Positions 1 to 64,000 of a DNA stretch of 64,000 nucleotides are shown here, piece by piece. The notes under the pieces are model-generated. The model did no database searches and had not been told where the DNA came from. It saw only the letters and a list, made by a program, of their open reading frames with translations. A program made the position numbers and the translations under genes. This stretch comes from Chloroflexota bacterium (GTDB lineage: Bacteria; Chloroflexota; UBA11872; VXNJ01): positions 126,085 through 190,084 of the forward strand of contig OZ242360.1 of NCBI GenBank assembly GCA_965208775.1, read 5' to 3'. Positions within the stretch are counted from its first letter, which is position 1; every line of letters begins with the position of its first letter.

Positions 1-66
1 ACCGACGCAAGGCAACTGGTAAAAGAGCGCCACTCCACCGCGTGGTGGGTCGGGAACATCTCCAAG

Positions 67-870
67 ATGACGGTCGTCTATACCATCCTGATCATCACCG
101 CCCTCGTTTTCCTCTATCCCTACTTCTGGATGGTCGGCAACGCCTTCAAGACCAACGAGGGCTTTTACACCGATCCGTACCGCCTGATCCCCGAGCAGTT
201 TTCGCTCGACGCGATGCGCGCCGCTCTCGGAATCGGCAGGGTCCACATCTACCTGAAGAACAGCACCATCTTCGCCGTCGTAGGCGTTGCGGGCCAGCTC
301 CTCGTCGACGCGCTGGCAGCGTTTGCGTTCGCCCGGCTCAGCTTCCGAGGCCGCGACGTATTGTTCGTCCTCGTCCTTGCGACCCTGATGCTGCCCTACA
401 GCGTCGTGCTGATCCCCTCCTACCTCATCGTCTACTGGTTCGGACTGGCCAACACTTACGTGGGAGTAATGCTCCCCGGATTTGCGGGCGCTTTCGGGAT
501 CTTTCTCCTCAGGCAGTTTTTCCTGAACATTCCGAGCGAACTGGAGGATGCCGCGCGCATAGACGGAGCGACTACCTTCAGGATCTTCTGGCAAATAATC
601 GTTCCGCTCGCCAAGCCGGCGCTCCTGACCCTGGGCCTGTTCATCTTCATCTTCCAATGGAGCTCGTACGTCTGGCCCCTCATCGTCCTGAAGGACTGGG
701 ACAAATACCCGCTCACCGTGGGCATAGCGCTGTTCAGATCGACGACGTGGACATACTGGCCCAACATACTCGCCGCCACGACTCTAGGAACACTTCCGTT
801 GATCGCGCTTTTCCTGCTGGTTCAGCGCTACATAATCGGCGGCATAACCCTCTCGGGTCTCAAGGGATAG
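67..870 (+). CDS. Carbohydrate ABC transporter permease (MalG/UgpE-like inner-membrane component). The start is uncertain and the gene may begin upstream of the window.
   Basis: The 267-aa ORF has multiple TM segments and an EAA-loop motif (LEDAARIDGATTFRIFWQIIVPLAKPAL) typical of binding-protein-dependent transport permeases. Confidence 0.8.
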   Translation: MTVVYTILIITALVFLYPYFWMVGNAFKTNEGFYTDPYRLIPEQFSLDAMRAALGIGRVHIYLKNSTIFAVVGVAGQLLVDALAAFAFARLSFRGRDVLFVLVLATLMLPYSVVLIPSYLIVYWFGLANTYVGVMLPGFAGAFGIFLLRQFFLNIPSELEDAARIDGATTFRIFWQIIVPLAKPALLTLGLFIFIFQWSSYVWPLIVLKDWDKYPLTVGIALFRSTTWTYWPNILAATTLGTLPLIALFLLVQRYIIGGITLSGLKG

Positions 871-881
871 CCGCCAACCGT

Positions 882-1898
882 CTACGTCCAGTCGAAGGCG
901 ATTCCCATCCAGTCGGTGCCGCCGCGAAGAATCATCTCGTAAGTCGCGGCTGCTTCTTCGATCCGCGGTCGATGCGAAACCAGGTGGTCCACCTTCAGCC
1001 GGCCGTCGGCGATGAGGTCCAGTATCACCCGCCGGTTGCGGCGCTGCGTCCAGGGGTAGTAATGGTTGCCGTCGATGGGAGCCCTGGGCTGCCAGATACC
1101 GTGGATCGAGAGCTCTTTGTGTTGCAGCTCGGTCCATAGGGAAATATCCACCGTACCCGGCAGGCTTCCGACGATCACGATATTCCCGCCCAGCGCCCCG
1201 ATCTTCAAAAGCGTCTTGAGAGTGGCCGGATTGCGGGTCGCCTCCAGTCCCAGGTCTACGCCACGCCCCTCAGTAATCTCCATGACCGCCTCTTCGGTAT
1301 CACGCGACGAGGCGTCGACAACGTGGTCGAAGCCGCTCTCCCGTGAGAACTCAAGCCGCTCCGAAAAGAGATCGACACCAATCACCGGGCAGCATCCCCC
1401 TATTCGCGCGAGTTGGCCGACGAGCTGTCCGACTACTCCTTGACCGATAACGGCACATGAGTCGCCAATCTGCGTGGAGATGTTGCGAAAGCCATGTATG
1501 GCGACGCTGCCGAGAATTCCAAACGTCGCCGACACGTCCGATATCGACTCAGGCACCTTCTCGATGTAATCAGGACGATCGCCGCCCAGGTCGAGCATCG
1601 TGTACGTAGAATGGATGCCCATCGTCAGCACCCTGTCGCCGGGCGCGAAGCCGTCGACGTTCCGTCCCACCTCCACGACCTCGCCGACATTCGAATACCC
1701 CGGATACGCGGGCCAGGGAACCTCAGTCAGCGCCCGAGGACTGTCAAGCGGCAGGGCGAGCATGGTCGTCTCGGTACCAGCGCTTATCAGGCTGGCTGTC
1801 GTCTTGACCAGAACCTGGTGCCCCGACGGCGCTTCTACTTCGTAATCTTCAATCTCGACGACCCGCTCGTCGACAAATACGATCCGTTGCCCCTTCAC
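882..1898 (-). CDS. Zn-dependent alcohol/polyol dehydrogenase (MDR family).
   Basis: The 338-aa ORF has the GroES-like N-terminal domain, a Rossmann motif (GQGVVGQLVGQLARIGG) and overall sorbitol/threonine-dehydrogenase-like layout. Confidence 0.8.
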   Translation of the reverse strand: MKGQRIVFVDERVVEIEDYEVEAPSGHQVLVKTTASLISAGTETTMLALPLDSPRALTEVPWPAYPGYSNVGEVVEVGRNVDGFAPGDRVLTMGIHSTYTMLDLGGDRPDYIEKVPESISDVSATFGILGSVAIHGFRNISTQIGDSCAVIGQGVVGQLVGQLARIGGCCPVIGVDLFSERLEFSRESGFDHVVDASSRDTEEAVMEITEGRGVDLGLEATRNPATLKTLLKIGALGGNIVIVGSLPGTVDISLWTELQHKELSIHGIWQPRAPIDGNHYYPWTQRRNRRVILDLIADGRLKVDHLVSHRPRIEEAAATYEMILRGGTDWMGIAFDWT

Positions 1899-2089
1899 TG
1901 GCGATTCCCTTTCGATGCTAGCGACGTACGGAACGAAGTTTAAGCGTTGCGCCCGATTCGCGATTTGTCACGCTGCACGACGTGAGCAGATCGGCCCTCT
2001 CACCGTTAGTACGGAAATGCGGTTGTGACCTGCGGAAATCTGCAAGAGACACGGAGGCAAAGGCCGACAGCCTTGCAGAGCGGAGGAGA

Positions 2090-2941
2090 CTAGCTGGGCG
2101 GAACGCGGACGATATCGAGCGGCGGAATTTCGGAGATGATGCCGTGCCGGCAAGCGCGTGAATAGAGTTCGCGCAGAGCTGCTTCACCGTCAGCGCCCAT
2201 GTCGACGGTCAACTCGTTGACGTACATCTTGGCGAACTTCTCGCCCCGCTCGGCGTCGATGCCGCGACCGAATTCCAGCGCGTAGTCAACCGCGTCCGCG
2301 TTGTTCGCGAAGGCCGCGTCGATGCTGCGGCGAAGCGCCCTGCCCAGAGCAACGTGCCACTCATTGCCCAGGTCACGCCGTACGCAATCCAGCCCCAACG
2401 GGAGCGGGAGTCCGGTCTCGTCATGCCATTTCTCACCCAGGTCCAGGATTTTCGTCAGGCCGGCGTCGACGTAGGTCAACTGCCCCTCGTGTATCACCAC
2501 CGCGGCGTCAAGCTCGCCCGCCGCAACGGGATCCATCACCGTGTCGAACGGGAGCTGAACAGCCTCGACCTCGGGCAGGAAGATCCTGGAGAGCATGAAG
2601 GCGGTCGTGTTCACGCCGGGCATCGCAACTCTCCCGCCCCGCAGGCTTTCGACGGTACGATCGCGGTTCGAGACGACTAACGGTCCGTAGCCGATACCCA
2701 TTGACGCCCCGCACGAGAGGATTCGGTACCTGTCGGCGACTTGCGGATAGACTGCCGCCGAAATGGCAGTCATTTCCAACTCGCCCCGCATTGAACGAGC
2801 GTTCAGGCTTTGAATGTCCTCCAGGACTTCCGAATGTCCCGCCGGTTCAGGCCCATCGATGCTGACGATTCCGTGGGTGATCGCATAGAACATATAGGCA
2901 TCGTCGGCGTCGGGACTGTGCCCAATCTTGATTTGCCGCAT
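2090..2941 (-). CDS. mqnD: 1,4-dihydroxy-6-naphthoate synthase (MqnD, futalosine pathway).
   Basis: The N-terminal IGHSPDADDAYMFYA motif is characteristic of the MqnA/MqnD family. The gene sits in an operon with mqnA and two MqnC/E-type radical SAM genes. Confidence 0.75.
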   Translation of the reverse strand: MRQIKIGHSPDADDAYMFYAITHGIVSIDGPEPAGHSEVLEDIQSLNARSMRGELEMTAISAAVYPQVADRYRILSCGASMGIGYGPLVVSNRDRTVESLRGGRVAMPGVNTTAFMLSRIFLPEVEAVQLPFDTVMDPVAAGELDAAVVIHEGQLTYVDAGLTKILDLGEKWHDETGLPLPLGLDCVRRDLGNEWHVALGRALRRSIDAAFANNADAVDYALEFGRGIDAERGEKFAKMYVNELTVDMGADGEAALRELYSRACRHGIISEIPPLDIVRVPPS

Positions 2942-3010
2942 TAGCGGAAGATCAAAGACGGCGAACCATCGGTGCCAGGTCCACGCAGGGGTAGGGTCGG
3001 CAATGGCCGG

Positions 3011-4126
3011 CTATGCGACAACCGCCGCCGGTTCCCTGTCGAACACGCGCAGCGTTTCGTACTGACTGTTGCGCTGGGCCGGGATGAATCCTGAGTCCCG
3101 GATCATCTGCCGCACCTCTTCGGCAGTTGTCCGGTTATAGTGACCGGCCTCGTTCATGACGTTCTCGTCGAACAAGGTACCGCCGAAATCGTCGGCGCCG
3201 AAATGAAGGGCGACTTGCCCCGTCTTCTTGCCTTCCGAAAACCACGAGGCGTCGACGTGGTCGAAGTTGTCCAGATACAGCCGCGCTACCGCCAGCAGCC
3301 TCAGGTAGCGATTGGGGCCAGCCCGCTTGCCTTTGATCCGACGCCCCAAGGGTGTCTTGCCAGGGCTGAAGCTCCATGGCACGAAAGCATGAAAGCGGCC
3401 TCTGTGGCCTTCATCCTGCAAGTCCCGGATACGGTCAAGATGCTCGATGATGTCGTCATCGTCTTCGACGTGGCCGTACATCATGGTCGCGGTTCCGCAG
3501 AATCCGACCTTGTGGGCGCTCCGCTCGATTTCGATCCACTCATCCGCGTCCATCTTCAGCGGACTGATCTTCTGTCGTACCCGGTTGGTCAGGACTTCCG
3601 CCCCGCCGCCGGGAAGCGTGCGCTGGCCGGCGTCCCAAAGCGCGCCCAGGACCTCCTCGTAACCAAGACCGGACACCTGTTTCATCTCGTATATCTCCGG
3701 CGGCGACCAGAAGTGCGGAGTCACGTCGGGATAGGCTTCCAGGCTGGCGCGCACCATGTCGGTGTAATAGCTGAATGGAAGCTCTGGGTTTAGCCCGCCC
3801 TGCATCAGAACGGTCGTGCAGCCGAGGTCACGCGCCCGGCCTATCGCCTCCACCATCTCGGCGATGGTATGAGTGTAGGCGTCGGACGCAGTGCTGGTGT
3901 GGGGGCGGTAGAAAGCACAGAAGCTGCAATAGGCGTCGCAGAGGTTCGTATAGTTCAGATTCGTATCGACGACATAGGTAACGATAGGCTCCGGGTTGCG
4001 TACAAACCTCACCTCGTTTGCAAGCGCCCCCAACTCGAGCAGGTTGGCTTTTGTCAGAAGGTACAGCCCTTCCGCGGTAGTCAAGCGGTCGCCGGCCAAG
4101 ACCTTTGACCGGATTTCGTCGATCAT
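3011..4126 (-). CDS. mqnC: MqnC/MqnE-family radical SAM enzyme, tentatively cyclic dehypoxanthinyl futalosine synthase (MqnC).
   Basis: It has a CxxxCxxC motif (CDAYCSFCAF) and the MqnC/E-type C-terminal domain, and lies between mqnA and mqnD. The C-versus-E assignment is by position only. Confidence 0.65.
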   Translation of the reverse strand: MIDEIRSKVLAGDRLTTAEGLYLLTKANLLELGALANEVRFVRNPEPIVTYVVDTNLNYTNLCDAYCSFCAFYRPHTSTASDAYTHTIAEMVEAIGRARDLGCTTVLMQGGLNPELPFSYYTDMVRASLEAYPDVTPHFWSPPEIYEMKQVSGLGYEEVLGALWDAGQRTLPGGGAEVLTNRVRQKISPLKMDADEWIEIERSAHKVGFCGTATMMYGHVEDDDDIIEHLDRIRDLQDEGHRGRFHAFVPWSFSPGKTPLGRRIKGKRAGPNRYLRLLAVARLYLDNFDHVDASWFSEGKKTGQVALHFGADDFGGTLFDENVMNEAGHYNRTTAEEVRQMIRDSGFIPAQRNSQYETLRVFDREPAAVVA

Positions 4127-4887
4127 GCGGCGCTGACCTTTCGCTCCAACTCGGAGTCCAGCTCTCTGAATCTACGCAACCCCTCAAGCTCGGCGTCGCC
4201 GAGACGATAGACAAAGTTTCGAATATACGAGCCGGTTTGCTCCAGGCTCAGTCCCGGATCAGTCCTGCGCCGGTGAATAGCGGAAGGGTCCGAAAGGTTG
4301 GAAGTCAGATTCCTGTCGAAGTAACCGGCAACCGTCTCCCTGTCGGCGTCAGAAATGTCACCCGCGGCGTACCAGCGGGCAAACACGAACGGCAGCCCGG
4401 TCGCCTCCTTCCACTCGTCCGCGAGGTCCACGACAACGGGATATTCGTCCGACGGACGCATGTTCCGCAGCGCCTCATCTCCTATCAAAAGGACCGCGTC
4501 GCTGCCGGCGCCTATCGAACCGAATCGTGTCTGCGATTTTGCGCCGTTCCAATGGTCCAGTAAGACCCGAAGCAGACGGACTGAAGTGGCGGTGTCGTCG
4601 ATGATCCCAATCTCACAGCCCGGGAGCTTCCCAACATCGACCCTGGACTTGAGAATCACCGAGCGAGCGGGGCCGAAGCTGGCGATACCGAAGTTGCCGA
4701 TCGGTGCGAACCTGCCGGGATAGTCGAACTCTGCCACCACCGGCAGCGGCGCGATGTCGACCTCGCGCCGCACGGCCAGCGACAACATCTCTCGCGGCGA
4801 GGCAACCGACGAATTGGCGCGCACCTCATCATCGTCAAAGAAGGGTTCGGTGTTGAGATACGGAATGCGACCGATCCTAGGCCGCAT
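4123..4887 (-). CDS. mqnA: Chorismate dehydratase (MqnA).
   Basis: IGRIPYLNTEPFF and FVFARW motifs mark the MqnA family. I placed the start at the internal MRPRIGRIPY methionine, which removes the overlap with the upstream gene. Confidence 0.75.
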   Translation of the reverse strand: MRPRIGRIPYLNTEPFFDDDEVRANSSVASPREMLSLAVRREVDIAPLPVVAEFDYPGRFAPIGNFGIASFGPARSVILKSRVDVGKLPGCEIGIIDDTATSVRLLRVLLDHWNGAKSQTRFGSIGAGSDAVLLIGDEALRNMRPSDEYPVVVDLADEWKEATGLPFVFARWYAAGDISDADRETVAGYFDRNLTSNLSDPSAIHRRRTDPGLSLEQTGSYIRNFVYRLGDAELEGLRRFRELDSELERKVSAA

Positions 4888-6037
4888 AGACCCGCTCCAC
4901 GTTGTAAGTGGCGTCGCGTTCGACTGGAACCTTGCCCGCATCGCGGATCAGATCGATCATCCGGTCCCTGGCGATGCCGAGCGGACTGGCGGCCAGCGCC
5001 GCGTGGGCAATCCGCTCTTCGCCAATGGTGCCGTCCAGATCGTCCGCGCCGAAATTGAGGCCGATTGACGCCGTAGACTCGCCCGTCATGACCCAGTAAG
5101 ACTTGATATGTGGGAAGTTGTCCAGCATCAGTCTCGAGGTCGCCAGAGTTCGAAGATCGTCCATGGGCGTGGCGTGGCGTTCGACCAGCCTTGTCGTTCC
5201 GACCTGGTACTCCAGTGGAATGAAGCAGAGATAGCCGCCGGACTCGTCCTGAGCTTCACGAAGCCGAATTAGATGATCGACACGCTCGGCATGAGTCTCG
5301 ATGTGACCGTAGAGCATGGTGGCGTTCGACTGGATGCCCATCGAGTGCGCCAGAGTGTGAATCTCTATCCAGCGGTCAGCTCCGCACTTGCCCCGAAACA
5401 GCTCTCTGCGAACGCGCTCCGAGAACACCTCCGCGCCGCCGCCCGGCATCGAATGCAAGCCGGCGTCGATCAGCCGTTCGAGAATCTCTTGATCGCTCAG
5501 CTTCCAGCGCTTGTGGAAGTAGTCGATCTCGGCCGCCGTGAACGCCTTGATCTGCACGTTCGGACGCTCTGACTTAATCGTTCGCAGAAGGTCCTCATAC
5601 CACTCGAACCGCCAATCGGGATGATGCCCGCCGACGATATGGACTTCCCGCAGGTCCGGATGGATGCTGTTCAAGATGTCGTCGACCGAGTGCTCGTAGG
5701 CGTGCGAATCTCCCTTCTTGGCCGCAAAATCGCAAAACGAGCAAGACAGTACGCAGATGTTGGTCGGGTTGATGTGCACGTTGAGCACGAAGTAGACGCG
5801 ATCTCCGGAGACGGCCCTGGAAGCGTGATCCGCTATCTGTCCGAGGCCCAGCAAGTCGGGAGTTTGCAGCATCGCAAGCCCGTCTTCGCGGTCGAGACGG
5901 CGGCCCGCCTGGACCTTCTCCCAAATGCGATCAAGCGCGAGGTCCCGAAAGCTCTGTTCCGTGCGCGGTTCCAGATCAAGCATCTTGCGAGACTCCATTG
6001 TTACCAGCGGCGCCGCCCGGTTCGATTTCAGCCCCAA
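4877..6037 (-). CDS. mqnE: MqnC/MqnE-family radical SAM enzyme, tentatively aminofutalosine synthase (MqnE). The true start is probably an internal Met (~5983–5998).
   Basis: It has a CxxxCxxC motif (CVLSCSFCDF) and is paralogous to the 3011..4126 product. A long-start model would overlap the TetR gene by 62 bp. Confidence 0.65.
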   Translation of the reverse strand: MGLKSNRAAPLVTMESRKMLDLEPRTEQSFRDLALDRIWEKVQAGRRLDREDGLAMLQTPDLLGLGQIADHASRAVSGDRVYFVLNVHINPTNICVLSCSFCDFAAKKGDSHAYEHSVDDILNSIHPDLREVHIVGGHHPDWRFEWYEDLLRTIKSERPNVQIKAFTAAEIDYFHKRWKLSDQEILERLIDAGLHSMPGGGAEVFSERVRRELFRGKCGADRWIEIHTLAHSMGIQSNATMLYGHIETHAERVDHLIRLREAQDESGGYLCFIPLEYQVGTTRLVERHATPMDDLRTLATSRLMLDNFPHIKSYWVMTGESTASIGLNFGADDLDGTIGEERIAHAALAASPLGIARDRMIDLIRDAGKVPVERDATYNVERVYAA

Positions 6038-6635
6038 CGCTTCGCAGCAGGGTTACGCGAAGCTCCGGCATCTCCGCTTCGAGAGTTTTCTTGTTGCCGG
6101 TTCGCAGCCATTCGGTCACCACCTCGGCGATCGCCCCGAACCACGCCCGTGACACGAGCCGGCAATTCAAGGGATCGATCGCGCCTTCCGCTATGGCCGC
6201 ATCTAGCTGCGTCTCGATCAAGCGCGCAAATCGGCCGCGCATCACGAGAATCGTATCCTGCAAAGGAGAGTTGCCGGCAGGCAGCTCCACCAATGCGATA
6301 CGCGCCATCCGGCGATGCTTGGCGAACGTTGACAGCACGGTCGTAAGCGCCGCGTCGAGTCGCTCCAAGGCCGTCCGCTTGGGCGATATGGCTTGCTGCA
6401 CCTTGTTTTCGAGACGGTCCGCCAGCCGGACCAGCACGGCCTCGAAGATGTCGCTCTTGCTGGGAAAGTGGAAATACGCCGCGCCCTTGGAGCGGTCGGC
6501 GGCTTCGACGATATCGTCCATCGCCGCGCCGTGATAACCGCGGTCGGCGATTATCTCCTGCGCCGCATCGAGCAACAGCGTGCGCGTTACCTCCGAGCGA
6601 GACTGCCGCCCCTGCGGAGGACCTTTGACAGCCAA
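5976..6635 (-). CDS. TetR-family transcriptional regulator.
   Basis: An N-terminal HTH (TRTLLLDAAQEIIADRGYHGAAMDDIVEAADRSKGAAYFHF) is followed by a C-terminal ligand-binding-type domain. A perfect palindrome lies 21 bp upstream. Confidence 0.8.
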   Translation of the reverse strand: MAVKGPPQGRQSRSEVTRTLLLDAAQEIIADRGYHGAAMDDIVEAADRSKGAAYFHFPSKSDIFEAVLVRLADRLENKVQQAISPKRTALERLDAALTTVLSTFAKHRRMARIALVELPAGNSPLQDTILVMRGRFARLIETQLDAAIAEGAIDPLNCRLVSRAWFGAIAEVVTEWLRTGNKKTLEAEMPELRVTLLRSVGAEIEPGGAAGNNGVSQDA

Positions 6636-6655
6636 TGTCCACCTTCCGAAAAAAT

Positions 6656-6673
6656 ACCGACTGGTCAGTCGGT
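6656..6673. promoter_or_regulatory. Candidate TetR operator: perfect 8-bp inverted repeat ACCGACTG-GT-CAGTCGGT.
   Basis: Read directly from the sequence. It is flanked by A/T runs and sits immediately upstream of the TetR start codon. Confidence 0.5.
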
Positions 6674-6844
6674 TTTTAACCCGCGGCGAACCCGTTTGTC
6701 AAAGGAACTATGTCACCGCCGATACAGCCTTGTACACCCGCCAGCTTCAACTGTTACCGGACACCTCCACCTCCGCACGCATACCGCGCATTCCTTCGAC
6801 AGCGGGAGATCCAGTCGAGCTCGACGCGTCAGCTCTGGTCGAAT

Positions 6845-8266
6845 CTAGCCGAACGGCGCGGGCGGGCGGTGGTGCGCCCAAGGGGCCGCCTGCTCGAAGG
6901 CTGCCGACGCCCGCAATACCGTGTACTCGTCGAACCTGCGCCCCACAATCTGCAATCCCACGGGCCGGCCATCGCTCGTGAAGCCGCACGGTACGCTGGA
7001 GGCGGGCTGTCCCGTCATGTTGAATGGATAGGTGAACGGCGTCCAACCGAAAATCGAGATCTTCTTACCATTCAACGTTTCGGGATTGTCGACTCCTATC
7101 GGAAGAGGCGGGACCGCCACCGTGGGGGTCAGCAAGATGTCGAACTCACTGAGGATTTCCCCCATCCGCTGCGTCAGCCGGCGCCGCACGTGTCCCGCGT
7201 TGGCGCAGTCTATGGCCGACAGTTTGAATCCGGCTTCGACAAATTCCAGATATCCCGGCTCCATGATGTCGCACACGCGGTCAAGATCGTCTTGATGCGC
7301 CGAGGCGAACTTCATGGCGAACAACGTATACCAGGCCGGAGAAGGATCATCGAACGCGACATCGACCTCCTCGAACTTGCTCCCAAGGCTTCCCATATTC
7401 CGCGCCGCGCGCTCTGTGATCTCGGCGACTTCAGCGTCGACCGTCGCAAAGCCGAGAGTCGGACTCCAGCCTATTCGCAGGTCGCCTACGTCGGTCATGC
7501 GCGCAGCATCCTGAAAGCTGGATGGCGGCGGCGGAAGTGTGCTCATGTCCCGTTCGTCGGGACCGGCCATCACGTCGAGCATCAGACCGGCGTCCTCGAC
7601 CGTACGGGTCATGGGACCGGCGTGCGACATCCATTCCAGACCGATATTGACGGGGTACTGCGGCACCCGACCCAGGTTCGGCTTCAGTCCAAAGATTCCG
7701 GAAAAGGACGAAGGAATCCGAATCGAACCGCCGCCGTCGCTGCCAACCGCAAGCGGCCCAAGTCCCGCCGCGACCGCCGCGCCGGCGCCTCCGCTCGATC
7801 CGCCGGGCGAGTGATCGAGACTCCATGGATTGCGCGTCACGCCGAAGACCTGATTGTGAGTGACCCCCATGTGGCCGAACTCGGGCGTATTGGTCTTTCC
7901 CACGACGATCGCACCGGCGCGTTTTAGCCGTGCGACGAGCGGGCCGTCGGCTTCCGGGACGTCGTTTTCGTGGATCCGAGAACCGAACGTGGTCCTGATC
8001 CCCTTGGTCGCGATCAGGTCCTTGATCGTCACCGGCACGCCCCCCAGCGGACCGGGGTCTTGCCCCCTCGCCAGTGTCGCATCGACCGCCTCGGCAGCTT
8101 GCAGCGCGTCGTCCGCCGTCACCGTAACCACCGCGTTAAGTGGGCCGTCTATGGCCTCGATACGGTCGAGCACGGCTCGTGTTACCTCAACGGCGGAAAG
8201 CTCCCTGTTCCGCACGAGGCCTGCGATTCGTGTACCTGGCGTGAAGCAAAGCTCGTCGTTTTTCAC
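6845..8266 (-). CDS. Amidase (amidase-signature family, GatA-like).
   Basis: The 473-aa ORF has the Gly/Ser-rich amidase signature GGSSGGAGAAVAAGLGPLAVGSDGGGSIRIPSSFSGIFGLKP. Confidence 0.8.
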   Translation of the reverse strand: MKNDELCFTPGTRIAGLVRNRELSAVEVTRAVLDRIEAIDGPLNAVVTVTADDALQAAEAVDATLARGQDPGPLGGVPVTIKDLIATKGIRTTFGSRIHENDVPEADGPLVARLKRAGAIVVGKTNTPEFGHMGVTHNQVFGVTRNPWSLDHSPGGSSGGAGAAVAAGLGPLAVGSDGGGSIRIPSSFSGIFGLKPNLGRVPQYPVNIGLEWMSHAGPMTRTVEDAGLMLDVMAGPDERDMSTLPPPPSSFQDAARMTDVGDLRIGWSPTLGFATVDAEVAEITERAARNMGSLGSKFEEVDVAFDDPSPAWYTLFAMKFASAHQDDLDRVCDIMEPGYLEFVEAGFKLSAIDCANAGHVRRRLTQRMGEILSEFDILLTPTVAVPPLPIGVDNPETLNGKKISIFGWTPFTYPFNMTGQPASSVPCGFTSDGRPVGLQIVGRRFDEYTVLRASAAFEQAAPWAHHRPPAPFG

Positions 8267-8383
8267 CTGACTTCCCCGTAATTCTGAGTCTCGGAACAGC
8301 GGTAGTCGTGGGCATTATGGCCCGATTCACGGCCGGAGCGGAAAGACGCCCTCGAAGACATCGTGCACGGTCTGCCCTGACGC

Positions 8384-9130
8384 CTAGAACAGACTCTTGA
8401 CGCCGGCCTCCCGGATCATCTCCAGCACGGCCCGCAGGTCCCGCGCGACGCGTGAGCACCGCGGGTCTTCTTTCCTCACCAGAATCGCCGGAATCCCCAC
8501 CCTTTCCGCACCGAGCACATCGGCTTCCGGGTTATCTCCTACCATCCAGGCAACGTCGGGATTGCCGGCAGCTTCCAGCGCGATCTCGAAGGCACGCCGA
8601 TTCGGCTTTTCGAATCCGGTCGCCGCCGAGGTGATGACGACATCGAAGAACCCGGACAAACCGATGCTGTCCACGATCTCCGGCAGCTCGGGCGCATGGT
8701 TCGAGAGAATCACCTGGCGCCATCCATCCGTCCTGAGGGATTCCAGCGATTGAATCGCGTGATCGAACAGTTCCTGCCGTTCCGGGCGCACATACACAGT
8801 TCGCACTTCCCGCGCCAACTCGCGAGTTCTGGCCGGTTGAATGCCAACTTCCTCGTATGCATTCGCGAACAACGGCTCCAGGTTTTCCCACCACGCGTCC
8901 GGGCTCGAAAGCTCCGGGTGGTGCCGCTCAGGTCGATGCCATGGAAATCCGCTTCTAAGAAACGGTCTTAGTTCCTCCCGGTCGATACTGTGGCCTGGAA
9001 GGTATCGATCGAGAACCTCGATCAGCGCCCCCTGCCAGCCCCCCGGATCGTCCGCAAGCGTGCCATGGAAGTCCCAAAACACTGTTTTGTCACCGCGCCG
9101 CGACGGCCTATGCACGGTCACTTTCTGCAT
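8384..9130 (-). CDS. HAD-superfamily hydrolase.
   Basis: It has motif I (WDFHGTL) and a C-terminal MVGDNPEADV-type motif IV. Confidence 0.65.
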   Translation of the reverse strand: MQKVTVHRPSRRGDKTVFWDFHGTLADDPGGWQGALIEVLDRYLPGHSIDREELRPFLRSGFPWHRPERHHPELSSPDAWWENLEPLFANAYEEVGIQPARTRELAREVRTVYVRPERQELFDHAIQSLESLRTDGWRQVILSNHAPELPEIVDSIGLSGFFDVVITSAATGFEKPNRRAFEIALEAAGNPDVAWMVGDNPEADVLGAERVGIPAILVRKEDPRCSRVARDLRAVLEMIREAGVKSLF

Positions 9131-9150
9131 CCCAATAGCGAATTCCTAAA

Positions 9151-9175
9151 GATTGTGGAAATCCAAGTCACAATC
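9151..9175. promoter_or_regulatory. 7-bp perfect inverted repeat GATTGTG-N11-CACAATC in the promoter region of the HAD gene.
   Basis: Seen directly in a locally AT-richer stretch upstream of the minus-strand gene that starts at 9130. Confidence 0.3.
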
Positions 9176-9335
9176 AGTCTCGCGCGGCTTTTTGATGACG
9201 TTAGCTATCTTCCCCGTCTAGTAGACACTGACAGAGATGGACCCTGCTACAAGTCAAACAAACCGAAGTCAACTTTATGTCAAGTAAAACACAGGCCTGC
9301 GTCAGGCGCGTGCGGACGCGGAGGGGCGGCCGTGG

Positions 9336-10595
9336 TCAAATGCCAAGCGCTTCGTCTATATCCCGCTGATACTCGTCCACGCTTCCGGACGCGACCTCGT
9401 CGACCTTCACCTGACGCCCGGCGACCGACGATTCGACAACTGAGTAGGCAACCGCAAGATCGCGCAGTCCGCCTTCTCCGTCGACCTCCGGCTTCCTTTG
9501 CGAATCTTCGATGGCCTGTAGCCAGTCGAGCAGCTCCAATCCGAATGGGTCCTCCATGCCACCGGGAAACCACCGTTCGAGCTGGTCGGGCGAGGCCTCC
9601 GCGCGCATCAGCTCGATGGTGTCGGACTTGTCGCCCAGATCGTCAGTCAATTCAGTGCCGACTATAGATCCCCTGCTTCCATAGATGGCCTTGCCTCCAG
9701 GCACCGCCACCACGTCGCCGTGCGCTCCCCAGGAGAGCGTCAGGCTTCCAATCGCGCCCGACTTGAAGCGGTACGTGATCATCGCAACGTCTTCGAGCTC
9801 GTTCTCGACCGTCCCCTCGAAAGGCGCGTCGTCACGATAGCGGCGAACAGGCTCCGTGGTAGCCGTAACTGCTCCAACCGAGTCGATCTCGCCGCACTGA
9901 TACTCGATCATGTCGAACAGGTGGACGCCGAAGTCGATGCTCGGTCCGCCGCCCGCCCGCTGCTTGACGTGCCGCCAGGCGGTATGCGCGGCTATGTAGT
10001 CGGGCGACCAGTCGGGCGATCCCATGCCGCCCGCCAGAACCGACTGCAATCGTCCGATGCGGCCGTGGCGGATCGCCCAGTGCACGGCCCTGATGGGCGC
10101 CAAGTAACGGATGACTTCGGCGGTCGCCAGCGTGAGGCCGTTCTTGGCGGCCGCATCGACCAGCATCCGCGCCGCCTTGACCGTAATCGCGAGCGGTTTT
10201 TCCATCATGACGTGCCGCCCAGACTCCAGACAGTCGACGCCGATGGTGTGATGTGAATCGAGCGCGGTCAGCACTATCACCGCGTCCACCGAGTCCGAGT
10301 CGAGCATGCGCCGGTAGTCGCTGTATACCTCCGGTCTGCCGGATTGAAGCTCGCTGACGTACACGTGTGGAGCCGACAGCGGGTCGGTCTGGTCGTTAGC
10401 AGTTGGCGGGCGCGGCGGAATGCCGTCGTCGGGCGACCGGAACATCTTCGCGTCGTCGATATTGCGGGAGCAGAGCGCGGTGATCTCGAAATCAGCCAGA
10501 CCCCGCGTTTTGATCTCCCGCAGCCCGCGAAGATGAGCGGGGAGTATGCGTCCGCAGCCAATCACGCCTAGTCGAATCACTCTCGCCTCCTCCAA
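9336..10595 (-). CDS. Gfo/Idh/MocA-family NAD(P)-dependent oxidoreductase.
   Basis: The N-terminal Rossmann motif IRLGVIGCGRI and the family-typical C-terminal α/β domain are present. Confidence 0.8.
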   Translation of the reverse strand: MEEARVIRLGVIGCGRILPAHLRGLREIKTRGLADFEITALCSRNIDDAKMFRSPDDGIPPRPPTANDQTDPLSAPHVYVSELQSGRPEVYSDYRRMLDSDSVDAVIVLTALDSHHTIGVDCLESGRHVMMEKPLAITVKAARMLVDAAAKNGLTLATAEVIRYLAPIRAVHWAIRHGRIGRLQSVLAGGMGSPDWSPDYIAAHTAWRHVKQRAGGGPSIDFGVHLFDMIEYQCGEIDSVGAVTATTEPVRRYRDDAPFEGTVENELEDVAMITYRFKSGAIGSLTLSWGAHGDVVAVPGGKAIYGSRGSIVGTELTDDLGDKSDTIELMRAEASPDQLERWFPGGMEDPFGLELLDWLQAIEDSQRKPEVDGEGGLRDLAVAYSVVESSVAGRQVKVDEVASGSVDEYQRDIDEALGI

Positions 10596-10641
10596 CCTGT
10601 GGCCGCATGTTGCGCCGCCGCCGGATCACTCATTCGCATCT

Positions 10642-11565
10642 TCATACTGGAACAAACTTCTGAATGGCGCGGGAGCCACGGTCATAACCGGCCATCGTTT
10701 CGCAGACCTCGCCAACGTATACGACACCTCTGGAGTCGACCGCTATGCAGTGCGGCCCCATAAACAGCCCCGCGTCGTTTGTTCGCCCCTCGTAGCCGCC
10801 CCAACTCGCCAGCACGTTTCCATCCAAATCCAAGACGCTCGCCCTGTGTCCGCCCTGCGCAAGGAACAGGTTGCCCGCCGAATCGAGCGCCATGTCCTGA
10901 GGCATGTGAATGTCGGTCCAGATATCCAGCACTTCCCCGTCCGAATCGAAGACCTGTATGCGGTGATTCTCGCGGTCAGCCACCAGGATGCGGCCTTGGG
11001 GATCGATGACAAGTGCATGAGGCAGCACGAACTGCCCCGGGCCGCCACCTGGCTCGCCCCACGACGCGACGAGTTCCCCCGAAGCCGTGAACCTGTGCAC
11101 GCGCGCGTTTCCGTAGCCGTCAGTAACCAGCACGTCGCCGTCCGCGGTTACGACAGCGTTGGTCGGCCGGTTGAACGGCGGGCCCGCGCGTTTGATGTTG
11201 AAATAGTCCTTGCCGTCGTGGCCGGTGTCCGAGTAGACGCCCCGTGTTCCGAGCGTCATAAGCAGGTTGCCGTCCACGTCGAACTTGCGGACCGTGTGGT
11301 CCAGATCGCCCGTGCACCAGACCATGTCATCCGAGTCGATGTATATGCCATGCGGCCGAACGAAAAGCCCCTCGCCCCAGGACCTGACAAAGTTGCCGTC
11401 CTTGTCGAACACCATCACGGGATGCGGACCGCGGCTCAGCACGAAGACCCTGTCCTGCGAGTCGACGGCAACACCCGGGACGTCGAGAAACGGCCAGCCG
11501 GTGGGACGCTTGGCCCAATTGTCCACGACCTCGTAACGAAACTCCCCCGACCCGAATACACTCAT
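10642..11565 (-). CDS. NHL-repeat six-bladed β-propeller protein.
   Basis: The ORF contains repeated VxxDxxGNhhV blades (e.g. DVLVTDGYGNARVHRF, RILVADRENHRIQVFD). Confidence 0.65.
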   Translation of the reverse strand: MSVFGSGEFRYEVVDNWAKRPTGWPFLDVPGVAVDSQDRVFVLSRGPHPVMVFDKDGNFVRSWGEGLFVRPHGIYIDSDDMVWCTGDLDHTVRKFDVDGNLLMTLGTRGVYSDTGHDGKDYFNIKRAGPPFNRPTNAVVTADGDVLVTDGYGNARVHRFTASGELVASWGEPGGGPGQFVLPHALVIDPQGRILVADRENHRIQVFDSDGEVLDIWTDIHMPQDMALDSAGNLFLAQGGHRASVLDLDGNVLASWGGYEGRTNDAGLFMGPHCIAVDSRGVVYVGEVCETMAGYDRGSRAIQKFVPV

Positions 11566-11692
11566 AATGCGTCCCGTCCCTCAACGACTTCGCGGTGCCG
11601 TCACATATCGGCTGCGCATATATTGCCTGATTGACGGACTCTATACAGCGTATCGACTCGTCGGACGGTTTCCGTAGTCTGCAGGATGCTCC

Positions 11693-11720
11693 TTGACGCG
11701 ACTACCCTTGCGTGTAGTCT
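11693..11720 (+). promoter_or_regulatory. Possible sigma70-type promoter (TTGACG-N16-TAGTCT) for the tandem-GNAT gene.
   Basis: Hexamer match by eye about 80–120 bp upstream of the start. No other support. Confidence 0.2.
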
Positions 11721-11800
11721 CAAGAAAAAGCTAGCGGCTTAGTCCCCGCCGATGGCGTTTTATACGCTCTCAGAAACAACTCGACAGAAGCGGCGCCCTC

Positions 11801-12913
11801 ATGCCGGAACTATCCATCGTTAACAGATCGGACAACTGCATGGATGAAATGCCCAAGGAGATTCGTACCGAACGGCTCCTTCTGAGGCCGTTCCGTATGT
11901 CCGATGTTGACGATGTCTTCCAGTACGCTCAGGACCCTGAATGGGCGCGGTATCTCCACGTTCCCCAGCCTTATCTGCGGTCCGACGCCGAGGAGTTCGT
12001 AGCCCTTCAACTGGAAGACCCTTCGTGGGCCATTGTCTACCAAGGACGGATGATTGGCGGGGTTTATCTCCACGACCTGAACCATAAGCACCTGACCTCA
12101 GGGATCGGATACTCGGTTGCCCGCACGCACTGGTCGCGAGGGATCGCAACCGAAGCCGTTTCCGCTGTCGTTGCAGCCGCGTTCGAGCACACGGAACTCC
12201 GACGCATCTGGGCCGCGGCGGATCCCAGGAATGTTGCGTCCCATCGGGTTATGGAAAAAATCGGAATGGTCCGCGAAGGCGTGTTCCGTCAGAATGTGCT
12301 CGTCCGCGGCGAACCGGCGGACACCTCTGTCTACGCCATCCTGCGCGAGGACTGGGAAGCCAGCATGGCCGAGATGCCCAGGGAGACTCGGACTGAACGG
12401 CTCCTGCTACGGCCGTTCCGCACATCCGACGTAGACGATGTCTACGACTACGCTCACGACCCCGAGTGGGGGCGATTTCTCCCGGTGCCCAAGCCCTACC
12501 TGCGCTCCGATGCCGAGGAGTTCGTGGGACGCCAGCTGGCGAAAAAATGGACCGAGGAGCCGGACTGGGCCATGGTGTTCGACGGCAAGGTGATCGGAGG
12601 GGTGAGTCTTCACGACAGGGACCGCGAACGCCGCACGATTGAGCTTGGCTATGCGGTCGCCCGCGCGCACTGGTCTAAGGGGTTTGCCACCGAAGCGGTC
12701 AACGCCGTCATGGGAGCCGCGTTTAGCAACCTGAGACTCGAAACCATCTCGGCACGGGCCGACGTACGGAATATCGCGTCATGGTGCGTAATGGAAAAAG
12801 TCGGCATGACCCGCCAGCGCATCGTGCAAGAGGACGTGCCGTCAGGCGGTCCCCCCGTGGATATGGTCGTCTACGCAATCTCTCGCGAGGAATGGGAGGC
12901 GAAGCAAGCCTGA
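11801..12913 (+). CDS. Fusion of two tandem GNAT (RimJ/RimL-like) N-acetyltransferase domains. The start is probably internal (~11840/11849).
   Basis: Two ~175-aa units, each beginning MP(K/R)E(I/T)RTERLLLRPFR, are ~55% identical. The second unit starts at 12373. Confidence 0.8.
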   Translation: MPELSIVNRSDNCMDEMPKEIRTERLLLRPFRMSDVDDVFQYAQDPEWARYLHVPQPYLRSDAEEFVALQLEDPSWAIVYQGRMIGGVYLHDLNHKHLTSGIGYSVARTHWSRGIATEAVSAVVAAAFEHTELRRIWAAADPRNVASHRVMEKIGMVREGVFRQNVLVRGEPADTSVYAILREDWEASMAEMPRETRTERLLLRPFRTSDVDDVYDYAHDPEWGRFLPVPKPYLRSDAEEFVGRQLAKKWTEEPDWAMVFDGKVIGGVSLHDRDRERRTIELGYAVARAHWSKGFATEAVNAVMGAAFSNLRLETISARADVRNIASWCVMEKVGMTRQRIVQEDVPSGGPPVDMVVYAISREEWEAKQA

Positions 12914-13091
12914 GCGAACTCGACCTCAGACACCCGTCCGTACTCTCCTGACTGCAACCCTGATGGCTCGACACGCGACCGGAGTGAGGTGCTGAAACGA
13001 CGGTTTCCGGCCATCTCTACCGCTTCGCTGTTGGGCCTGATCTCGCGGACTGGTGCTACGCTCTAATTGGGGTAGGCGCGAGTCGCCTCAA

Positions 13092-13163
13092 GCCGGTGTG
13101 GCTCAATGGCAGAGCGGCGGTTTTGTAAACCGCAGGTTGTGGGTTCGACTCCCACCGCCGGCT
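13092..13163 (+). tRNA. tRNA-Thr (anticodon UGU).
   Basis: Manual cloverleaf: acceptor GCCGGTG/CGCCGGC (one G-U pair), D-arm GCTC/GAGC, anticodon stem GCGGT/ACCGC with loop TTTGTAA, T-arm GTGGG-TTCGACT-CCCAC. CCA is not encoded. Confidence 0.85.
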
Positions 13164-13393
13164 CCGATACCCTGGAAATCGCGCTAAAGCACGCCAACGT
13201 GACTTGTGGACCCAGCCTCATCTCTCAAGTCTGCGACCATTTCCTATTCGCAACGAAGCCAACTTCTTGTGTCGCCACACTAGTCGGCTTGGGCATACGC
13301 CATCCGGAGCTATAGAAGCCGACTGAATAGCACGACGGCATTTTAGAAAGCGAGCGGCGTCGAGAACTTCCCAGACTGCCGGCCCGCGATCAA

Positions 13394-15685
13394 TCAACTT
13401 GACTCATAACTGTAGACCCTATCCTCAAGCAGTCCGAGGTCGAGTCCAAAGTAGTAGTCGAGTATTGCCCTGAAGTGGTTGACCGAAGTAATCGAGGGAT
13501 ACACGGCACTCTCGCCGCCCTCGGGAAGCAGGAACGCGGCCAGGATGTCGTGGCTGATCGAGGGATCGTGTTTTTCGTGTCCGTGGTCTCCGGCGATGAC
13601 GATTATCGGAGTTTGTTCCGAGTTGTCGAGTATCGCGTCGACGACTTCCAACATCTGGCCGTTCAGCCAAATGAGCTGACCATAGAATGCTCCGGGAACC
13701 GAGGGATCGTGGTCATCCTGCCAGCTTGCCCCGTCGAACCTGACGTTTCCATGCTTGTCGAACGAATAGGGGCCATGCGGTTTTATCAAATGCGCGACTA
13801 CAAACTTCGGCCCGTCCCAGATTCCGACTTCCTTCATGAATTCCAGCCAATCGAGAGCCCGTTGCGGATGCCCGAAACCGTAGGACCTGTGTTGCGTGCC
13901 AAATTCGGGCGAGAGGAGCAGATTCGCCACGGTTGTCTGCAAGAGCGCCGCGGCAAATCTGCCAGACAGGTGAGTTGTCCGTTCGAGCCGGAACGTTTCC
14001 CTAGTCTCCTCTCCGCTGAATAGGGTGCCCGAGGGGCTGAAGTCCACCACGACGTGCGCGGTGCTGTTGAAATTGGTCAATTCGAAACCAGAGGAGATAT
14101 GCAGATATCTATACCCAATGGTCATCAGGATTTGTCCCAATGCGTGAGCGTCTATCTGCGCTCGGAGACGTCGATAGGCCGCTTGCCTGTTGGTATCGAA
14201 GTACTCGGCGTCAACATATTCCATATTCAGGGTTGAAGTTGCTGAATGGTAAGTCCGAGCGTAGTTACTGCGAGCTTGTGGGGCCACGTAGAAGCCGCGG
14301 TTTTCCAGTTGCTGCACGAATTCGCTGTTGTCGAACTGCGGAGGCGAACCGCTCCTGGGATATTCATCCAGGATGATGTAATAGATGTCTCTAAGTTGAT
14401 CTCTTGAGAGTCTGTCCCTGGCTTCGGCGAGCCGTTCGTCGAGTCCCGGGAAACCGTCGAAAGGGTCAACGTCCTGTGGTCGGCTGCCTGCGTAGAAATC
14501 GGTGGCGATCTGGTAAATGGGCAAGAGAACAAGCAAAACGCTGCCCAGGTTGAGCGTCAGACCCAGCTTGCGCGTGAGGCCGGGATGTCGAGTTAGGAGC
14601 GCCCCGAGACCGAGAACGGTCGGTACGCCTAACCCAAGAAGATACCTGTCATCGGCGTGATCGCCCAGGGCGACGTATATGTGACCGTATGAGAAGAACG
14701 CGATTCCGAGCAGACCCGTAAGCGCCGCCGCCACGGTGGCTGTTTTGAAGATGAGCCGCAATGCCACGAAGGTGACCGTGACGGCCGCCATGGTGACCGC
14801 GAAGACGGCGATCGACTCGGAGACGCGAAACAAGAACAGGTTGCTGGAGAGATAGTGCAATATCGCGAAGGCGGGTATCAGCCACGGAAACACGTAGATG
14901 GCGCGCCGCGCGGTTGAAGTGCGAACAGACGATGCCTGATCCACACGGCGGCCCGGCGGTAGTCGCAGGACCGCCCGAACCCGGCCGGCCAGGGACACAA
15001 ACCCAATTCGCATCCTCCGCGTGGTGTTGCGCAGAGGTCGGGAGACCAGAGGCTGCGACAGTACCGTTATCGCGATTGCCAGCGCTGCGGCCGCCGGCGC
15101 TCCCGCCAGGCGCGCAAGGTCCGGCGTCGATCCCTCGAGAGCGGCCTGCCAACCCCTGCCCTTCCAGACGAACTCATGCGCGAGCGGGCCGTACTCCGTC
15201 GGCTGACGATGTATGGTTACAGACGCGCCAGTTCCCGGCTCGCTGGTCCCGAACATTACGTTGTAGTCCAGCTTCCGTTCCGCTCCGCGCTCCGTTGATA
15301 CCCAGAGTTGCAACGTGAGTTCTTCGCCGGGGGCAGGCCGGTAGGGCGGGAAAACGAGAACATACGCATCCAATTGCTTGCTCGCCCTGATTGAAACTTT
15401 GACCTGCCGCACAGGCTCTTCGGCATCTCCGCCAAGCAACGAGGCGACGACCGGCGCCTCGCCGCGGTCAAAGCGGGCGCGGGCCCAAATACGGACCTCT
15501 GAAACGATGTCGACGTCGTCCAGGACTTGCTCGACTGTTTGGTCGGGCCAGACGGGATCCGTGAGGTCGATAACCCCGCCCGAAGACCGCGAAACGAAGC
15601 TTGTTTGGGGCAGCAGGCTCGCCAGCAGCCCAATACTCACCAGAGCGAGAACAGCCGGTATCAGCCGGGAACGAACCATGTTCAC
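13394..15685 (-). CDS. LtaS-like paralog 1: membrane-anchored alkaline-phosphatase-superfamily (LtaS/sulfatase-like) protein.
   Basis: The 763-aa ORF has an N-terminal signal anchor, a ~170-aa ectodomain, about five TM helices, and a C-terminal domain with ILDEYPRSG and IIVIAGDHGHE motifs typical of LtaS/sulfatase-like phosphotransferases. Confidence 0.7.
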   Translation of the reverse strand: MNMVRSRLIPAVLALVSIGLLASLLPQTSFVSRSSGGVIDLTDPVWPDQTVEQVLDDVDIVSEVRIWARARFDRGEAPVVASLLGGDAEEPVRQVKVSIRASKQLDAYVLVFPPYRPAPGEELTLQLWVSTERGAERKLDYNVMFGTSEPGTGASVTIHRQPTEYGPLAHEFVWKGRGWQAALEGSTPDLARLAGAPAAAALAIAITVLSQPLVSRPLRNTTRRMRIGFVSLAGRVRAVLRLPPGRRVDQASSVRTSTARRAIYVFPWLIPAFAILHYLSSNLFLFRVSESIAVFAVTMAAVTVTFVALRLIFKTATVAAALTGLLGIAFFSYGHIYVALGDHADDRYLLGLGVPTVLGLGALLTRHPGLTRKLGLTLNLGSVLLVLLPIYQIATDFYAGSRPQDVDPFDGFPGLDERLAEARDRLSRDQLRDIYYIILDEYPRSGSPPQFDNSEFVQQLENRGFYVAPQARSNYARTYHSATSTLNMEYVDAEYFDTNRQAAYRRLRAQIDAHALGQILMTIGYRYLHISSGFELTNFNSTAHVVVDFSPSGTLFSGEETRETFRLERTTHLSGRFAAALLQTTVANLLLSPEFGTQHRSYGFGHPQRALDWLEFMKEVGIWDGPKFVVAHLIKPHGPYSFDKHGNVRFDGASWQDDHDPSVPGAFYGQLIWLNGQMLEVVDAILDNSEQTPIIVIAGDHGHEKHDPSISHDILAAFLLPEGGESAVYPSITSVNHFRAILDYYFGLDLGLLEDRVYSYESS
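14240..15685. repeat. Inverted-repeat arm A (~1.45 kb), ~95% identical to the reverse complement of 26702..28147.
   Basis: Codons 1–~483 of paralogs 1 and 2 are near-identical. I aligned DNA stretches by eye and found few mismatches. The end coordinates are approximate. Confidence 0.8.
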
Positions 15686-15689
15686 CGTC

Positions 15690-16940
15690 TTATGGCAGCT
15701 CCCACCTAACGGTGTGCACGACCGACCGACCGGATTCCTCCGGCTCCTGGTAGTAGGGAGACAGCGCGTAGATCGTTAGCAGCGTGCCGTCGGCCAGCTG
15801 ACGGGTAGTCGGCCAGCCGTTGCTCGGACCGTTGCTGATCGATAGCTGGATGGGATGATCGAAGTCCCAAGTCTCGCCCAGATCGTTACTCACGACCGCG
15901 CCCGTGCCGAACGGCAGGTGATAGTTGAGATGGGTGCAGAGGATTCGCCCGTCGCTGAGCAACGCCAGATGCGCGTGAACTTCGCTGTAGTTGAGGAAGT
16001 CCCTCGGTTCGGTCCAGGTCCGGCCTCCGTCGGCGCTTTCCATCAACACGATATGCCCGGCTGCGTGATCGTTGGGTACCGAGCCGGGCGGGTGAGGCGG
16101 GGAAGTGCCCTCGATGGGATGGTCATACTCGAACCGGCTTGTCGCCAGCAGCCGTCCGTCGGGAAGGCTCAGGAAGTCGGACTCCACGAACATCGCGAAC
16201 GAGTCGTCCCAGACCTCGACCGGCTCCAGTTCGGACCAGCTTCGGCCACAGTCCGAAGAGTGGCGCAGCCATGCGCGGCAGTTGGCGGGCGCATCAGTTT
16301 TGGACCATCCTTCGTGGGTGCCCACGCAGCGCATGATCGAGATCGTGCCATCGGACTGGAAGATCGGCCCGCGGACTATCGATACCGACTGATAGCTCTC
16401 GCGCGGCGTTTCCATCGGAGTCATGGTCCACGTATGGCCGCCGTCTTCCGAGCGGCACACCGCATCGACACTTTCCCCCGTGAACAGCAGGCTTCCGTCG
16501 TCGAGGCACGTGAGCGAGTTTTCCTTGCCCAGCAGCGGCGTGTGCTCCATCGGTTCCCAACTGGCGCCGTTATCCCTGGAGATGTGCAGACGCACCGGCC
16601 AGTTCTTGAGCTGCGGCTCCTCGCCGAAGAACTCGTTCGGCGTGCCCGTCGGATACGGACTCGCTATCGAAGGATGAAGCATGTCGACCGGCGAAGCGAT
16701 GATGTCTCCATTGGGAAGGATGGCCATACTCGCCTTGTAAAGTCCCCGACCACCCATCTGCGACCTGACGGCGGGACGCTTCGAGAGCTGCGCGACCGAG
16801 TGGTAGTCCAGTCCCGTGTAACCGGTCAATCCGGCAACGTAATACTCCCCCACGCCGGCTGGTGACCATTCAAACGGCTCGGTTGGTTTTTCGATCATAT
16901 TGCCCTCCCACATCATCTGCCCGATGGCCGAAAGTACCAC
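15690..16940 (-). CDS. BNR/Asp-box repeat exo-α-sialidase-like glycoside hydrolase. GTG start at 16940, or ATG at 16916.
   Basis: Four Asp-boxes are present (SRDNGASW, SEDGGHTW, SSDCGRSW, SADGGRTW). A 4-bp gap to the downstream paralog-1 gene suggests co-transcription. Confidence 0.7.
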   Translation of the reverse strand: MVLSAIGQMMWEGNMIEKPTEPFEWSPAGVGEYYVAGLTGYTGLDYHSVAQLSKRPAVRSQMGGRGLYKASMAILPNGDIIASPVDMLHPSIASPYPTGTPNEFFGEEPQLKNWPVRLHISRDNGASWEPMEHTPLLGKENSLTCLDDGSLLFTGESVDAVCRSEDGGHTWTMTPMETPRESYQSVSIVRGPIFQSDGTISIMRCVGTHEGWSKTDAPANCRAWLRHSSDCGRSWSELEPVEVWDDSFAMFVESDFLSLPDGRLLATSRFEYDHPIEGTSPPHPPGSVPNDHAAGHIVLMESADGGRTWTEPRDFLNYSEVHAHLALLSDGRILCTHLNYHLPFGTGAVVSNDLGETWDFDHPIQLSISNGPSNGWPTTRQLADGTLLTIYALSPYYQEPEESGRSVVHTVRWELP

Positions 16941-17109
16941 GCCCCGCCGTAATCCGGCGGATTGCCAATGGGTCGAATGAGTCTGGTGCTAAATTACGCG
17001 TCATGCAACTGATTTCATCGAGCGCGCTTCCTTTCTCGCCCGCGCCCAGCCGTCACCCGTCCATCCGTGCGCCACGACGCACATGCCGCTCAGGAGGCAG
17101 TCAGCCGTC

Positions 17110-18594
17110 ATGAATTTCATAGTCGTCGTCTGCGATACCCTGCGCCGCGACCACGTCAGCGCATACTCCGCGCAGCCCGAGCGCTGGGAATCGGGCGGCG
17201 AGTGGGCGGTGGAGACACCTCACTTCGACCGTTTCGCCCGCAATGCCTGCGTGTTCGAAAACGCCTACATTGGATCGTTTCCGACCGTCCCCAACCGACG
17301 AGAGATATTCACCGGACGGTCGGTTTTCACCTACGCCGAGTGGGCGCCGCTTCCGGCTTCCGAGATTGTCATCTCCGAAACGCTCGCAAACGCCGGCTAC
17401 ACGACCATGCTCATTGCCGACACTCCGCACATCTTGCAGCGAGGTTTTCACTTCGACCGCGGATTCACCGCCTGGGATTGGATCAGGGGGCAAGAAAACG
17501 ACCGGCTTCGCACGGACCCGCAGCGAGTGGAGTTGCCCTCCGCGCCCCATAAGCTGCGGGAGCCGGAAATGACCATGGGGCAATACCTTCGCAACATCGC
17601 CGACTGGCAGGAGGAAAGCGACCGGTTCTGCCCGACCACCTTCACGCGGGCCAGCCATTGGCTGGAGCAAAACGCCAAGAACAAGCCGTTCTTCCTACAC
17701 GTCGACACATTCGACCCCCACGAACCCTGGGACCCCCCGCAATCCGATGCGGACCGCTACGACCCCGGCTACGAAGGCGAGCGCGTCACTTACCCGGTAT
17801 ACGGCTACTGGGAAGGCTTCCTGAGCCCGGCTGAGCTGCGACATTCGCACGCTCTCTATTGCGGCGAGGTCTCCATGGTCGACCGCTGGTTCGGCCGGAT
17901 CCTGGACACGATGGACAGGCTCGATCTTTGGGACGACACGGCGCTTATCCTCACCTCGGACCACGGGTTCTATTTCGGCGAGCACGGAATAATCGGGAAG
18001 AGCATTATCGAGCCGAACGGACCCGTTCGGCCCCATCCGCTGCTCTCCGAGGTCGCCCGCATCCCGTTGATCGCCCATATTCCCGGCATAACCGAACCGG
18101 GAATGCGGCCCGGCGGCTATATCCAGCCGCTCGACCTGATGCCGACGTTCCTGGAGTTGGCAAACCTCGATGCGAGCGAGGTGGCGAACGGCCGGTCTCT
18201 CGTCCCGCTGATCACCGGCCAGACCGACAAGCTGCGTGAGTTTGCGGTCTCGTCGCACAGCATCTGCGTCCCGCTGGCAGGACGTCCGAGCACCATTGTC
18301 ACGCCCGACTGGACGCTAGTCTTGGGAGCGCCGCATTCGGCTTCGGAGACCGACGGCGGGGCGCAGACCGACACTGAAGTCATCGACAGCCGCCGCCGTA
18401 GAGAACAGCCCAGCGATGCCGCCACCTGCCCGCAACTCTATGACAATCACGCCGATCCCGGCATGACCAATAACGTGATCGAGGACCATCCCGACGAAGC
18501 CGGCGACCTTCGAGACATGTACATCGGCTACATCGAGTCGGTCGGAACCGCGGAGGAATATGTCGCCCCCCGCCGCCAAGCGCGGCTACATTAG
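17110..18594 (+). CDS. Sulfatase-like hydrolase (alkaline-phosphatase superfamily).
   Basis: It has VVVCDTLRRDH and LILTSDHGFYFGEHG motifs. I preferred the start at 17110 because AGGAGG lies upstream of it, whereas the 17083 ATG itself precedes that Shine-Dalgarno site. Confidence 0.75.
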   Translation: MNFIVVVCDTLRRDHVSAYSAQPERWESGGEWAVETPHFDRFARNACVFENAYIGSFPTVPNRREIFTGRSVFTYAEWAPLPASEIVISETLANAGYTTMLIADTPHILQRGFHFDRGFTAWDWIRGQENDRLRTDPQRVELPSAPHKLREPEMTMGQYLRNIADWQEESDRFCPTTFTRASHWLEQNAKNKPFFLHVDTFDPHEPWDPPQSDADRYDPGYEGERVTYPVYGYWEGFLSPAELRHSHALYCGEVSMVDRWFGRILDTMDRLDLWDDTALILTSDHGFYFGEHGIIGKSIIEPNGPVRPHPLLSEVARIPLIAHIPGITEPGMRPGGYIQPLDLMPTFLELANLDASEVANGRSLVPLITGQTDKLREFAVSSHSICVPLAGRPSTIVTPDWTLVLGAPHSASETDGGAQTDTEVIDSRRRREQPSDAATCPQLYDNHADPGMTNNVIEDHPDEAGDLRDMYIGYIESVGTAEEYVAPRRQARLH

Positions 18595-18710
18595 CTCTTC
18601 GATTTATCTCGCCACATTTGCGTGTCCACTGACAGGCCCCAAATGGCGACGGGCTAGCGGTGCGATGACCCGCTGCTTGTATTCATTCGCTCCGACTATC
18701 AATATACGGA

Positions 18711-19853
18711 TTGCGAAGTCGGGTATCAGCCGGATATTGCGGACGCGGTGAAGGAATTGCCTTGAATCGACTCAAAATCGGCGTGATCGGGTGCGGGGCC
18801 ATAGCCCAGATTCAGCACCTGCCGCATCTGCGCGAGCTTGACGACCAGTTCGAGATCGGCGGAATCTGCGACATCTCGGACTACCTCCTGGGTAAAGTCG
18901 GCGACGACTTCCACGTTCCCGCCGCCAGGCGATTCAGCGATTATCACGAGCTTCTGGCTAGCGACATCGACGGGGTGATCGTCTGCTCCTCCGGCAACCA
19001 CGTCGCGCCCACACTGGCGGCAATCGGGGCGGGCAAGCACGTGCTCGTCGAAAAGCCCGCGTGCACCACAGTCGACGAGGCCCGCGAGATGACGCGGACC
19101 GCCGAGGAGGCGGGCGTGGTTTTCATGGTGGCTTACATGAAGCGATACGACCCCGGATTCATTTTTGCCAAGCAACGGATCGCTCGCATGGGAGAAGTCA
19201 GCTTCGTGCAGGTCAATCACTTTCATCCCGACAACGAGCTGCATACCGCCGAGTTCAGGTTTCACAGGGCTATCGACATCCCTCCCGAAGCACGGGAAGC
19301 CGCCCTGGCCGAGGACAACGCCGAAGTTGACGCTGCTCTCGGATTGCAACCGGCCAGTCCTGATCAGCGAGGGGCGTTCAACCTGATACTCGGAAGCCTG
19401 ATTCACGACATCGGAAACCTCCACGGGCTGTTCGGACCGCCGGAACGCGTGCTGCATACGGAAATCTGGCTGGGCGGACGGGCCGTATCGACAATGCTGG
19501 AATACCCGGGCGGCATACGTGCCGTGATGAACTGGGTCGATCTGCCCGAATTGTGGGACTTCGAGGAGACGCTCGCCGTTTATGGAAGTCGCGAGCGTGT
19601 GACCGTATCCTTTCCTACCGGTTTCGCGCGAGGACTTACGACGGACGTCACAGTTGTCGAAATCGACGGTGAGTTGAATCCGTCGAGAAAGTTCGCGCAG
19701 TGGCACGAGAACGCGTTCAAGAACGAGCTGGCGCATTTCGGCGACTGCATCAGCAACGGCCGAGAGCCGACTACTCCCGGACGCGAAGTGATCGACGATA
19801 CGACTCTCGTTCGGGAGATCGTTCTGGCTTGGCAGGGTAATGGAGCAAACTGA
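18711..19853 (+). CDS. Gfo/Idh/MocA-family oxidoreductase. The exact start is uncertain.
   Basis: Rossmann motif LKIGVIGCGAIA is present. The stop overlaps the next start (TGATG). Confidence 0.75.
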   Translation: MRSRVSAGYCGRGEGIALNRLKIGVIGCGAIAQIQHLPHLRELDDQFEIGGICDISDYLLGKVGDDFHVPAARRFSDYHELLASDIDGVIVCSSGNHVAPTLAAIGAGKHVLVEKPACTTVDEAREMTRTAEEAGVVFMVAYMKRYDPGFIFAKQRIARMGEVSFVQVNHFHPDNELHTAEFRFHRAIDIPPEAREAALAEDNAEVDAALGLQPASPDQRGAFNLILGSLIHDIGNLHGLFGPPERVLHTEIWLGGRAVSTMLEYPGGIRAVMNWVDLPELWDFEETLAVYGSRERVTVSFPTGFARGLTTDVTVVEIDGELNPSRKFAQWHENAFKNELAHFGDCISNGREPTTPGREVIDDTTLVREIVLAWQGNGAN

Positions 19854-20503
19854 TGGGCTTCGAGGTTTTCGACTACCGAAACGATCTCAAGAACGTATTC
19901 ATATCGCCTGAGATCAGGTCGCGATTCGTCGCGATGGAGCCGGGCGAAGTCTCGCAGCGGCACAGCCACGATCTCGGGCAGGAGATATTTCTGGTCTTGC
20001 AGGGCAGAGCCGAGTTCGAAATAGAGGGGCATCGAGAAGTGCTCGGGGTGGGGCAGCTCTGCGTTGCCGAGATCGACGAACAGCACTCCATTACGTGCCT
20101 CGGTGACGAGCCGATGATCATGTACCTCTCGGTAACTCCGCACGTCGAACCCACCCACACCAGATGGGACGGGCAGGGAAACAAGCTCCAGCCCAGCTAC
20201 GGTCCTTCAACCCGGCAGGAGCGGTCCCAGCACGACCCCGCGGCCGGCTTGTCGGCGGAAGAGCTTGCGGACAAGCTGGTCTCGTCGGCGCGGAAACTCT
20301 CGCGTGGAGCCGAGGAGGCGGCGAAGGTCCTGACCAGGTCCACGCCGGAGGCGGTAACGTCTCTTGACGAACGAGATCGGGAGTCTGGAATAAAGTCGCT
20401 AAACGAAATGTGGGCGCATGTCTTCACGGTCCTTGACGACGTGAGCAAAACCGAGCTTGCCTGGAACCAGTTCTCGGCAAGAATCGACGAATCGCTTCAA
20501 TGA
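19853..20503 (+). CDS. Cupin-domain protein with a ~100-aa helical C-terminal extension.
   Basis: It has a cupin-2 core (HSHDLGQEIFLVLQGRAEFEI…). The start codon overlaps the upstream stop by 1 nt. Confidence 0.6.
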   Translation: MGFEVFDYRNDLKNVFISPEIRSRFVAMEPGEVSQRHSHDLGQEIFLVLQGRAEFEIEGHREVLGVGQLCVAEIDEQHSITCLGDEPMIMYLSVTPHVEPTHTRWDGQGNKLQPSYGPSTRQERSQHDPAAGLSAEELADKLVSSARKLSRGAEEAAKVLTRSTPEAVTSLDERDRESGIKSLNEMWAHVFTVLDDVSKTELAWNQFSARIDESLQ

Positions 20504-20560
20504 ACGCACTGTTCCCCCGGTCGAATCGCTCGCAGCCCGTCTCAGAGCGCGAGGCGTCTA

Positions 20561-22633
20561 GTGGACTCTGATTTCGCGGGAATCAGGGTCGGCGTAGACA
20601 CAGGCGGCACATTTACCGACCTGGTCGCGATGGACGTCCGAACGGGCCACGTTCAAGTCCACAAGCGGCCCTCCACTCCGGCCCAACCCAGCGACGCCAT
20701 CTTCGAGTGCATCGAGCAGATGGACAAGCCCGCGAGCCGTATCTCGTATCTCGTCGTCGGCACGACTGTAGCGATCAACTCAATCCACCAGCGGAACGGA
20801 GCGCGCGTGATCTACGTGACCACCGGGGGATTCGAAGACATCCCGTTCCTCCAAAGAACGAACCGAAGGTTCCATTACGACCTCCAATGGAGCAGCCCGA
20901 CTCCCCTGGTGCTTCGACGTGACAGCGTGGGGGTGCCCGAGCGGATCGACTATCAGGGCGAAGTGCTGATCCCGCTGACCGACGACGGGCTGAATCAGCT
21001 CGCCGCCGACATCCGGCGGCGGCTGGATGGCGCGGCGCGCGGCGACGTCGCTCTTGCGGTCAATTTCCTGTTTTCATACGTGAGTCCCGATCACGAGCTG
21101 AGGACAAGGGACTACCTGCGGAGCGAGTTCCCGGACGTTCCCGTGTCGGTGTCGTACGAAGTGGCGCCGATCTGGCGCGAATACGACCGCGCCAGCACAA
21201 CTCTGGTCGACGCTTACGTGAGACCCCTCGTGCACCAGTTCGTCCAGTCCATGCAGGCCGGTCTCGAGGAACGAGGGTTCGACCGCCACTGGTCGCTGAT
21301 GAAGTCCAACGGCGGGCAAATGCTCTCCCAATCGGCAGCCGACCGGCCTGTCCAAACGCTGCTTTCGGGTTTGTCGGGCGGCATTATCGCCGGAAGGCAT
21401 TTTGGCGAGGCGGTCGGCCAGAGCAACGTGATAACGCTCGACATGGGCGGCACCAGCACCGACGTGGGAGTCGTCGTCGACGGATTGGTTCGATATACGA
21501 CCGAATGGGAGATCGAGTTCGGACTGCCCGTCTCGGCCCCATTTATCGACATGACGACGATAGGCGCCGGCGGCGGTTCTATCGCATTCATAAACAAGGG
21601 CGGGCTGTTGCAGGTCGGCCCGTCCAGCGCGGGCGCCATCCCCGGCCCCGCCTGCTACGGCCAGGGCGGCGACCGCCCAACCGTTACCGATGCCAATATC
21701 GCCTTGGGCAGACTCAATCCCGACAACTTTCTGGGTGGCGAAGTAAAGCTGCATCCCGACCTGGCTGTGCGGGCGGTCGGGTCGCTCTCCGGGTCGCTGG
21801 GAACGTCGGTCGAAGCGACGGCCGCCGCCATCGTGGACGTCGCCAACGAGAACATCGCCGAGGCTATACGGCAGATGACGATAGGCCGGGGACTCGACCC
21901 GCGCGAATTCGCTATCGTCGCATTTGGCGGGGCGGGGCCGCTCCACGCGGCGGCCATCGCGCGGTCTATCGGAGTCGAGCAGGTCATTGTCCCTCCGCAT
22001 CCGGGACTGACCTCCGCTTTCGGAACCTTGCTCGCCGATCTTCGCGTCGACAAGACATGGACGAACATAGTCCGCTCCGACCGCCTCGATCCCAAAGCAA
22101 TCGACGACCGGCTTCAAGGTCTGGTTCTCGATGCGACCGAGGACCTTCGACGCGAAGGCTATGGGGGAGTGCCGACCCTCCGGCGCTCGGTAACAATGCG
22201 CTACCTTGGGCAGAACTACGAGGAAGAAATACCGATCCCGGCCGGCCCGATCACCGCCGAATCCGCGCGCGATCTGCTCGAATCGTTCCATCAGCACTAC
22301 GAGCAGATTTACGGCTACCGGATCGCCGACGAAATCATCGAGATGGTCCAGTTCAACGTGACTGTCATAGGCAGGACAGACAATCCGAGGTTCCCCGAAA
22401 TCGAGTCCGGGGCTGACGGCGCCCCAGTCGGGACAAGATCGGTCCTGTTCGATGGACAATACACTGCCGATTGTCCAATCTACGACCGTGAGGATTTAGC
22501 GCCCAATCAGAAAATCGAAGGTCCGGCGATAATCGAGGAACTTGATTCGACCACGTTCTTGCGGCCCGGCGATTCGCTAACCGTCACGCGCGACGGCACC
22601 GCGATTGTCCAAATTGATTCGACAGCCGATTGA
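20561..22633 (+). CDS. Hydantoinase/oxoprolinase A-family subunit (HyuA-like; acetone-carboxylase β-like).
   Basis: The N-terminal IRVGVDTGGTFTD motif and 690-aa length match the family. Confidence 0.85.
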   Translation: MDSDFAGIRVGVDTGGTFTDLVAMDVRTGHVQVHKRPSTPAQPSDAIFECIEQMDKPASRISYLVVGTTVAINSIHQRNGARVIYVTTGGFEDIPFLQRTNRRFHYDLQWSSPTPLVLRRDSVGVPERIDYQGEVLIPLTDDGLNQLAADIRRRLDGAARGDVALAVNFLFSYVSPDHELRTRDYLRSEFPDVPVSVSYEVAPIWREYDRASTTLVDAYVRPLVHQFVQSMQAGLEERGFDRHWSLMKSNGGQMLSQSAADRPVQTLLSGLSGGIIAGRHFGEAVGQSNVITLDMGGTSTDVGVVVDGLVRYTTEWEIEFGLPVSAPFIDMTTIGAGGGSIAFINKGGLLQVGPSSAGAIPGPACYGQGGDRPTVTDANIALGRLNPDNFLGGEVKLHPDLAVRAVGSLSGSLGTSVEATAAAIVDVANENIAEAIRQMTIGRGLDPREFAIVAFGGAGPLHAAAIARSIGVEQVIVPPHPGLTSAFGTLLADLRVDKTWTNIVRSDRLDPKAIDDRLQGLVLDATEDLRREGYGGVPTLRRSVTMRYLGQNYEEEIPIPAGPITAESARDLLESFHQHYEQIYGYRIADEIIEMVQFNVTVIGRTDNPRFPEIESGADGAPVGTRSVLFDGQYTADCPIYDREDLAPNQKIEGPAIIEELDSTTFLRPGDSLTVTRDGTAIVQIDSTAD

Positions 22634-22662
22634 GCCTGCGTGACGCCCGAACATGAGCCAGC

Positions 22663-24465
22663 ATGAAGACTAGCGGCGAAATGTCGGCAACCGATCTCGT
22701 ATCGATGACCGTCGTTTACAACCGTCTCGTCGGAATTGTCGAGGAGATGGGCACGACAATGATGCGCGCGTCGTACTCCCCGATCTTCAGCGAGAGCCTC
22801 GACTTCTCATGCGTGCTGTTCGGCCGAGACGCAAACATGCTCGCCCAGACCGAGTTCTCGCCAGCCCAAGTTGGAGCCATCAGGTTCGTCGTCAAGTGGC
22901 TTATTGCGGAAATTGGCGAAGATAACCTGAAGCCGGGCGACGTCGTCGTGCACAACGACCCTTACCGCGGCGGCGCGCACATGCCCGAGCACGTCGTTAT
23001 CAAGCCGGTCTACTACAAGGGCGAGTTGTTCGGTTACGTGGCCAACATCGCCCACATGGTCGAGATCGGGGGAATGGCAGTCGGCGGATTCGCCGCCACC
23101 GCGACCGAGGTCTATCAGGAGGGTCTGAGACTCCCGCCAGTCTGGCTGATGCGAGAAGGCGAGTACAACCACGATATATGGCGCATCGTCATGGCGAACC
23201 ATCGCGCGCCGCGGTACTCGTGGGGAGACCTGCATGCCATGCTCGCGTCGCTGGACATCGCCGAAAAGCGCGTCCACGAGCTGCTCGACGCCTACGGCAT
23301 GGAGCGGATTGCGACTATCAGCGCCCAGCTTCAGGACTACGCCGAGCGCTGGATGCGGGAAGAGCTGCGCACCATTCCCGACGGCGAGTACACCTTCGAA
23401 GACCACATGGAGGACGCCAGCGATCCGCCCATGAAAGATTGGGTGCGGCTGAGAGTGGTAGTCGACGACGGCAGCATCATCGCCGACTTCACCGGAAGCG
23501 ACCCGCAGGGACCTCACGTCCTTAACTGCACTTACGGGGTCACTGCCTCCGGCGTCTACAACGCCATATTCAATCTCGTCGACGACGACATTCCTCACAA
23601 CGAAGGTTCCTACCGCCCCATCACCGTCATCGCGCCCCCCGGAACCATCACCAACGTCATGGAGCCGGGACCGTCGGTCGGCGGGAATACCGAGACGCAT
23701 CCCCGGCTGTGGGAGATCGTCCTCGGCGCGATGTCGAAGGCCGTCCCGGACCGCGTTGCCGCAGCCACCGGCGGCACCTCGTGCAACTTCCTGTTCGGCG
23801 GCGTACATCCGCACACCGGCCGCTTTTACGCGCACTATCACTTCGACGGCGTTGGCTGGGGAGGACGGTCGCACGCGGACGGAAACGACAATCTGTGCGT
23901 TCCCAACGGCAATTGCCGCGCCACGCCGGTGGAGATATTCGAGACCCGTTATCCCTTCGTCGAGTGGTCGTACCGGCTGCGCAACGATTCTGGCGGCCCG
24001 GGCGAGCATCGCGGCGGATTGGGCAGCGAGCGCGTTCTGGAGGTCCGAGCGCCGGAGATTAACGTCTCGGCACTGTATGACAGGATGGTCAGTCCGCCGT
24101 GGGGGCTGTTCGGGGGCGGAGACGCGGCAACTTCATCGCTGCTCGTAAGACGCGTGGGCGACGACAAGTACAGGACATTCCGCGAGGCCTATGGCACCAA
24201 GAGTAACTCCCGCATCGCCAACATCAAGTTGAAGCGCGGCGACCGCGTGATGCTTTGCAGCTCCGGCGGAGGCGGATTCGGGCGTCCGACCGACCGTCCG
24301 GCCGAGCTGGTGCTCGAAGACGTTCTGGACGGATACGTGTCGGTCGAAGCGGCCCGCGATCTTTACGGAGTCGAAATCGAGAGTTCCAACGGCGAGACCG
24401 TGCTCAACGACGACAAAACCGAGGCGCACCGCACCGCATCGCGCCCGGAAGGTGGAGCTTCGTGA
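22663..24465 (+). CDS. Hydantoinase B/oxoprolinase-family subunit (HyuB-like; acetone-carboxylase α-like).
   Basis: The 600-aa ORF is HyuB-type (…RLPPVWLMREGEY…, DPYRGGAHMPE…) and lies immediately downstream of HyuA. Confidence 0.85.
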   Translation: MKTSGEMSATDLVSMTVVYNRLVGIVEEMGTTMMRASYSPIFSESLDFSCVLFGRDANMLAQTEFSPAQVGAIRFVVKWLIAEIGEDNLKPGDVVVHNDPYRGGAHMPEHVVIKPVYYKGELFGYVANIAHMVEIGGMAVGGFAATATEVYQEGLRLPPVWLMREGEYNHDIWRIVMANHRAPRYSWGDLHAMLASLDIAEKRVHELLDAYGMERIATISAQLQDYAERWMREELRTIPDGEYTFEDHMEDASDPPMKDWVRLRVVVDDGSIIADFTGSDPQGPHVLNCTYGVTASGVYNAIFNLVDDDIPHNEGSYRPITVIAPPGTITNVMEPGPSVGGNTETHPRLWEIVLGAMSKAVPDRVAAATGGTSCNFLFGGVHPHTGRFYAHYHFDGVGWGGRSHADGNDNLCVPNGNCRATPVEIFETRYPFVEWSYRLRNDSGGPGEHRGGLGSERVLEVRAPEINVSALYDRMVSPPWGLFGGGDAATSSLLVRRVGDDKYRTFREAYGTKSNSRIANIKLKRGDRVMLCSSGGGGFGRPTDRPAELVLEDVLDGYVSVEAARDLYGVEIESSNGETVLNDDKTEAHRTASRPEGGAS

Positions 24466-24475
24466 ACGGCAATTC

Positions 24476-24701
24476 GATGGAAGAGCGTGACGAGCGTCAG
24501 ACCCACGAGGGGCGCTGGGAACAGCTGAACCGAAGCTGGTGGGACACCAAGGTCGTCAACTGCGAGATGTGCGGCCAGATGATCCCTCGCGACGTGTGGA
24601 AAAGCGCCGACGGCCACTCGTTTTGCTCAGTCGAATGCGATGATCTCTACCGCTCCTATTGGCTGCCGCGCTACGGCGGGAAGACGACGACACACGACTA
24701 G
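24476..24701 (+). CDS. Small (~75-aa) putative Zn-ribbon protein, possibly a γ-like subunit of the hydantoinase/carboxylase.
   Basis: It has a C4 pattern CEMCGQ…CSVEC and starts 11 bp after the HyuB stop. The gene order A–B–small matches acetone carboxylase acxABC. The six-frame track shows a longer overlapping form. Confidence 0.45.
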
Positions 24702-24777
24702 CAGCGCAGTCCCTCGGGGCTTGTCGTAACCGGGGCGCACACGATGTTGGAGGGGAGGCCTCGCCACCAGGCACCGG

Positions 24778-26313
24778 CTATTGGCGCGAAGCGGAACTCA
24801 GCCTCGTCATCAGATAGAGCCTGCGACCGGAATTTGCGATTGGGACGGCTCGTTCAGTAGAGAAGTATCGGCCAAACGCCTTTTCGAAGCTCTCCCGGTT
24901 ATAGCCTGGAAAAGAGTGATTCCTCAGGGCCAGCAGACGCTCGACTTTGGGGTCATCACGTGGAACATACTCGATGATCAACGACTTGCCCAGCGATGCG
25001 AAGAACTCGGCGAGCCTGCTGAGGGGCACGTTGTTGGTTATGGCCAGATGATGGACCAGGGCCAGCGCGATTACCGCATCCGTCGGCCCTCGATCCAGGA
25101 GCGACATGCGCTCCGTATTGGCCCATCCACTGGCGGGGCTAGGATTCGAAACGTCGGCAACTATTGGATACACCGTGGCATCTCGACTGCGGGCGACCTC
25201 CCGATAGCTGATTTCGATGGCTCCCGGATCGCTATCGATCGATATCACGCGCACACCCTGTTCAGCCGCGATCCGGGTGAATTCACCGGTGTTGGCTCCG
25301 ATATCCCAAGCCTCCACGGGGCCAACGCTGCGAAGATACTCGGCTACCAGCCCCTTCTTGCTATCGAATCCGGCGTCGTCGTAGCTCTCGCCCTGGTAAT
25401 AGTCTGACCACTCGCTCACCTCGGGATCCCAGCCGAGACTACTCACTGTCGATCTCAGATTGTTCAGGATGGTAAGCAGCCCTTTACGGCTCATCCGTCC
25501 TCGAAAGTCCTTGCGCGTGCTTGCTTTGCCCGCCTGGCGGACCTGCAATTTGGCGTGTGAGAACAGATGCATCGCAAGGCCGGGCCGTAAGCGACTTCGC
25601 AGCGGCAACAGGCGAGCCGCCAGCGCCAGCGGTATTCCGTCAAGATGCACCTCAAGTAAGCGGCCCAGGCTTACGTCCCGAAGCGCCATCAGAGCCAAAG
25701 GCGCCAGGAAATGCTGGCAAAACTGCTTGTACGCCACCCACGGGAAACCCTCTTCGTATTCCTCGAACGATAAAGTGTCCACAAGCGCGGGGCGGCCGCC
25801 GTGGAGCTGAATGTTGTAGGCGCTGGCATCCTTGAGCGACATCCCGAACTCGACAGCCCGAATCTGGATATCCAGCGTGACCAGAGCCGAGTCTCTAAGC
25901 TGGCTGAAGCACCATTCATACGGGTAGGAGATGAACGGTACTTGAGCCGGCTTCAGAATCCTGTAAGCCTGCTCGTCCTCCAGCCCGGCGGGCACCTCCT
26001 CATGAGGCAGCAGCAATCCATCCCGCACAAGGCCGTCATAGAGGCCGGAAGCCATCAGACGGTCATAGACCGGCCCATATGACTTGGCGACGTGACGGAA
26101 GACGCACCCGTCCCGCCGGAAGACGAATCCCGCCGGATCGCGAAACGATCCGGCTATCGCTTCATCGATCCCTATCGTCACCCGGCCCATCCACGGCTCT
26201 GCGATCAGCCTCGGTCGATTCCACATCCTCAAGGCTGGACACGGTGCCTCCGTCACCAGACGAGCGCCGGAAGATCCCGAGAATCCTGCGGAACCACAGC
26301 CCCACCGAAACAA
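24778..26313 (-). CDS. Two-domain protein: an N-terminal ~330-aa domain with a protein-kinase-like catalytic-loop pattern, fused to a C-terminal class I SAM-dependent methyltransferase.
   Basis: The C-terminal region carries SAM motif I (WDIGANTGEFTRIAAEQGVRVISIDSD). The N-terminal region has DASAYNIQLHGGRPALVDTLSFEE, resembling the HxD…N / D(F/L)(G/S) motifs. The start is probably internal (~26229 or 26190). Confidence 0.6.
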   Translation of the reverse strand: MFRWGCGSAGFSGSSGARLVTEAPCPALRMWNRPRLIAEPWMGRVTIGIDEAIAGSFRDPAGFVFRRDGCVFRHVAKSYGPVYDRLMASGLYDGLVRDGLLLPHEEVPAGLEDEQAYRILKPAQVPFISYPYEWCFSQLRDSALVTLDIQIRAVEFGMSLKDASAYNIQLHGGRPALVDTLSFEEYEEGFPWVAYKQFCQHFLAPLALMALRDVSLGRLLEVHLDGIPLALAARLLPLRSRLRPGLAMHLFSHAKLQVRQAGKASTRKDFRGRMSRKGLLTILNNLRSTVSSLGWDPEVSEWSDYYQGESYDDAGFDSKKGLVAEYLRSVGPVEAWDIGANTGEFTRIAAEQGVRVISIDSDPGAIEISYREVARSRDATVYPIVADVSNPSPASGWANTERMSLLDRGPTDAVIALALVHHLAITNNVPLSRLAEFFASLGKSLIIEYVPRDDPKVERLLALRNHSFPGYNRESFEKAFGRYFSTERAVPIANSGRRLYLMTRLSSASRQ

Positions 26314-26701
26314 CTCCGCCCAGCACCGCTGCGATCAGGATCTGTATCAGAAAGCTGCCGCTTCCGGGATCGAGATAAGGCAGAAATAGCAGCCTAACGA
26401 CGCTCAGGCTCGAGATCGAATTTCTACCCCCACCGCGAGCGTAATTCGACACATCACTCGCTGTCCCGGACCTGTTTCTAACCATCCAATACTCCCGCGA
26501 AGAGCGCTTTCTCACACCATTATGCATTTTGACGCGTAACGACGGTAAATGACCGCTTTCAGTCGGCCTTGGTAGGAAGCACAACGACGCAACTTCAATG
26601 GCGAAACACTGGTGGAAGTAAAATCCACCGACTTTATACATGGATTTCAGACAAGCGCCCCACCGGAAGCCAGAGTGGTAGATCGATGACACATCAGCTT
26701 C

Positions 26702-28147
26702 TTGCTTAGATCTCGCTTGCGGCTGATACCGGCTGTTCTCGTTCTGGTAAGTATTGGGCTGCTGGCGAGCCTGCTGCCCCAAACAAGCTTCGTTTCGCGG
26801 TCTTCGGGTGGGGTTGTCGACCTCACGGATCCCATCTGGCCCGACCAAACAGTCGAGCAAGTCCTGGACAATGCCGACATCGTTTCGGAAGTCCGTATTT
26901 GGGCCCGCGCCCGCTTTGATCGCGGCGAGGCGCCGGTCGTCGCCTCGTTGCTGCGCGGACAGGATGAACAGCCTGTGCGTCAGGTCAAAGTGTCAATTCG
27001 GGCGAGCAAGCAATTGGATGCGTATGTTCTCGTTTTCCCGCCCTACCGGCCTGGCCCCGGCGAAGAACTCACGTTGCAGCTCTGGGTCTCAACGGAGCGC
27101 GGAGCGGAACGGAAGCTGGACTACAACGTAATGTTCGGGACCAGCGAGCCGGGAACTGGCGCGTCTGTGACCATACATCGTCAGCCGACGGAGTACGGCC
27201 CGCTCGCGCATGAGTTCGTCTGGAAGGGCACGGGTTGGCAGGCCGCTCTCGAGGGATCGACGCCGGACCTTGTGCGCCTGGTCGGCGCATTAGCGGCAGC
27301 CGCCTTAGCCGTTGCCGTAACAATACTGTCGCATCCTCTGGTGTTCCGACCTCTGCGCAACACCGCGCGGAGGATGCGACTTGGGTTTGTGTCCCTGGCC
27401 GGCCGGGTTCGGGCGGTCCTGCGACTACCGCAGGGCCACCGTGTGGCTCAAGCATCGTCTGTTCGCACTTCAACCGCGCGGCGCGCCATCTACGTGTTTC
27501 CGTGGCTAATACCCGCCTTCGCGATATTGCACTATCTCTCCAGCAACCTGTTCTTGTTTCGCGTCTCCGAGTCGATCGCCGTCTTCGTGGTCACCATGGT
27601 GGCCGTCACGGTCACGTTCACGGTATTGCGGCTCATCTTCAAGACGGCCGCAGTGGCGGCGGCGCTTACGGGTCTGCTCGGAATCGCGTTCTTCTCATAC
27701 GGTCACATATACGTCGCGCTGGGCGATCACGCCGATGACAGGTATCTTCTTGGATTAGGCGTACCGACCGTTCTCGGTCTCGGGGCGCTCCTAACTCGAC
27801 ATCCCGGCCTCACGCGCAAGCTGGGTCTGACGCTCAACCTGGGCAGCGTTTTGCTTGTTCTCCTGCCCATTTACCAGATCGCCACCGATTTCTATGCAGG
27901 CAGCCGACCGCAAGACGTTGACCCTTTCGACGGATTCCCGGGACTCGAGGAACGGCTAGCCGAAGCCAGGGACAGACTCTCAAGAGATCAACTTAGAGAC
28001 ATCTATTACGTCATCCTGGATGAATATCCCAGGAGCGGTTCGCCTCCGGAGTTCGACAACAGCGAATTCGTGCAGCAACTCGAAAACCGCGGCTTCTACG
28101 TGGCCCCACAAGCTCGCAGTAACTACACGCGCACGTACCAGTCGATT
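26702..28147. repeat. Inverted-repeat arm B (~1.45 kb), partner of 14240..15685.
   Basis: See arm A. Identity ends close to the start codons on both arms, and the upstream regions differ. Confidence 0.8.
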
Positions 28148-28972
28148 CCCTCATCCCTGAACGCTAGCTACTTCGGTGAACTGGCTGGAGACGAGGAGCC
28201 CGCTCGACTTCAGGATATTGGAACAGTCGATGACCACCTTCTTGGCCGAATTCTGAAAGCTCTAGGGTACAGATACGTGCACGTTTCGTCGGGATACTTC
28301 TCGACCAAGACAAACCAAAACGCCGACCTTGTCGTTGACTTTGCGCCATCCGGAACCCTTCTCTCTGGGGCCGAAGCCCCGAAGGCGCTTGAAGAGACGA
28401 CACGCTTGTCAAGCAAGTTTGCAAACACTTTCCTGCGAACAACCGCAGCCCAGCCGTTCGTGTCCAAGGATTTCGACGTTGAGCCTGACGGCATTTACGG
28501 CTGGGGCAACCCATTCCGGACCCTGGCCTGGATCGAGTTCATGAAAGAAGCCGCGGCTGTCGATGGGCCAAAGTTCATATTCGCCCACCTTCTAAAACCG
28601 CATTCCCCTTACTCCTTCGATAGATTTGGAGCCATCAGCACGGATTTAGCCGGCTGGAGCGACGATCACGATCCCACGGTAAACAGCGCATTTTACGGTC
28701 AGCTCATATGGCTCAACGGTCAATTGCTCGAAGTTATCGACGCTGTACTCGACGACTACGACGAACCGCCGATTATCGTCGTCGCGGCAGACCATGGGCG
28801 CAAAGGTCCTTTCCGCAACGAGATCCTGGCGGCGTTCCTGCTTCCCGACGGCGGCGAGAGCGCCGTGTATCCCTCAATTACCTCAGTCAACCATTTCAGG
28901 GCAATCCTGGATTACTACTTCGAACTGGACCTCGGTCTGCTGGAGGACAAGGTCTATAGTCACCCGGGTTGA
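26702..28972 (+). CDS. LtaS-like paralog 2 (TTG start), a mosaic of paralogs 1 and 3.
   Basis: Residues 1–~483 are ~95% identical to paralog 1, and the C-terminal catalytic domain is closer to paralog 3. The DHG motif reads VVAADHGRKG rather than IAGDHGHE. Confidence 0.7.
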   Translation: MLRSRLRLIPAVLVLVSIGLLASLLPQTSFVSRSSGGVVDLTDPIWPDQTVEQVLDNADIVSEVRIWARARFDRGEAPVVASLLRGQDEQPVRQVKVSIRASKQLDAYVLVFPPYRPGPGEELTLQLWVSTERGAERKLDYNVMFGTSEPGTGASVTIHRQPTEYGPLAHEFVWKGTGWQAALEGSTPDLVRLVGALAAAALAVAVTILSHPLVFRPLRNTARRMRLGFVSLAGRVRAVLRLPQGHRVAQASSVRTSTARRAIYVFPWLIPAFAILHYLSSNLFLFRVSESIAVFVVTMVAVTVTFTVLRLIFKTAAVAAALTGLLGIAFFSYGHIYVALGDHADDRYLLGLGVPTVLGLGALLTRHPGLTRKLGLTLNLGSVLLVLLPIYQIATDFYAGSRPQDVDPFDGFPGLEERLAEARDRLSRDQLRDIYYVILDEYPRSGSPPEFDNSEFVQQLENRGFYVAPQARSNYTRTYQSIPSSLNASYFGELAGDEEPARLQDIGTVDDHLLGRILKALGYRYVHVSSGYFSTKTNQNADLVVDFAPSGTLLSGAEAPKALEETTRLSSKFANTFLRTTAAQPFVSKDFDVEPDGIYGWGNPFRTLAWIEFMKEAAAVDGPKFIFAHLLKPHSPYSFDRFGAISTDLAGWSDDHDPTVNSAFYGQLIWLNGQLLEVIDAVLDDYDEPPIIVVAADHGRKGPFRNEILAAFLLPDGGESAVYPSITSVNHFRAILDYYFELDLGLLEDKVYSHPG

Positions 28973-29079
28973 GCCACATGTTTAGTGCTTGCAACACGAC
29001 TGTATTAGGCTAGTACGCACTGGACATCGGCCTCGGTTCCTTGAATCGGTTGGCATGAACCGCGCGCTAGCACTCACAC

Positions 29080-31350
29080 TTGTCTAAATTTCGCCGCCCG
29101 CTGATCTCCGCCGTTCTCGTATTGGTCAGTGTCGGGCTGTTCGCAAGCCTGCTGCCTCAAACAAGCTTCGTCTCGCGGTCTTCCGGTGAAGTTGTCGACG
29201 CCATAGGTCCTGTTTGGCCCGACCAATCAGTCGAGCAAGTCCTGGATGGCGTCGACATCGTTTCAGAGGTCCGCATCTGGACCCGCGCCCGCTTTGACCG
29301 CGGCGAGGCGCCGGTCGTCGCCTCGTTGCTGCGCGGGCAGGATGAACAGCCTGTGCGTCAGGTCAGATTTCCAATCAGGCCGAACAAGCTCCTAGAGCCG
29401 AACGTTCTCGTCTTTCCGCCGTACCGACCTGCCCCCGGCGAAGAACTCACGTTGCAACTCTGGGTTTCAACGGAGCGCAGAGCAGAGCGGGAGCTGGACT
29501 ATTACGTGATGTTCGGGACCAGCGAGCGGGAATCCGGCGCGTCTCTTACGCTCAATAGTGAGCCGACTGACTACGGCCCTCTCGCTTACGAAGTGATTTG
29601 GAGAGGAACAGGTTGGCAAGCCGCTCTCGAGGGATCGACGCCGGACCTCGCGCGCCTTGCGGGAGGGCTGGCGGCCGCAGCGCTGGCAATCGCGATAACG
29701 GTACTGTCGCATCCTTTGGTCTCCCGAACTCTGCGCAATACCACGCGGAAGATGCGAATCGCGTTTACGTCCCTGGCCAGCCGGGTGCAGACGGCAATGC
29801 GCCTATCGCAGGACCGCCGAGCGTCTCGACCATCAGCCGCACGGCGTGCCTTCTACGTCTTTCCGTGGCTATTCCCCGCTTTCGCGATATTGCACTATCT
29901 CTCCAGCAACCTGGTCCTGTTCGGGCTGTCCGAGTCCATCGTGGTCTTCGTGATCACCATGGCGGCCGTCACGGTCACCTTCGTGGGATTGCGGATCATC
30001 TTCAAAACAGCCGCCGTGGCGGCGGCGCTTACGGGTCTGCTCGGAATCGCGTTCTTCTCATACGGTCATATTTACGTAGCCTTGGGCGACCACGCCGACG
30101 ACAGGTACCTTCTTGGATTGGGCATACCGACCGTGCTCGGTCTTGGAGCCCTGATAGCACGACGACCGGAAGCAGTCCGCACGACCATCCCGATTCTCAA
30201 TGTGGCAAGCGTTGTCCTACTCGCGGCGTCGGTGTATCAGATCGCCTCCCATTACTATGCGGCGAGTTCCCCACAACCCGATCAAGGTTCAGAAGCATCA
30301 GTCCCGCTTGAAGAAATCGTCACCGACGCGAAGACGCGAGTCCCCTCAAGCGAACTCCGGGACATCTATTACATCGTCCTGGACGAATATCCCAGAAGCG
30401 GTTCCCCGGAGCAATTTGACAACGCGGAGTTCATACAAGAACTCGAAAGCCGCGGCTTCTATGTCGCCTCCCAGGCACGCAGCAACTATCCAGAGTCGTT
30501 TATGTCCATACCCTCTTCCTTGAATATGGACTACGTAGGCGAGGACACCATACGGGGACCAGGGGAGACTGGCCGCCTCGTCGAAATGGCCGACGACCAC
30601 GCGCTGGGCCGCATTCTGAAAGCGCTGGGCTACCGGTATCTCCACGTTTCGTCAGGATGGTTTTTCACCAAGACAAGCCGCAACGCCGATGAGATCGTGG
30701 CATTCGCGCCTTCGGGCCGCATCCGTTCCGGGCCCGAAACCGCCCAGCCGCTTTCGTTCGACGAGGCCGCCCGCTTGTCAAACAGATTTACGACTACCTT
30801 CTTGCGAACGACCGCCATCAGGCCATTCCTGTCGCATGAATTCAGCGTTGAGCATGACGATCCCTATGACTCGACCCACCCGTTTCACACGCTCGCATGG
30901 CTCGAATTCATGAAAGAGATCGCGAGCATCGATGGACCGAAGTTTGTGTTTGCGCATTTAATGAGGCCGCACGATCCGTATTCGTTCGACAAGTCAGGGA
31001 ACATCACATTCGACCAGATCGGCTGGCGTGATGATCACGATCCCACGGTTGGCGGCGCGTTCTACGGTCAAGTCATCTGGCTCAACGGCCAGATGCTGGA
31101 GGTCATCGACGCCGTACTGGACGATTACGACGAACCGCCGATAATCGTGATCGCGGGAGACCACGGGCACGAACGGCATAATCCCACCATCGCTAATGAC
31201 ATACTCGCGGCGTTCCTGCTTCCCGACGGCGGCGAGAGCGCCGTGTATCCGTCAATTACCTCGGTCAACCACTTCAGGGCAATACTGGACTACTATTTCG
31301 GACTCGATCTAGGACTGCTTGAGGACAGGGTCTACAGCCCCGGTAGTTGA
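29080..31350 (+). CDS. LtaS-like paralog 3 (TTG start).
   Basis: The 756-aa ORF has the same architecture. It shares near-identical tracts with paralog 2 (e.g. GEAPVVASLLRGQDEQPVRQV) and the conserved C-terminal 50 residues. Confidence 0.7.
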   Translation: MSKFRRPLISAVLVLVSVGLFASLLPQTSFVSRSSGEVVDAIGPVWPDQSVEQVLDGVDIVSEVRIWTRARFDRGEAPVVASLLRGQDEQPVRQVRFPIRPNKLLEPNVLVFPPYRPAPGEELTLQLWVSTERRAERELDYYVMFGTSERESGASLTLNSEPTDYGPLAYEVIWRGTGWQAALEGSTPDLARLAGGLAAAALAIAITVLSHPLVSRTLRNTTRKMRIAFTSLASRVQTAMRLSQDRRASRPSAARRAFYVFPWLFPAFAILHYLSSNLVLFGLSESIVVFVITMAAVTVTFVGLRIIFKTAAVAAALTGLLGIAFFSYGHIYVALGDHADDRYLLGLGIPTVLGLGALIARRPEAVRTTIPILNVASVVLLAASVYQIASHYYAASSPQPDQGSEASVPLEEIVTDAKTRVPSSELRDIYYIVLDEYPRSGSPEQFDNAEFIQELESRGFYVASQARSNYPESFMSIPSSLNMDYVGEDTIRGPGETGRLVEMADDHALGRILKALGYRYLHVSSGWFFTKTSRNADEIVAFAPSGRIRSGPETAQPLSFDEAARLSNRFTTTFLRTTAIRPFLSHEFSVEHDDPYDSTHPFHTLAWLEFMKEIASIDGPKFVFAHLMRPHDPYSFDKSGNITFDQIGWRDDHDPTVGGAFYGQVIWLNGQMLEVIDAVLDDYDEPPIIVIAGDHGHERHNPTIANDILAAFLLPDGGESAVYPSITSVNHFRAILDYYFGLDLGLLEDRVYSPGS

Positions 31351-31523
31351 GGTCTCATGTGTTGCCCCGAGGCGCGTTCCACGGTGTGCAGTCCCGATTC
31401 GACACGCAGTCCAGTGATCTGACGATCGCACAACCAAACTGGACTAAGAAGCGTTCGGATGTCTACGCGATGCGGGCGCCGCCGGACTCGACTGCCCATT
31501 CAGCCTTCATACGTATCAGCCGC

Positions 31524-33272
31524 CTAACCGCCCACGTCCTCATGGACCTGATAAGAGACCTCGCCGGAGTCTGAGACTGTGATTCTGAGCACGGGAATGA
31601 TGGCGGCATCGCGCCATTGGTTCGGCTTGTCTTCGTGCCGCAGACGTACCGCCAGTACGTAGCTATCCGCGTCCAGCACCCCTTCGGACCGTTCAAGTGG
31701 TTTGAAAACGCCGTGCTCTCTTTGGACGGCCAAGCTGGGAGCGTGGAAGTCAAACTCGTGAATGAGAGAGGTCGTACCCTTGCCGGGATTCAGATAGCTA
31801 ACAAACCACATTGCGATGGCAGTAGGGCCGTTTGGCAGGACCTGCTTTGATGGGTTCCAAGGCAGAGGATCGGTGGCGATCAATACCCAGTCCTGGCTTG
31901 ACCACCGATCGGGAGCGCCGTCGTCGAAGGTTGCGGTGAAAGCGATGCGTCCTTCCGTATCGCTTACGTCGGAGATGCGGACGCTGAACCGCAGCGGTTC
32001 CGCCGACGGAGGCGGGGGCATGATTGGATCGACAGCTCCGTTGAGCGCGTAGACGGCGGCTTGCTCGTTCCACCAGATAGGCTCACGCGCCGCCGGAGGA
32101 AGCGCCCAAGGCAGGAAGGCCGCCGGTGTGATCATCAGGTCGGGTGTCTCTTCGCCGACCGGCCCAATCTGCCAAGTCGAACGCAAGTGCACTGTATTCG
32201 GGTCAATACTGCCCAGCAGCCGGGTATGGGAGAGGGTCCATGCAGTCTGGTAGAGGAGAATGGATTCGAAACCCTTCGGGATCAACACCGTTGCCGACGC
32301 CGCAACAGTCTGTCGTAGGTTTTCGAACGAACCGGCTGTTGGGGGCACGTCGAGGGTGAGAAGCGCAGGTAAGACTCGGTACAAGCGCTCGGACTCGTCG
32401 CGGACCAGGAGCTCGAACAGGCGAGGATCGTCCAGCCGCGCCGCGGCGTCTTCGGGCAGGCCCTCAACCCAATCATCAGGCGCGTGAAGGTATTCGAAAC
32501 CTATCCGCCGGATAGCCGCTACCTCCAGGAAATTGAGGACGTCCTTATACATAGGTCCTTCTCGCGGGTGCACGTGAACGAGTCCGGCAAGTCCCGATGC
32601 GTTCGGACGGCCCGTGGCGTAGGTAATTTCATGCGGGTAGGGCGAGAACACACGTGCATCGACCGCGGTGTTGTTGCGAATGAAATCTTCGATGCGGTCG
32701 GGCAATCCCCGGAGCTTGTGACGCCTAGCCAACCACTTGCCGTCGACCTGCGAAGCCGGTCCGGCGTTGGCCACCTCGATCCCTCTCCCTATCGCCCGTC
32801 TGAGGTTGGTGACCGGCGCCGAGATCGTAGGCCAAACTACCAAGCCCACGAGCAGAGCACCGGCGGCATAGCGGCAGCGGGACCCCAGCTTGGCCATTTG
32901 GCTGCTTAGGGCAATTAATAGCGCGAGCAGCGCCAGGTTGCGGGCATGACCAGCCAGGCGTCCCAAGTCGTGCGGAGCGGGGTCGTAACGCAGCACCAAC
33001 GCGGCGACAATCAGCATCAACGCACCCACGGTCAGCGCCAGCACGAACACCCAGCCAGCGATTGCGCCCGCCATTCCTGGCAGTACGAACATGACCAGGT
33101 TGACGACGACGCCCCAGATAGCCGGTCCGACGATCAGACCTTGCGCCAGCGCGACCCGGCGATCGGTCTCTCGCAGCGCCACCAAGACAATGACGTAACC
33201 AACGCCGACGAGCGCGACGAGCTCAGCCAGCAGGAAGAGCAGGCCGGGGACGACCGACGGATCGACTGTCAT
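31524..33272 (-). CDS. Short (582-aa) paralog of the 930-aa GT-C-like membrane protein, lacking the central ~350-aa polytopic region.
   Basis: The N-terminal ~80 aa and C-terminal ~450 aa align closely with the 33285..36077 product, while residues ~80–440 of that product have no counterpart here. Confidence 0.55.
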   Translation of the reverse strand: MTVDPSVVPGLLFLLAELVALVGVGYVIVLVALRETDRRVALAQGLIVGPAIWGVVVNLVMFVLPGMAGAIAGWVFVLALTVGALMLIVAALVLRYDPAPHDLGRLAGHARNLALLALLIALSSQMAKLGSRCRYAAGALLVGLVVWPTISAPVTNLRRAIGRGIEVANAGPASQVDGKWLARRHKLRGLPDRIEDFIRNNTAVDARVFSPYPHEITYATGRPNASGLAGLVHVHPREGPMYKDVLNFLEVAAIRRIGFEYLHAPDDWVEGLPEDAAARLDDPRLFELLVRDESERLYRVLPALLTLDVPPTAGSFENLRQTVAASATVLIPKGFESILLYQTAWTLSHTRLLGSIDPNTVHLRSTWQIGPVGEETPDLMITPAAFLPWALPPAAREPIWWNEQAAVYALNGAVDPIMPPPPSAEPLRFSVRISDVSDTEGRIAFTATFDDGAPDRWSSQDWVLIATDPLPWNPSKQVLPNGPTAIAMWFVSYLNPGKGTTSLIHEFDFHAPSLAVQREHGVFKPLERSEGVLDADSYVLAVRLRHEDKPNQWRDAAIIPVLRITVSDSGEVSYQVHEDVGG

Positions 33273-33284
33273 CGATCCGATCTC

Positions 33285-36077
33285 CTAGCTGCCGAGTACA
33301 TCCTCATGGACCTCATAGGAGATGTTGCCGGTGTCCGAGACTGTGATCCTGAGCACGGGAATGATGGCGGCATCGCGCCACTGGTTCGGCTTGTATTCGT
33401 GCCGCAAACGCACGGCAAGCAAGTAGTCGCCGGGGGCCAGCTCTCCTTCGGACCGTTGCAGCGGCTCCATCACGCCGCCTCCTCTTCGGACCGCCAGGAA
33501 AGGCTCGCGGGGGTCGAACTCATAGGCGAAAGAGCTGACGTCCTGTCCGGGATTCAAATAGCTGTCAAACCACGTTGCGATGGCAGCGCTGCCGTTGCCG
33601 AAGACCTGTTTCGGGAGGTTCCAGGGCGGAGACTGAATTTCGACGATCACCCAGTCCTGACCCGTCCATTGGTCAGGCGCGCGGTCGTCGAAGGTTGCGG
33701 TGAACGCGATACGTCCATCCGCCTCCGATACCTCCGATACCCGGACGCCAAATGGCAGCGGTTCTGCCCAAGGCGGTGGAGGCCTGATCGGATCGACTGC
33801 CTCGTCGAGCGCATAAACGGCGGTCTCGTCGTTCCACCAAATCGGCTGGCGCGAGGCGGCGGGAAACATCCAGGGCGAGAATTGAGCCGGGGTGATGATG
33901 AGGTCGGGCACCTGGTCGCCAACCGGCTCAGCCCGCCACGGGGTTAGCAAATGCAGTCTCGTGGGATTTATGAAGCCGAGCAGGCGGGTATGCGACAAAG
34001 CGCGAGCCGTGCGGATCCAAGTCCTCGCCGTATAGCGGCTGCCGCTCGCCTCGAATTCCCCCGGCAGCAATACCACTGTGGACGCGGGCACGGCTTGTCG
34101 CAACGCCTCGTAAGAGCCGGGCGCGGGCGGCGCATCGAGGCGCAGGAACGCGGGCAACACACGGTACAGGCTCTCGGACTCGTCGCGGATCAAGAGTTCG
34201 AACAATCGAGGATTACGAAGCCGCTGGACCGCTTCATCCGGCAGGCTGTCGACCCAATCCTCTGAGGCGTGAACGTAGTCGATGCCAAGCCGGCGAGTTG
34301 CGGCCGGCTCCAGATAGCCGAGGACATCCCGATATTCGGGGCCCTCGGCTGCAAGACCATGGACAAGTCCAACAAACCCCGACGCGCTGGGACGGCCCGT
34401 GGCGTAGGTCAATTGACGTGGGTGGGGCGAGAAGATGCGGGCGTCGACGTCGGTGTTCTTACGGATGTAAGCCGCGATTCGCTTCGACGGGAAGGATTCA
34501 AGCACAAACCGCCGGCTGGAAAGCTCGCCGGAGTCCTCGTGCATCGGCTGCGCATTCGCGACTTGCACGCCATTCCCCAGGGCATGGGCCAAGTTGCGGA
34601 TTGGGTGGATGGTGGTCGGCCAGACGATCAGGAGCACGATCGCGGCTCCGGCGGCGTAGCGCAAGGGCGCGTGCCGCAGATCAGGGAGGCGGGTGCTGAG
34701 AGCGATCAGGAGCGCAAACAGGGCGAAGACGCGCGCATGACCTTCAATACGTTGGATGTCCCACGGTCGAGGCTCATAGGTCAGCAGCAGCCAAGCTAAC
34801 AACAGGATGCCGGTTACGGCCAGCAGCGCCTGCACCAGGCGGTCGCGCCAAGCCAGCAGCGCGGCAACCCCGGCAACGACCAGCGGGCCAATGCTCAAGA
34901 TACCGACGCCGCCCGGCAGCCGATCAAACGTGCCGAGCAGCCGCCAGCCTTTGAAATACTCGTTGATGCCGAACAAGAAGGTAGACGCCGCGGAGCCGCC
35001 CAGGATATGAGAAGAGAATCCCCCGGCCAATAGCAGGAAGGCGGCAAAGACAAGGCCCGAGGCAGACCTGGCTGCATCGCTCCATCGAGCTGTACCAGCG
35101 CGTCTGGTTCGAACCAGGAAGGTGGCTTCCAGACCAGCCCACACCACGAGCACGATGGGAACGAGCGAAGTCGAAAGAAGGCCCAGGAACCCGACAAGCC
35201 CGGCAAGCATCATCACCGAAAGCCACGAGCGTCGTCGGGTCGAAGCGGCATGGGTGAGCACGACCAGCGCCAGAGCATACGACAGCGTGAACGCGGGCTT
35301 GTGGACGTTTTGCAGTGCTCCGACCGGCGCGTCGTGGAGCAACTCTGACCAGGGCCAGAAGATGTCCATTAGCGAGGAACGCAGCCCGGCAGCGGGAATC
35401 CCAGCCGGGAGAACAACCGTGAGAAGGCTGCCCGCCGTGAGCAAAAGAGGAGCAGCTATCAGCGCAATTGGTCCGGAGGCGCGCCGCATCAGCATAGTAA
35501 CGACGACGAGGAAGAGGCTAACCCAGGCATAGGCGCCCAGCAGCTCCTCGACGAAGGCCATATCCGGGCCGGACGGCGGGGCGAGCAGCCCCCTCACCAG
35601 GTTGGCGCCGTAGTGGTATGAAGCGGGCATCCCCGGACTCCACGGGAATTCGGGCGGAAACACGCCTGACCGAATTGAAGCGGCCAGTCCAATGTGAACG
35701 GGTGCGTCGGATAATCCGACCAATTGCCGGCTGGCGAGCGCGGCCCAGAAGAGCGCGACTGCCGTCAGACTGAACACCGCCGCCGTGCGGAGTTGCGGTC
35801 GAAGCGGATTCGGGGAGCGCCAGACCAGCACGGCTGCCAGCGCCAGCACGAATACCCAGCCCGCAATCGCTCCCGGCATCCCCGGCAGCACGTACATCGC
35901 CAGGTTGACGACGACGCCCCAGATCGCAAGTCCGACCACCAGCCCCTGCGCCAGCGCGACCCGGCGGTCGGTCTCCCGCAGCGTCACCAGGACAATGACG
36001 TAGCCAACGCCGGTGAGCGCGACGAGCTCGGCCAGCAGGAAGAGCAGGCCGGGGATTACGGATGGATCGCCTGTCAT
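33285..36077 (-). CDS. Large polytopic membrane protein with a C-terminal extracytoplasmic domain (GT-C-fold glycosyltransferase-like; family uncertain).
   Basis: The 930-aa ORF has more than 12 predicted TM helices, an FPPEFPWSPGMPASYHYG loop motif and a ~400-aa soluble C-terminal domain. It is paralogous to 40333..43101. Confidence 0.55.
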   Translation of the reverse strand: MTGDPSVIPGLLFLLAELVALTGVGYVIVLVTLRETDRRVALAQGLVVGLAIWGVVVNLAMYVLPGMPGAIAGWVFVLALAAVLVWRSPNPLRPQLRTAAVFSLTAVALFWAALASRQLVGLSDAPVHIGLAASIRSGVFPPEFPWSPGMPASYHYGANLVRGLLAPPSGPDMAFVEELLGAYAWVSLFLVVVTMLMRRASGPIALIAAPLLLTAGSLLTVVLPAGIPAAGLRSSLMDIFWPWSELLHDAPVGALQNVHKPAFTLSYALALVVLTHAASTRRRSWLSVMMLAGLVGFLGLLSTSLVPIVLVVWAGLEATFLVRTRRAGTARWSDAARSASGLVFAAFLLLAGGFSSHILGGSAASTFLFGINEYFKGWRLLGTFDRLPGGVGILSIGPLVVAGVAALLAWRDRLVQALLAVTGILLLAWLLLTYEPRPWDIQRIEGHARVFALFALLIALSTRLPDLRHAPLRYAAGAAIVLLIVWPTTIHPIRNLAHALGNGVQVANAQPMHEDSGELSSRRFVLESFPSKRIAAYIRKNTDVDARIFSPHPRQLTYATGRPSASGFVGLVHGLAAEGPEYRDVLGYLEPAATRRLGIDYVHASEDWVDSLPDEAVQRLRNPRLFELLIRDESESLYRVLPAFLRLDAPPAPGSYEALRQAVPASTVVLLPGEFEASGSRYTARTWIRTARALSHTRLLGFINPTRLHLLTPWRAEPVGDQVPDLIITPAQFSPWMFPAASRQPIWWNDETAVYALDEAVDPIRPPPPWAEPLPFGVRVSEVSEADGRIAFTATFDDRAPDQWTGQDWVIVEIQSPPWNLPKQVFGNGSAAIATWFDSYLNPGQDVSSFAYEFDPREPFLAVRRGGGVMEPLQRSEGELAPGDYLLAVRLRHEYKPNQWRDAAIIPVLRITVSDTGNISYEVHEDVLGS

Positions 36078-36330
36078 CGCTACTGCCCTGTCATCGCACG
36101 CAATGCCGTGACCGGGTAGCGATTACAGGCGGAGCCGGGATCAATGTCACCAGAGGTAGTACCGCAACAATGTATGCGAGCGGCGCCCGCCGACGCCACT
36201 CGGAGTCGAAGACGGGTCATACAGCGCGAAGTTTACTTTGCCTTAGTCCACCTCGGCCGCAGGCCACGAGTCCGGCTTGAAGTCCAATCCCGTCTGGCGA
36301 CTTGACAGTTTTCCCGGCAAAGCCAGACCG

Positions 36331-37344
36331 CTATGCGTTCCAGCGCTCGCGTGATTCTGGGCTTCGCCGCAGCCGGCCTGCCACGGTTCCCCAAGCATAG
36401 ATGAGCAACGTCAGCCAGCACGCGGGCGCGTGGAGGATCCAGGCAGGATCGCCCGACCGCCTGTATCCCGTCCACGAGTCTTTCAACAGCGGAACAATCG
36501 TTAGACAGGCGACTACAAAACGCAGCAGTCCGCGTTTGTGCGCCGCGCTCCATTGGTCCGACCGCTTGCCGTACCGGCGGAAATACAGATAGTCGCGGAT
36601 CCGGCGAGTCTGCTTGGCCGCGAACTGACGCAGCCCGTCCGCGTATAGATGGACTATGCCTATTTTGACCTTTGCGAATTCGAAGCTGCCGCTTCGAGCC
36701 AGGCCGTCCGTCACGTCTACGTCGAAGAAGTAATCGCGGTCTCGCCACTGTCCAAGCGCATCCCTCCGCCAGACCGTTCCGTTTGCGCCAATGGTCGGCA
36801 TCAGTCCGGCTTCGAGCTCAACCGTCAAGAAATCACCGCCGTCCACCGTGTTGACCGGCAGCGATGTCCACTTTCCGGTAAGCATATTCAACCGGTCGTA
36901 GTTGCCTATGAAATGGCAAAGCGGATCGTTCACGCCCAGCATCGCGCAATACCGGGTAAAAGCAGGATCGCCGTCTCTCCTGGTGAATTCCCAAGGCTCG
37001 GAACCGACCAGGTCGCGGTTCTCGGCCATCGGCGCGACCATTCTGGCGAGCCAGTCCTGCCGAGGCAGAATGTTGTCGCTATCCACCAGCGCGACGAGAT
37101 CGCCGGATGCGCGGCGGAGGGCGGCCGCCTTTCCCGCCTCTCCGGTTTTCAGAGGATTCTCGATGACCTCAGCCCCGTAGCCCAGAGCCAGTTCCGGTGT
37201 TCCATCGCTCGACCCTCCGTCGGCGACAATGATCTCTACACGCTCTCGGGGATAGTTCTGCGTGACGATTGATTCCAAACACGCCGGCAGTGTTTGGGCA
37301 GAGTTGAGAGTCGGAATCAGCACGCTGACCGTAGGCTGATTCAA
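36331..37344 (-). CDS. GT2-family glycosyltransferase (polyprenyl-phosphate sugar synthase-like; DPM1/CsbB/GtrB type).
   Basis: It has VSVLIPTLNSAQTLPACLESI…DGGSSDGT and a DxD motif (VDSDNIL), plus a hydrophobic C-terminal tail. Confidence 0.75.
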   Translation of the reverse strand: MNQPTVSVLIPTLNSAQTLPACLESIVTQNYPRERVEIIVADGGSSDGTPELALGYGAEVIENPLKTGEAGKAAALRRASGDLVALVDSDNILPRQDWLARMVAPMAENRDLVGSEPWEFTRRDGDPAFTRYCAMLGVNDPLCHFIGNYDRLNMLTGKWTSLPVNTVDGGDFLTVELEAGLMPTIGANGTVWRRDALGQWRDRDYFFDVDVTDGLARSGSFEFAKVKIGIVHLYADGLRQFAAKQTRRIRDYLYFRRYGKRSDQWSAAHKRGLLRFVVACLTIVPLLKDSWTGYRRSGDPAWILHAPACWLTLLIYAWGTVAGRLRRSPESRERWNA

Positions 37345-37468
37345 GATCGCCGCCCGCCCACTACAAGAAATCGGGGTACGCGAGTAGTCCCATAGTCTCC
37401 TGATCGGTGCCTCTACGCCCCACTGTGGGTTATCGATCGCTCAACGACTAAATCGTTCATCGACGCCG

Positions 37469-38203
37469 CTAAAAGGTGATTTCAGGCAAACGATACATCA
37501 GCGCAAACGCCAGCATGGGCGCAGCGAGCGCGGGTATGGCAGCTGCCAAACGGGGTTGGCGCTTCGAGGACTCCGCAAACACGGCGAGGGCCAGGAAAAC
37601 CAGAAGGCCGGCAACTACGCCCGCGCCCAAAGGATCACTCCGCATGAACCTCCACAGGAAGCCCACCGGGCCGACCTCGGACCAAACGCGGATTGCCAGG
37701 TCCTGCTCCGGGGGCCGGTTGCCGTCGTGATCCTTGAAGCGGCCGTCGGGATATTGATCTTGAAGACCTGCGCCTATGTGGACCTCACCAGTTTCCCCTT
37801 CCGGCAAGAAGAATTGAAATTCCAGGATGTCGTCCGATTCGACATTCAGAGGATCGAATTCGACGCGCGTCCACGCGTCTTCAACATCGGGAGGAACCTG
37901 CACCAATGCCTCTCGAACGAGCGCATCCAATCTCTTCGACCACACTCGTACCGCAATCCGGACAGGGGTCTCAGACCCGGACGTTAGCGGCAGCTCAATT
38001 GTTGTGAGCGTGACGGAGCCCGTGTTGACTGTCTGGCTTACAGGGAGTCCGATAGGCCCCATACGAAACTGCGAAACGTTTGTGGTTTCCAGGTGAGGAA
38101 CGCTTCGCGACCCCAGCACAAGCATCCCGACCGCCGCGACAATCGCCGCGATTGCTATCGCCACCGGCAGATGACGCTCAAACCGCGCGCTCCGCAGGCT
38201 CAA
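37469..38203 (-). CDS. TM–ectodomain–TM membrane protein resembling the N-terminal module of the LtaS-like paralogs.
   Basis: An N-terminal TM is followed by a ~150-aa domain with motifs (VRIAVRVWSKRLD…, AIRVWSE) that parallel VRIWARARFD…/LQLWVSTE in the LtaS-like N-terminal domains, then a C-terminal TM. Confidence 0.45.
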   Translation of the reverse strand: MSLRSARFERHLPVAIAIAAIVAAVGMLVLGSRSVPHLETTNVSQFRMGPIGLPVSQTVNTGSVTLTTIELPLTSGSETPVRIAVRVWSKRLDALVREALVQVPPDVEDAWTRVEFDPLNVESDDILEFQFFLPEGETGEVHIGAGLQDQYPDGRFKDHDGNRPPEQDLAIRVWSEVGPVGFLWRFMRSDPLGAGVVAGLLVFLALAVFAESSKRQPRLAAAIPALAAPMLAFALMYRLPEITF

Positions 38204-40299
38204 GTTCTAAACCCTCGAACGACTCGTCCGACAGGAGTGACGGAGAGGATTAGCACGATCAGGACCAATCCCGATATCGCATATCCGATAACGACGTATT
38301 TCTGCAATTCATAACTGACCGTGATGGTGCCGGGCCCTGAAGCGGGTAAGTTCCAGGAGTTGAAGAGAGGGTCGGGCGAACGCTCGAGCGACTTTCCGTC
38401 GAGGGTGGCCTTCCAGTGAGGGGATGCATATTCGCGCAAGATCAGACGGTCCGGCTCTTCGCTGCCCTGCAATTGAATTTCGTATCTGGTCGGAGAAGAC
38501 CTTCGCCATTCCGGTTCAGCTCCGCCGATGTCTACCAGAGGCGCGGGTACGCCGATGAGGTCGAAACTCCGGATAAGTAGTCCGCCCGAGCGCTCTCGAA
38601 GCCCGGGAAGTGACGCAATGGTCTCGGCCAGACGTTCGCCCTCCCGGTCGTCGGCAGCCAGTGCAACGGCGCCCACGCCCTCCGCACGCAATATATCTGC
38701 GAATCGGGAAGGATCGGCCAGAGCGTTATCGGCAAGCGAGCGAACCGGAGTCAGGGCGTACACCAACACGCGGGCGCGCATCGATCCCGCCACAGCTCCC
38801 CGAACAATTCGAGCCGAACCCCACGACGTTGTCCGGTTGGGCTGGTTGAATACCAGGACCGCCGCATTGGGGTCTGACATTGGCCTGAACTCATCGGTAA
38901 ATTCGTAATACTCGCGGGGGAATTCGGCTGGAATGTAACTCGCGAAATCGGTTTGAAAGAGCGACCGTTCGATTGCCGGTCGCATCCATACGACCATGGC
39001 GCCCGCCACCGTCGCGACCGCTAGCCCACCCATCCAGCGTTTCAGCGGCCAGTTTCGCTTTGCCGGTAGCTCCATCGCGGTCGGAACCATCCACGCGATG
39101 CCCACGGCGTAGCCCATGGGCACCAGCGCTCCAATCTTGTCCGGTTCCCGTATCAACCAGCCAACCGGAACCGATCGCACGATCCACTCGTATATCTGAC
39201 CGCCCCCGGGAAGGCTGCTCAAACTCATCAACACGACGAAGGCTCCCGTTATCCCGAGGACGAAAACCCACGTCGATCGGCGGCGGCGGTCGAAGATTGT
39301 CGCCAGCACCAGCGAGCCGACGCCGAGCAAGCTGGATACAGACCACCCGACCGCGGCAAAGCCGGATGGCCGAAAGTTGACACCAAAGAAATGGTGTGCC
39401 GTCAGCGTGAGGGCACTCCACAGGGTTTGGGTTTGGGTGGAGACGATCACCGGAGCCGACTCGTAGGCATAGGGCGGCCCGACCTGCCCGCCCGCAAAGA
39501 AGGTCGAGGCGGCGGGAACCCACACAAACGCCCCTGTGACGATGACCGCCAAGACGTAGACAACTCCGATCTTGAAGATCGTCTTCCGGCTGTTCGACCG
39601 CTGCACGAATCGAACGACCCACAGAAGACCCACTGCCAAGACGGTAATCGCGAGATAGTGTGGGCTTCCCGCTGATATCAACATCGTGGCAAGGCCAGCC
39701 CCAACGGCCGGCGGCCACCGGCGGCTGCGAATCGAATATGCCATCAACCCGATAACCAGCGGCAACCCGAGTGCCGAGAGCGCCACGCCGAGCTGCTCCA
39801 GGCGGCCCAGGTACCACGGATTCGCGACCCAGAACACCGAGCCGAGAGTAAGCCCCAATGATTCGCTCACGGTCAGGCCGCGAGCTCTTCGCGAGGGGCC
39901 AAGCAGCAGCCGAAAGCCAGCCCATGCCGTCACGAATCCAATGAGCGCCCATCCGACCACGACCGACTTCATGATCGCGGAGCTGGATAGTCCACCCAAT
40001 TGTCCGGCCGCAACAAAAGGCCCCCACGTGCCGAAGAGCCCTATGGATACCAGAACGCTATGGCGGTTCGGGTCCCAGGCCGGGTAGAAGATCCGCGGCA
40101 AGAGGTCCGCGTGCAACGCATAGGTGAGATCGCCCTGGAGAATCTCACCAGGTGTGACTATGACCCGCCACCACAGTGCGATTACCACGGCAAGTCCAGC
40201 CAGGAAGATTGCGGGGACATGTAAACGATCGCCCCTGAGAATTGAGTTGGCCCGCGCCAGACCGCCGGCGCTCCATTCAAGACGGGGTTGCCGCGTCAT
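38200..40299 (-). CDS. YfhO-like/GT-C-like large membrane protein (699 aa), paralog of 45470..48217.
   Basis: It has an N-terminal polytopic region, a C-terminal extracytoplasmic domain and a final TM. Shared motifs with the paralog include NPWYLGRLE, SPHYLAIT and YASPHWKATLDGKSLE. Confidence 0.55.
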   Translation of the reverse strand: MTRQPRLEWSAGGLARANSILRGDRLHVPAIFLAGLAVVIALWWRVIVTPGEILQGDLTYALHADLLPRIFYPAWDPNRHSVLVSIGLFGTWGPFVAAGQLGGLSSSAIMKSVVVGWALIGFVTAWAGFRLLLGPSRRARGLTVSESLGLTLGSVFWVANPWYLGRLEQLGVALSALGLPLVIGLMAYSIRSRRWPPAVGAGLATMLISAGSPHYLAITVLAVGLLWVVRFVQRSNSRKTIFKIGVVYVLAVIVTGAFVWVPAASTFFAGGQVGPPYAYESAPVIVSTQTQTLWSALTLTAHHFFGVNFRPSGFAAVGWSVSSLLGVGSLVLATIFDRRRRSTWVFVLGITGAFVVLMSLSSLPGGGQIYEWIVRSVPVGWLIREPDKIGALVPMGYAVGIAWMVPTAMELPAKRNWPLKRWMGGLAVATVAGAMVVWMRPAIERSLFQTDFASYIPAEFPREYYEFTDEFRPMSDPNAAVLVFNQPNRTTSWGSARIVRGAVAGSMRARVLVYALTPVRSLADNALADPSRFADILRAEGVGAVALAADDREGERLAETIASLPGLRERSGGLLIRSFDLIGVPAPLVDIGGAEPEWRRSSPTRYEIQLQGSEEPDRLILREYASPHWKATLDGKSLERSPDPLFNSWNLPASGPGTITVSYELQKYVVIGYAISGLVLIVLILSVTPVGRVVRGFRT

Positions 40300-40332
40300 G
40301 GAATTGCCCCGGACTCGCGTAGGGTTTCGCTA

Positions 40333-43101
40333 TTACTCAATGAACGCCGCGGCAAGCGGCCCTTCGAAAAATTCGAATCTAGGACCTCCATCCTGGCTTG
40401 CGTGGACTCGCAAAACGGGCAGAACTATACGCTCATTCCCATCTAGCGTAAGCCGCATCGCCAGTACGTAGGATCCTGTAATCAGCTCTCTCGTCGAGGA
40501 CTGCGCGGGGAGGAATCCACCGCCTCCGGTCGACCACTGCAAAGTGCCCGTTTCGACGTTCCAATCGTATTCAACTCTGAGATCGTGGGACGATGGGTTC
40601 ACCTGTCCGCTGTACCAGTGGACAGGTCGATTCTGCAGTGCAGGCACTGCCCACCGCGTTCCGTCGTCGGCGATTAGCACCCAGTCCTGCCCGGTCCAAC
40701 CGTCGGGATCGCCAATCTCAAATCTCATAGCGAACCGGATGCTCTGCTCGTCCACGCGTGATTCCTCGATATCGACCCAAAGGGCCGCATTTCCCCGTCG
40801 CATGGCCCCGTCTTCGACATCGCCGACGGCATAGACGGCGTTCCCCTCCCTCGACCAGACAGGTGATCGTAGATGAGCCGGTAATACAGTGGGAGATAGC
40901 CGCGAGGGTAGGATCAAAAAGTCGAGGTCTTCACCGTTATAGGGATTTAGGCCTAAAGTGCTTCGCACGTGCGCCGGATCGCCAAGATCTCCGTATAGCA
41001 CTGCTCCTTGCAAAGCCGCGGCCATCGAAAGCCGTTGAAGTGGATGGACGGCCGGCGAGATATAAACCCTGGCCCCTTTCCCCGTAAGGGTGCGCAGCGC
41101 GTTGAATGATTCCGGGACCGGGCTCGCGGCAAGCTCGGAAAATGGCTCAAGGATTTCGTATAAGGCGCCTTCGTCACCTTGAACAAGCGGCTTGAAATAC
41201 TCGGGGCTTTGCAGCCAGTTCCTTGATTGCTCGGATAACCCATCCTCCCATTTTGGGGTTGCATGGACATAATCGACTCCCAGTCTGCTGACCGCTTCCG
41301 GGTCGAGATGCTCTATCGCGTCAAGGTATTCCGGACCACGAAGCCCTACATACTGCGTAAAGCCAACGTAACCATAGGGCGCTGGCCTTCCCGACGCGAC
41401 TGAAATCGTCATGGGATTCGGAGACAGGATCGAGGCGTTCCCCACTAGATCATCTTTGATATAGGACACTAGTTCCGCCGGAACTCCGGCCAACTCCGCC
41501 CGTCCCATGATGCCCGCACGGATCCTGCGCGTCTCGGCCGTTGGAATGGCAATTTGCGGACCTTCTTTTACGGCGAACCAGAGATTCGCGCCCGAACCGG
41601 CGACCGTAGGCCAAACCACGATGACGCCAAGCGCCGCGCAGGCAATTCTGTGAGGCCATCGCTTGAGCCGGGCCAAGAAATATCCAATCACCAGGATCGT
41701 CGCGATGAGAAGAAGGTTTCGAAAATGCCCCTGCAGTCGAAGATTGTCGAAACTCGAGAATTCGTATTCGACGAACAGGCCCACTGTCCACATTGCCAGA
41801 CCGGCCCCGGCAAGAAGCAAGCCAATCAAACCGGCTCGCCAACCTAGCGCCACTAACGCCACGAGCACCAGCGGACCGATGCCCAGGATCCCCAGACTTC
41901 CAGGCAGGCGATCGATCGCTAGAAGGTCTGTAACGTTCGGCAAATCCGGCCATACGAACGCCAATCCGGACTCACCGCCCGCGCTGCGAAAGACGGTATC
42001 AAACAGCACTCCACCGTAGACGACCGCCAGCAAAATCGAGAGCGCGATTCCGGCCGTACCGGCTCTCAGGTCGGAAATACGAGTTTCGCGAACGCGAGCG
42101 AAGCGGAAGGCCACGACCATCGCCCAAATCAGCGCGAAGGCTGCAAATACCGGCTCGTCGAGCAGCATGAGGTAAGCGCCGAGCACGGACGTCGCTACAA
42201 GTCCTACGACGGGGCGTGCGCCACCCGCGACCAGCCGCTCGACCAGCATCAGCAAAAGTGCATACGACATGGAAAATGCTGGATTGAAGATGTTGGGCGG
42301 ACTCGCCTCCACCGGCGCCATCCACGGCACTCCGGCCCCAGGAAAGTAGACATCCAGAAGCGAGGCTCGAATGCCTGCCTGAGGCAGTCCGCCGGGCACC
42401 GCGGCCAGCAAAGTCCACGGCTGATCTCCGACCAGCACCAAAGTCCATGCCCCGGCGCTGAGCATCAGCGGCACGGTCAGGATCAAGGACCACAGCGATC
42501 GATTGCGGGCGACCAGACTCCCCACTATCAGAAAGAGAGCCGTAACCGAGAAGGCGCCCAGCAGCTCGGTTACGAGAACGTAGCCCAAGCCCGTTCCGGC
42601 TTCTAGCGCGCCGATTATGAGATCGGGACCATAGTGGTAAAACGCCGGCTCGTTTGGATTCCATGGGAACGCCGGGGGGAAGTTCCCGGCCATCATCGAC
42701 GCTGTCAGGGGTACGTGCACGCCGATGTCGGGGACCCACAGTAGTTGACGAGCGCTGAGCGCTATCCAAAACACCGGCAGAAAGATCGCCGCGAATGTCG
42801 CGGCAGCGGATCGAGAGGGTCTCGGCTCGACGCGCTTTTTCCAAATCAACACCACGGTTAGCATGGCGGCGGCAGACCATGCCAGGACCACTCCAATTGC
42901 GCCGGGCGCGACGTAGAACGCGGCGTTTACCAGAAGGCCCCAAAGGGCAAGTCCCGCGATGAGTCCTTGAGCAGCCGCCAGATAGCCCGGCTTCTGTCCC
43001 AGAAGCCCGCGCACGACGACGTAACCGAATATGGCGATGGCGCCGACCTGTATTGCAAACAACGCGAATCCAGGCAGTAGCCCAACGTCGACTAAAGGCA
43101 A
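40333..43101 (-). CDS. Large polytopic GT-C-like membrane protein (922 aa), paralog of 33285..36077.
   Basis: The corresponding loop motif is FPPAFPWNPNEPAFYHYG, with the same overall architecture. Confidence 0.55.
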   Translation of the reverse strand: MPLVDVGLLPGFALFAIQVGAIAIFGYVVVRGLLGQKPGYLAAAQGLIAGLALWGLLVNAAFYVAPGAIGVVLAWSAAAMLTVVLIWKKRVEPRPSRSAAATFAAIFLPVFWIALSARQLLWVPDIGVHVPLTASMMAGNFPPAFPWNPNEPAFYHYGPDLIIGALEAGTGLGYVLVTELLGAFSVTALFLIVGSLVARNRSLWSLILTVPLMLSAGAWTLVLVGDQPWTLLAAVPGGLPQAGIRASLLDVYFPGAGVPWMAPVEASPPNIFNPAFSMSYALLLMLVERLVAGGARPVVGLVATSVLGAYLMLLDEPVFAAFALIWAMVVAFRFARVRETRISDLRAGTAGIALSILLAVVYGGVLFDTVFRSAGGESGLAFVWPDLPNVTDLLAIDRLPGSLGILGIGPLVLVALVALGWRAGLIGLLLAGAGLAMWTVGLFVEYEFSSFDNLRLQGHFRNLLLIATILVIGYFLARLKRWPHRIACAALGVIVVWPTVAGSGANLWFAVKEGPQIAIPTAETRRIRAGIMGRAELAGVPAELVSYIKDDLVGNASILSPNPMTISVASGRPAPYGYVGFTQYVGLRGPEYLDAIEHLDPEAVSRLGVDYVHATPKWEDGLSEQSRNWLQSPEYFKPLVQGDEGALYEILEPFSELAASPVPESFNALRTLTGKGARVYISPAVHPLQRLSMAAALQGAVLYGDLGDPAHVRSTLGLNPYNGEDLDFLILPSRLSPTVLPAHLRSPVWSREGNAVYAVGDVEDGAMRRGNAALWVDIEESRVDEQSIRFAMRFEIGDPDGWTGQDWVLIADDGTRWAVPALQNRPVHWYSGQVNPSSHDLRVEYDWNVETGTLQWSTGGGGFLPAQSSTRELITGSYVLAMRLTLDGNERIVLPVLRVHASQDGGPRFEFFEGPLAAAFIE

Positions 43102-43323
43102 GAACGACTCCTAAGATCGTCCAATTCGGTATGCGCACCTGCGGCATATTATTGTGCCGTCGCCATTCCGTAATCGCTTGGAGACGATGCCGGGGCAATA
43201 GACTAGTGATTGAGTTTGACAACGGCGGGCAGAGATGCCGGACTCAGGAAAGGTCGCCCCGAGGATCAAGACTGAAAGAACCCGCAAACACAACCATCAC
43301 GCCAGCTCCGTGATCGCGGTCAA

Positions 43324-44607
43324 TTGAGACGGATCCGAATTCCGGCAATCGTCCGCGACAATCTCGTATATCTGCCGTTCTTCGCCGCGGTGAGCGTCCT
43401 GAACTACTCGTTCCAGGTATACATGGCGCGCACGCTCGCACCCGGACACTACGCGGCCCTCATTGCGGCGCTATCTCTGCTGGCGATACTTTCCAGTCCC
43501 AGCGCAATTATCGCCAACCTTAGCGCCAGGACCGTCGGGACGTATTGGTCGGCAGGGTCGGTCGTCCGCTTACGGCACCTTCTGGCCCGAGTATGGGTTT
43601 GGCTCGGCTCCGCTTCGGTAGCGTTGTCGTTGATATTTGTAGCGCTGTCATGGCCGATTGCAGAAGTCCTCTCGATCGAATCCATGTGGGTAGTGATCTG
43701 GGCCGCTATCGCCGTTGGGCCGGCATTGCTGTCCCCTCTCCTGGCCGGAATGTTGCAGGGGGCGCGATCGTTCGCTCTCTACGGCGCGTTTGGCGCCTTT
43801 GGTGCGGGGACAAGGCTCGGTATCGGAGTCCTGCTCGTCGGTACAGGATTCGGCGCTGCCGGAGCGATGGCGGCGACTCCCGCTTCCGGGTTTCTCGCGA
43901 TCGCCGCCGGCTACGCGGGATGGCGTTGGCTAATGCGTGGCAGGACGAGCGACGACAAAGAAAACCTGACGATTCAACTTCCGATTCGCGGCCAGCTTCA
44001 GGTGGCTGCAATCGGCGCGGTGCAGATTCTGCTCTTCAATCTCGATATCTTGTTTGTAAAGGCGCTATTCGACGAACAGATTGCGGCTGACTACTCCGCC
44101 GCCGCGCTGGTAGGACGAACTATCTTCTTTGCCGTGAGTCCGCTGGCCACCGTCCTGCTTCCAAACGTGGTCCACAACGCCGTCCGCGGAGAGAACTCGC
44201 TCGGCATTTTCGTATTTAGCCTGTCGGCCGTTATCGGGCTATGCCTGATCGGCGTTTGTGTCGTGTTCCTGTTTCCGGATCTGATCTACAAGGTCGTATT
44301 CGCCGACGTCTACCTGCCCTATCTGGACGTATTGCGGGCTTACGCGCTGTCTGGCTCGCTGCTATCCATCATCATGCTGCTTGCCACATTTCACATCGGC
44401 GTCTCGAATCTCAGAATCTGGTTGCCGATGTCAGTTCTACTGCCGCTACCAATAGTCAGCTACACGGTCTTCAACGCCAACCCCGGTCAAATCGCCTGGG
44501 CGATGGTGGCATGCCTCACCGTTTACACCATCTATATCGCCTGGGAAACACTCAGGTTCGCAGCCAGGCGAGGCGATCGGGAGTCACCGCCCGCAACCGT
44601 CGGCTAG
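43324..44607 (+). CDS. Polysaccharide/oligosaccharide flippase (MOP/Wzx-like). TTG start, so the start is uncertain.
   Basis: The 427-aa protein is polytopic with an N-terminal Wzx-type pattern (…NYSFQVYMARTLAPGHYAALIAALSLL…). Confidence 0.65.
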   Translation: MRRIRIPAIVRDNLVYLPFFAAVSVLNYSFQVYMARTLAPGHYAALIAALSLLAILSSPSAIIANLSARTVGTYWSAGSVVRLRHLLARVWVWLGSASVALSLIFVALSWPIAEVLSIESMWVVIWAAIAVGPALLSPLLAGMLQGARSFALYGAFGAFGAGTRLGIGVLLVGTGFGAAGAMAATPASGFLAIAAGYAGWRWLMRGRTSDDKENLTIQLPIRGQLQVAAIGAVQILLFNLDILFVKALFDEQIAADYSAAALVGRTIFFAVSPLATVLLPNVVHNAVRGENSLGIFVFSLSAVIGLCLIGVCVVFLFPDLIYKVVFADVYLPYLDVLRAYALSGSLLSIIMLLATFHIGVSNLRIWLPMSVLLPLPIVSYTVFNANPGQIAWAMVACLTVYTIYIAWETLRFAARRGDRESPPATVG

Positions 44608-44647
44608 CGTTGTCTCGATTCGAAGCGCCAGCCGCCTTTCCAAGCCA

Positions 44648-45439
44648 TCACAACGGCCACGGCTCGAGCGCATTGAACACGCCGAAAAGCACCCAGGCAG
44701 CCGAACCGGCGATGAGCAGCGCCACGATTACGGCCTCCGGCAGAGCTCCTCCAACCATCCGCGCCGCACGTAGGGAAACCCAACCGGCGCCGACTATCAG
44801 AGCCGCCGCCGTTGCCGCTAGAAACAACAGACTGACGGCCGGTGTGCCAAGCATCGACATCAAGACCGAGCGCGGTGTCGACCGCCGCCACAGTTGCAAG
44901 ACGAGATCGTTGTCTCCGCTTCCCGGGTCGCCGTTTATCGACGCCTGGCCGGCCCCGTACCCGTCGACGCGATTACCCTGCAAGTAGATTGGCCCCGGCG
45001 AGTCCGCGGGATTCACCACCTGAATGACTATTCCGGAACCAACCACAGACACGTGTGACGGTATTCCTATGGCCGCCTCGCCGCTAGGCTGGACGTCAAC
45101 AAGCTGCTCAAATAGGACAACCTGTTCGGAACCACTCTTGTGGAGAATGCGAACAATGGCCCCGACGGCGGATGCCGGTCTGTCGATCCAAACGGCCGCC
45201 TTCGTTAGCGGCTCTGGCATGTCGCCCAGCGACTGCTCGGCAGCGGCGCCCGGGGGCAGCGGGCCGTATTCGAGATTGAAGTCGATTGCCGGAATCGACG
45301 GCCACTCCCGCTCGGAAGTGGTAAGTGCATACATGCCCGAAAGCAGCGCGACGAACCCGACCAGCGCGGGGAGCAATCGCCGCCAGAGCGGCGTCCTGCC
45401 GCCGGATTGGATTGTTAGAGTGGCTCGCAAGCCTGACAT
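44648..45439 (-). CDS. TM–ectodomain–TM membrane protein, second standalone homolog of the LtaS-like N-terminal module.
   Basis: I placed the start at the internal Met 63 to avoid a 155-bp divergent overlap. The architecture matches the 37469..38203 product. Confidence 0.4.
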   Translation of the reverse strand: MSGLRATLTIQSGGRTPLWRRLLPALVGFVALLSGMYALTTSEREWPSIPAIDFNLEYGPLPPGAAAEQSLGDMPEPLTKAAVWIDRPASAVGAIVRILHKSGSEQVVLFEQLVDVQPSGEAAIGIPSHVSVVGSGIVIQVVNPADSPGPIYLQGNRVDGYGAGQASINGDPGSGDNDLVLQLWRRSTPRSVLMSMLGTPAVSLLFLAATAAALIVGAGWVSLRAARMVGGALPEAVIVALLIAGSAAWVLFGVFNALEPWPL

Positions 45440-45469
45440 CACTACTTCTTTAGCTGAGGGCCGCGATAA

Positions 45470-48217
45470 ATGATAGGCAAGCGAAGCACGCTGGTCTGGA
45501 TCGCGGCTTTCATATTCGGGCTTGCGACAGTAGCCGCGGTCTATAGCTTGGTGCTCACCCAGCCCGGCGACTTGCAGCAGCGCGACCTTTACCCCTCGCT
45601 GTTCCTCGAAAGGGTAGTCGAGCATTCCGTATACCCGCTGTGGTCGCCGCGCGGCACATTCAACATCGCCGGTACCGGACGACTGCCTATAACCCTCATT
45701 CTGGCGGGGTTCGCCAAATTGTTCGCTCTCGATGGCGCCACCTACGCACGATTGATAGTCCTCTGGATCGTGTTAGCCGCCTACACGAGCGGCTTCTTCG
45801 GGTTCTACCTCCTGTCACGGTGGCGTCGTGGAGAAGGTGGGAACGTTCCGATCGGAGCGCTGGTCTGTGGAGTGGTCGCAGCCGTAAACCCGTGGACTAT
45901 CGCCAGGCTCGAGCACAGCTGGGTGATGGCCCAATGGGCCGTCCTACCGATCGTCGTTGGAGCGTTTGCCGAGGGTCTCCGCACGGGGCGCAAAAGGTGG
46001 ATTCTGGGTTCCGCCCTGATTATGGCGGCATTCGGCACGACCCAACCACACTACCTGGTAATTACAACCGGGGTTGTGTTCTTGACAGCCGCCGTCGTCG
46101 CGGTCTGGGGCTCAGGAAAACCGGTCAGGCATTTCGCCGACCTCGGGCTGTGGTTATTGACTCTCGTGCCGCTCTCTGCGCACTTAATCGCCCCTTACGC
46201 GGCGGCGAGGCTCCTTGCCGGAACCGGCGACCCCGCCTACACGCTGACCGACCAGACCCTCACCACGATCTCAAGATTCCAGGACTTGCCCGGAACACTG
46301 CTTGGGACCGGCAATTTCAATTGGCAGGACGTACTGGCCCCCTCTGGCCCGGAGAGAGTCATATGGTCGATGGCGGCATGGGTCATCGCTTTGACACCGC
46401 TCGGCGCAATCTTGCTGGCGGGATGGAGGCGGCCGGCCATAGCTCTGGCGGCGGGCGGGTATCTGGTGGCTGTTTTCCTGTCGATGTCGCATTGGGAATG
46501 GACCGCCGAGCTGTTCCAGCGAGCGGTCAACGACGTGCCCGGATTCTGGGTCTTCCGGGAGCCTGACCGCACCACAGGCTTGGTCGTATGGTCTCAGGCG
46601 CTCGCCTTGGGGATGGTGGCAACCAGCCTCACGGCCTGGCGAGGTCCGCGGCGACAAGCCGTGAGCCGGTGGGCGATTGTGGCCTATCTCGCAGCCGCCG
46701 CAGTGTTTCACGCAGCCCCCGCAACGGTAAACGCCCTTTGGAAATCCGACGTGTCGAACTATGTTCCAAAGCCGCTCCCGGAAGACTACCGGCGCGTGCT
46801 GCGAGCGGTTGACCGTAGCACGGATCCAAACGGCCGCATTCTCGTCGCTTCGTCGGACGAACGGGCGCCTAACTGGGACAAGACTCGAATAGTCAGGCTC
46901 ATGGAAGCCGCCAGCATTGAATCGCCCAGCATCACCGGCGATACGCGGTCTCCGGTCCCGCCCTCGCCCGTCTCCGGGCGGTGGTTTGAGTTCTTTTACT
47001 CGCTCCCGGGAGACGAGGCCGTTGACGCGGCCCGTAACGCCGGCTTCGACCGTATCGTGGTCGTTCGCGACTACGACGCGGGAGAAAGCACGTTCTCCGC
47101 AATCTCTCAGGCTCCCGGCGTGCGAGACATCGCCGCTGGACCGAACATCTGGGCGGGCGAGCTTTTCGAGGACGGGCCTCCTACCATCGAGACCGGTGTT
47201 CCCATCCTCGTCACTGACTTGGCATCGACCACGGACACGAATGAAGTGGCCGTACTCGCCAATCATTCGGCGGCGTTGGATCATCCCGGAGTTTCCATCG
47301 CGTCCGCCTCGACCGCCGAAGCCGCTATCGAACAGTCATTTGCCGAGCTTGGGCCGTCCGGCGTCAGACCGGTCACGGACTGGTTTGGATTCCGCAGCCG
47401 GCGCGGGGGCTGGATACGAGGCGGCGCGTACGCAGACGAGCGCCAGACCTGGCAAGCCGAACTCCGCCGACTGGGACTCGAGTCATGGAGCGCCGACTAT
47501 GACCTCGGCATCGCCTTCGCCCCGCCCGGAGAAGCGCGAGATCGAATGACCATTGACACCCATGACGCGCGCGGACGGACGACAGCCCAAACAGAGGAGT
47601 CAGGCCCGCGCAGGGTCTATACCTACAATGCGCCAACGGTATGGCTGCGAGTTTTCACGAGCCCGGAATCGGACTGGCTCGACATAGAGTGGCAAGGCGG
47701 CGGAAAGCGGATCGATACCAACTCGCTCGAAGCAACCTGGCGGTGGGTCGAGATTGGAGCGATCGGGAGAGAAACAATTGCGATTGTTCCCGGCCCCGGA
47801 CTGGCCGCTGTCAACGCCATCGCAATCGCGCCGGCCGGCTGGAGTCCCGAAGACCGATCGCCGTCCGTCCAATTCGTTCATGCGGAAGTCGAATATCAGC
47901 GCCTGTCTGCGACGAGATATGCCGCAAGCCTGACTTCCGACCGCGGACTGGTCTTCATACTGCTCCGCGAGGCCTACGATCCACTTTGGCGAGCCAAGGT
48001 GGACGGAGGAAGCATTGAGCCTGTGCTCGCCGACGGACTCTGGAACGGATACGTGATTCCCGTGGCGGAGGGAGGCGTCACAAATGTCACGTTCGAGTAT
48101 GCGGCCCAGCGGTGGTACGACGTCGGGATAGGAATATCGCTGGCAAGCGCTCTGACGTTGGGCGCTCTTTGGGCGATTTTCGTAGTCCGCGGTCACACCA
48201 AAAGGCGCACGTTATGA
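45470..48217 (+). CDS. YfhO-like/GT-C-like large membrane protein (915 aa).
   Basis: NPWTIARLEHSW, TTQPHYLVITT, FREPDRTTGLV and YDPLWRAKVDGGSIEP motifs, plus a C-terminal TM, match the 38200..40299 product. Confidence 0.55.
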   Translation: MIGKRSTLVWIAAFIFGLATVAAVYSLVLTQPGDLQQRDLYPSLFLERVVEHSVYPLWSPRGTFNIAGTGRLPITLILAGFAKLFALDGATYARLIVLWIVLAAYTSGFFGFYLLSRWRRGEGGNVPIGALVCGVVAAVNPWTIARLEHSWVMAQWAVLPIVVGAFAEGLRTGRKRWILGSALIMAAFGTTQPHYLVITTGVVFLTAAVVAVWGSGKPVRHFADLGLWLLTLVPLSAHLIAPYAAARLLAGTGDPAYTLTDQTLTTISRFQDLPGTLLGTGNFNWQDVLAPSGPERVIWSMAAWVIALTPLGAILLAGWRRPAIALAAGGYLVAVFLSMSHWEWTAELFQRAVNDVPGFWVFREPDRTTGLVVWSQALALGMVATSLTAWRGPRRQAVSRWAIVAYLAAAAVFHAAPATVNALWKSDVSNYVPKPLPEDYRRVLRAVDRSTDPNGRILVASSDERAPNWDKTRIVRLMEAASIESPSITGDTRSPVPPSPVSGRWFEFFYSLPGDEAVDAARNAGFDRIVVVRDYDAGESTFSAISQAPGVRDIAAGPNIWAGELFEDGPPTIETGVPILVTDLASTTDTNEVAVLANHSAALDHPGVSIASASTAEAAIEQSFAELGPSGVRPVTDWFGFRSRRGGWIRGGAYADERQTWQAELRRLGLESWSADYDLGIAFAPPGEARDRMTIDTHDARGRTTAQTEESGPRRVYTYNAPTVWLRVFTSPESDWLDIEWQGGGKRIDTNSLEATWRWVEIGAIGRETIAIVPGPGLAAVNAIAIAPAGWSPEDRSPSVQFVHAEVEYQRLSATRYAASLTSDRGLVFILLREAYDPLWRAKVDGGSIEPVLADGLWNGYVIPVAEGGVTNVTFEYAAQRWYDVGIGISLASALTLGALWAIFVVRGHTKRRTL

Positions 48218-48335
48218 CAGCAGACCGTGCCGCAACCGAGACGGCTGACGCGGTCACCTGTTTGATCGCTCTCCAGCAGGACGGGTATCGTTCATGCGAG
48301 AAAGCGCCTGCATCCACTTCGGGAGAGTAGACCCG

Positions 48336-49145
48336 ATGCGCATTGGCCTTGTGACGCTCTGCTCGCCCCGCGGTGAGCGGGACCGGAATCTTGAGAAGAT
48401 CCTCGAATTCGGCAAACAAGCCGCCGAGAAGGGCTGTCAGCTCGTACTGTTCCCCGAATACTCGGTCAACGGAAGCTGGGTAACTTACGACCGCGAAGCC
48501 GACCTTGCCGACTTGCACCGGCAGGCGGAGCCGATTCCTGGACCGACAACTCAGATCATCGCCGAAGCGGCCCGTGACCTGGGAATTGCCTTCGGAGTGG
48601 GAATCGCGGAGAGGGGTTTGACTCGCAAGCCGTTTAACGCCTACGCGATCATCACCGGAGACGGCGTAGTTCACGTCCAGCGCAAGCTCCAGCCAACCGA
48701 GAGCGAGATCGCCTACTATCGGGGCGGCGGTGACGCGCTTGAGACGTTCGAGCTTGGCGGTGTGCCGTTCGGCGTAACGATCTGCGCCGACAACGAGTCT
48801 CCAGCCATCCATGACCGCCTTTGCGAGAAGGGCGCCAGGGTGATCATCGAACCCCACTACGATTGCGTGAAGAAGTTCCAGAACGTCGGCAGCACCTGGG
48901 AAGAGCTGATCGAGTTCAACAGGGTAGGTACCCTCCGACGCCGCGCCGAGGAGCTTTCACGACGGCTGGGCGTCATCTCGATGTATATCGACGCCAAGGA
49001 CCCACGAGAGAACATTTCGGACCGGATGGACTGGCCACACTACGTCAACGGAAAGAGCGCGGCTTTCGGACCGGATGGCGAGCTTCTGGCCGAGAACGCC
49101 GGAAACGAGGAGTCCTTACTGGTCGTCGATATCGACCTGGCCTGA
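48336..49145 (+). CDS. Carbon-nitrogen hydrolase (nitrilase-superfamily).
   Basis: The Glu (LVLFPEY) … Lys … Cys (VTICADNE) catalytic-triad pattern is present. Confidence 0.75.
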   Translation: MRIGLVTLCSPRGERDRNLEKILEFGKQAAEKGCQLVLFPEYSVNGSWVTYDREADLADLHRQAEPIPGPTTQIIAEAARDLGIAFGVGIAERGLTRKPFNAYAIITGDGVVHVQRKLQPTESEIAYYRGGGDALETFELGGVPFGVTICADNESPAIHDRLCEKGARVIIEPHYDCVKKFQNVGSTWEELIEFNRVGTLRRRAEELSRRLGVISMYIDAKDPRENISDRMDWPHYVNGKSAAFGPDGELLAENAGNEESLLVVDIDLA

Positions 49146-49161
49146 CGCAGGCTGCAGCCGA

Positions 49162-50328
49162 CTACTCAACGCAGTCCCCAAAGGTCGCCACGCTTTTCGG
49201 TAGCTTGCCGTCGGGAGTCCAGCACGCTTCACGGATATCCACGGCCACCGGCTTACGCTCGCGCATAGACTGGACAGCCTTCTCGAAGATCAACGTCGGA
49301 ACGCTCGCCTCCCACACGTCCATCGGGTTGGGACCGCCTTCGAGGCACAGCTTGGCGAACATCTCCATCTCTTCGTCGAATCCGGCTCGATAAGGGTTTC
49401 CCGAAGCGTCGTTGAGTATCCCCGTTCCTTCGGAGTAGATTTCCTCAAAGCCCTCGGCATCCGTGCCTTCGAATACCAGGCTGCGAAAGCGGTTGGTCGC
49501 CGCACTCACGGATCCCGCCAGCACTTCGCCGTAGTACTTGGGAACAATGCCGCCCGACCCCACGTCGCTGAAAACCGAATTCGCCACTCCGCCGTTCTCA
49601 AAGCGAATGACGATGGTGCTCGTACTGGTGGGCCTTCCGCCATAGCCCATCGCGTATATCTCGACAGGCTGCGACCGCATAACGTGCCATATCCAATACA
49701 GAGCGTAACCGCCGTTATCGAACACGCCGTCCGCGCCGTAGGGGCCTTCCGGATCATCGACCCGATGCGCGCCGGGACCGGCGTCCGGACCGAACATCAC
49801 CTTGTTTCGGCGGTTTTGCTCCGGCGGGATGCGAACGGTGAAGAGAATGAAATAGGGCTTTTCGATTACGTCCCGCAGCCTGATCGTCACGGGCGAGTGC
49901 TTGAACCACCACGCCCCCATATATTGAACGTCCGATTCGCTCACTGCCCTTTGGATCGCGTGGGCCTCGGCCACCGTCATCATCGGCGGCTTTTCGCAGA
50001 AAACATGCTTGCCGGCGGCTATTGATTCAAGCGATATCTCCGCGTGAGTCGAATGGGTTGAGCAGATGATTACCGCGTCGACTCCCGGATCGGATAGAAC
50101 ACGACCAAGATCTGTCGTGTAGTAGCCGGCCCCGCCTTCCTCGGCGCGCTCGCGGGCGGCTGACTCGACTACGTCCATCGACGCCGTCAGCCGCATCGCC
50201 GGCGTCTTGAGAATGTTGGCCAGGTGATACCGGCTGATTCCGCCGCATCCCACGATCGCCACGTTCAGTTTGTCAGCCAATGTGCTCTCCTTTAGATCGC
50301 TCGGATAGGCAGGCTCACCGACTCGCAA
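49162..50328 (-). CDS. Gfo/Idh/MocA-family oxidoreductase.
   Basis: It has the LNVAIVGCGGISRYH Rossmann motif. Confidence 0.8.
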   Translation of the reverse strand: MRVGEPAYPSDLKESTLADKLNVAIVGCGGISRYHLANILKTPAMRLTASMDVVESAARERAEEGGAGYYTTDLGRVLSDPGVDAVIICSTHSTHAEISLESIAAGKHVFCEKPPMMTVAEAHAIQRAVSESDVQYMGAWWFKHSPVTIRLRDVIEKPYFILFTVRIPPEQNRRNKVMFGPDAGPGAHRVDDPEGPYGADGVFDNGGYALYWIWHVMRSQPVEIYAMGYGGRPTSTSTIVIRFENGGVANSVFSDVGSGGIVPKYYGEVLAGSVSAATNRFRSLVFEGTDAEGFEEIYSEGTGILNDASGNPYRAGFDEEMEMFAKLCLEGGPNPMDVWEASVPTLIFEKAVQSMRERKPVAVDIREACWTPDGKLPKSVATFGDCVE

Positions 50329-50393
50329 AGATTATCGGAAGTGCCACCGATCCGTTGCACGGTCAGGCGCATCCCAACCGATATGCGACAAAT

Positions 50394-51350
50394 CTACGAC
50401 GGTTCTCCCAGGCGGCATACGAAGGCCAGCGGCTTGTCGCGCGTGAACCGACGCAGGTTCTCTCGAAAGATCTGGCGGCGTCCTTCATACATGGCGGGCG
50501 TCAAGGCTGAAGCGTGGGGCGAAAGGATCAGGTTCTCCAGGTCCCATAACGGGCTGTCGGTGGGCAAGGGCTCCACCTCTGTTACATCCAGCGCCGCCCC
50601 TGCCAGACTACCGGACTCCAGCGCGGCGGCGAGCGCTTCCTCGTCGATAATGCCCCCGCGTGATATGGCTATCACGTTCGCGCCCGGCTTCATCAGACCC
50701 AAACGCCGCTGATCAATTACTCGGCTCAACTCCGGCAGCTTCGGGGCGGTGACGACGAACCAATCGGACATCGCAAGTAGGTCGTCCAGGCGGTCCATGC
50801 CCCAAACAGCGCGGACTCCCGCCGGGACCTCTGTCGGACTTGGATCGACGGCGTAGATCTCCATTCCGAAGGCGAGCGCCCGCTGGGCGACGGCCCTTCC
50901 TATCCCGCCGAGTCCGAACAATCCCATCGTGGAGCCGTTCAGGTCGATCATCCGCCCGGCGTACTTGCCGGTATCCCATACTCTCGCGCGCTGGTCGTCG
51001 ATCAAGTCCCTCACGCGGTGCGCAAGCGCCAGGATCATCCCCATGGCATGGTCCGCCATCGGACCGGCGTGCGGTCCGGGTGAGTTCGTAATTACGACGT
51101 TCGAAGCGGCGATTTCCGGCACGTCCTCGAGCCTGTCCAGTCCCATGCCTGGAATATGAATCCAGCGCAGCCTGTTGGCGGCTAGGAAAGTCTCCCTGTC
51201 CGGCCATCCAAGAAAGCCGTCGGCATCGACGATTTCCCGCCGCTGATCGACCCGCTCGTACGCCACGGCAAAGTCGACACCCGGAAAGTCAGACTTCAAG
51301 CTCATTTCCAGCGTCTCGCCTAGAAATGGGGTTCCCACGACAATTTTCAT
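50394..51350 (-). CDS. D-isomer-specific 2-hydroxyacid dehydrogenase (PGDH/GyaR-like).
   Basis: NAD-binding GLFGLGGIGRAVAQRA and a catalytic-domain layout are present. Confidence 0.8.
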   Translation of the reverse strand: MKIVVGTPFLGETLEMSLKSDFPGVDFAVAYERVDQRREIVDADGFLGWPDRETFLAANRLRWIHIPGMGLDRLEDVPEIAASNVVITNSPGPHAGPMADHAMGMILALAHRVRDLIDDQRARVWDTGKYAGRMIDLNGSTMGLFGLGGIGRAVAQRALAFGMEIYAVDPSPTEVPAGVRAVWGMDRLDDLLAMSDWFVVTAPKLPELSRVIDQRRLGLMKPGANVIAISRGGIIDEEALAAALESGSLAGAALDVTEVEPLPTDSPLWDLENLILSPHASALTPAMYEGRRQIFRENLRRFTRDKPLAFVCRLGEPS

Positions 51351-51544
51351 CCTGGCATCTCCTTAGCTACTCGCGTGCACGCATCCGGCCTCAACGGCGC
51401 GTAGGGGTTGACTGAACGGGCCGCACAAGCTCTTTCTGAATTCGTCGATAACGAATTCGCCACCGCATAGCTCCCAAAGCGTAGATCGTCAGGCAAGGCG
51501 AGAGAAACTCCCCGGCGCGGATGTGCGGCGGCCGCGGCTGATTG

Positions 51545-53176
51545 TCAACTGCCTGACGCTTGCTCATCGAAGTCGGCTCTGAAGTCGAGAAGACCCGCGA
51601 CCTCCAGCGTCTCGCTGTTAATCAACGTAACGACCGGTCGGATGCTCCAGCCCGCGTATATGTACGGGCCTTGCGGATCGGCCCAAACCCATTCCGCCGA
51701 CTGGTCGAGCGGCGCCAACCGGACCGGATAAGGATCAGCCAGACCAACGACAGTCAACACATTCAGGCCGACTCCAACGACGTAGAGACTTGCTCCGTCG
51801 CCGCTGACCGCCAGCCAGGTGGCGCCGGGAGCCTCCGCGATCGGTCCGACGACATGCTCTTCGACAAGATCGACACGGTAAATGCCGCCGGTCAGAGTGA
51901 CGACGTAAACGACCTGGCCGGATGGATCGGCCGCAACTCGAAAGACATCCTTCGGCAGGCCGGACACAATCGTCGCGACTTCACCCGTGCGAATATCGAC
52001 GACCTCCACCTTGCGATTATGGCGGTCGACGTAGAAATACTGGGCCCCGGCGGGAGAGACCAGCGGAGGTACGTCGTAGAGGCTCAGATAGCGGGTCAAG
52101 ACCCTGAATTTCCGGGTGTCTTCATCAACCGCGATCAGATCGAATAGCGCCACCTTTCCTGGCGACTCAACCATTAACAGGACTTCGCCGGTGCTCGACC
52201 GACCCGAATACCAAGCGTACGGGGGATATCTGAAGTTCCTCCGCGAAAATCCAATCCCGACGTTGCGGAAGAAGGTCAGGGCGGTGTCGAACTGCTCCGC
52301 GGAACTGCGATTGGCCCCGTTTGAGGGCCGTGAATCCTCAGGTACGAGGAAGAAGAAGTTCATGAAGAAGCCGGCGGGAACGTCTCCCGAAGCTGTCCTG
52401 GGAAGGTCCACCGCCAGATCCGACCGCATCCCGGAGGCCCTGTCGACCCCGGCGATCCTGAGAGTGCCGGTTCCCCCCGACTCCGTAAACGGCACGAATA
52501 GCCGACGTTGCGGATCGCTGGTTAGTCCCAATCTTGCGTTCGTCGCTCCCGACACCGATATCCGCAAATCGAGGTTGGCCCTCAGGTAATCGAGTTTCCT
52601 CGCATGGACGGCCATCTCACCGGGATTGACGTTAGTAAACCGGACTGATCCGTCAGTTCCGGTCATCCCCTCGCTGGCTACACTTCCGCGGAAGTCCAGT
52701 AGCTGCACCTTTACGTCCGGCAGCAATTCTCCAGACTCGACGTCGAACACCTCGACGTTCAGCTCATTTTCATACGGATCGATCTCGAACATGACGGACG
52801 AAGCGGCGAGGACCTCTGCCCTGGACCTGACAGCCTCCGCCTCGAACCGGACGGACTCTGTCTGAGGACCGATCAGCGCGGCGGGAACCACGGCATCCAC
52901 AATGAACGTGCCGCTCCGTGACGTTATCGCCTTGGCTATCGACAAGCGTGTCGAGCGCTCGGCGCCGTCCATCCGGTTGATGAACAAATCGACTTGCGAG
53001 CGCGGCGGCCATCTCTCGCCTTCGAGCCGCACCGGTTCTCCGGGTATTCCTCGCCCAGGGGAAACTCTCAGCTCAGAGCCGGACGCTCCGACCGAACTGG
53101 CACTGCCTCCGAGCGTCTCCCCGTAGGCGCCAAGTCCTATCACAGCGACAACCGGAATCAAGACGATCAGCGCCAC
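51545..53176 (-). CDS. Secreted or membrane-anchored protein with a carboxypeptidase-regulatory-like β-sandwich and a C-terminal YVTN-type β-propeller.
   Basis: It has an N-terminal hydrophobic signal, a VEVFDVESGELLPDVKVQLLD…GSVRFTNVNPGE segment, and repeated propeller blades at the C-terminus. Confidence 0.5.
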   Translation of the reverse strand: MALIVLIPVVAVIGLGAYGETLGGSASSVGASGSELRVSPGRGIPGEPVRLEGERWPPRSQVDLFINRMDGAERSTRLSIAKAITSRSGTFIVDAVVPAALIGPQTESVRFEAEAVRSRAEVLAASSVMFEIDPYENELNVEVFDVESGELLPDVKVQLLDFRGSVASEGMTGTDGSVRFTNVNPGEMAVHARKLDYLRANLDLRISVSGATNARLGLTSDPQRRLFVPFTESGGTGTLRIAGVDRASGMRSDLAVDLPRTASGDVPAGFFMNFFFLVPEDSRPSNGANRSSAEQFDTALTFFRNVGIGFSRRNFRYPPYAWYSGRSSTGEVLLMVESPGKVALFDLIAVDEDTRKFRVLTRYLSLYDVPPLVSPAGAQYFYVDRHNRKVEVVDIRTGEVATIVSGLPKDVFRVAADPSGQVVYVVTLTGGIYRVDLVEEHVVGPIAEAPGATWLAVSGDGASLYVVGVGLNVLTVVGLADPYPVRLAPLDQSAEWVWADPQGPYIYAGWSIRPVVTLINSETLEVAGLLDFRADFDEQASGS

Positions 53177-53457
53177 CGCCGCGGAGGCCAGGAAGACGGA
53201 TTTCGACTTGATATTCGTGATGCAAGCCTTATCGCATGTGCCCGCTGAACCGACGCCAAAGCGCTGATCGCGTCCGGCAGTCTCGCCGGCGCCCGTTGAA
53301 CATCAATGCAACAGGCAACCGAGGGTAGATCGCCAAATCGTTTAGATACTATCTGAACCGAATCTTCGGAGCGGTTGTTTACGGACGCGCAATATCACAT
53401 TGGAAACGCCTGCGCCGTATGCTATGCGTCGGGCGCAACGGGGACACGGGAGCGAAC

Positions 53458-54984
53458 ATGTTCGTCGCATATTCACGAGACAAGGTTTACAAGGACATCG
53501 GCACGACGAGGCAGCTTTTCATCGACAACGACATAGTTGCCGTAGTCAAGAACGTCACCCGAAGGCAGCACACGCCAAAAAAGCACCCGGCCAGTCCCGT
53601 TTATCAAAACGACCGCCCCTGGGAGGTCGTAACCTATTTTCGAACTTCGAACTTCAGCGTTATCCACGATCCATCCGACGGTCTGTTCAAGTGCTGGGTC
53701 CAGGACTTCCACGACTATTTCACGGTGCCTGGGGTCCCATATGAACGAAGCCGTATCTACTACGCCCAGTCCGAGGATGGCATCAATTGGGAAAAACCTG
53801 CTCTCGGTAAGCACTCCGTGGACGGCCGGGACACCAACACCATAATCGTTTCACCCGACCACACGGGTAAGTCCACAATCTGCCCAAACATGATCCTCGA
53901 TCCGGTCGAGACAGACCCCTCCCGCCGGTTCAAGATGGTGCACCTTCAGATTACGAACGGCCAGAGGCATGGATTGTGCTTGTCGTTTTCACCCGACGGC
54001 ATCGATTGGACGCCTTACGAGGGGAATCCAATCATCCCCGAGTGGATGGCTGACGTGGAGATCCTGTCTTACGACCCAATCGACAATAAGTACGTTCTCT
54101 GGGGCCGTTATGGGGGTGCATCCGGCGGCAGCAAACACCCCGATATGGATAGCTGGTTTTGCCCGGTTTGGCCCAGCAAACCCGAGGGAATATGGGGAGT
54201 CCGCCGGCGCATCTACCGGCTTGAAAGCCCCGACTTGTTCAATTGGTCGAAAGGCGAGCTTCTTTGGGACCCCGGAGACGAAGCCAACGTCGACGACGGC
54301 TACTACGGCTTCGTTCGCTGGCGAGCGGGCGATCTCCATCTTGGGATTCTGAACGTGCTCCACCAGGTCGAAAACACCATGAACATGTACCTGCATCACA
54401 GCCGAGACGGGATCAACTGGAGCAGGCTTTTAGAGCACCGGCCGCTCATTTCGCGAGGCGGCGCGGGGAGCTACGACGAGTTCGGAGTCGAGACCACCTC
54501 GCGCCCGATTCACGTCGGCGACGAAGACTGGATTTTCTACGGTGGCATGAATGTCCATCACGACTGGTGGATCCTGGGCGGCGACGAGGGGCTGGATGTC
54601 CCCGAAGCGCATGATCCGTCCATGTTCCAAAACGGACATTTCCTCGGCCTGGCCACCTTGCGCCGCGACGGATGGGTCTCGTTCGGTGCGACAATCCGCG
54701 ACGGATGGGTCGAGACCAAGCCGATATTTTCCACGGGACAGGATCTGTTCATTAATGGCAAATGTCTCCCCGACGGTTATATCAAGGTCGAAGTCATGGA
54801 CACCTGGAACAACGTCTGGGAAGGATTCTCGGTGGACGACTGCCACGCGTTTACAGGCGATGCCGTCCGACATCGCGTTAGGTGGTCGGGAGACCGTGCA
54901 GCCAACGAAATCGCGGGCCCCGTCAAACTGCGCATCCACCTGCGCCAGGCCGACATCTACGGTTTCGAGTTCGGAGACGAATAG
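53458..54984 (+). CDS. Five-bladed β-propeller glycoside-hydrolase-like protein (GH43/GH130-like; family uncertain).
   Basis: Repeated S.DG(I/N).W motifs (SEDGINWEKP, SPDGIDWTPY, SRDGINWSRL) and no signal peptide. Confidence 0.45.
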   Translation: MFVAYSRDKVYKDIGTTRQLFIDNDIVAVVKNVTRRQHTPKKHPASPVYQNDRPWEVVTYFRTSNFSVIHDPSDGLFKCWVQDFHDYFTVPGVPYERSRIYYAQSEDGINWEKPALGKHSVDGRDTNTIIVSPDHTGKSTICPNMILDPVETDPSRRFKMVHLQITNGQRHGLCLSFSPDGIDWTPYEGNPIIPEWMADVEILSYDPIDNKYVLWGRYGGASGGSKHPDMDSWFCPVWPSKPEGIWGVRRRIYRLESPDLFNWSKGELLWDPGDEANVDDGYYGFVRWRAGDLHLGILNVLHQVENTMNMYLHHSRDGINWSRLLEHRPLISRGGAGSYDEFGVETTSRPIHVGDEDWIFYGGMNVHHDWWILGGDEGLDVPEAHDPSMFQNGHFLGLATLRRDGWVSFGATIRDGWVETKPIFSTGQDLFINGKCLPDGYIKVEVMDTWNNVWEGFSVDDCHAFTGDAVRHRVRWSGDRAANEIAGPVKLRIHLRQADIYGFEFGDE

Positions 54985-55219
54985 CGTTGACTTTGTTGTC
55001 AATACCAGTTGTCAAGACAATTTGGCTACAATATGCCGAGTTCGGTCTGCAGCGGCGCCGAAGGCAGCCAAGAGTCGATGATGAAGTCATCCGATTGCCC
55101 CGGTTGGTGCCCGACGACCATCACGGCAGAGTCGAGGGAGCAGTAACACGAGTCTAGCCACCGAAGCGCAAAGCGAACCTATCGAGGGCTCGGCCACGCT
55201 CAAGCACAGCCGAGCGTTC

Positions 55220-56083
55220 TTGGTCAGGCTTGCGGCGATAACAGGGATCCGCTACGTGATGCTGCTGGCGATAGCGGCGCTGACTTCGATCCCGCTGTTC
55301 TGGATGGTGTCGACATCGGTGAAGGAGTCGGGCAAGGAGTTCCTGGTTCCCCCGGAGTGGGTCCCAATCCCGATCATTTGGCGAAACTACATCGACCTCT
55401 GGGAAGTCACCGACCTGCATCTGTACGGAATCAACAGCATCATGGTGGCGATTCTCGCCACCATCGGTACCGTCCTAACCTGCTCGCTCGTGGCGTTCGG
55501 CTTCGCCAGGATCGATTTCCCTGGCAAGACGTTTCTCTTCTTCATGCTGATATCCACCTTGATGCTACCGAGCATAATTACGCTCGTGCCTACGTTCGTG
55601 CTGTTCAGAGTGCTCAACTGGAACGACACGCCGTTTCCCCTCATAGTCCCCTTCTGGTTCGGAGGCGGGGCGTTTGGCGCGGCGTTCTACGTGTTCCTGA
55701 TGCGGCAGTTCATGCTGCAGCTGCCGCGTGAGCTGGACGAGGCGGCGCTGGCCGACGGCGCGTCGTACTTCCGAATCTATTGGAACATCCTCTTGCCGCT
55801 TTCGGGGCCCGTGGTAGCTACGTCGGCCATCTTCTCAGTAGTGCATCACTGGAACGACTTCCTGCATCCTCTGATATTCCTGGCAAGCGACCGCTGGCGC
55901 ACGCTGGCACTGCACCTTCGCTACTTCCTCTATGACGAGGCCCAGCAGAGTCCGGGCGAAGACCGCTGGAACATGTTGATGGCGTCTGGCGTAATAATGC
56001 TGATTCCGATACTTATCTTGTTCTTCTCCGCGCAGAAATACTTCGTCCGCGGAATCGCGCTCACTGGACTCGCCGGCAGATAG
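55220..56083 (+). CDS. MalG-like ABC permease, an orphan inverted duplicate of 57274..58206 (TTG or GTG start).
   Basis: The EAA region (LDEAALADGASYFRIYWNILLPLSGP) is near-identical to the minus-strand MalG, and long identical peptide runs are shared. No adjacent MalF, SBP or ATPase gene. Confidence 0.7.
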   Translation: MVRLAAITGIRYVMLLAIAALTSIPLFWMVSTSVKESGKEFLVPPEWVPIPIIWRNYIDLWEVTDLHLYGINSIMVAILATIGTVLTCSLVAFGFARIDFPGKTFLFFMLISTLMLPSIITLVPTFVLFRVLNWNDTPFPLIVPFWFGGGAFGAAFYVFLMRQFMLQLPRELDEAALADGASYFRIYWNILLPLSGPVVATSAIFSVVHHWNDFLHPLIFLASDRWRTLALHLRYFLYDEAQQSPGEDRWNMLMASGVIMLIPILILFFSAQKYFVRGIALTGLAGR

Positions 56084-56487
56084 AGGCGCCGCCTCTCGGC
56101 ATCGAGGGCCGAGTCTCAGACGCCGATTGCCATTTCGTCGGCTCGCCACAGGCACAACTACCACGAGGAAGTTCGACCGTTCCGGTGAAGAGCCTGTCCC
56201 CTGTTTGGTTAGGGGCCAGAAACTAGAGACGGGGCGGACTTGAACCCAGTCCGGTGGCGGGCTACTCAGGCAGACGAGATCAAGCAGCCCTGGTCCGGAT
56301 CTCCACTTCCGAGCGAATAACCGACCCGTCTCATCAAGGCTGATTCATCCAGTCCATTGACTACCGCGTTTCCGGCAGGAGTTGTTTTCCTCCAGCCTGT
56401 CGACCTGCCAACGGGAGTCCTAAAACCGGACCGCGTTGCCCTTACCCAGTCCAGCGATGCGAAACGCGCCAGCCCAGAAGAGCCCGT

Positions 56488-57126
56488 CTACTCGACTACG
56501 TCGTAGGCGTCCTCTCCGAGGAGCTCCAGACAAATGGCTGTTTTAGTCGAGTCCAGCCGCGCGGGAGCGAACTTGGAAGACCACTTGCAACGGTCGGTCA
56601 GGAAATCAACGGGATCACGCCCAGCCAACGGCTCGGGATGCGCTTCGCCCGCGGCTGTCCAGTCGGCGATTGTCTGACACGCGATCACCGCGTCATCCAG
56701 GTTTTCAGGAATGTAGAGACTTATGTCAAGCTCGATAGTCTCCGCGCCTTCCATCTCGTCGATCTCGGATACGTCCTCACCCCGCGCTATGGCTTCTTTC
56801 CTAATTTGAGCGCGACGCTCGGTGTCGGCCTCTTTTTTTGCAACGACGTGCGTTATCGATCCTTGCTCGAGCGGGATCTGGGCGGCCTTCTCGAACTCGG
56901 CGGCGCATTGCGCGGGATCTTCAGCCGGCGGCTGCCAGCGGCGGTCGAGGCCGCGGCGGTCGAAAGCCACGTCGGCCTTCAATCGTTCAGACGACGTGGT
57001 TTCCCCAGCAGGCTCTCCACAGGCGGCGAGCGCCAACCCAATCAAGATGGCAGTCAATCCAAAAATCGTAAATCGCGCTATCCCAAGGCGGGAGCGTAGT
57101 TCCTTCGATGGTCTCACATACGGCAT
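56488..57126 (-). CDS. Putative lipoprotein of unknown function.
   Basis: Signal peptide with lipobox (…ILIGLALAAC|GE), using the internal start MPYVRPS. Acidic soluble domain. Confidence 0.45.
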   Translation of the reverse strand: MPYVRPSKELRSRLGIARFTIFGLTAILIGLALAACGEPAGETTSSERLKADVAFDRRGLDRRWQPPAEDPAQCAAEFEKAAQIPLEQGSITHVVAKKEADTERRAQIRKEAIARGEDVSEIDEMEGAETIELDISLYIPENLDDAVIACQTIADWTAAGEAHPEPLAGRDPVDFLTDRCKWSSKFAPARLDSTKTAICLELLGEDAYDVVE

Positions 57127-57273
57127 ATCAAGCCTCCGCTCGATACGTTTCAATTCTTCCTTCTCAGCAACGAATGATATCTCAATACTTCCGCTAATTC
57201 GGCGGGGCAACCGTCACAATTCCGCCCCGCGACTGAGCCCCCGGTTCCTGGCAAGGCGCGAATCTCGTGGCAG

Positions 57274-58206
57274 CTAGCGCCCCGCCAGACCCGTAAAGGC
57301 TATTCCGCGTATGAAGTACTTTTGTAGCGAGAAGAACAGAACCAGTATTGGAATCAGCATCAGGACAGCCGAGGCCATGAGCAGGTTCCAGCGTCCGCCT
57401 CCGGCCCCGTGCGAGGTCTCGTCTTCGAGGAAGAAGCGCAGGGCCAGCGCCATCGTTCTCCATCGCTCGCTGTTTATGAAGATCAACGGCGCGAGGAAGT
57501 CGTTCCAGTGATGCAGGATCGAGAATATGGCCGATGTCGCCAGCGCGGGACCCGAAAGCGGCATGATGATATTCCAGTAAATGCGGAAGTACGTCGCGCC
57601 GTCGGCCAGCGCCGCCTCGTCCAGCTCACGCGGCAGCTGCAGCATGAACTGCCGCATCAGGAACACGTAGAACGCCGCGCCGAACGCGCCACCGCCGAAC
57701 CACCACGGGACTATGAGGGCGAGCGGATTATTGATCAGACCCATCAGCCGGAAGAGCACGAACGTTGGAACCAGCGTGATGATTCCAGGCAGCATCAGCG
57801 TGGAAATCAGCAGGAAAAACAGCGAGTTCTTCGCCGGAAAGTCAATTCGCGCAAAGCCGAACGCCACGAGCGAACAGGTCAGAACGGTGCCGATCGTGGC
57901 AAAGACTGCTACCAGAATCGAATTGAGCCCGAACTGATGCATGTGGGTGACCGACCATACGTCGCGGTAGTTCAGCCATATGATTGGATCGGGGATGATT
58001 TGCGGCGGGAACACAAACTCCCGACCTGTTTCCTTGAGAGAGGTGGAAGTCATCCAGATCAGCGGGACCGACGAGACGACCCCAATGACTATCAAGATGG
58101 AATAGTCAACCAGTCGAACGAGGCCGAGCCGCAAGAAGTAGCCGCGCGCGTGTTTCCGAGACGATCCAGCGATGGCGTCGGTCTTGGCCGCGGTCGCGAG
58201 GCCCAT
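57274..58206 (-). CDS. Carbohydrate ABC transporter permease (MalG/UgpE-like).
   Basis: EAA motif and six TM helices. Last gene of the SBP–MalF–MalG operon. Confidence 0.8.
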   Translation of the reverse strand: MGLATAAKTDAIAGSSRKHARGYFLRLGLVRLVDYSILIVIGVVSSVPLIWMTSTSLKETGREFVFPPQIIPDPIIWLNYRDVWSVTHMHQFGLNSILVAVFATIGTVLTCSLVAFGFARIDFPAKNSLFFLLISTLMLPGIITLVPTFVLFRLMGLINNPLALIVPWWFGGGAFGAAFYVFLMRQFMLQLPRELDEAALADGATYFRIYWNIIMPLSGPALATSAIFSILHHWNDFLAPLIFINSERWRTMALALRFFLEDETSHGAGGGRWNLLMASAVLMLIPILVLFFSLQKYFIRGIAFTGLAGR

Positions 58207-58209
58207 CGG

Positions 58210-59142
58210 CTAGTTGGTGGCTCCTTCGTAGTACACCCAGCTTCTGCCAACCAGGAAGTTGATCGCCGTGAAGAACATCACGATAGCCAGCAACACCCAT
58301 CCAAGAGTGGAGGCGTACCCCATCCTCAGGAATTCAAACGCGTGCTGGTAAAGCCACAGGACATAGAACAGGGTGGAATTGATAGGACCGCCTCCCGTTG
58401 CGATAAACGCAACGGTGAATACCTGAAACGAGCCGATGATTCCGAGGACCAGGTTAAAGAAGATGACGGGCGTGATCATCGGGACTGTCACGTGCCAGAA
58501 CCGCCTAAGCACTCCGGCGCCGTCGATTGACGCAGCTTCCTGGAGCGTCAACGGAACGCTCTGGAGCCCGGCGAGGAAGATGACCATCTGTCCCCCGACG
58601 CCCCAGAAGCTCATGATGATGAAGGCGGGCTTGACCCAGCTCGGATCTCCCAGCCAGTCGATTCTGGGGCCGTTGAACAGGTTGATTACGTAGTTGAAGA
58701 ACCCGTAGTCCGGGTTGTACATGTACATGAACAAGATCACGCTCGCGACGGCGGGCGTGACGGTAGGCAGATAGAACAGCGTGCGGAAGATGTTGATTCC
58801 CCGCAGCTTTTGATTCAGTGCCAGCGCCAACAGTAGCGCGAGCGCAATCTGGAGCGGCACACCGATGAACGTGTAGTAGGCCGTGTTGTACAAAGCCGTG
58901 TAAAACAGCTTGTCGTTGATCATGCGGTCGTAGTTGGCCGCACCTATAAAGCTCGGCGGCGACAGCAGGTTGTATTTGGTGAAGGAGACGACCGCCGAAA
59001 AGAGCATCGGATAAGCCGTGAAGATCACGAATCCGAGGATCCCGGGGCTTATGAACAAATAGCCCGCCAGATACCGTTTTAACCTGGCGCTGCTCAGCGG
59101 CCGCCGGCCGCGTGGCGCTTGAACAGTTTCAGCTACCGCCAA
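58210..59142 (-). CDS. Carbohydrate ABC transporter permease (MalF/UgpA-like).
   Basis: EAA motif (LQEAASIDGAGVLRRFWHVTVPMI). A 4-bp gap separates it from the downstream MalG. Confidence 0.8.
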   Translation of the reverse strand: MAVAETVQAPRGRRPLSSARLKRYLAGYLFISPGILGFVIFTAYPMLFSAVVSFTKYNLLSPPSFIGAANYDRMINDKLFYTALYNTAYYTFIGVPLQIALALLLALALNQKLRGINIFRTLFYLPTVTPAVASVILFMYMYNPDYGFFNYVINLFNGPRIDWLGDPSWVKPAFIIMSFWGVGGQMVIFLAGLQSVPLTLQEAASIDGAGVLRRFWHVTVPMITPVIFFNLVLGIIGSFQVFTVAFIATGGGPINSTLFYVLWLYQHAFEFLRMGYASTLGWVLLAIVMFFTAINFLVGRSWVYYEGATN

Positions 59143-59301
59143 CGTCTATCCCTCGTTTCCGCCTTTACAGCTTGACCATCGTCGGTCGCCCCGGGCCGCC
59201 CACCCGATGTGGGCGGCCCGGACACGACTTAACTCAACCGATTCGGCCAGCCCGCTCGTTCGGTTGGGAGTCCCGAACGGCGAGAGTACCGATGAATTCG
59301 G

Positions 59302-60708
59302 CTATTCGTGCAGCAGCCTGTCGGCCTCTACCTTGACGTCGTCCAGGAACTCCTGGACCGTCTTGCGGCCAAGGACCGCCTCGTCGTAGTTGGCCTGGAA
59401 GATCTTGTTGATCTCACCGTAGGCTACCGGCTGGAAGAACTGCTCCTTGAGCTGCTTCGAGGCCGCGATGTGCACCTCGATGTTGTCCCAGGCGACGATC
59501 GAGTTTCGGAAAACCTCGCCGCTCATCTGAGACTTGCGCGTCGGAGCCGTAACACCGGCGGCGATGACGTGGTTCACGCCTTCCATGCCTACGTAGGAAA
59601 CCAAGTCCCACGCCGCGTCCTTGTCCGGAGTGGCGCTGTGCATGCCGATGCCCTCGGGAGCGTCCCGGCTCTGGTCATCGCCGTTCGGCATCTTGAACAT
59701 CGGAGCCACGCCCGCCGGCGTGTCCGCCGGGATGCGCGTGGTGAAGGACCGGTGCGACTGGTAGATACCAATTCTGCCGCTTACGAACAGGCCCTGGTTG
59801 CCGCCCTGGAAGGTCTTGGAGTATGACCTGGACGGGACCAAGTCCTGCTGGACGTGATCGACCGCCCACTGCATTCCCGCAACGCCCTCGGGGCTGTTGG
59901 CCACGAACTCGTTGGGGTCGTCGAATGCGCCGCGGTTGTCCCAGACCTTACCGCCGAAACCCCATATCCAGAGATACTGGAGCTTGAGGGCCGCCGGTAC
60001 TTCGGTTCCGCCCCAGACACGCTCGTCGCCCTCGCCGGTCGACAAGGTCTCGATCATGTTCTGGTACGCGTCGATGGTCCACTCGCCCTTCTGGTGCAAG
60101 TCCCAAGGAAGTTCGAGACCGGCGTTCTCGAGCAGAGGCTTGTAGTAGATGTACAGCCACGGACCGTGGAACATCGGGACCGTGTAGGCCTTGCCCTTGT
60201 AGGACATCGCCTCGAGGCTTCCGGAGTGGAAGTCGTCTCGGGCAAACCCCGAGTCGGCCTTCATGTACTCGTCGAGCGGCTCGATGACGCCGTTGGCGGC
60301 CATCTGGACCACGAACTGCGGGTGAACGTAGTTCACGTCCGGTGCAACGCCGCCGGCGAGCGACGTCAGCAGCTTCGCCGCAAAGTCGGCGAACGGGAAC
60401 TGGTTGAGCGTCAGCGTGACGTGGGGGTTGAGCCCCATGTAGTCCTTGACGATCAGCTTCAGCGCGTCATCCATCTGGATCAGCGCCTGGTGCCACCATT
60501 CCAGCTCAATCTGGGCCGGCTTGGGCTTCTCGGCCATGGCGGTCGCCGCCGGCTCTGCAGCCTTGGTCGCGGCAGGCGCCGCGGTCGCCTGTGTCGCCGG
60601 AGCTTCTTCCTCACCGCAGCCGGCGAGGGCGGCAAGCCCGACTACTCCGACTCCGGCAACCGCGCCGGCTCGAAGGAAGTTCCTTCGCGAAAAAGATTTC
60701 AATTTCAA
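59302..60708 (-). CDS. Extracellular solute-binding protein (SBP family 1), Tat-signal lipoprotein.
   Basis: SRRNFLRAGAVAGVGVVGLAALAGC twin-arginine motif plus lipobox. The 468-aa length is typical of a sugar SBP. Confidence 0.8.
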   Translation of the reverse strand: MKLKSFSRRNFLRAGAVAGVGVVGLAALAGCGEEEAPATQATAAPAATKAAEPAATAMAEKPKPAQIELEWWHQALIQMDDALKLIVKDYMGLNPHVTLTLNQFPFADFAAKLLTSLAGGVAPDVNYVHPQFVVQMAANGVIEPLDEYMKADSGFARDDFHSGSLEAMSYKGKAYTVPMFHGPWLYIYYKPLLENAGLELPWDLHQKGEWTIDAYQNMIETLSTGEGDERVWGGTEVPAALKLQYLWIWGFGGKVWDNRGAFDDPNEFVANSPEGVAGMQWAVDHVQQDLVPSRSYSKTFQGGNQGLFVSGRIGIYQSHRSFTTRIPADTPAGVAPMFKMPNGDDQSRDAPEGIGMHSATPDKDAAWDLVSYVGMEGVNHVIAAGVTAPTRKSQMSGEVFRNSIVAWDNIEVHIAASKQLKEQFFQPVAYGEINKIFQANYDEAVLGRKTVQEFLDDVKVEADRLLHE

Positions 60709-61119
60709 TTGCTTCTCCTAGTCCAAAAGAGACCCGAAAATCGCTGCGTCTATTGCTTTCGTAATACCCCCTCCTGCAGGCGCTACGTTTCCACAGACCG
60801 GATGAGGACCATCAACGTTGCTTACCTTAATGAAAATCAGGGAAACTCGGCAAAGAGCGGCTCGCCTTCGACCGCCAATGCCGCCGATCCCCAATTCACC
60901 GAACAGCGTCCTCGCCAGCCCCCCGGGTTGGTTCAATCCTCACTGAGACTGTTCCACGGCGATGATATAAGTTGTTTCGCCTGCTATCAAGCGCCGACCG
61001 CCAGGTAACGTCAAGACTTTTTCGAAAGTCTGACGAGCGCGCGGAGCCACACGAGACGTTCACTTCCGCAACGTTGGGGCGAATCTCACGCAAGAACCTC
61101 CATCGAAGGGCCGACAGAG

Positions 61120-61950
61120 TTAACTGTCTCCGCTTCTGAGCTTGTCCAGTATTCGCTGACCATTCAAACCGAGCAACTTGCGTTTCTGGTCGTCCGACAG
61201 CCTGCACGAGGCAATGCGCCCTATAGCCACGGACAGCGAAAGCAGCAGGGAATCGGACCCGAATAGAACGCGGTCCTCTCCAGCCTCGCGGACCAGGTGC
61301 TCGATCAGATTGTGAGTTATTGGAGCGCAGATCTCGATGTAGAAATTGGAGCTAGCCCTGGCGCACTTGCCGTATATTCTCGCGCCTTCGAGGTCTGGCC
61401 CCGCGTGATACGCGACAAACGTGACGTCCGGAAACTGCGTCGCCGCTTCCGAGAGTTCGACCGGCGTTCCGATCGCAGCTCTCGCTCCCGTATGTGAGAC
61501 GACTACAAAACCGTGCTTGTTGGCGAACTCGTACACCGGCCAGTACGCCCTGTCGTTGAGATGAAACCCGTGGCGGTGCGGGTAGAGCTTTATCGCGCGC
61601 ATGTCGTATTCATCTCGACAGCGTTCCAGCTCGGGAACGGTCGCGTCCCTGTAGTTGGGGTTGACCTCGACCGCGCCTTCGAGGCGTCCGGGATAATCGC
61701 GCATTGCCTGCCCGATCACGTCGTTGCCACGCCTGACGTCTCCCGACGCGAGCCCCATCAAATGGTGAACGACCGACTTCTTCACTCCGAACTGGTCCAT
61801 CGACCGTATCAAATGCTCCGGCCGGTCCTCAGACGCCCAGTGCTGGTACCACCTGCCCAGATGGGTATGAAAATCGACTATGTGGAGATCACCCGCGCCC
61901 GGACCGTTTTTCAGGATGTCTGAAACCGTGGGCGGTCCGGCGGCGGTCAT
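61120..61950 (-). CDS. Amidohydrolase-2 family metal-dependent hydrolase (ACMSD/lactonase-like TIM barrel).
   Basis: DFHTHLG metal-binding start and …VVSHTG… are typical of PF04909-type enzymes. Confidence 0.65.
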   Translation of the reverse strand: MTAAGPPTVSDILKNGPGAGDLHIVDFHTHLGRWYQHWASEDRPEHLIRSMDQFGVKKSVVHHLMGLASGDVRRGNDVIGQAMRDYPGRLEGAVEVNPNYRDATVPELERCRDEYDMRAIKLYPHRHGFHLNDRAYWPVYEFANKHGFVVVSHTGARAAIGTPVELSEAATQFPDVTFVAYHAGPDLEGARIYGKCARASSNFYIEICAPITHNLIEHLVREAGEDRVLFGSDSLLLSLSVAIGRIASCRLSDDQKRKLLGLNGQRILDKLRSGDS

Positions 61951-62735
61951 CGGCGGACTCCTTCGAGCAGTCGTTTCAGGTTCCCGGAAGCGATTTGCCT
62001 TTTGGCGTCATCGTCTATGCGCGCCCGCGAAATCGCCACGATAGCCGGCCCCGGCGCCCATCGGGGCAGGCCGGTGCCGAATAGCAGCCGCCCCGGGCCG
62101 AACCGTTCGACGATCCGCTCAATGTAGCCGCTCTCGTGATTCTCCGCCGTATCGAGATACAGATTCTCGTGGATCTCCCACAACGGCCAGATGGGGCGGT
62201 TGGTCCGCCAGCTAATCCGGGCGGACTGATTCAGGACCAGCGGCAGGTCGGGGTGCCGGGAGCAAACGTCGTGCACTTCGTTCCAGGTGATCTGCGATTG
62301 ATCGACGAACAAGGGCATCCGCCGATCTTCCAGCGCCGACAGCAGTGGACCCGCCGACCAGTAGGCGAGCGGGAAGTTGTGACCGGTTTCAGGCAGGTCC
62401 ATTTTCTGGGACGGGTAGATGCGCCCCGTCAGCACGTCCTGATCGATCATCGTCTGGGTCAACTCGTCAGGCGGTGGGAATTCGCCGGTGTGATGGGGAA
62501 GCAGCACCCATTGCGGAAGAAGGCGCCCATTCCCGTTCAGCTCTTCCATCAGGATGTCGTTGCCGGTTTCCGCGTCGTACTCCCGGGCCACGAGGTGATA
62601 GACGAGTGCCGACCGAATGCCCGCGTAGTCGAAAGTCTCCAGCAGCTCGCCGACCGTTGCCGGCAGATCGGGGACCGGCGGATCGGTGTAACGCCCGATG
62701 GCACAGTTGCAATCGAAGAATTCGAGTTCAGCCAT
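61947..62735 (-). CDS. Amidohydrolase-2-like protein, translationally coupled to the downstream paralog (ATGA overlap).
   Basis: Similar length and layout to the neighbour, with a 4-bp overlap to 61120..61950. Confidence 0.55.
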   Translation of the reverse strand: MAELEFFDCNCAIGRYTDPPVPDLPATVGELLETFDYAGIRSALVYHLVAREYDAETGNDILMEELNGNGRLLPQWVLLPHHTGEFPPPDELTQTMIDQDVLTGRIYPSQKMDLPETGHNFPLAYWSAGPLLSALEDRRMPLFVDQSQITWNEVHDVCSRHPDLPLVLNQSARISWRTNRPIWPLWEIHENLYLDTAENHESGYIERIVERFGPGRLLFGTGLPRWAPGPAIVAISRARIDDDAKRQIASGNLKRLLEGVRR

Positions 62736-63011
62736 CCGCGTCTCCCCCGGGCCGACTCAGGTTGTCATGATCATAGCGGCAGCCGCGGAATCGGCAAACA
62801 GTTCATGCGCCCGCCCCCCTCCATGATCGTCATCGACGCAGCACCCGCGGTCCGCGCACAGGCTATGCTACCGACGGGGACCGGCGGACTTGTCTGACCC
62901 GCTGGGCATCTGGGATTCGTTCCGCAGCTATTCAATTCCAGACGAGTCAGCGAACCTTGCGACCCAGCGGGCCACTTCAAGCCATTCCAGACCATCATCC
63001 GGGGGAATCCA

Positions 63012-64000
63012 ATGTGGGACAAGACCGAATACGAAGTTCCAGAGTCTCAATTCAACGACCGTCTGGAAAAGGTCCGGGAGTTTGCCGATCAGAACGATCT
63101 GTCAGCCGTGGTCGCATACTCCGCGCCCACCATTCACCACTGGGCTCAAAGCGGGCACGTTAGTTATCTGACGAACTGGTCAAACCTCGACCGGTTGGTT
63201 GACACGATGGTCGTCGTCCCCCGCAAGGGGGCTCCCGTCCTTCTGCTGGCGGGTGTGGAGTACATGCTCGAACAGATCGACGAGGTGTCGTGGATCAAGG
63301 ATGTGCGGATGGTGAGCTCGCCGGACCCGCGGGCCGTATCCAGCTCCTATGACGCGGGCGTCGCCGGGGAGGAAACCGAGGGGGGCGCGACCACTTTTGG
63401 CGGAGCGGTCGCCGACATCGTCAGTGCAAACGGCTGCGGCGGACGCCCGATAGGAATCGCCGGCAAGGACCAGCTAACGCTCGCTCTCTATATGGATCTG
63501 GAATCGTCGATAAGGGAAGGCGTCGCCGATACTCCCGACATCGTGGCCGAACTGCGCGCCGTGAAAAGCCCCGAGGAGATCAGCCTTCAGCGGCAGGTCG
63601 CCGCAGTCGCCGACCGGTGTTACGAGACGATGATGATTGCGCTCGAGGACGGCATGTGGGGATACGAGCTGTCGGCCGAGATGGATCGCACCGGCAAGAT
63701 CGTTGGAGCCGATTTCATCTACAACACGATGCACACGGCTCCGCAGGGCGATCTCGAGTCCGGCGTTTTATCCATCAAGTCGCACGACCACAGAATGCAC
63801 CGCGGCGATTACATAAACACAAACGCCTACATCATCAACAAGGGCTACTGGATTCAGTCCGCGCGCAGCGGGACAATTGGGAGAACGTTCCCGTCAGAGG
63901 CCCATCTCGTCCAGGAGCTGCTCGACATCCAGCTTGAAGTCCTGGACGCCATCCAACCCGGACTCCCCATTGGCGAAATGCTGCGTATCGCGGAGGCCGG
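63012..64000 (+). CDS. M24-family metallopeptidase (creatinase/Xaa-Pro dipeptidase-like), 3′-partial because it runs off the window.
   Basis: I translated the frame manually. It is open from the ATG at 63012 to the window end, with a creatinase-N-like domain followed by the start of the pita-bread fold. This ORF is absent from the six-frame track because it has no stop in the window. Confidence 0.65.
   Translation, partial: MWDKTEYEVPESQFNDRLEKVREFADQNDLSAVVAYSAPTIHHWAQSGHVSYLTNWSNLDRLVDTMVVVPRKGAPVLLLAGVEYMLEQIDEVSWIKDVRMVSSPDPRAVSSSYDAGVAGEETEGGATTFGGAVADIVSANGCGGRPIGIAGKDQLTLALYMDLESSIREGVADTPDIVAELRAVKSPEEISLQRQVAAVADRCYETMMIALEDGMWGYELSAEMDRTGKIVGADFIYNTMHTAPQGDLESGVLSIKSHDHRMHRGDYINTNAYIINKGYWIQSARSGTIGRTFPSEAHLVQELLDIQLEVLDAIQPGLPIGEMLRIAEA

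Follow-up and report, generated by a model that had tools for sequence, protein, structure and literature searches.

Is the biosynthesis of menaquinone (vitamin K2), normally treated as constitutive, placed under a dedicated transcriptional regulator in some bacteria? The question is raised by a 64,000 nt stretch of DNA (the window) from a Chloroflexota bacterium (GCA_965208775.1, contig OZ242360.1, positions 126,085 to 190,084), where a TetR-type gene heads the futalosine pathway genes on the minus strand. The original prediction was that this TetR controls the mqn operon through a perfect palindrome upstream of its start codon. The genes and the palindrome are present as described, and the palindrome, ACCGACTGGTCAGTCGGT, is unique in the window. 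The features of the locus are as follows.

6697..6702, minus strand: predicted -35 box TTGACA of the operon promoter
6673..6678, minus strand: inferred -10-like hexamer TAAAAA, with an 18-nt spacer (alternatively TTAAAA at 6674-6679)
6655..6674, no strand assigned: predicted operator, a 20-bp palindrome, AACCGACTGACCAGTCGGTA in the minus-strand reading, with the perfect core at 6656-6673; it overlaps the -10 hexamer and the expected transcription start
6639..6647, minus strand: ribosome-binding site GGAAGGTGG ahead of the TTG start
5976..6635, minus strand: TetR-family regulator, 219 aa, with a FadR/YsiA-like ligand domain
4877..5983, minus strand: MqnE, aminofutalosine synthase (alternative start ATG 5998)
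4123..4887, minus strand: MqnA, chorismate dehydratase (ORF open up to 4941, likely start M19 at 4887)
3011..4126, minus strand: MqnC, cyclic dehypoxanthinyl futalosine synthase
2090..2941, minus strand: MqnD, 1,4-dihydroxy-6-naphthoate synthase

Gene identities and junctions

The original prediction left open which of the two radical SAM genes is MqnC and which is MqnE. Equivalog profile searches settle the order as TetR-MqnE-MqnA-MqnC-MqnD. The first radical SAM gene is MqnE (TIGR03700, 459.5 bits against a cutoff of 434.55, for 4877-5998) and the second is MqnC (TIGR03699, 431.1 against 428.1). MqnA matches PF02621 with 125.7 bits, and its best PDB matches are SCO4506/7AHR chorismate dehydratase (E = 3.4e-18), aligned from residue 19. 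MqnD matches PF02621 with 237.9 bits, and in the PDB matches TTHA1568 (2CZL/3A3U; E = 4e-55) and AF1704 (E = 8e-74).

TetR and MqnE overlap by 8 nt (ATG 5983) or 23 nt (ATG 5998), MqnE and MqnA overlap by 11 nt if MqnA starts at M19, and MqnA and MqnC overlap by 4 nt (ATGA). MqnC and MqnD are separated by 69 nt. The cluster is flanked by an amidase-signature gene (6845-8266) and a Zn-ADH gene (882-1898), and no MqnB-like gene, or other gene for the step that removes the (amino)purine, was found between them, in agreement with the original prediction that MqnB is not in the cluster. A tblastn search of the window with MqnL, MenA-type/UbiA and UbiX queries from related loci detected no late-step genes, although in another locus, L134, these genes are part of the TetR-headed operon.

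The TetR protein belongs to the TetR family by its N-terminal helix-turn-helix domain (PF00440, 55.1 bits against a cutoff of 24), and PF17932 and PF08359 are also matched. Its sequence is 100% identical to an NCBI Chloroflexi MAG protein. The AF2 model (pLDDT 88.8) displays nine helices, all top Foldseek PDB hits are TetR regulators, and the best fold match is Bacillus FadR, with a target-normalised TM-score of 0.86-0.88.

The palindrome and the promoter

The palindrome ACCGACTG-GT-CAGTCGGT lies at 6656-6673, with 20 nt between it and the TTG start at 6635. It is the only copy in the window at up to 3 mismatches, against 0.07 expected by chance. As originally noted, no other inverted repeat of its kind is found in the intergenic region; it is the only inverted repeat inside 6636-6844, and it extends to 12-nt arms, AAATACCGACTG/CAGTCGGTTTTT. 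In a PWM scan it scores 30.2 bits, against 18.1 for the best shuffle and 14.1 for the next best site in the window. That second site (11651-11670), between an NHL-repeat gene and a GNAT gene, is below the shuffle maximum and was treated as noise.

In a footprint alignment of the window with five related loci (L001-L005; L numbers denote loci used for comparison), TTGACA, the pattern TA.AA and the operator half-sites are invariant while the flanks diverge. The AAGGTG motif of the ribosome-binding site and the start-codon column (TTG, GTG or ATG) are also conserved there. TTGACA sits 19-23 nt before the operator in all 20 loci, the window included, that have an exact TTGACA at this place, and in every clade a -10-like hexamer lies 0-12 nt upstream of the operator, the position expected for a repressor. 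It should be noted that the -10 hexamer is weak. A standard promoter scan reported no site, because the hexamer lacks the final T, and the -10 assignment is an inference.

Conservation of the regulator with menaquinone genes

To determine whether the association extends to other species, TetR homologues were collected by protein similarity alone from one-genome-per-species contigs, giving 80 loci, mostly of Chloroflexota. A tblastn census shows menaquinone genes immediately downstream of the TetR on the same strand in all 75 informative loci; the other 5 have less than 1.2 kb of downstream sequence. Of the 75, 38 carry classical menF-D-H-B-A, 30 carry futalosine mqn genes and 7 carry mqnL. NCBIfam scores above curated cutoffs confirm MenF, MenD, MenH, MenB, MenA, MqnL and MqnC in example loci. 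The median distance from the TetR stop to the next start is -4 nt, in 68 of 74 loci it is 60 nt or less, and the clade of the window conserves an ATG at -8. The overlaps are typically of 4 or 8 nt.

The operator is conserved in sequence, and not only as a hairpin, upstream of TetRs that are only 40-45% identical. The PWM finds one site per locus in 75 of 80 loci, and in 74 of these it is upstream of the TetR. Because the PWM scan is circular, a fixed pattern was used as an independent test. The pattern AACCGAC-N6-GTCGGTT at up to 1 mismatch gives 60 hits in 20.5 kb of TetR-upstream sequence (56 of 80 loci), and 0 hits in the other 1.006 Mb of the same loci. The one site found by the PWM away from a TetR is in the locus L041, where the TetR lies 5 kb away and the only site is between TTGACA-N17-TAGTCT and the mqnE start. 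Thus the operator follows the mqn genes, not the regulator gene. However the motif class is not exclusive to this family. An exact-pattern scan of metagenomes also found it upstream of ilvC, paaA and other TetR genes, and the motif alone therefore does not identify the binding protein.

In some lineages the TetR is fused to MenF. Eight or nine divergent 50%-identity representatives are TetR::MenF fusion proteins, and three of their contigs show one continuous called ORF, with the operator 37-55 nt upstream and MenD downstream.

The recognition helix (SKGxxYFHFPSK) and many residues of the ligand domain are at least 90% conserved across men-linked and mqn-linked members, and only 4 alignment columns discriminate the two groups. 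No column has more than 17% Cys among 81 family members, which argues against thiol-based quinone sensing of the QsrR/YodB type. The NJ tree has no support values.

A proposed regulatory model

The interpretation that the TetR controls the mqn genes is supported by the comparative evidence, and more strongly than was originally proposed. The locus is best explained, with good though not complete confidence, as an autoregulated operon, tetR-mqnE-mqnA-mqnC-mqnD, that makes the naphthoate head group of menaquinone by the futalosine route. In this view a sigma-70-type promoter (TTGACA-N18-TAAAAA) drives the operon, the TetR dimer would bind the 20-bp palindrome and block RNA polymerase, so that both the regulator and the enzymes would be repressed, and an effector bound in the FadR-like hydrophobic C-terminal domain would change DNA affinity. 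The gene identities, the conservation and position of the operator, the synteny, the codon overlaps and the fold (as modeled) rest on the computations presented here, whereas DNA binding itself and its modulation by a ligand, repression rather than activation, and the identity and sign of the effector are inferred.

The original prediction suggested a pathway intermediate or a redox quinone as the ligand. A futalosine-specific intermediate is an unlikely effector, as the same regulator family, with the same operator and a conserved ligand domain, also heads classical men operons and mqnL late-step operons. The effector is most likely a molecule common to all these operons, and candidates are a prenylated quinone or quinol, polyprenyl diphosphate, or a general lipid signal such as acyl-CoA. 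A classic TetR released by the end product would give positive feedback, which would be odd for homeostasis, so that either a demand signal or a co-repressor mode has to be assumed.

Alternative explanations

A less likely but possible variant is that the architecture is as above but the effector is ordinary long-chain acyl-CoA, as in Bacillus FadR, so that the TetR would couple quinone synthesis to membrane-lipid status rather than sense the menaquinone pathway. FadR is the best NCBIfam hit, TetR_C_4/YsiA-like domains are present, the closest solved structures are FadR with acyl-CoA and FasR with C20-CoA, and acyl-CoA would meet the requirement for an effector that does not depend on the pathway. 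However the FadR equivalog (NF053878) score is 81.2 against a cutoff of 200, identity is about 26%, no fatty-acid genes are linked in any of the 75 informative loci, and the fusions to MenF point to an intimate link with the pathway itself. The protein was therefore not filed as FadR. Activation, as by mycobacterial FasR, with release by an end product to give negative feedback, would have a sensible homeostatic logic, and FasR is among the closest structural relatives. It is nevertheless improbable, as the operator overlaps or directly follows the -10 hexamer and covers the expected start site in every clade, while activator sites normally lie upstream of the -35 box.

Two further readings are very unlikely. 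The palindrome lies downstream of the amidase stop codon and matches a loose terminator pattern on the minus strand, with 7 pairs followed by ATTTTTT, and could be an intrinsic, possibly bidirectional, terminator. However the terminator scan found 4 such sites against 3.5 expected, the fold z-score is -0.22, and the site sits 170 nt beyond the amidase stop, directly after a conserved promoter. The sequence, not only the pairing, is conserved in loci with unrelated upstream genes, and the T-run is replaced by GTCGGTCGG, TTGTT and similar strings elsewhere. The terminator reading was rejected. An incidental adjacency, with the TetR controlling only itself or unrelated genes and the mqn genes constitutive, should also be considered, since TetR genes are very common neighbors of many kinds of genes and the evidence here is comparative, without expression data. 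Against this are the linkage to menaquinone genes in all 75 informative loci across three non-homologous gene sets, the codon overlaps, the position of the operator in L041 and the TetR::MenF fusions.

Comparison with characterized regulators

The closest sequence and fold matches are Bacillus subtilis/B. halodurans FadR (YsiA; PDB 1VI0, 3WHB, 3WHC with stearoyl-CoA, 5GP9) and Mycobacterium tuberculosis FasR (6O6N/6O6O). With FadR are shared the YsiA-type C-terminal domain with a long hydrophobic ligand tunnel and, by inference, repression through palindromic operators, but FadR controls fatty-acid degradation and is induced by acyl-CoA, while this family is linked only to menaquinone biosynthesis genes. 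FasR is a TetR regulator of a biosynthetic operon with a long-chain ligand, but is an activator that binds upstream of the promoter, and here the operator lies at the -10/+1 region.

Thermus thermophilus PaaR (TTHA0973) has the same architecture, the TetR being the promoter-proximal gene of the paa operon it represses, with a palindromic operator (PMC6651687). In metagenomes, paaA promoters carry the same motif class, AATTAACCGACCGATCGGTCGGTTAATT, and neighboring TetRs share an SKGGLYHHF recognition helix. However PaaR controls a catabolic pathway and responds to phenylacetyl-CoA, the Thermus consensus is CNAACGNNCGTTNG, and there are no paa genes here.

DesT (Pseudomonas) and FabR (E. coli) are TetR repressors of lipid biosynthesis whose DNA binding is strengthened or weakened by lipid products, and they are the precedent for a co-repressor mode. 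Their targets (desCB, fabAB) and ligands are different, and the relationship shown to them is no closer than the family level. The quinone-responsive repressors MhqR (PMC6798810, PMC12893000) and QsrR/YodB have MarR-type folds and control detoxification genes, not quinone synthesis. QsrR and YodB sense through a thiol, and MhqR is reported to bind the quinone directly (PMC12893000).

Feedback inhibition of MenD by 1,4-dihydroxy-2-naphthoate in M. tuberculosis and S. aureus is the best-established control of flux through the menaquinone pathway, but it is allosteric, specific to the classical pathway and involves no transcription factor. Pathway-specific control is not known to have been described other than at the enzyme level. 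Literature searches for a TetR regulator of men or mqn genes found nothing relevant, which fits the view of a constitutive pathway, although absence from the literature searched is not proof.

Significance

The TetR family is an established one, and what appears to be new is a subfamily, found mostly in Chloroflexota, that is dedicated to menaquinone biosynthesis whichever pathway the organism uses; it is a strong candidate for a menaquinone regulator. A more far-reaching possibility, for now doubtful, is that the TetR directly senses the prenylated naphthoquinone pool, i.e., menaquinone, demethylmenaquinone or their redox state. It would then be the first dedicated product-sensing transcription factor for respiratory-quinone homeostasis, would work identically on two evolutionarily unrelated biosynthetic routes, and in some lineages would be fused to isochorismate synthase as a bifunctional enzyme-repressor.

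The operator, the promoter geometry and the protein are all defined from sequence, and a cultured carrier exists (Thermalbibacter longus). The system could provide a quinone-responsive or isoprenoid-responsive biosensor for vitamin K2 engineering, and the regulator and its operator could help flag menaquinone gene clusters in Chloroflexota metagenome-assembled genomes. Menaquinone is the main respiratory and photosynthetic quinone of many bacteria, and its synthesis is an antibiotic target. A regulator and operator that mark menaquinone operons regardless of the biosynthetic route, with the regulator sometimes fused to MenF, give a concrete handle on how cells set the size of their quinone pool.

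The TetR-headed gene cluster and its palindrome

The 64 kb window has about 60% G+C. On its minus strand, five genes lie between an amidase-signature gene (6845-8266) and a Zn-dependent alcohol dehydrogenase gene (882-1898), as follows.

5976-6635, minus strand: TetR regulator, TTG start; Pfam finds PF00440 together with the C-terminal domains TetR_C_24 and TetR_C_4/YsiA-like
4877-5983, minus strand: MqnE; TIGR03700 scores 459.5 bits against a cutoff of 434.55
4123-4887, minus strand: MqnA; matches PF02621, and its best solved relatives are the chorismate dehydratases SCO4506/7AHR
3011-4126, minus strand: MqnC; TIGR03699 scores 431.1 against a cutoff of 428.1
2090-2941, minus strand: MqnD; matches TTHA1568 (3A3U) at E = 4e-55

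The TetR protein is 100% identical to an NCBI entry labelled as a Chloroflexi MAG. The two equivalog models resolve which of the two radical SAM genes is MqnE and which is MqnC, a point that the original prediction had left open. A 69-nt gap (2942-3010) separates MqnC from MqnD and contains a weak terminator-like hairpin (2970-2957). In the region downstream of MqnD (1899-2089), an 89-aa ORF (1918-2187) with no family hit overlaps the end of MqnD. The alcohol dehydrogenase gene follows on the same strand, and it is syntenic in the related loci L001-L003.

The palindrome ACCGACTGGTCAGTCGGT is at 6656-6673, 20 nt before the TTG start. It is unique in the window at up to 3 mismatches, against 0.07 copies expected by chance. 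It is also the only inverted repeat in the 209-nt intergenic region, and it extends to 12-nt arms with one mismatch. The observation of a TetR gene heading mqn genes behind a palindrome is confirmed.

Conservation of the palindrome in related loci

The palindrome also fits a loose hairpin-plus-T-run terminator pattern, and related loci were therefore examined for conservation. Fifty-two TetR homologues were aligned, and 80 loci were then fetched from a collection holding one genome per species, with the TetR protein alone as the criterion. The labels are Chloroflexota lineages in 74 of the 80 loci; the rest are labelled Rokubacteria, Rubrobacter, two “Deltaproteobacteria” MAGs and two oddly labelled MAGs. 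Two of the loci, L007 and L008, are contigs of one Ktedonobacterales MAG (CAYYCB01) that carry nearly identical TetR genes and putative operators, and these may be strain variants or a duplication.

A variant of AACCGAC-N6-GTCGGTT lies upstream of the TetR gene in nearly all loci, including those whose TetRs are only 40-45% identical to the window protein. As a non-circular test, this fixed pattern was searched at up to 1 mismatch. It gave 60 hits in the 20.5 kb of TetR-upstream sequence, covering 56 of 80 loci, and none in the remaining 1.006 Mb of the same loci. A scan with a symmetrised PWM finds exactly one site above the shuffle maximum per locus in 75 of 80 loci, and in 74 of them it lies 20-233 nt before the TetR match; the exception is locus L041, described below. 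In the window the site scores 30.2 bits, against 14.1 for the next best. This second site, TATCGACTCGTCGGACGGTT, at 11651-11670, is below the shuffle maximum and lies in the intergenic region between an NHL-repeat gene (10642-11565, minus strand) and a tandem-GNAT acetyltransferase gene (11801-12913, plus strand). It is probably due to chance.

The T-run that follows the palindrome in the window is not conserved in other clades, and the RNA fold of the region is no better than that of shuffled sequence (z = -0.22). A terminator would conserve pairing rather than sequence, and the terminator reading is therefore rejected.

Promoter geometry

The upstream regions of the window and its five nearest relatives were aligned. 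TTGACA, a TA.AA hexamer 17-18 nt downstream of it, and the half-sites of the putative operator are invariant, whereas the surrounding sequence diverges. In every clade a -10-like hexamer sits 0-12 nt upstream of the operator. In the window clade the arrangement is TTGACA-N17/18-TAAAAA, overlapping the operator; in the Ktedonobacterales type it is TTGACG-N17-TACAAT; and the men-linked clade has an extended -10, TGnTAnnAT. The operator therefore covers the expected transcription start, and this is a repressor position.

Locus L041 (Rokubacteria) provides a natural control, as the TetR there is detached by 5 kb. The only operator in this locus lies between TTGACA-N17-TAGTCT and the mqnE start codon. 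Thus the site follows the mqn genes and not the regulator gene.

Linkage to menaquinone genes

A tblastn census was made with Mqn proteins from the window and Men/Mqn proteins from the loci, and was backed up by NCBIfam checks above curated cutoffs. In 38 loci the TetR is directly followed, on the same strand, by genes of the classical pathway, typically menF-menD-menH-menB-menA; one of these is from the cultured Thermalbibacter longus CFH 74404 (L040). In 30 loci it is followed by futalosine genes, either mqnE-A-C-D, as in the window, or mqnA-variant radical SAM-mqnC, although one of these loci, L019, rests only on a weak hit at 24% identity. In 7 loci it is followed by the late-step decarboxylase gene mqnL (TIGR03701). 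The remaining 5 loci end within 1.2 kb of the TetR and are uninformative. Thus all 75 informative loci link the TetR to menaquinone genes. The TetR stop codon and the next start codon typically overlap: the median distance is -4 nt, the window clade conserves an ATG at -8, and 68 of 74 loci have a distance of 60 nt or less. This fits co-transcription and translational coupling.

The downstream genes show several variations. Operons of the Ktedonobacterales/Chloroflexia type (L006:9581-10903 and equivalents in L010, L011, L013, L014, L018, L026, L027 and L036) read TetR-MqnA-variant radical SAM (NF045502, 440 aa, no Pfam hit)-MqnC. No MqnE follows in the operon, and MqnD was seen only in L018, about 5 kb upstream on the opposite strand. 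The variant radical SAM enzyme may replace MqnE. In the loci L051 (8603-14237), L052, L054, L055, L065, L009 and L031, labelled mostly Dehalococcoidia and otherwise only Chloroflexota, the TetR heads mqnL (a UbiD-type decarboxylase), an unknown 338-aa gene and an NMT1-type ABC importer, and in L034 (1130-4770) it heads the ABC importer plus MenA. This suggests regulated uptake and prenylation of a naphthoate precursor (salvage) rather than de novo synthesis. Metagenome contigs (L134:5210-7367, L168 and L085) carry a complete TetR-headed futalosine operon, which in L134 comprises UbiA/MqnP-like, UbiX, MqnL, MqnE, MqnA, MqnC and MqnD genes. By comparison, the window operon has only the four early-step genes, and tblastn with MqnL, MenA-type/UbiA and UbiX queries from related loci found no late-step genes anywhere in its 64 kb.

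Fusions of the TetR with MenF

An exhaustive phmmer search against 1.84 billion representative proteins found 45 representatives at E <= 1e-30. Eight or nine of the top hits are mutually divergent proteins of 659-690 aa that carry TetR_N, TetR_C_24 and Chorismate_bind domains, i.e., fusions of this TetR with the isochorismate synthase MenF, in divergent metagenome lineages (representatives P0110, P0113, P0115, P0117, P0122, P0125, P0127 and P0133, and the partial P0248). Three of their contigs were examined and each shows a single called ORF (L201:5819-7858, L202:6958-9027 and L203:7001-9073). In each, the putative operator (24-27 bits) lies 37-55 nt upstream, directly after a -10-like hexamer, and MenD follows the fused gene. 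The fusions may be bifunctional enzyme-repressors. They represent independent “Rosetta stone” evidence that the regulator works with the pathway.

The predicted protein structure and candidate effectors

The AF2 model of the window TetR is confident, with pLDDT 88.8 and nine helices. Sequence-profile and fold searches both place Bacillus FadR/YsiA closest, with matches to 1VI0, 3WHB, 3WHC (with stearoyl-CoA) and 5GP9 at a target-normalised TM-score of 0.86-0.88 and about 26% identity; FasR is also close. However the protein scores 81 bits against the FadR equivalog cutoff of 200, and in the loci examined it is never next to fatty-acid genes. It is thus not assigned as a FadR.

Among 81 family members, the recognition helix SKGxxYFHFPSK is invariant. 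Many residues of the putative ligand domain are at least 90% conserved, including F104, H107, R108, F136, W165, E171, W176, L192 and R193, and only 4 columns distinguish men-linked from mqn-linked members. Of these conserved residues, H107, R108, W165, E171 and W176 are predicted pocket residues. No cysteine is conserved. In an NJ tree without support values, men-linked and mqn-linked members interleave in places.

From these data it is inferred that the effector is probably the same whichever pathway follows. A futalosine-specific or OSB/DHNA-CoA-specific intermediate is therefore unlikely, as is the sensing of quinone adducts through a thiol. Of the remaining candidates, a prenylated quinone or quinol is tentatively placed first, acyl-CoA is possible but less likely, and a polyprenyl diphosphate acting as a demand signal is more doubtful still; something else, or no effector at all, should also be considered. 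A product-sensing repressor would need a co-repressor mode, as in DesT and FabR. The gene assignments, the conservation and position of the motif, the gene linkage and codon overlaps, and the similarity of the predicted fold are results of the sequence and model comparisons, whereas binding of the TetR to the palindrome, its modulation by a ligand and repression are inferred, and the identity and sign of the effector are no more than conjecture.

Specificity of the motif

Metagenome contigs were scanned with the exact pattern AACCGACYGRYCRGTCGGT, and 120 loci (L081-L200) were returned. Only 20 of these have this TetR adjacent, again with men or mqn genes. In the others, highly palindromic versions of the motif, for example AATTAACCGACCGATCGGTCGGTTAATT, sit before the ketol-acid reductoisomerase gene ilvC (27 loci; e.g., L108:8906-8924 before ilvC at 9001-10068), before paaA (9 loci; e.g., L115:2441-2460 before paaA at 2504-3541), before PfkB kinase and PPK2 genes, and before other TetR genes. 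The association with ilvC has no obvious explanation. These other TetRs share an almost identical recognition helix, SKGGLYHHFxSK. The motif class therefore belongs to a wider group of TetR regulators that includes PaaR-like ones. This supports the pairing of helix and half-site, but it also means that the motif alone does not identify the regulator.

Relation to known regulators

Mechanistically, the inferred system is a standard TetR local repressor placed at the head of its own operon, as with Thermus PaaR (PMC6651687). NCBIfam release 20 has no specific model for the family, and full-text literature searches found no TetR regulator of men or mqn genes, although an earlier prediction outside the literature searched cannot be excluded. 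One paper reports only stage-dependent mqn expression in Streptomyces (PMC9927152).

The interpretation offered in the original prediction, that a dedicated TetR controls the mqn genes, is supported by these comparisons. What appears to be new is the target and its breadth: one regulator-operator pair is dedicated to menaquinone biosynthesis across two non-homologous pathways and a late-step or salvage module, and the regulator also occurs fused to MenF. The finding is of above-average interest because it makes transcriptional control of the quinone pool directly testable.

Follow-up and report, generated by a model that had tools for sequence, protein, structure and literature searches.

The window analyzed here, a 64,000-nt stretch of Chloroflexota DNA, carries two paralogous genes (P1 and P2) in opposite orientations on either side of an 11-kb gene block, and the 5′ two-thirds of P1 (minus strand) and of P2 (plus strand) form a pair of inverted repeat arms. 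This arrangement raises the question of whether the arms are the ends of a segment that flips in the population or have a different origin. The features on which the argument depends are as follows, from the open reading frame (ORF) list, Pfam, gene calls in relatives and start-codon mapping.

13092..13165, plus strand: tRNA-Thr(TGT), 228 nt from the P1 stop codon
13394..15685, minus strand: P1, membrane and alkaline-phosphatase-superfamily paralog 1 (ORF list; 763 aa from GTG)
13409..13557, minus strand: conserved 3′ tail of P1, pairing with P2 28812-28960 (86% identical)
14226..15674, minus strand: left arm, core 14261-15674, P1 codons ~5-475 (repeat search and identity counts)
15686..26701, no strand: block between the arms, 11 kb
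15690-16940, minus strand: BNR/sialidase-like gene, its stop 4 nt from the P1 start
17083-18594, plus strand: sulfatase (Pfam)
18711-19853, plus strand: Gfo/Idh/MocA (Pfam)
19853-20503, plus strand: cupin (Pfam)
20561-22633, plus strand: hydantoinase A (Pfam)
22663-24465, plus strand: hydantoinase B (Pfam)
24462-24701, plus strand: Zn-ribbon-like small protein
24778-26181, minus strand: methyltransferase-like gene
26162-26485, minus strand: 107-aa small protein
26702..28972, plus strand: P2, paralog 2 (ORF list; 756 aa from TTG; PF00884)
26713..28161, plus strand: right arm, core 26713-28126, read as P1-derived sequence replacing P2's own 5′ part
27267..27320, plus strand: P2-specific patch, ~20 substitutions in 55 nt
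28812..28960, plus strand: conserved 3′ tail of P2, pairing with P1 13409-13557 (86% identical)
29080..31350, plus strand: P3, third paralog, in tandem after P2 (ORF; 5′ part mosaic)

P3, the conserved 3′ tail, the mosaic patches inside the arms and the tRNA-Thr gene had no place in the text of the sequence-only reading that first pointed to the repeats. Its gene list for the 11-kb block agreed with the Pfam results. In relatives without P1, the tRNA-Thr gene lies directly beside the BNR gene. The 60 ORFs that were scanned, covering the 64-kb window, contained no recombinase, integrase, transposase or invertase domain, and the ORF list leaves no intergenic gap between 13 and 31.5 kb large enough for an unannotated recombinase gene. 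A promoter and terminator scan of 12.8-31.7 kb was uninformative, returning sites no more numerous than in shuffled sequence.

A repeat search of the window showed that the arms are 1449 nt long, ungapped and 94% complementary, with a spacing of 11,038 nt. Direct counting gave 94 mismatches and 0 indels (93.5% identity, 6.5% difference), and the longest perfect runs were 108, 80, 79 and 65 nt. The homogeneous core, nt ~12-1425 of the P1 coding sequence, was 94.4% identical. The earlier estimate of ~95% identity over ~1.45 kb was therefore sound, and the arms it had placed approximately at 14240..15685 and 26702..28147 now have the exact ends listed above. It had also been right that identity stops at the start codons: similarity begins within a few codons of the P1 and P2 starts, and the 140 nt upstream of each gene are unrelated (35% identical). 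Past codon ~475, identity between the two genes falls to about 50-59%.

P1–P3 are paralogs belonging to an uncharacterised Chloroflexota family. The database gene call for P1, P0124, is 761 aa long with an ATG at 15679, on a contig of 3,239,824 bp; that for P2, P0004, is 751 aa from 26717 and 100% identical. Full-length P1 orthologs were present in L001, L002, L079, ctg511422l and JAPOYC01. Structural models predict a signal/TM helix, a beta-sandwich, a multi-helix membrane module and an extracytoplasmic catalytic domain of alkaline-phosphatase/sulfatase fold. The AlphaFold catalytic domain had a pLDDT of ~90; the membrane part, comprising TM1, the beta-sandwich (27-177) and ~7 helices (187-400), was mostly below 50. 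Against PF00884 (Sulfatase; cut-off 25 bits), P2 scored 29.3 and P3 23.8, and P1 had no Pfam match at all. An NCBIfam search with the three proteins matched 0 families, a PDB phmmer search with P2 and a 26-sequence profile search gave no significant match, and a JGI metagenome scan with the arm protein returned only relatives of ≤37% identity and nothing on junctions. Foldseek matched S1 sulfatases, EptA, MCR-1, ICR-Mc and LtaS, the last at rank 39; the probability was 1.0 for ICR-Mc, EptA, MCR-1 and LtaS, and S1 sulfatases scored equally well. The name "LtaS-like" given to these genes earlier was thus too specific, since the fold is that of the alkaline-phosphatase/sulfatase superfamily and 0 LtaS family models match. 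Like the phosphoethanolamine transferases EptA/MCR-1, and like LtaS and OpgB, the proteins place an extracytoplasmic sulfatase-fold domain behind an N-terminal membrane module; unlike them, they carry an additional beta-sandwich of ~150 aa that follows the first TM helix. In the family alignment, D440, S473, H634, D697 and H698 were invariant and S481 near-invariant. The putative nucleophile lies in the context S-I-P-S-S in P2 and P3 and S-A-T-S-T in P1. The S1 sulfatase motif C/S-x-P-x-R was absent from the alignment of P1–P3, which has no Arg at +4; the context is neither that motif nor a proven Thr-type site.

Could selection on the protein, with no recombination at all, have kept the arms alike? 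Across the family, the membrane module is better conserved than the catalytic core, and the arm dN/dS between P1 and P2 is below 1 (0.26), as purifying selection would produce; a very recent duplication of the whole gene with fast divergence of the catalytic part would be a related route. However, synonymous sites are homogenised as well. dS between P1 and P2 was 0.14 in the arm (codons 5-478) and saturated in codons 479-712 (synonymous difference, pS, 0.75), and the sliding pS jumped from 0.16 to 0.91 at an abrupt boundary at codon ~480. With dS this low in the arms yet saturated immediately beyond codon ~475, selection at the protein level does not explain the identity of the arms. A comparison of 4095 pairs within the family gave, for pairs whose C-terminal parts are 50-60% identical, a median N-terminal identity of 55% and a 95th percentile of 70%; the P1/P2 pairs, at 93-98%, were the most extreme outliers.

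The quartet test was applied to P1 and P2 of the window and of ctg511422l (P1win, P2win, P1ctg and P2ctg), with informative sites sorted into by-genome, by-locus and cross patterns. The arm gave 26 by-genome, 0 by-locus and 1 cross sites. In contrast, the upstream region gave 0, 73 and 0, the mid C-terminal part 1, 205 and 1, and the tail 0, 14 and 0, respectively. Arms that group by genome between flanks that group by locus indicate gene conversion since the strains of the window and ctg511422l split. The two arms within ctg511422l were 98.3% identical (1.7% difference), and orthologous arms of the window and ctg511422l were 95.1% (P1-P1) and 93.8% (P2-P2) identical. The sequence-only reading was thus correct in treating the arms as recombining sequences, with exchange after the two sampled strains diverged. 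Purifying selection as the cause of arm identity was rejected by the dS values and the quartet test together, and the upstream and catalytic parts of P2 have orthologs in genomes whose arm is only ~70% identical to P1; we regard an account without recombination, by selection or by recent duplication, as scarcely credible.

Smaller exchanges have also left traces. P1, P2 and P3 show mosaic site patterns when compared with one another, and patches of this kind lie inside the arms. P3 is 77-79% identical to the arms overall and includes patches at pS 0.13-0.18 to P1. In the P2-specific patch, P1 agrees with P3 and with all other P1-type arms compared; no donor for it was found among all collected loci. 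The 3′ tail shows another pattern, with dS ~0.64 and dN ~0.03 between P1 and P2, and is by these values apparently kept by selection with no recent conversion.

The state before conversion can be read in relatives. In JAPOYC01, a more distant species, the orthology of P1 extends through the whole gene (arm 92%, mid 90%), and the gene in the P2 slot is orthologous upstream (77%) with an arm just 69% identical to P1. This points to copying in the direction from P1 to P2, and the direction of individual conversion events is likewise probable from the sequences. The catalytic part of P2 is closest to the first of the tandem copies in OZ244593 (73%), a copy whose arm is only 73% identical to P1; the arms of these tandem copies are 73-74% identical to P1. 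The JAPOYC01 P2-slot gene and the OZ244593 tandem copies thus preserve the unconverted outgroup state.

Taken together, we propose, with a probability of about 80%, that the inverted repeat arose through partial gene conversion between paralogs, that is, by ordinary concerted evolution and not by a demonstrated DNA switch. About 1.41 kb of P1 (codons ~5-475) would have been copied onto the oppositely oriented P2, overwriting a 5′ part that had at first shared only ~70% identity with P1. The tract would end at the invariant ...ARSNY block, which immediately precedes the putative nucleophile and the hypervariable catalytic core. The first conversion would have followed the split from the JAPOYC01 lineage, with more once the window and ctg511422l lineages had separated, and small patches may also have been exchanged with P3 or unseen donors. 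The outcome would be one membrane module common to two distinct catalytic heads. Homologous recombination between the paralogs produced the arms as a side effect; they are probably not the sites of a dedicated switch. From the tract ends in conserved blocks and the absence of a recombinase, we infer a RecA-type, homologous-recombination dependence. The founding event itself could have been of another kind, a non-homologous inverted partial duplication fused to P2, as conversion between ~70%-identical sequences is mechanistically hard; however, the 26:0 quartet would still call for later conversion. The same recombination intermediates as in conversion can resolve as crossovers, with the parental orientation persisting.

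This brings us to orientation. The window's arrangement was also found in 7 related contigs, which represent four distinct genomes or strains. The long contig ctg511422l has the same P1-block-P2-P3 layout and orientation and spans both arms. For L002, L079, L001 and L003 the reading covers the P1 arm only, and each has parental sequence on either side of it. JAPOYC01 (L167 and L169) and DAOUHN01 (L168) have the same gene order; JAPOYC01 is without the repeat and fixes only the ancestral order. A single species accounts for L001, L003, JAPOYC01 and DAOUHN01. The window's 3.24-Mb contig, ctg511422l, L002 and L079 are apparently long-read, and L001, L003, L167/L169 and L168 short-read. Near-identical repeats are a known assembly hazard, and the sequence-only reading had suspected one here, but a mis-assembled repeat or block orientation in the window is highly improbable: ctg511422l repeats the structure, the P1 junction recurs in L001, L002, L003 and L079, the 94 differences between the arms speak against a duplicated consensus, and the window is part of a 3.24-Mb contig.

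The lone exception to this orientation is L080 (GCA_026708165.1), a 5.9-kb contig from a strain 96% identical to the window, in which the BNR side and a P1-type arm are joined to ~200 nt of P2-type catalytic sequence. L082 abuts its end and continues the P2 C-terminal part into P3. L085, from the same MAG as L080, begins 160 nt past the arm and carries a P1-type C-terminal part followed by an acetyltransferase; that MAG showed no parental P1 junction. The possibility that L080 is a longer conversion tract, reverting to P1-type sequence in L085, was considered and rejected, because in alignment coordinates the two contigs share ~90 nt over which their sequence types differ. L080 stops ~200 nt beyond the arm; 8 mismatches fall within its final ~17 nt, and its source data are 2x151-bp Illumina reads (PMC8163846). 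In the OXG11 MAG, the reciprocal junction was not found among cluster members or with a query of the P1 C-terminal part only, which recovered only L085, and no contig joining the methyltransferase side to an arm was found.

If RecA-type crossovers between the arms flipped the 11-kb block at appreciable frequency, both orientations would exist in the population and the catalytic halves behind the BNR gene and behind P2's promoter would be swapped. The chimeric junction of L080, its meeting with L082 and the unseen parental P1 junction beside L085 are what such flipping would leave, and conversion, which is shown here, is coupled to inversion in the tuf system (PMC6735719). Because the arms contain no indels, any crossover would yield in-frame chimeras, and would by the gene layout swap catalytic halves between BNR-linked and stand-alone expression contexts; this much of the proposed swap holds, with one such junction in L080 and the parental orientation elsewhere. 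However, all apparently long-read contigs, together with L001, L003, L167/L169 and L168, carry the parental junctions, no reciprocal junction was found, and the error-laden tip of the short-read L080 also matches an assembly path through a repeat that collapsed in a mixture of strains. A mis-join of this kind, with L080 itself chimeric, is at least as likely as a genuine junction. At 6.5% divergence in the window, the arms also lack the particular efficiency as RecA substrates that had been claimed for them, and no recombinase is present. Frequent inversion is thus unlikely, and the earlier suggestion that both orientations coexist has no good evidence behind it. Nevertheless, occasional RecA-type inversion is plausible, and given the crossover-type product in L080, inversion may be commoner than assumed. 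A more ambitious idea, to which we give somewhat less credence still, is that the arms form a recombinase-free, RecA-driven switch in a sponge-symbiont Chloroflexota population: it would flip an 11-kb glycan-degradation block and re-assort a shared membrane module with two surface-enzyme catalytic heads, one following the sialidase-like gene and the other, together with P3, under a promoter of its own, with L080 as a captured inverted allele and conversion keeping the arms similar enough.

Known systems resemble the locus in different respects. In Hin/Gin, the R64 shufflon and the type I restriction hsdS "ivr" loci, a cognate recombinase is encoded and the two orientations are easy to observe. 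As in these systems, the inverted repeats lie within paralogous coding sequences and inversion would re-pair a constant 5′ part with alternative 3′ parts; unlike in them, the 64 kb yielded no recombinase, the long repeats have diverged from each other, and orientation stays the same from assembly to assembly. Among bacterial multigene families, concerted evolution is known from rRNA operons, pilE/pilS and Rhs/CDI C-terminal replacement. The locus shares with these a conserved 5′ region, variable 3′ ends and mosaic tracts, and tandem slots filled by non-orthologous genes in different strains. Unlike pilE/pilS and Rhs/CDI, it has no silent cassettes and no toxin/immunity logic, and all three copies are full-length ORFs.

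The closest parallel in mechanism is tufA/tufB. In Salmonella, these 1185-nt inverted genes co-evolve by conversion (PMC5485169), and up to 50% of recombination events give inversion, at a fitness cost (PMC6735719). Both there (Salmonella/E. coli) and here, kilobase gene-derived inverted repeats are homogenised by intrachromosomal gene conversion without a dedicated recombinase (PMC5485169, PMC6735719), and crossover resolution would invert the intervening DNA; by this analogy, rare inversion of the 11-kb block would be expected mechanistically. Unlike in tufA/tufB, only the 5′ two-thirds are homogenised here and the 3′ catalytic parts are ~59% identical, so that a crossover would alter protein products. 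The spacing is 11 kb as against 762 kb, and the arm divergence is 6.5% (1.7% in the sister strain) as against ~1% for the tuf genes.

We conclude that the inverted repeat is a real feature and a fresh example of a known process. At this locus, chimeras are likely in MAGs assembled from short reads. Should the junction in L080 prove genuine, the locus would offer a rare instance of recombinase-independent inversion with altered protein products; otherwise, it reflects ordinary genome dynamics. For this uncultured phylum, the locus provides a clean natural case of partial gene conversion between inverted paralogs, in which donor, recipient, tract ends and the unconverted outgroup state are all readable from genomes, and it shows how a shared membrane module can stay uniform while catalytic heads diverge.

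An inverted-repeat search of the window identified two ungapped arms of 1449 nt each, 94% complementary and separated by 11,038 nt, in the 5′ two-thirds of two paralogous genes, P1 and P2. A direct count gave 94 mismatches (93.5% identity) and longest perfect runs of 108, 80, 79 and 65 nt, confirming the repeat of about 1.45 kb described in the sequence-only reading.

Features of the locus (window coordinates)
13092-13165, tRNA-Thr(TGT), between an acetyltransferase gene and P1
13394-15685, minus strand, P1 open reading frame
14226-15674, left arm
26702-28972, plus strand, P2 open reading frame
26713-28161, right arm
29080-31350, P3, third paralog, in tandem 3′ of P2; 5′ part 77-79% identical to the arms

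The homogeneous arm core, 94.4% identical, corresponds to nt ~12-1425 of the P1 coding sequence (14261-15674 and 26713-28126). As claimed in that reading, the upstream regions differ: the 140 nt 5′ of the start codons are unrelated (35% identity), and Pfam matches reproduced the gene content listed for the 11-kb block between the arms. Beyond about codon 475, P1-P2 identity falls to 50-59%; a conserved 149-nt 3′ tail common to the paralogs is 86% identical between the two. The sequence-only description of the repeat leaves out P3, this tail, tRNA-Thr and mosaic patches within the arms. In the protein database, P2 is represented by P0004 (100% identity) and P1 by P0124; both genes lie on one 3,239,824-bp contig (NCBI, ENA).

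The AlphaFold model of P2 (mean pLDDT 70.7) contains a transmembrane helix (2-22), a beta-sandwich (27-177), about seven helices predicted with low confidence (187-400) and a catalytic domain (410-756) that is well predicted. A Foldseek search of the PDB returned S1 sulfatases, the phosphoethanolamine transferases EptA, MCR-1 and ICR-Mc and, at rank 39, LtaS, all with probability 1.0 and 10-14% sequence identity. Pfam Sulfatase matched P2 weakly (29 bits), P3 below the threshold and P1 not at all; NCBIfam returned no family for any of the three, and PDB sequence searches returned no significant hit. The putative nucleophile lies in S-I-P-S-S in P2 and P3 and in S-A-T-S-T in P1, neither of which is the sulfatase motif C/S-x-P-x-R. 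An assignment as membrane-anchored enzymes of the alkaline-phosphatase superfamily is supported; the earlier label "LtaS-like" is not established.

Synonymous divergence between P1 and P2 was 0.14 in codons 5-478 but saturated (pS 0.75) in codons 479-712; in 40-codon windows, pS climbed abruptly at codon ~480, from 0.16 to 0.91. In a set of 4095 pairs of full-length family members, an identity of 50-60% between the catalytic parts went with a median N-terminal identity of 55% (95th percentile 70%), and the P1/P2 pairs, at 93-98%, were the most extreme outliers. The dS contrast and this outlier position rule out protein-level selection as the cause of the arm identity. The decisive comparison was with the related contig ctg511422l (ENA ERZ24894577; L081 and L084 joined through an identical overlap of 5,636 nt), in which P1, the block, the methyltransferase-like gene, P2 and P3 have the window's order and orientation; informative sites were sorted among the four P1 and P2 sequences.

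Informative sites among P1 and P2 of the window and ctg511422l (by genome / by locus / cross)
140 nt upstream: 0 / 73 / 0
Arm: 26 / 0 / 1
Catalytic middle: 1 / 205 / 1
3′ tail: 0 / 14 / 0

The two arms of ctg511422l are 98.3% identical to each other, more than the orthologous arms of the two contigs (P1-P1 95.1%, P2-P2 93.8%). This higher identity and the grouping by genome show that the arms exchanged sequence after the two strains diverged, within the arm only. We concluded that the feature is real and is a case of partial gene conversion, or concerted evolution, between inverted paralogs.

The direction of transfer was approached through a more distant species, JAPOYC01 (GCA_026706785.1, contig JAPOYC010000013.1; L169 and L167 merged), in which the genes have the window's order and orientation. 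P1 of this species is a full-length ortholog (upstream 94%, arm 92%, middle 90%); the gene in its P2 slot has an upstream region orthologous to that of P2 (77%) and an arm only 69% identical to P1, and the genome contains no long high-identity inverted repeat. For the catalytic part of P2, the nearest sequence (73%) lies in the relative OZ244593, in the first copy of a tandem pair; the arm of that copy is 73% identical to P1, and the two copies share 74% identity. Hence P1 served as the donor and P2 as the recipient, in a conversion younger than the split from the JAPOYC01 lineage, with further rounds later.

The tract starts at about codon 5-7, P2 keeping its own LRSRLRL (LRSRPRL in JAPOYC01), and ends directly after the family-invariant block FDNSEF...GFYVAPQARSNY475. 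It includes the first metal-ligand strand (D440) and stops six residues before the putative nucleophile S481. Both ends fall where paralog homology runs out, as expected if homologous recombination between the paralogs made the tract. The arms are mosaic, with stretches in which P1 equals P3 and P2 differs and others in which P2 equals P3 and P1 differs. At 27267-27320, ~20 P2-specific substitutions cluster in 55 nt where P1, P3 and the other compared P1-type arms agree, a pattern that suggests a short conversion from an unseen donor; no donor was found among the loci compared. The arm of L080, a contig of MAG GCA_026708165.1, carries a P3-like 5-codon deletion. Such patches show exchange with P3 or unseen donors. 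The P3-slot gene of the window is non-orthologous to those of ctg511422l and JAPOYC01 (arm 73%, catalytic part 64-65%) beside an orthologous upstream intergenic region (92%); in the MAG of L080, an IS1595-family transposase (contig L082, 1659-2543) interrupts P3 ~305 codons in. The tandem slots act as cassettes that can be replaced.

The close relatives are all Chloroflexota MAGs. Genes in the neighbourhood include menaquinone (futalosine-type) genes and genes for glycan-degrading enzymes and for large membrane proteins that lack a Pfam match. In OZ244593 and OZ253578, P1 is absent and tRNA-Thr lies directly beside the BNR (sialidase-like) gene (L004 3874-4001; L044 4711-4787), so that P1 is a single gene inserted (or lost) in particular lineages at a junction flanked by a tRNA, without an integrase. 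The acetyltransferase gene (11801-12913, plus strand) encodes two GNAT domains with internal direct repeats, and domain number varies among relatives (L001, 182 + 346 aa; L079, 357 aa; L085, 545 aa and three domains). Both insertions found within the block are lineage-specific. The one between the Zn-ribbon and methyltransferase-like genes in the JAPOYC01/COS3_bin_10 species (L003 13734-19705) measures ~6 kb and includes a class-I methyltransferase as well as, internally, a direct repeat of 1.5 kb (66% identity); the other, in ctg511422l (5355-7266), separates the sulfatase gene from the Gfo gene by ~1.9 kb of ABC-transporter fragments. The long "methyltransferase" reading frame at 24778-26313 is two overlapping gene calls in relatives: 24778-26181 (minus strand; 467-475 aa in relatives, weak methyltransferase match) and 26162-26485 (minus strand; a small hydrophobic protein of 107 aa, a singleton cluster in a 15-billion-protein collection). 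Beyond P3, minus-strand genes at 31524-33272 (582 aa) and 33285-36077 (930 aa, membrane protein) are adjacent paralogs, the former internally deleted (aa ~81-413 missing); their first 80 aa are 89% identical and the remainder 58%, which appears to be another instance of partial homogenisation, adjacent to the first. Another paralog lies at 40333-43101 (32% identical), ctg511422l has three ~920-aa copies at the position of the pair, and none of these paralogs has a Pfam match. The strong AT skew (0.26-0.35) at 35001-36000, 39001-40000 and 42001-43000, over large minus-strand membrane-protein genes, fits coding strands rich in T, as polytopic membrane proteins have.

Orientation of the block was determined in related contigs, parental denoting the window's arrangement.

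Orientation of the 11-kb block
Window: both arms checked; reference arrangement
ctg511422l: both arms checked; parental
L002 and L079: P1 arm and both its flanks checked; parental
L001 and L003: P1 arm and both its flanks checked; parental
JAPOYC01 (L167 + L169; full sequence comparison) and DAOUHN01 (L168; gene order only): same order, ancestral state
L080 (JAPOVO010000347.1): P1-side arm and both its flanks checked; recombinant

L001, L003, JAPOYC01 and DAOUHN01 represent one species. Their names and many frameshifts suggest that the ctg-type contigs are long-read assemblies. Several relatives have bin names and sample tags matching the demosponge study of Robbins et al. (PMC8163846; Illumina 2x151 bp) and so probably come from it.

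In L080 (5,941 bp; 96% identity with the window), the Gfo, sulfatase and BNR genes are followed by the upstream region of P1 and the arm, and then by ~200 nt of P2-type sequence (84-92% to P2 versus ~50% to P1 in 90-nt windows). Its end abuts L082, which carries the P2 C-terminal part and the truncated P3; a third contig of the MAG, L085, begins 160 nt past the arm with a P1-type C-terminal part beside the acetyltransferase gene. L080 is the junction that inversion would create. Yet it derives from short reads, its last ~17 nt contain 8 mismatches and it ends in the stretch most variable between strains; if its strain resembles ctg511422l in having arms ~98% identical, the assembler may have collapsed the repeat and left it by an arbitrary path, a familiar artefact. 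Searches for the reciprocal junction did not find it, and we consider it less likely than not that the L080 junction is truly biological.

No recombinase, integrase or transposase domain was found among the 60 ORFs scanned in the window, the intergenic gaps between 13 and 31.5 kb are all too short to contain a recombinase gene, and the neighbourhood has no mobile-element genes. Because it has no recombinase and no demonstrated pair of orientations, the locus lacks the defining features of site-specific invertible elements; the invertible segment proposed earlier is supported in part only. The closest analogue is tufA/tufB of Salmonella, inverted genes of 1185 nt whose co-evolution rests on RecA-dependent conversion (10^-5 to 10^-6 per generation), with tracts shortened by mismatch repair (PMC5485169); according to PMC6735719, citing Hughes 2000, up to half of the recombination events produce an inversion, with a fitness cost. 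Unlike the tuf pair, P1 and P2 lie 11 kb rather than 762 kb apart, their arms are more diverged (6.5% in the window, 1.7% in the sister strain) and conversion is partial, so that a crossover would change the proteins.

The stop codon of BNR (15690) and the P1 start are 4 nt apart, so co-transcription of the two genes is probable. P2 has a separate upstream region of 216 nt, which it shares with the divergent 107-aa gene, and the P2-P3 gap is 107 nt. A crossover would be expected to place the P2 catalytic half and P3 behind BNR and the P1 catalytic half behind the P2 promoter, with the reading frame kept in both chimeras because the arms have no indels. The inverted repeat is a new example of an already known process, gene conversion between inverted paralogs; the L080 junction, if confirmed by read-level data, would raise the significance of the locus.

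Follow-up and report, generated by a model that had tools for sequence, protein, structure and literature searches.

Results

The locus

The window, a stretch of 64,000 nucleotides from a sponge-type Chloroflexota genome, contains three paralogous genes, here called W1, W2 and W3. W1 (13394-15685, minus strand) encodes a protein of 763 amino acids, whereas the chimeric W2 (26702-28972, plus strand) and W3 (29080-31350, plus strand) encode 756 amino acids each; W3 follows W2 in tandem, 107 nucleotides downstream. All three, which the original prediction had described as paralogs, are intact full-length open reading frames, and a tblastn search of the 64-kb window revealed neither a fourth copy nor partial copies.

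W1 and W2 are oriented head to head and share a homogenised inverted repeat. Its arms, with edges taken from alignments, are located at 14261-15667 (minus strand) in W1 and at 26720-28126 (plus strand) in W2 and correspond in both genes to nt 19-1425, approximately codons 7-475. A repeat search delimited 14226-15674 versus 26713-28161, that is 1449 nt, 94% complementary and 11038 nt apart. The arms are distinguished by about 75 differing positions, and both are collinear with their respective flanks. The 11 kb spacer between them (15686-26701) carries genes for a BNR-repeat protein (4 nt upstream of W1), a true sulfatase, a GFO/IDH/MocA oxidoreductase, a cupin, hydantoinase/oxoprolinase A and B and a methyltransferase-like protein. 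Scanning the DNA upstream of W2 yielded no sigma-70 promoter, and the single terminator-like match does not exceed the number that shuffled sequence would yield.

Domain structure and enzyme class

The W1 protein is predicted to start with a signal-anchor transmembrane (TM) helix, followed by a beta-sandwich ectodomain, a second helix (TM2), a 5-TM core and finally the catalytic domain of the alkaline-phosphatase superfamily. In an AF2 model of the family architecture, the 5-TM core (residues 261-396) precedes the catalytic domain (428-756). The match of W1 to PF00884 is weak, and PF00884 scores range from 16.6 to 29.3 bits at a cut-off of 25. NCBIfam models matched neither the long nor the short forms of the enzyme family, the isolated beta-sandwich and TM modules had no Pfam match, and the best hits of a PDB profile search, to an arylsulfatase and EptA, were not significant (E 0.2-0.28). 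Alignment of 60 family sequences showed that D435 and D694 are invariant, that residue 473 is T or S throughout and that H695 is present in 59 of them; the nucleophile region has the motif S-N-Y-x-x-(T/S)-x-x-S-I-P-S-S-L-N. An identity as formylglycine-dependent sulfatase (S1) was rejected, since there is no CxPxR or SxPxR at the nucleophile position. Judged by fold, motifs and neighbouring genes, W1, W2 and W3 are uncharacterised, membrane-anchored members of the alkaline-phosphatase (sulfatase-fold) superfamily of enzymes, for which a Thr/Ser nucleophile is predicted.

The genes had initially been labelled LtaS-like. They do have, like LtaS, membrane helices followed by an outward sulfatase-fold domain with a Thr nucleophile and Glu/Asp, Asp and His as metal ligands, but LtaS is not their closest fold match, no LtaS-type family model or structure was matched significantly, and the additional N-terminal TM helix, beta-sandwich and TM2 are absent as features from LtaS. 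The label is thus too specific: the fold is that of the alkaline-phosphatase superfamily with an EptA/LtaS-class architecture, not specifically that of LtaS. The nearest known enzymes are the membrane-anchored transferases of this superfamily, EptA/MCR-1/EptC, LtaS/LtaP, PbgA, BcsG and GacH. The locus flags a large uncharacterised relative of this class, with more than 8000 clusters at 50% identity matching the family at E < 1e-30, none of them with a curated family model; a literature search found no description of the family. JGI metagenomes contained no closer relatives, only short-form proteins of about 30% identity.

W2 is a mosaic gene

W2 consists of a 5´ end of the position-2 type (nt 1-18), a W1-type block (nt 19-1425), in which it is approximately 94-95% identical to W1, and, from nt 1426 onwards, a distinct catalytic module. 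The switch at nt 1425 (codon 475) is abrupt; it immediately follows the invariant motif ARSNY and precedes the predicted nucleophile T478 by three codons. That paralog 2 is chimeric with a front following paralog 1, as originally predicted, was thereby borne out, with the end of this front at codon 475 instead of residue ~483. Informative sites grouping W1=W2, W2=W3 and W1=W3 number 265 : 24 : 48 in nt 19-1425 and 76 : 132 : 85 in nt 1426-2120, where the W2+W3 grouping is favoured (binomial p = 0.002 and 0.0001). Amino-acid identity in the catalytic domain (63% for W2-W3, 52% for W2-W1) likewise places W2 nearer to paralog 3 than to paralog 1, as had been noticed.

Recombination was tested with custom scripts, not with GARD, RDP or 3SEQ. 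The triplet maximum descent was 63, with 19 as the largest value in 5000 permutations (0/5000), and a PHI-like test with 13 genes gave 0.448 against a null of 0.497 +/- 0.004 (0/1000). Based on these two tests a single history is rejected; the original prediction had been staked on a significant recombination signal. Over most of the segments in codons 1-476, synonymous divergence (dS) between W1 and W2 amounts to 0.07-0.14; it rises to 0.22-0.28 in codons 196-255 and 401-430 and is saturated after codon 480. W3 differs from W1 and W2 with a dS of mostly 0.3-0.6 in codons 1-345 (W1-W3 0.17 in codons 196-255), 0.85-2.6 in codons 346-707 and 0.6 in the tail.

The W2 catalytic remainder (28127-28819, plus strand) is anciently diverged from both W1 and W3 and retains T478, the H of KPH and the D-H-G. 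Its nearest sampled relatives are C4 (database protein P0007), a third tandem copy in another strain, and P0013; nucleotide identity is 67-79% to C4/P0007 and 64-68% to W3. W3 as the origin of this domain was rejected, since W2-W3 dS is saturated (1.8) and both C4/P0007 and P0013 are more similar to it. From codon 6 on, W2 has an identical counterpart in the database, protein P0003.

Comparison with related strains

Related loci were available from strains A (A1/A2, L007), B (B1, L005), C (C3/C4, L006) and E (E1, L008). The W1 orthologs A1, B1 and E1 are 91-93% identical over the full length, and the ortholog of W3 is C3 (84-96% nucleotide identity), which is frameshifted. The ortholog of W2, A2, is encoded on a contig of a different sample and assembly. 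Strain A is the only other genome in which P1 and P2 are both present on a single contig; its A1 gene contains insertions of 1, 2 and 1 nt and is either a pseudogene or affected by long-read errors.

A2 has the same junction at nt 1425, which argues against the initial reading of the main junction as a fresh patchwork of W1 and W3. For the quartet W1/W2/A1/A2, the first 18 nt contain 8 ortholog-grouping sites, nt 19-1425 contain 26 paralog-grouping, 0 ortholog-grouping and 1 cross site, and the part after nt 1425 contains 225 ortholog-grouping, 1 paralog-grouping and 1 cross site. Replacing A1 by B1, which is intact and located on another contig, gave 29 : 0 : 1 in nt 19-1425. Paralogs of one genome thus group at 26-29 sites and orthologs at none, which confirms the prediction that recombination or gene conversion is real and ongoing; the comparison with orthologous loci of related genomes, which had been proposed along with it, confines paralog grouping to nt 19-1425. 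A1 and A2 are 97-100% identical across nt 95-1380. W1-W2 identity ranges from 90% to 99% along the block, and in nt 983-1180 it reaches 98-99% versus 89-94% for the orthologs. In the unconverted catalytic part, ortholog dS is 0.21-0.25 and thereby higher than paralog dS in the block. Concerted evolution is ongoing between the 1.45-kb inverted repeats 11 kb apart.

A single tree without any recombination, in which the N-terminal two-thirds of the protein is merely far more constrained than the catalytic domain, would fit the dN/dS values below 1 nearly everywhere and the family-wide conservation of the N-terminal part and the tail. It would not account for a synonymous divergence that leaps from 0.07 to saturation across one codon boundary, for the shift of the favoured topology, for quartet sites that turn from 26 : 0 paralog-grouping to 1 : 225, or for the two permutation results, and its probability is practically negligible. 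We also regard it as extremely unlikely that the chimera is only apparent, an artefact of metagenome assembly in which repeats of near identity were collapsed or cross-joined. A repeat of 1.45 kb with 94% identity can confuse assemblers, and the frameshifts in A1 and C3 indicate an imperfect consensus quality in related contigs; however, the junction recurs in A2 from its separate sample and assembly, the arms keep their differences and their collinearity with their own flanks, and the three window reading frames are all intact.

Within-genome paralogs would likewise end up closer than orthologs if the W1-type N-terminal part had been copied recently and separately into the P2 locus of each strain. 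Such independent partial duplications are very unlikely, in contrast to one old chimera maintained by conversion, since the same edges (nt 19 and nt 1425) would be needed twice, once per strain, and since the block is a series of patches of unlike age, with W1-W2 identity varying between 90% and 99%, which indicates several short events. Even then, the mechanism would still be a non-reciprocal homologous replacement, which is gene conversion.

Small tracts in W2

A W3-like microconversion tract, encoding ...LLRGQDEQPVRQV..., is located in W2 at 26921-26987 (plus strand, gene nt 220-286). The tract of 65 bp that had been reported as identical to paralog 3 is therefore real, extending over 67 nt with a single mismatch (nt 258); only its core, nt 252-279 (window 26953-26980), is diagnostic, with 8 sites unlike W1. 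None of 5000 permutations yielded 6 W2=W3 sites in a row, as observed here. The tract is present in W3, C3 and C4 and missing from A2, A1, B1 and W1. Its counterpart in W3 (29330-29365, plus strand, gene nt 251-286, 1 mismatch) is the most parsimonious candidate for the donor.

A further tract, which the original prediction did not contain, is private to W2 (27273-27345, plus strand, gene nt 572-644). These 73 nt of the TM2 helix show 24 nucleotide differences from every sampled relative including the ortholog A2, and compared to W1, 10 codons are changed synonymously and 8 conservatively. A donor was not found in the window, among 274 family proteins or in a degenerate-codon scan of JGI metagenome contigs. 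DGR-type mutagenesis was rejected as its source, since adenines are not specifically affected and 10 of the 18 changed codons encode the same amino acid.

Conserved tail, DHG motif and selection

The conserved C-terminal tail is located at 28820-28972 (plus strand) in W2, 13394-13546 (minus strand) in W1 and 31198-31350 (plus strand) in W3. Nonsynonymous change is nearly absent from its final ~47 codons (pN 0.01-0.04), in agreement with the ~50 near-invariant residues noted earlier in all three proteins. A recent conversion among the window copies is not supported, since dS is 0.58-0.65 and the topology counts are star-like (7 : 8 : 11). The tail is conserved throughout the 60-sequence family, and this together with the synonymous differences (dS ~0.6) indicates that its invariance is mainly due to purifying selection. 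In strain C, the tails of C3 and C4 are 100% identical.

The DHG motif had been correctly quoted (AADHGRKG in W2 versus AGDHGHE), and a catalytically altered paralog 2 had been suggested on this basis. W2 keeps D694, H695 and also G696, which is present in 57 of the 60 sequences, and the substituted residues A693 and R697 are in variable columns (G34/S22/A4 and H19/Y14/R7). With the core intact and the substitutions confined to such columns, this suggestion is not supported.

As coarse segment averages, paralog dN/dS values lie between 0.02 and 0.67, with a single 60-codon segment (W1-W3, 1.12) as the exception among all segments and pairs, and ortholog values are 0.07-0.30. A diversifying surface-exposed family, as originally proposed, thus lacks a selective signature here, and homogenisation dominates.

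Discussion

It is highly likely that the inverted copies W1 and W2 undergo repeated interlocus gene conversion over nt 19-1425, with smaller events superimposed. The two head-to-head repeats exchange sequence non-reciprocally across the 11 kb, and the conversion block is fenced in because homology stops on both sides: the DNA upstream of the block is unrelated, and past ARSNY the catalytic modules are only ~45-60% identical. The founding chimeric junction is older than the split of strains W and A, and conversion has continued after this split, so that paralogs within a genome became more alike than their orthologs. A tract of 28-67 nt from the adjacent W3 and the 73-nt tract from an unsampled donor are smaller and more recent additions to W2. 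Across the wider family, identity change-points recur at residues ~188, ~265-270, ~430 and 476, which are domain borders or invariant motifs, and family pairs with discordant similarity of the N-terminal and the catalytic part were found in both directions. There are independent cases elsewhere as well: C3 and C4 share patches of 88-100% identity, and at locus L089 the identity between the genes F1 and F2 drops from 92-100% in the first ~500 nt to 41-78% beyond. The process presumably is RecA-type homologous recombination, with conserved motifs probably serving as junction points in module exchange. The enzymes themselves probably use a membrane lipid as donor of a phospho-substituent and an extracytoplasmic envelope glycan as its acceptor; the membrane/lipid-donor module would then be common to the paralogs, which would differ in the acceptor-facing catalytic module.

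The inverted-repeat geometry would also permit inversion, and one could therefore think of programmed variation, either with cassettes of the pilE/pilS or vlsE type or with an invertible 11-kb segment that swaps modules behind promoters. Both protein domains are outward-facing, the gene content of the tandem slot varies between strains with ~92% identical flanks, and module junctions recur across the family. However, every copy is a full-length intact gene and none a silent cassette, dN/dS gives no positive-selection signal, and the scanned neighbours included no gene for a recombinase or invertase. The spacer has the orientation of the window wherever it was sampled, which was over its full length for strain A and over its P1-proximal part for strains B and E, and reciprocal inversion alone cannot yield paralog-grouping sites. 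Programmed variation is thus very unlikely compared to gene conversion.

Gene conversion between bacterial paralogs is a textbook process, of which W1/W2 is an unusually clean case. Enterobacterial tufA and tufB are likewise inversely oriented. Their concerted evolution by interlocus gene conversion has been reviewed together with other cases (PMC6053082). W1 and W2 resemble them in being two copies per chromosome that are closer to each other than to their orthologs through non-reciprocal, homology-dependent exchange. As in concerted evolution, the signal changes along the gene, paralogs are closer than orthologs in the tract only, and dS is reduced in the tract. Unlike tufA/tufB, homogenisation covers only part of the gene (codons ~7-475), and since the catalytic remainder stays anciently diverged, two different enzymes with one common front end are maintained. 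The additional small tracts from a third paralog and an unsampled donor are a further difference, as is the nature of the genes, encoding an uncharacterised envelope enzyme of uncultured Chloroflexota.

Conversion-driven variable surface families include Neisseria pilE/pilS, Borrelia vlsE, Anaplasma msp2 and the PE/PPE-type hotspots of M. tuberculosis (PMC13061034). The window genes share with them short paralog-to-paralog tracts, mosaic genes and strain-variable copy number and content. In contrast to these families, they lack an expression site fed by silent cassettes; each copy is a complete gene, partial copies are absent from the window, and the exchanged segments show purifying selection and mainly homogenisation without a positive-selection signal. 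Furthermore, the proteins are enzymes and not structural antigens.

In these uncultured, symbiont-type Chloroflexota, the domain-bounded block keeps two enzymes that are otherwise anciently diverged nearly identical in their front end of membrane part and ectodomain. Whole-gene trees of the family are consequently meaningless, and trees have to be built per module. In addition, this envelope locus varies between strains and may matter for the surface chemistry of the symbionts.

A speculative and rather doubtful extension is that the family is a recombination-driven kit, in which four modules are re-assorted among 2-4 paralogs per genome at a few conserved motifs that serve as junctions (residues ~188, ~265-270, ~430 and 476). 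These modules may be the beta-sandwich ectodomain, the 5-TM core, the first catalytic lobe and the rest of the catalytic domain. If true, each strain of these sponge-associated Chloroflexota would have its own repertoire of envelope-modifying enzymes, and concerted evolution of the front end would ensure that all catalytic variants fit one membrane/lipid-donor partner. More boldly, the 11-kb segment may flip occasionally and thereby swap the promoters of the two catalytic modules.

Organisation and mosaic structure of the paralogs

The three paralogs of the window, which encode membrane-anchored sulfatase-fold enzymes, are all intact ORFs: W1 (13394-15685, minus strand, 763 aa), W2 (26702-28972, plus strand, 756 aa) and W3 (29080-31350, plus strand, 756 aa). 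No further copy or fragment of them was found in the 64-kb window with tblastn. W2 and W3 stand in tandem, separated by 107 nt, and W1 lies 11 kb off in the opposite orientation, which puts W1 and W2 head to head, 5´ end to 5´ end; the inverted repeats shared by these two genes are 1.45 kb long, 94% complementary and 11,038 nt apart. The spacer genes (15690-26313) encode a BNR/sialidase-like protein, a true sulfatase with a strong PF00884 match, a GFO/IDH/MocA oxidoreductase, a cupin, hydantoinase/oxoprolinase A and B and a methyltransferase-like protein, a set that looks like one for glycan or organic-matter degradation and is apparently unrelated to the flanking envelope enzymes.

The original prediction described a mosaic among the three paralogs, and every sequence string it quoted is present in the window. 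The mosaic was confirmed and is beyond chance. Over nt 19-1425, counted from each gene's start (the block), W1 and W2 are ~94-95% identical in the codon alignment and 90-99% identical in most 100-nt windows; past the block their identity is 37-69% for ~500 nt and then at most ~75% until the conserved tail, and W2 is closer to W3 there (56-76%). Informative sites, in the order W1=W2 : W2=W3 : W1=W3, number 265:24:48 in the block, 76:132:85 in nt 1426-2120 and 7:8:11 in the tail. In a 3SEQ-style maximum-descent test with W2 as the child, the observed descent was 63, whereas permuted values reached 19 at most (0/5000). For 13 related genes, the statistic of a PHI-like four-gamete test was 0.448, below its null of 0.497 +/- 0.004 (0/1000). 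Between W1 and W2, dS stays at 0.07-0.14 over most of codons 1-476 and is at saturation from codon 480 on; for W3 against either gene it is mostly 0.3-0.6 in codons 1-345, 0.85-2.6 in codons 346-707 and ~0.6 in the tail. This course of synonymous divergence along the three genes rules out uniform divergence under different constraint. At its 5´ edge the block begins at nt 19, and nt 1-18 of W2 resemble the position-2 genes of strains A, D and C (A2, D2, C2), not W1; its 3´ edge (nt 1425/1426) immediately follows the invariant ARSNY motif, and the predicted nucleophile comes three codons later.

Comparison among strains

At high identity the family is confined to Chloroflexota MAGs, and sample and isolate names suggest that the source metagenomes are from sponge and coral. 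Syntenic loci were compared from strain A (L004 and L007, on a single contig with flanks that match the window at ~92% identity), strains C (L006) and D (L001), and the loci of the W1 orthologs B1 (L005) and E1 (L008). The W2 ortholog A2 carries the same chimeric junction as W2, thus the founding event predates the split of the window strain and strain A. In the quartet of W1, W2 and their strain A orthologs A1 and A2, 8 sites group the orthologs in nt 1-18, whereas in the block 26 sites, ranging from nt 66 to nt 1299, group the paralogs of each genome, none groups the orthologs and one shows the cross pattern; past nt 1425, 225 sites group the orthologs against 1 and 1 for the other patterns. 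Replacing the frameshifted A1 with the intact B1 gave block counts of 29:0:1. A1 and A2 are 97-100% identical over nt 95-1380, and at nt 983-1180 W1 and W2 are 98-99% identical, compared to 89-94% for the orthologs. In the catalytic part, which was not converted, the orthologs have a dS of 0.21-0.25, higher than that of the paralogs within the block. W1 and W2 have thus evolved in concert by interlocus gene conversion since the strains diverged, and the quartet upholds the earlier view that recombination or gene conversion is ongoing.

A1 (L007 8929-11227) has frame-breaking insertions of 1, 2 and 1 nt at gene nt 191, 709 and 1009, and the gene caller broke it into fragments, with products of 89 and 408 aa among them; it is either a pseudogene or a bearer of long-read consensus errors. 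Strains with ~92% identical flanks differ in copy number and in which gene occupies the third tandem slot. W3 and the slot-3 gene of strain A (L004 10001-12280) are different members (46-94% per 100-nt window), and strain C (L006 5165-12238) has three tandem copies, of which the middle one, the ortholog of W3, is frameshifted.

Two short tracts are superimposed on the block of W2. The predicted tract of 65 bp shared with W3 is present: the two genes agree over nt 220-286 bar one mismatch, the diagnostic portion being nt 252-279 (8 sites), and the run of 6 W2=W3 sites did not occur in 5000 permutations. A second tract of 73 nt (nt 572-644; 27273-27345), overlooked in the original prediction, is private to W2, with 24 positions that differ from every sampled relative and codon changes that are synonymous (ten) or conservative (eight). 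No donor was found in the window, 274 family proteins or JGI metagenome contigs, and the tract looks like a patch from a diverged, unsampled donor. Both tracts are missing from A2 and are therefore recent.

Catalytic module, tail and selection

The catalytic module of W2 is indeed closer to W3 than to W1 (63% versus 52% amino-acid identity). W3 was nevertheless rejected as its source, since dS has reached saturation and the closest relatives in the sample are P0013 and C4 (P0007), the third tandem copy of strain C (67-79% nt identity). The near-invariant tail is likewise real: it is a family-wide motif with a dN/dS of 0.02-0.06 and a dS of ~0.6, and its conservation in the three window copies is mainly due to purifying selection, although in strain C the tails of C4 and C3, the ortholog of W3, are 100% identical.

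Substitutions in the DHG motif had been taken as a possible cause of altered catalysis in W2. Such an alteration is not supported: of the motif, W2 retains D, which is invariant, and H and G, which are nearly so, as well as D440, T478 and the KPH histidine, and its A and R substitutions sit in family-variable columns. A diversifying family is not supported either, since dN/dS is below 1 everywhere except in one short segment (W1-W3, codons 196-255, 1.12) and is 0.07-0.30 between orthologs.

Possible mechanism

Homogenisation of W1 and W2 is non-reciprocal and limited to the stretch with homology. This pattern probably arises by homologous recombination of the RecA type, heteroduplexes being rejected where identity drops sharply, and the shared front end is probably compatible in function with differing catalytic back ends. 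A reciprocal crossover between the repeats would flip the spacer. No evidence of such an inversion emerged: gene order follows the window across the entire spacer of strain A and across its W1-proximal part in B and E. Overall, the observation in the original prediction was sound and its interpretation holds in part. The W1/W2 case is of the same well-known kind as the concerted evolution of tufA/tufB (PMC6053082); it concerns an uncharacterised enzyme family, is unusually clean and domain-bounded, and has been traced in more than one strain.

Enzyme identity and the wider family

The paralogs have marginal PF00884 (Sulfatase) scores and no NCBIfam match, and a family profile search revealed no significant match to PDB sequences. 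An AlphaFold2 model of W3 (mean pLDDT 81.5) predicts TM1, a beta-sandwich (27-177), TM2, a cytoplasmic helix, a 5-TM core (261-396) and a catalytic domain (428-756). Top Foldseek matches of the model were full-length MCR-1 and EptA, alongside arylsulfatases, which places the fold in the alkaline-phosphatase superfamily; with these matches and no NCBIfam model, the label LtaS-like is too specific. The nucleophile column always holds T or S and the CxPxR motif is absent from the family, which suggests a functional grouping with membrane-anchored phospho-group transferases and not with true sulfatases. Neighbouring genes (a GT2 glycosyltransferase, large polytopic membrane proteins with faint DUF2298, a BNR protein and the true sulfatase) would fit an envelope-glycan setting.

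Proteins with the 5-TM plus catalytic core are common: 8153 clusters at 50% identity matched with E < 1e-30, mostly proteins of 500-540 aa without the beta-sandwich, from many metagenome collections. This short form, sampled as L009-L088 and P0133-P0274, has PF00884 scores near or below cut-off and neither a curated family model nor an NCBIfam model.

Mosaicism is a trait of the family. Between C3 and C4, stretches of 88-100% identity stand out from a background of 55-80%. In a distant lineage (L089 10001-17693, ~50% aa identity to W3), copies 1 and 2 of three tandem copies are 92-100% identical for ~500 nt, the beta-sandwich module only, and 41-78% beyond. Among 78 family proteins, pairs with near-identical N-parts and divergent catalytic parts occur, as does the reverse. 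The positions around which the best single change-points gather (residues 187-188, 264-270, 429-432 and 476) coincide with domain borders or invariant motifs.

The L089 copies adjoin futalosine-pathway-type genes (CofH_C and VitK2_biosynth matches) and PhyH genes. In L090 (7353-8464 and 15544-20780), the family protein P0033 lies beside an IS3-type transposase pair (rve, HTH_Tnp_1) and a type I restriction-modification cluster, a setting unlike the window locus.

Next to W3 lies a second paralogous family, of polytopic membrane proteins (31524-33272, 33285-36077 and 40333-43101, all on the minus strand), with faint DUF2298 as its sole Pfam signal. The 582-aa ORF corresponds to the 930-aa gene with an internal deletion: the two are 86.7% identical in nt 1-240 and ~69% identical between nt 577-1739 of the shorter and nt 1597-2780 of the longer gene; the 922-aa member has 32% amino-acid identity. 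Such patchiness hints that conversion of a similar kind acts here. In strain A the family is represented by three full-length genes in tandem (918-928 aa; L004 12453-20804), thus copy number varies in this family as well.

Follow-up and report, generated by a model that had tools for sequence, protein, structure and literature searches.

EptA/LtaS-type membrane phospho-transferases decorate bacterial envelopes and influence antibiotic resistance and host interaction. EptA and the MCR-type phosphoethanolamine transferases consist of five N-terminal transmembrane (TM) helices followed by an extracytoplasmic domain of Pfam family PF00884 (Sulfatase), and the lipoteichoic acid synthase LtaS similarly combines five TM helices with an external sulfatase-fold domain. 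Three paralogous proteins, A, B and C, encoded in the window (the whole 64,000-nucleotide stretch of Chloroflexota DNA that was analysed) have the same layout but, unlike EptA and LtaS, carry an additional N-terminal cassette in which a predicted jelly-roll module is held between two TM helices.

Paralog A (13394..15685, minus strand; 763 aa), identified from its open reading frame and translation, was divided into segments by its hydropathy profile. It starts with an N-terminal signal anchor, TM1 (aa 8–26, 15608..15664; Kyte–Doolittle peak 2.33), which is retained in the homologs P0002, P0011, P0013 and P0014. This is followed by the extracytoplasmic module of ∼163 aa (aa 27–189, 15119..15607) and by TM2 (aa 190–214, 15044..15118), assigned from Kyte–Doolittle peaks and the adjoining Arg-rich loop, which leads the chain back into the cytoplasm. 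The Arg-rich linker (aa 215–262, 14900..15043) contains 13 Lys/Arg against one Asp/Glu; because of this charge the loop was assigned to the cytoplasmic side and the ectodomain to the outer side. Kyte–Doolittle analysis and invariant columns of alignment A3 define a core of about five further TM helices with an invariant FFSYGHIY motif (aa 263–400, 14486..14899), and a linker plus the extracytoplasmic AP-superfamily (Sulfatase-like) catalytic domain complete the protein (aa 401–763, 13397..14485). Paralogs B (26702..28972) and C (29080..31350), both of 756 aa and on the plus strand, have the same architecture, with N-terminal cassettes at 26702–27343 and 29080–29721 and modules at 26780–27268 and 29158–29646, respectively. 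Over their full length the three are 67–79% identical (A versus B 79%, A versus C 67%). P0050, a cluster member of 742 aa, comes from a Chloroflexota contig of 3.24 Mb. All five open reading frames named in a preliminary description of this DNA were present at the coordinates it gave, and its proposal that an extra TM-flanked β-rich ectodomain, common to all three paralogs, precedes a 5TM enzyme with an external catalytic domain was borne out by the hydropathy profile, the loop charge and the full-length identity.

Many database homologs are fragments of 130–395 aa, as would be expected if the N-terminal cassette were in fact encoded by its own upstream gene and had been fused to the enzyme only through a sequencing error or a misassigned start. 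The fragments are, however, explained by frameshifts, cuts by IS elements and contig-end truncation; the reading frame is unbroken in all three paralogs, and nine of ten genome loci and eleven divergent representatives of 717–801 aa are homologous to A over its full length. An annotation artefact is refuted by these uninterrupted reading frames in independent assemblies.

The catalytic domain was matched weakly by PF00884 at aa ∼460–705 (E = 5e-3 in A, 7e-7 in B and 3e-5 in C); relative to the cutoff of 25 bits, B scored above (29.3) and A (16.6) and C (23.8) below. Six of the nine family members were matched, the best at 7.3e-11. Invariant in the family are the Asp of IYYIILD, N-Y-x-x-T/S, H-x-x-P-H-x-P and D-H, and the AP-superfamily motif order of a metal-ligand Asp/Glu, a Ser/Thr nucleophile about 40 aa further on, a His motif and a D-H pair was recovered at invariant or near-invariant columns of alignment A5 as D17, T55 (Ser in paralog C), H209, P213-H214 and D277-H278, with T55 assigned as the nucleophile from its position only. 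The best PDB profile matches, themselves weak and restricted to the catalytic half, were to Neisseria meningitidis EptA (4kav, E = 0.014; 5fgn, E = 0.031), in an alignment covering both the His motif and the DH pair. E. coli EptA, compared with the family profile by hhalign, was not significantly similar (E = 0.42). A phmmer search of the PDB with the catalytic domain returned 0 hits, and a nine-sequence catalytic profile returned noise only. The H-x-x-(P/S)-H-x-P and D-H-G motifs align with those of EptA, but A, B and C differ from it in giving no EptA-type membrane-domain match in Pfam or NCBIfam and in having motifs of their own (FFSYGHIY, IYYIILD-Y and SNYxxT). The NCBIfam LtaS model (NF053595) matched none of A, B and C at E ≤ 0.1, and LtaS chains were absent from the PDB hits of both single-sequence and profile searches. 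The name LtaS given to these proteins previously is thus a topological analogy only: the layout of five TM helices plus an extracytoplasmic C-terminal domain was found by Kyte–Doolittle analysis and positive-inside counting, with two extra helices in A, B and C. The host, presumably a Chloroflexota of the monoderm type, could plausibly have teichoic-acid-like polymers. Judged by sequence, A, B and C form an uncharacterised family with five TM helices and a putative extracytoplasmic AP-superfamily domain in the EptA/LtaS layout, the AP-superfamily assignment itself being weak. By analogy with EptA and LtaS, the probable reaction of this domain is transfer of a phospho-substituent to an envelope glycan, with a membrane lipid as donor.

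About 70 relatives from Anaerolineales, Actinomycetota and Desulfobacterales (three phyla) match A only at aa ∼250–755. They are 5TM-plus-catalytic proteins of ∼520 aa that begin just after the position of the Arg-rich linker; the full-length matches were all from Chloroflexota (10/10). Because these relatives of the enzyme are without the module, it was added later, in one Chloroflexota clade. A gene for a methyltransferase-like protein (24778..26313, minus strand; 511 aa), assigned from weak class I methyltransferase matches, has copies (46–84% identical) that adjoin a gene for a 5TM plus AP-superfamily enzyme in at least 20 loci, across phyla. A kinase-like N-terminal half of this protein, proposed from motifs seen by eye, was dropped, having no Pfam or PDB support. 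The relatives define a broad, uncharacterised branch of the EptA/LtaS-type group that spans three phyla and is usually paired with a methyltransferase-like gene.

Two small proteins in the window carry the module in free-standing form: S1 (37469..38203, minus strand; 244 aa, module at about 37634–38113) and S2 (44648..45439, minus strand; 263 aa, module at about 44840–45316), the latter identical in sequence to P0034. They had been described as TM–ectodomain–TM proteins; the TM-flanked ectodomain stands, and Kyte–Doolittle analysis adds one helix to give TM–module–TM–TM. A metagenome scan for S-like loci yielded three loci only.

By BLASTP the paralog N-termini had no significant match to S1 or S2 (E > 0.2), and first, shallow profiles of the paralog ectodomain were borderline against them (probability 1–7%). 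S1 and S2 matched each other by hhalign with E = 8.5e-8, and the paralog ectodomain profile matched the merged S1 + S2 profile with a score of 39.6 (E = 8.7e-6). Of 300 shuffle controls for this score, the 150 column shuffles had a mean of 13.7 and a maximum of 24.4, and the 150 block shuffles reached at most 29.2. Enriched profiles split by architecture gave a probability of 98.5% and E = 1.5e-15 over 126 columns, a result that is somewhat biased since these profiles drew on hits of a merged-profile search. The two groups are bridged by P0081, a protein of the fused type whose ectodomain matches S2 by BLASTP at 2e-7, and in a MAFFT alignment fused and free modules are collinear, with near-invariant G-P, F-x-P, L-x-L-Q and W positions. 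The preliminary description had named profile or structure comparison as able to refute its claim of homology; the profile comparison supports the claim. The motif pairs that it had cited fared less well, some being pairs of non-homologous strands in the MAFFT alignment. VRIWARARFD of the paralogs does align with AAVWIDRPAS of S2, but its counterpart in S1 is TIELPLTSGS and not VRIAVRVWSKRLD; the paralog segment LQLWVSTE aligns with LEFQFFLPE of S1 and IVIQVVNP of S2, and AIRVWSE of S1 and LVLQLWRRS of S2 align with AHEFVWKG of the paralogs. Because the module also occurs as two free-standing small proteins, it is regarded as a real, uncatalogued sequence family.

In the predicted structures the module is an all-β jelly-roll sandwich of ∼160 aa; the S1 model is the only one free of sequences from the other family, the input alignment for the A ectodomain having included S1/S2 sequences. 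Taken together, the homology, fold and topology of the module are held with high confidence. The jelly-roll is shared with CBM6/35/36-type modules (galactose-binding-like jelly-rolls) at 5–13% identity, and because a Foldseek search of the PDB found no relative at E ≤ 1e-3 this likeness is one of fold only. The module is also larger (about 160 aa) and TM-anchored on both sides, in contrast to the compared CBMs, all of them parts of soluble or secreted enzymes, and a Pfam CBM match was obtained for 0 of 52 family sequences. BcsB, a bacterial cellulose synthase subunit, has no sequence relation to the module and differs from it in being large and multi-domain with a single C-terminal anchor. Neither a Pfam nor an NCBIfam model covers the module, and the 52 module-bearing sequences share no Pfam family; the earlier suggestion of an undescribed domain family accordingly holds at the sequence level only, because the fold is a common one. 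Among 66 representatives the module adjoins TM helices wherever the architecture could be assessed, and it occurs fused to the enzyme (717–801 aa), free-standing (213–271 aa), followed by four more TM helices, or C-terminal to a domain of ∼6 TM helices. An exhaustive search also returned CARDB, WD40 and PKD repeat proteins; these were set aside as spurious, since many short repeated β-strand matches account for them.

Jelly-rolls also act as protein–protein or lipid-binding modules, and the fold matches further included PHR, TNF-like, viral cement and seipin structures. In seipin, a eukaryotic lipid-droplet protein, a lumenal β-sandwich between two TM helices binds lipid. By analogy, the TM–β-sandwich–TM unit could capture, at the outer leaflet, a lipid or polyprenyl-linked donor that it then offers to the enzyme; seipin is a poorer match than the CBMs and about 50 other jelly-rolls, and such lipid handling is considered highly doubtful. 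The TM–ectodomain–TM topology was the only point in favour of the chain-length sensing proposed in the preliminary description, by which a Wzz/PCP-like protein would set polymer length. Wzz/PCP ectodomains are helical, whereas the module is all-β, and no Wzz or other Pfam match was found at E ≤ 5, so that this idea is left without support and with only the slightest probability. A glycan- or partner-binding accessory domain is the most likely role of the module, with ligand binding itself a tentative prediction to which we give somewhat less than an even chance.

The genes around S1 and S2 point to candidate partners. M3 (38200..40299, minus strand), a polytopic protein of 699 aa, lies directly upstream of S1 and overlaps its start by TTGA; S1 is translationally coupled to M3, the adjacency is kept in L002, L080, L081 and L085, and M3 is a likely partner of S1. 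M6 (45470..48217, plus strand; 915 aa), a paralog of M3 with 25% identity, is the divergent neighbour of S2, is kept beside it in L080 and L087, and is the likely partner of S2. In L002 a pair resembling B and C directly adjoins GT2-S1-M3-M4. Pfam searches at relaxed thresholds with M1–M6 and with the odd module architectures gave nothing usable, NCBIfam gave no match for A, B, C, S1, S2, M3, M4, M5 or the module-less relatives, and PDB profile searches with M2/M4 and with M3/M6 were empty. No GT-C family model matched M3, M4, M5 or M6, and this region is at most a putative GT-C operon, its one basis being a single neighbour, M2, with sub-threshold matches to DUF2298 (E = 0.0016; 18 bits, cutoff 27.8) and to TIGR03662 (E = 0.0026).

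In an alternative reading the jelly-roll is a protein-binding and not a glycan-binding module: S1 and S2 would be structural subunits of M3 and M6, and the fused copy would bring the phosphotransferase to these polytopic proteins as well or would drive oligomerisation. Against docking of this kind, A and its L001 ortholog lie far from the S1/M3 gene cassette, between BNR and GNAT genes, and none of the cassette genes was found within 10 kb in L003–L010; we consider it rather unlikely. The explanation that we put forward, at about even confidence overall, is a membrane-tethered accessory module that serves both on EptA/LtaS-like enzymes and as a free subunit. The enzyme has gained the N-terminal cassette (anchor helix, outer-face jelly-roll, return helix and Arg-rich linker) in one Chloroflexota clade. 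The module, of CBM-like shape, would keep either the partner enzyme or the extracytoplasmic substrate, such as an envelope glycolipid or glycan, beside the membrane-embedded active site; its action would be in cis in A, B and C, and in trans where it is a subunit of M3 or M6.

A bolder, and improbable, version makes the TM–jelly-roll–TM cassette the dedicated hand-over subunit of an unrecognised Chloroflexota envelope-glycopolymer machine. S1 and S2 would be obligatory for M3 and M6 as polytopic synthases, and the fusion would connect to this machine a lipid-dependent phospho-transferase supplied by the conserved methyltransferase-like partner. The product would be a teichoic-acid-like decorated polymer, in a phylum whose envelope chemistry is largely unknown.

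Because accessory β-sandwich domains are common on glycan-handling enzymes, the advance is incremental and not surprising. It offers a way into the assembly of envelope glycans in uncultured Chloroflexota, in the form of a new domain family, its boundaries and the candidate partners M3 and M6, and places in one Chloroflexota sub-branch a portable membrane-tethered jelly-roll that is also found as an independent subunit next to other large membrane proteins.

The D-x-Y-P-x-G loop that is invariant in S1 and S2 lacks conservation in the fused modules; the two forms may therefore differ in their ligand, if any. The dN/dS calculated for the catalytic part of A against its L001 ortholog was discarded, since a frameshift in the L001 copy deprives the value of meaning. 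For the modules dN/dS was 0.13–0.30, in fused and free forms alike.

The three paralogous membrane enzymes claimed in the preliminary description were present as described: A (13394..15685, minus strand, 763 aa), B (26702..28972, plus strand, 756 aa) and C (29080..31350, plus strand, 756 aa) are open reading frames that are paralogous over their full length (A–B 79%, A–C 67% and B–C 69% identical). A hydropathy scan placed TM1 at aa 8–26, a hydrophilic stretch at aa 27–189, TM2 at aa 190–214 and, within aa 263–400, about five more helices. With 13 Lys/Arg versus one Asp/Glu, the loop at aa 215–262 was assigned to the cytoplasm by the positive-inside rule, which places aa 27–189 (the module) and the C-terminal domain on the extracytoplasmic side. 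TM1, the module, TM2 and the basic linker are together termed the cassette. Identity between A and B is 89–100% from aa 1 to ~480 (dS ~0.13) and just 32–62% over aa 481–720 (dS ~1.4), where B is nearer to C; judged from the sequences, this break near aa ~480 indicates that the paralogs are mosaics whose 5′ 1.4 kb recently underwent gene conversion or recombination.

The small free-standing proteins S1 (37469..38203, minus strand, 244 aa) and S2 (44648..45439, minus strand, 263 aa) have the layout TM–ectodomain–TM–TM. A 263-aa database protein identical to S2 backs the start of S2 at 45439; one Chloroflexota contig encodes an S2-identical protein and a 742-aa member of the 90%-identity cluster of C.

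The N-termini of the paralogs were not linked to S1 or S2 by BLASTP (E > 0.2), and three word-index homolog searches returned close relatives only, many of the N-module matches being frameshifted fragments. S1 and S2 were aligned by hhalign with a probability of 94% (E 8.5e-8, 201 columns). The paralog ectodomain profile matched the merged S1+S2 ectodomain profile with a score of 39.6 (E 8.7e-6, 97 columns collinear); controls scored a mean of 13.7 and a maximum of 24.4 (150 column shuffles), a maximum of 29.2 (150 block shuffles) and 23.2 (reversed profile). In a MAFFT alignment the three groups were collinear and shared several near-invariant positions (G-P, F-x-P, L-x-L-Q and W). When 1.84 billion cluster representatives were searched exhaustively with this alignment in HMMER, 66 proteins were returned at E <= 1e-3; they were divided according to architecture into a fused and a free-standing group, and one profile was rebuilt for each. 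The fused group comprises full-length homologs of A (31–48% identical), as confirmed independently; the two rebuilt profiles matched with a probability of 98.5% (E 1.5e-15, 126 columns), and the fused-type database protein P0081 matched S2 directly by BLASTP (2e-7). Because the profile matches exceed the controls, the architecture-split profiles match and P0081 matches S2, the fused and free modules are homologous; the earlier observation is real, with the exception of the R/W motif pairs, several of which join different strands in the MAFFT alignment. Values of dN/dS were 0.13–0.30 in fused and free modules alike, so both are under purifying selection.

An AlphaFold2 model of the A ectodomain, calculated from the three-family alignment, is an all-beta sandwich (pLDDT 76.9, pTM 0.77). 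The model of S1, calculated from an alignment without paralog sequences (pLDDT 74.8), shows the eight strands of the A model in unchanged order; a juxtamembrane helix and the TM helices come after them. Chain-length sensing, one role offered in the preliminary description, is improbable for an all-beta module that gave no Wzz signal. The leading fold-level matches were the phage phi812 baseplate DUF4815 protein, the Bxb1 tail spike, a cyanophage A4 capsid protein and the CBM BT0996-C; PHR domains, CBM6/35/36/15/29, Cry toxin domain III, BcsB and seipin ranked lower. On a less likely reading, the module would be a seipin-like lipid-presenting sandwich. Foldseek against the PDB returned nothing at E <= 1e-3 (top TM-score 0.57). 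By these comparisons the predicted fold is a generic jelly-roll, with no close relative among solved structures. Among 52 family members, 26 close and 26 more distant, no Pfam family was shared at E <= 1–5, and NCBIfam gave nothing for the module; in terms of sequence, the suggested undescribed domain family thus stands, but its fold is ordinary. The module occurs N-terminal to the enzyme (717–801 aa), free-standing (213–271 aa), followed by four further helices (434–449 aa) and C-terminal to a six-helix domain (436–464 aa), and is tethered by predicted TM helices that flank or adjoin it in every architecture that could be assessed. Matches to giant repeat proteins of the CARDB, WD40 and PKD types were rejected as apparently spurious.

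The sole Pfam match of the C-terminal 330 aa of the paralogs is a weak one to Sulfatase PF00884 (29.3 bits in B, where the cut-off is 25; the scores of A and C are lower than that); PF00884 matched six of nine family members (best E 7e-11). Invariant in the family are FFSYGHIY (in the membrane), D-IYYIILD-Y, SNYxx(T/S), AHIxxPHxPY and (G/A)DHG, the order and spacing of which are those of the predicted metal ligands and nucleophile of the alkaline-phosphatase superfamily. The top PDB matches of the catalytic-domain profile were N. meningitidis EptA (4kav, E 0.014; 5fgn, E 0.031), aligned across the His and D-H motifs, with sulfatases ranking next; LtaS was absent from these matches and E. coli EptA was not significant by direct hhalign. 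What stands of the former LtaS/sulfatase-like label is the weak PF00884 match and a likeness to EptA and LtaS in layout only. A genome scan with B gave 79 loci. Ten, all in Chloroflexota MAGs, match over aa ~1–755 and have the module; in about 70 others (Anaerolineales, Actinomycetota and Desulfobacterales, among others) the match is limited to aa ~250–755 at 27–33% identity. These relatives are ~520-aa proteins with five TM helices and a catalytic domain, and none has a module gene at its locus. Given this distribution, a single clade has added the cassette to an otherwise canonical enzyme, an architecture new for this enzyme class; since the ORFs run uninterrupted in many assemblies, an annotation artefact is excluded.

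M1–M6 are neighbouring proteins in the window, M3 and M6 being large and polytopic; here the minus-strand gene string M4-M3-S1-GT2-M2-M1 is found and the TTG start of S1 overlaps the TGA stop of M3. The pairing of free modules with M3 and M6, themselves paralogs (as are M2 and M4), is conserved: M3–S1 adjacency recurs at loci L002, L080, L081 and L085, and M6–S2 adjacency at L080 and L087. At L002, GT2-S1-M3-M4 is directly adjoined by a B-like/C-like tandem pair; the L001 ortholog of A, like A itself, is found at a different place, flanked by BNR and GNAT genes. The module, common in fold, is a putative accessory binding domain that may keep an extracytoplasmic glycan or glycolipid substrate, or a partner enzyme, close to the membrane surface. 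The phospho-transferase would be served in cis and M3/M6 in trans, in a manner similar to that of BcsB with cellulose synthase. A pure protein-docking scaffold is also plausible, favoured by the viral and PHR fold matches and by the operon coupling.

The GT-C label given earlier to these neighbours is tentative, its basis being one sub-threshold DUF2298/TIGR03662 match in M2, with other searches empty. M3 (38200–40299, minus strand) and M6 share an invariant Q-x-D-L ... Y-P-x-W in the N-terminal loop after TM1, which resembles motifs in the first loop of GT-C arabinofuranosyltransferase-like proteins, a likeness for which database searches gave no support. S2 (ATG 45439, minus strand) and M6 (ATG 45470, plus strand) diverge across just 30 bp. 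A gap of this size would not accommodate two ordinary promoters, which leaves one start or the promoter layout doubtful. M1 (31524–33272, minus strand, 582 aa) and its upstream neighbour M2 (33285–36077, minus strand, 930 aa) are 89% identical over aa 1–80 and 59% over the C-terminal ~490 aa; by this comparison M1 looks like M2 minus its polytopic core (aa ~81–433).

A methyltransferase-like protein (24778–26313, minus strand, 511 aa) has a weak class I methyltransferase region at aa ~337–460 and an unmatched N-terminal ~300 aa. Its gene adjoins a 5TM/AP-superfamily gene, usually directly upstream, at 46–84% identity in at least 20 loci (Chloroflexota, Actinomycetota and Desulfobacterota/Deltaproteobacteria MAGs); this conserved neighbourhood suggests a two-gene functional unit. 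The block at ~24700–36100 (methyltransferase-like gene, B, C, M1 and M2) varies between related genomes, being entirely missing at L080, where GT2 abuts hydantoinase B, and lacking M1 and M2 at L002. In related genomes the fused gene is often disrupted: an rve-family IS element interrupts it at L083 (10001–11878), at L082 (10001–12273) it is divided among four small ORFs close to transposase genes, and at L001 (9974–12283) it is frameshifted.
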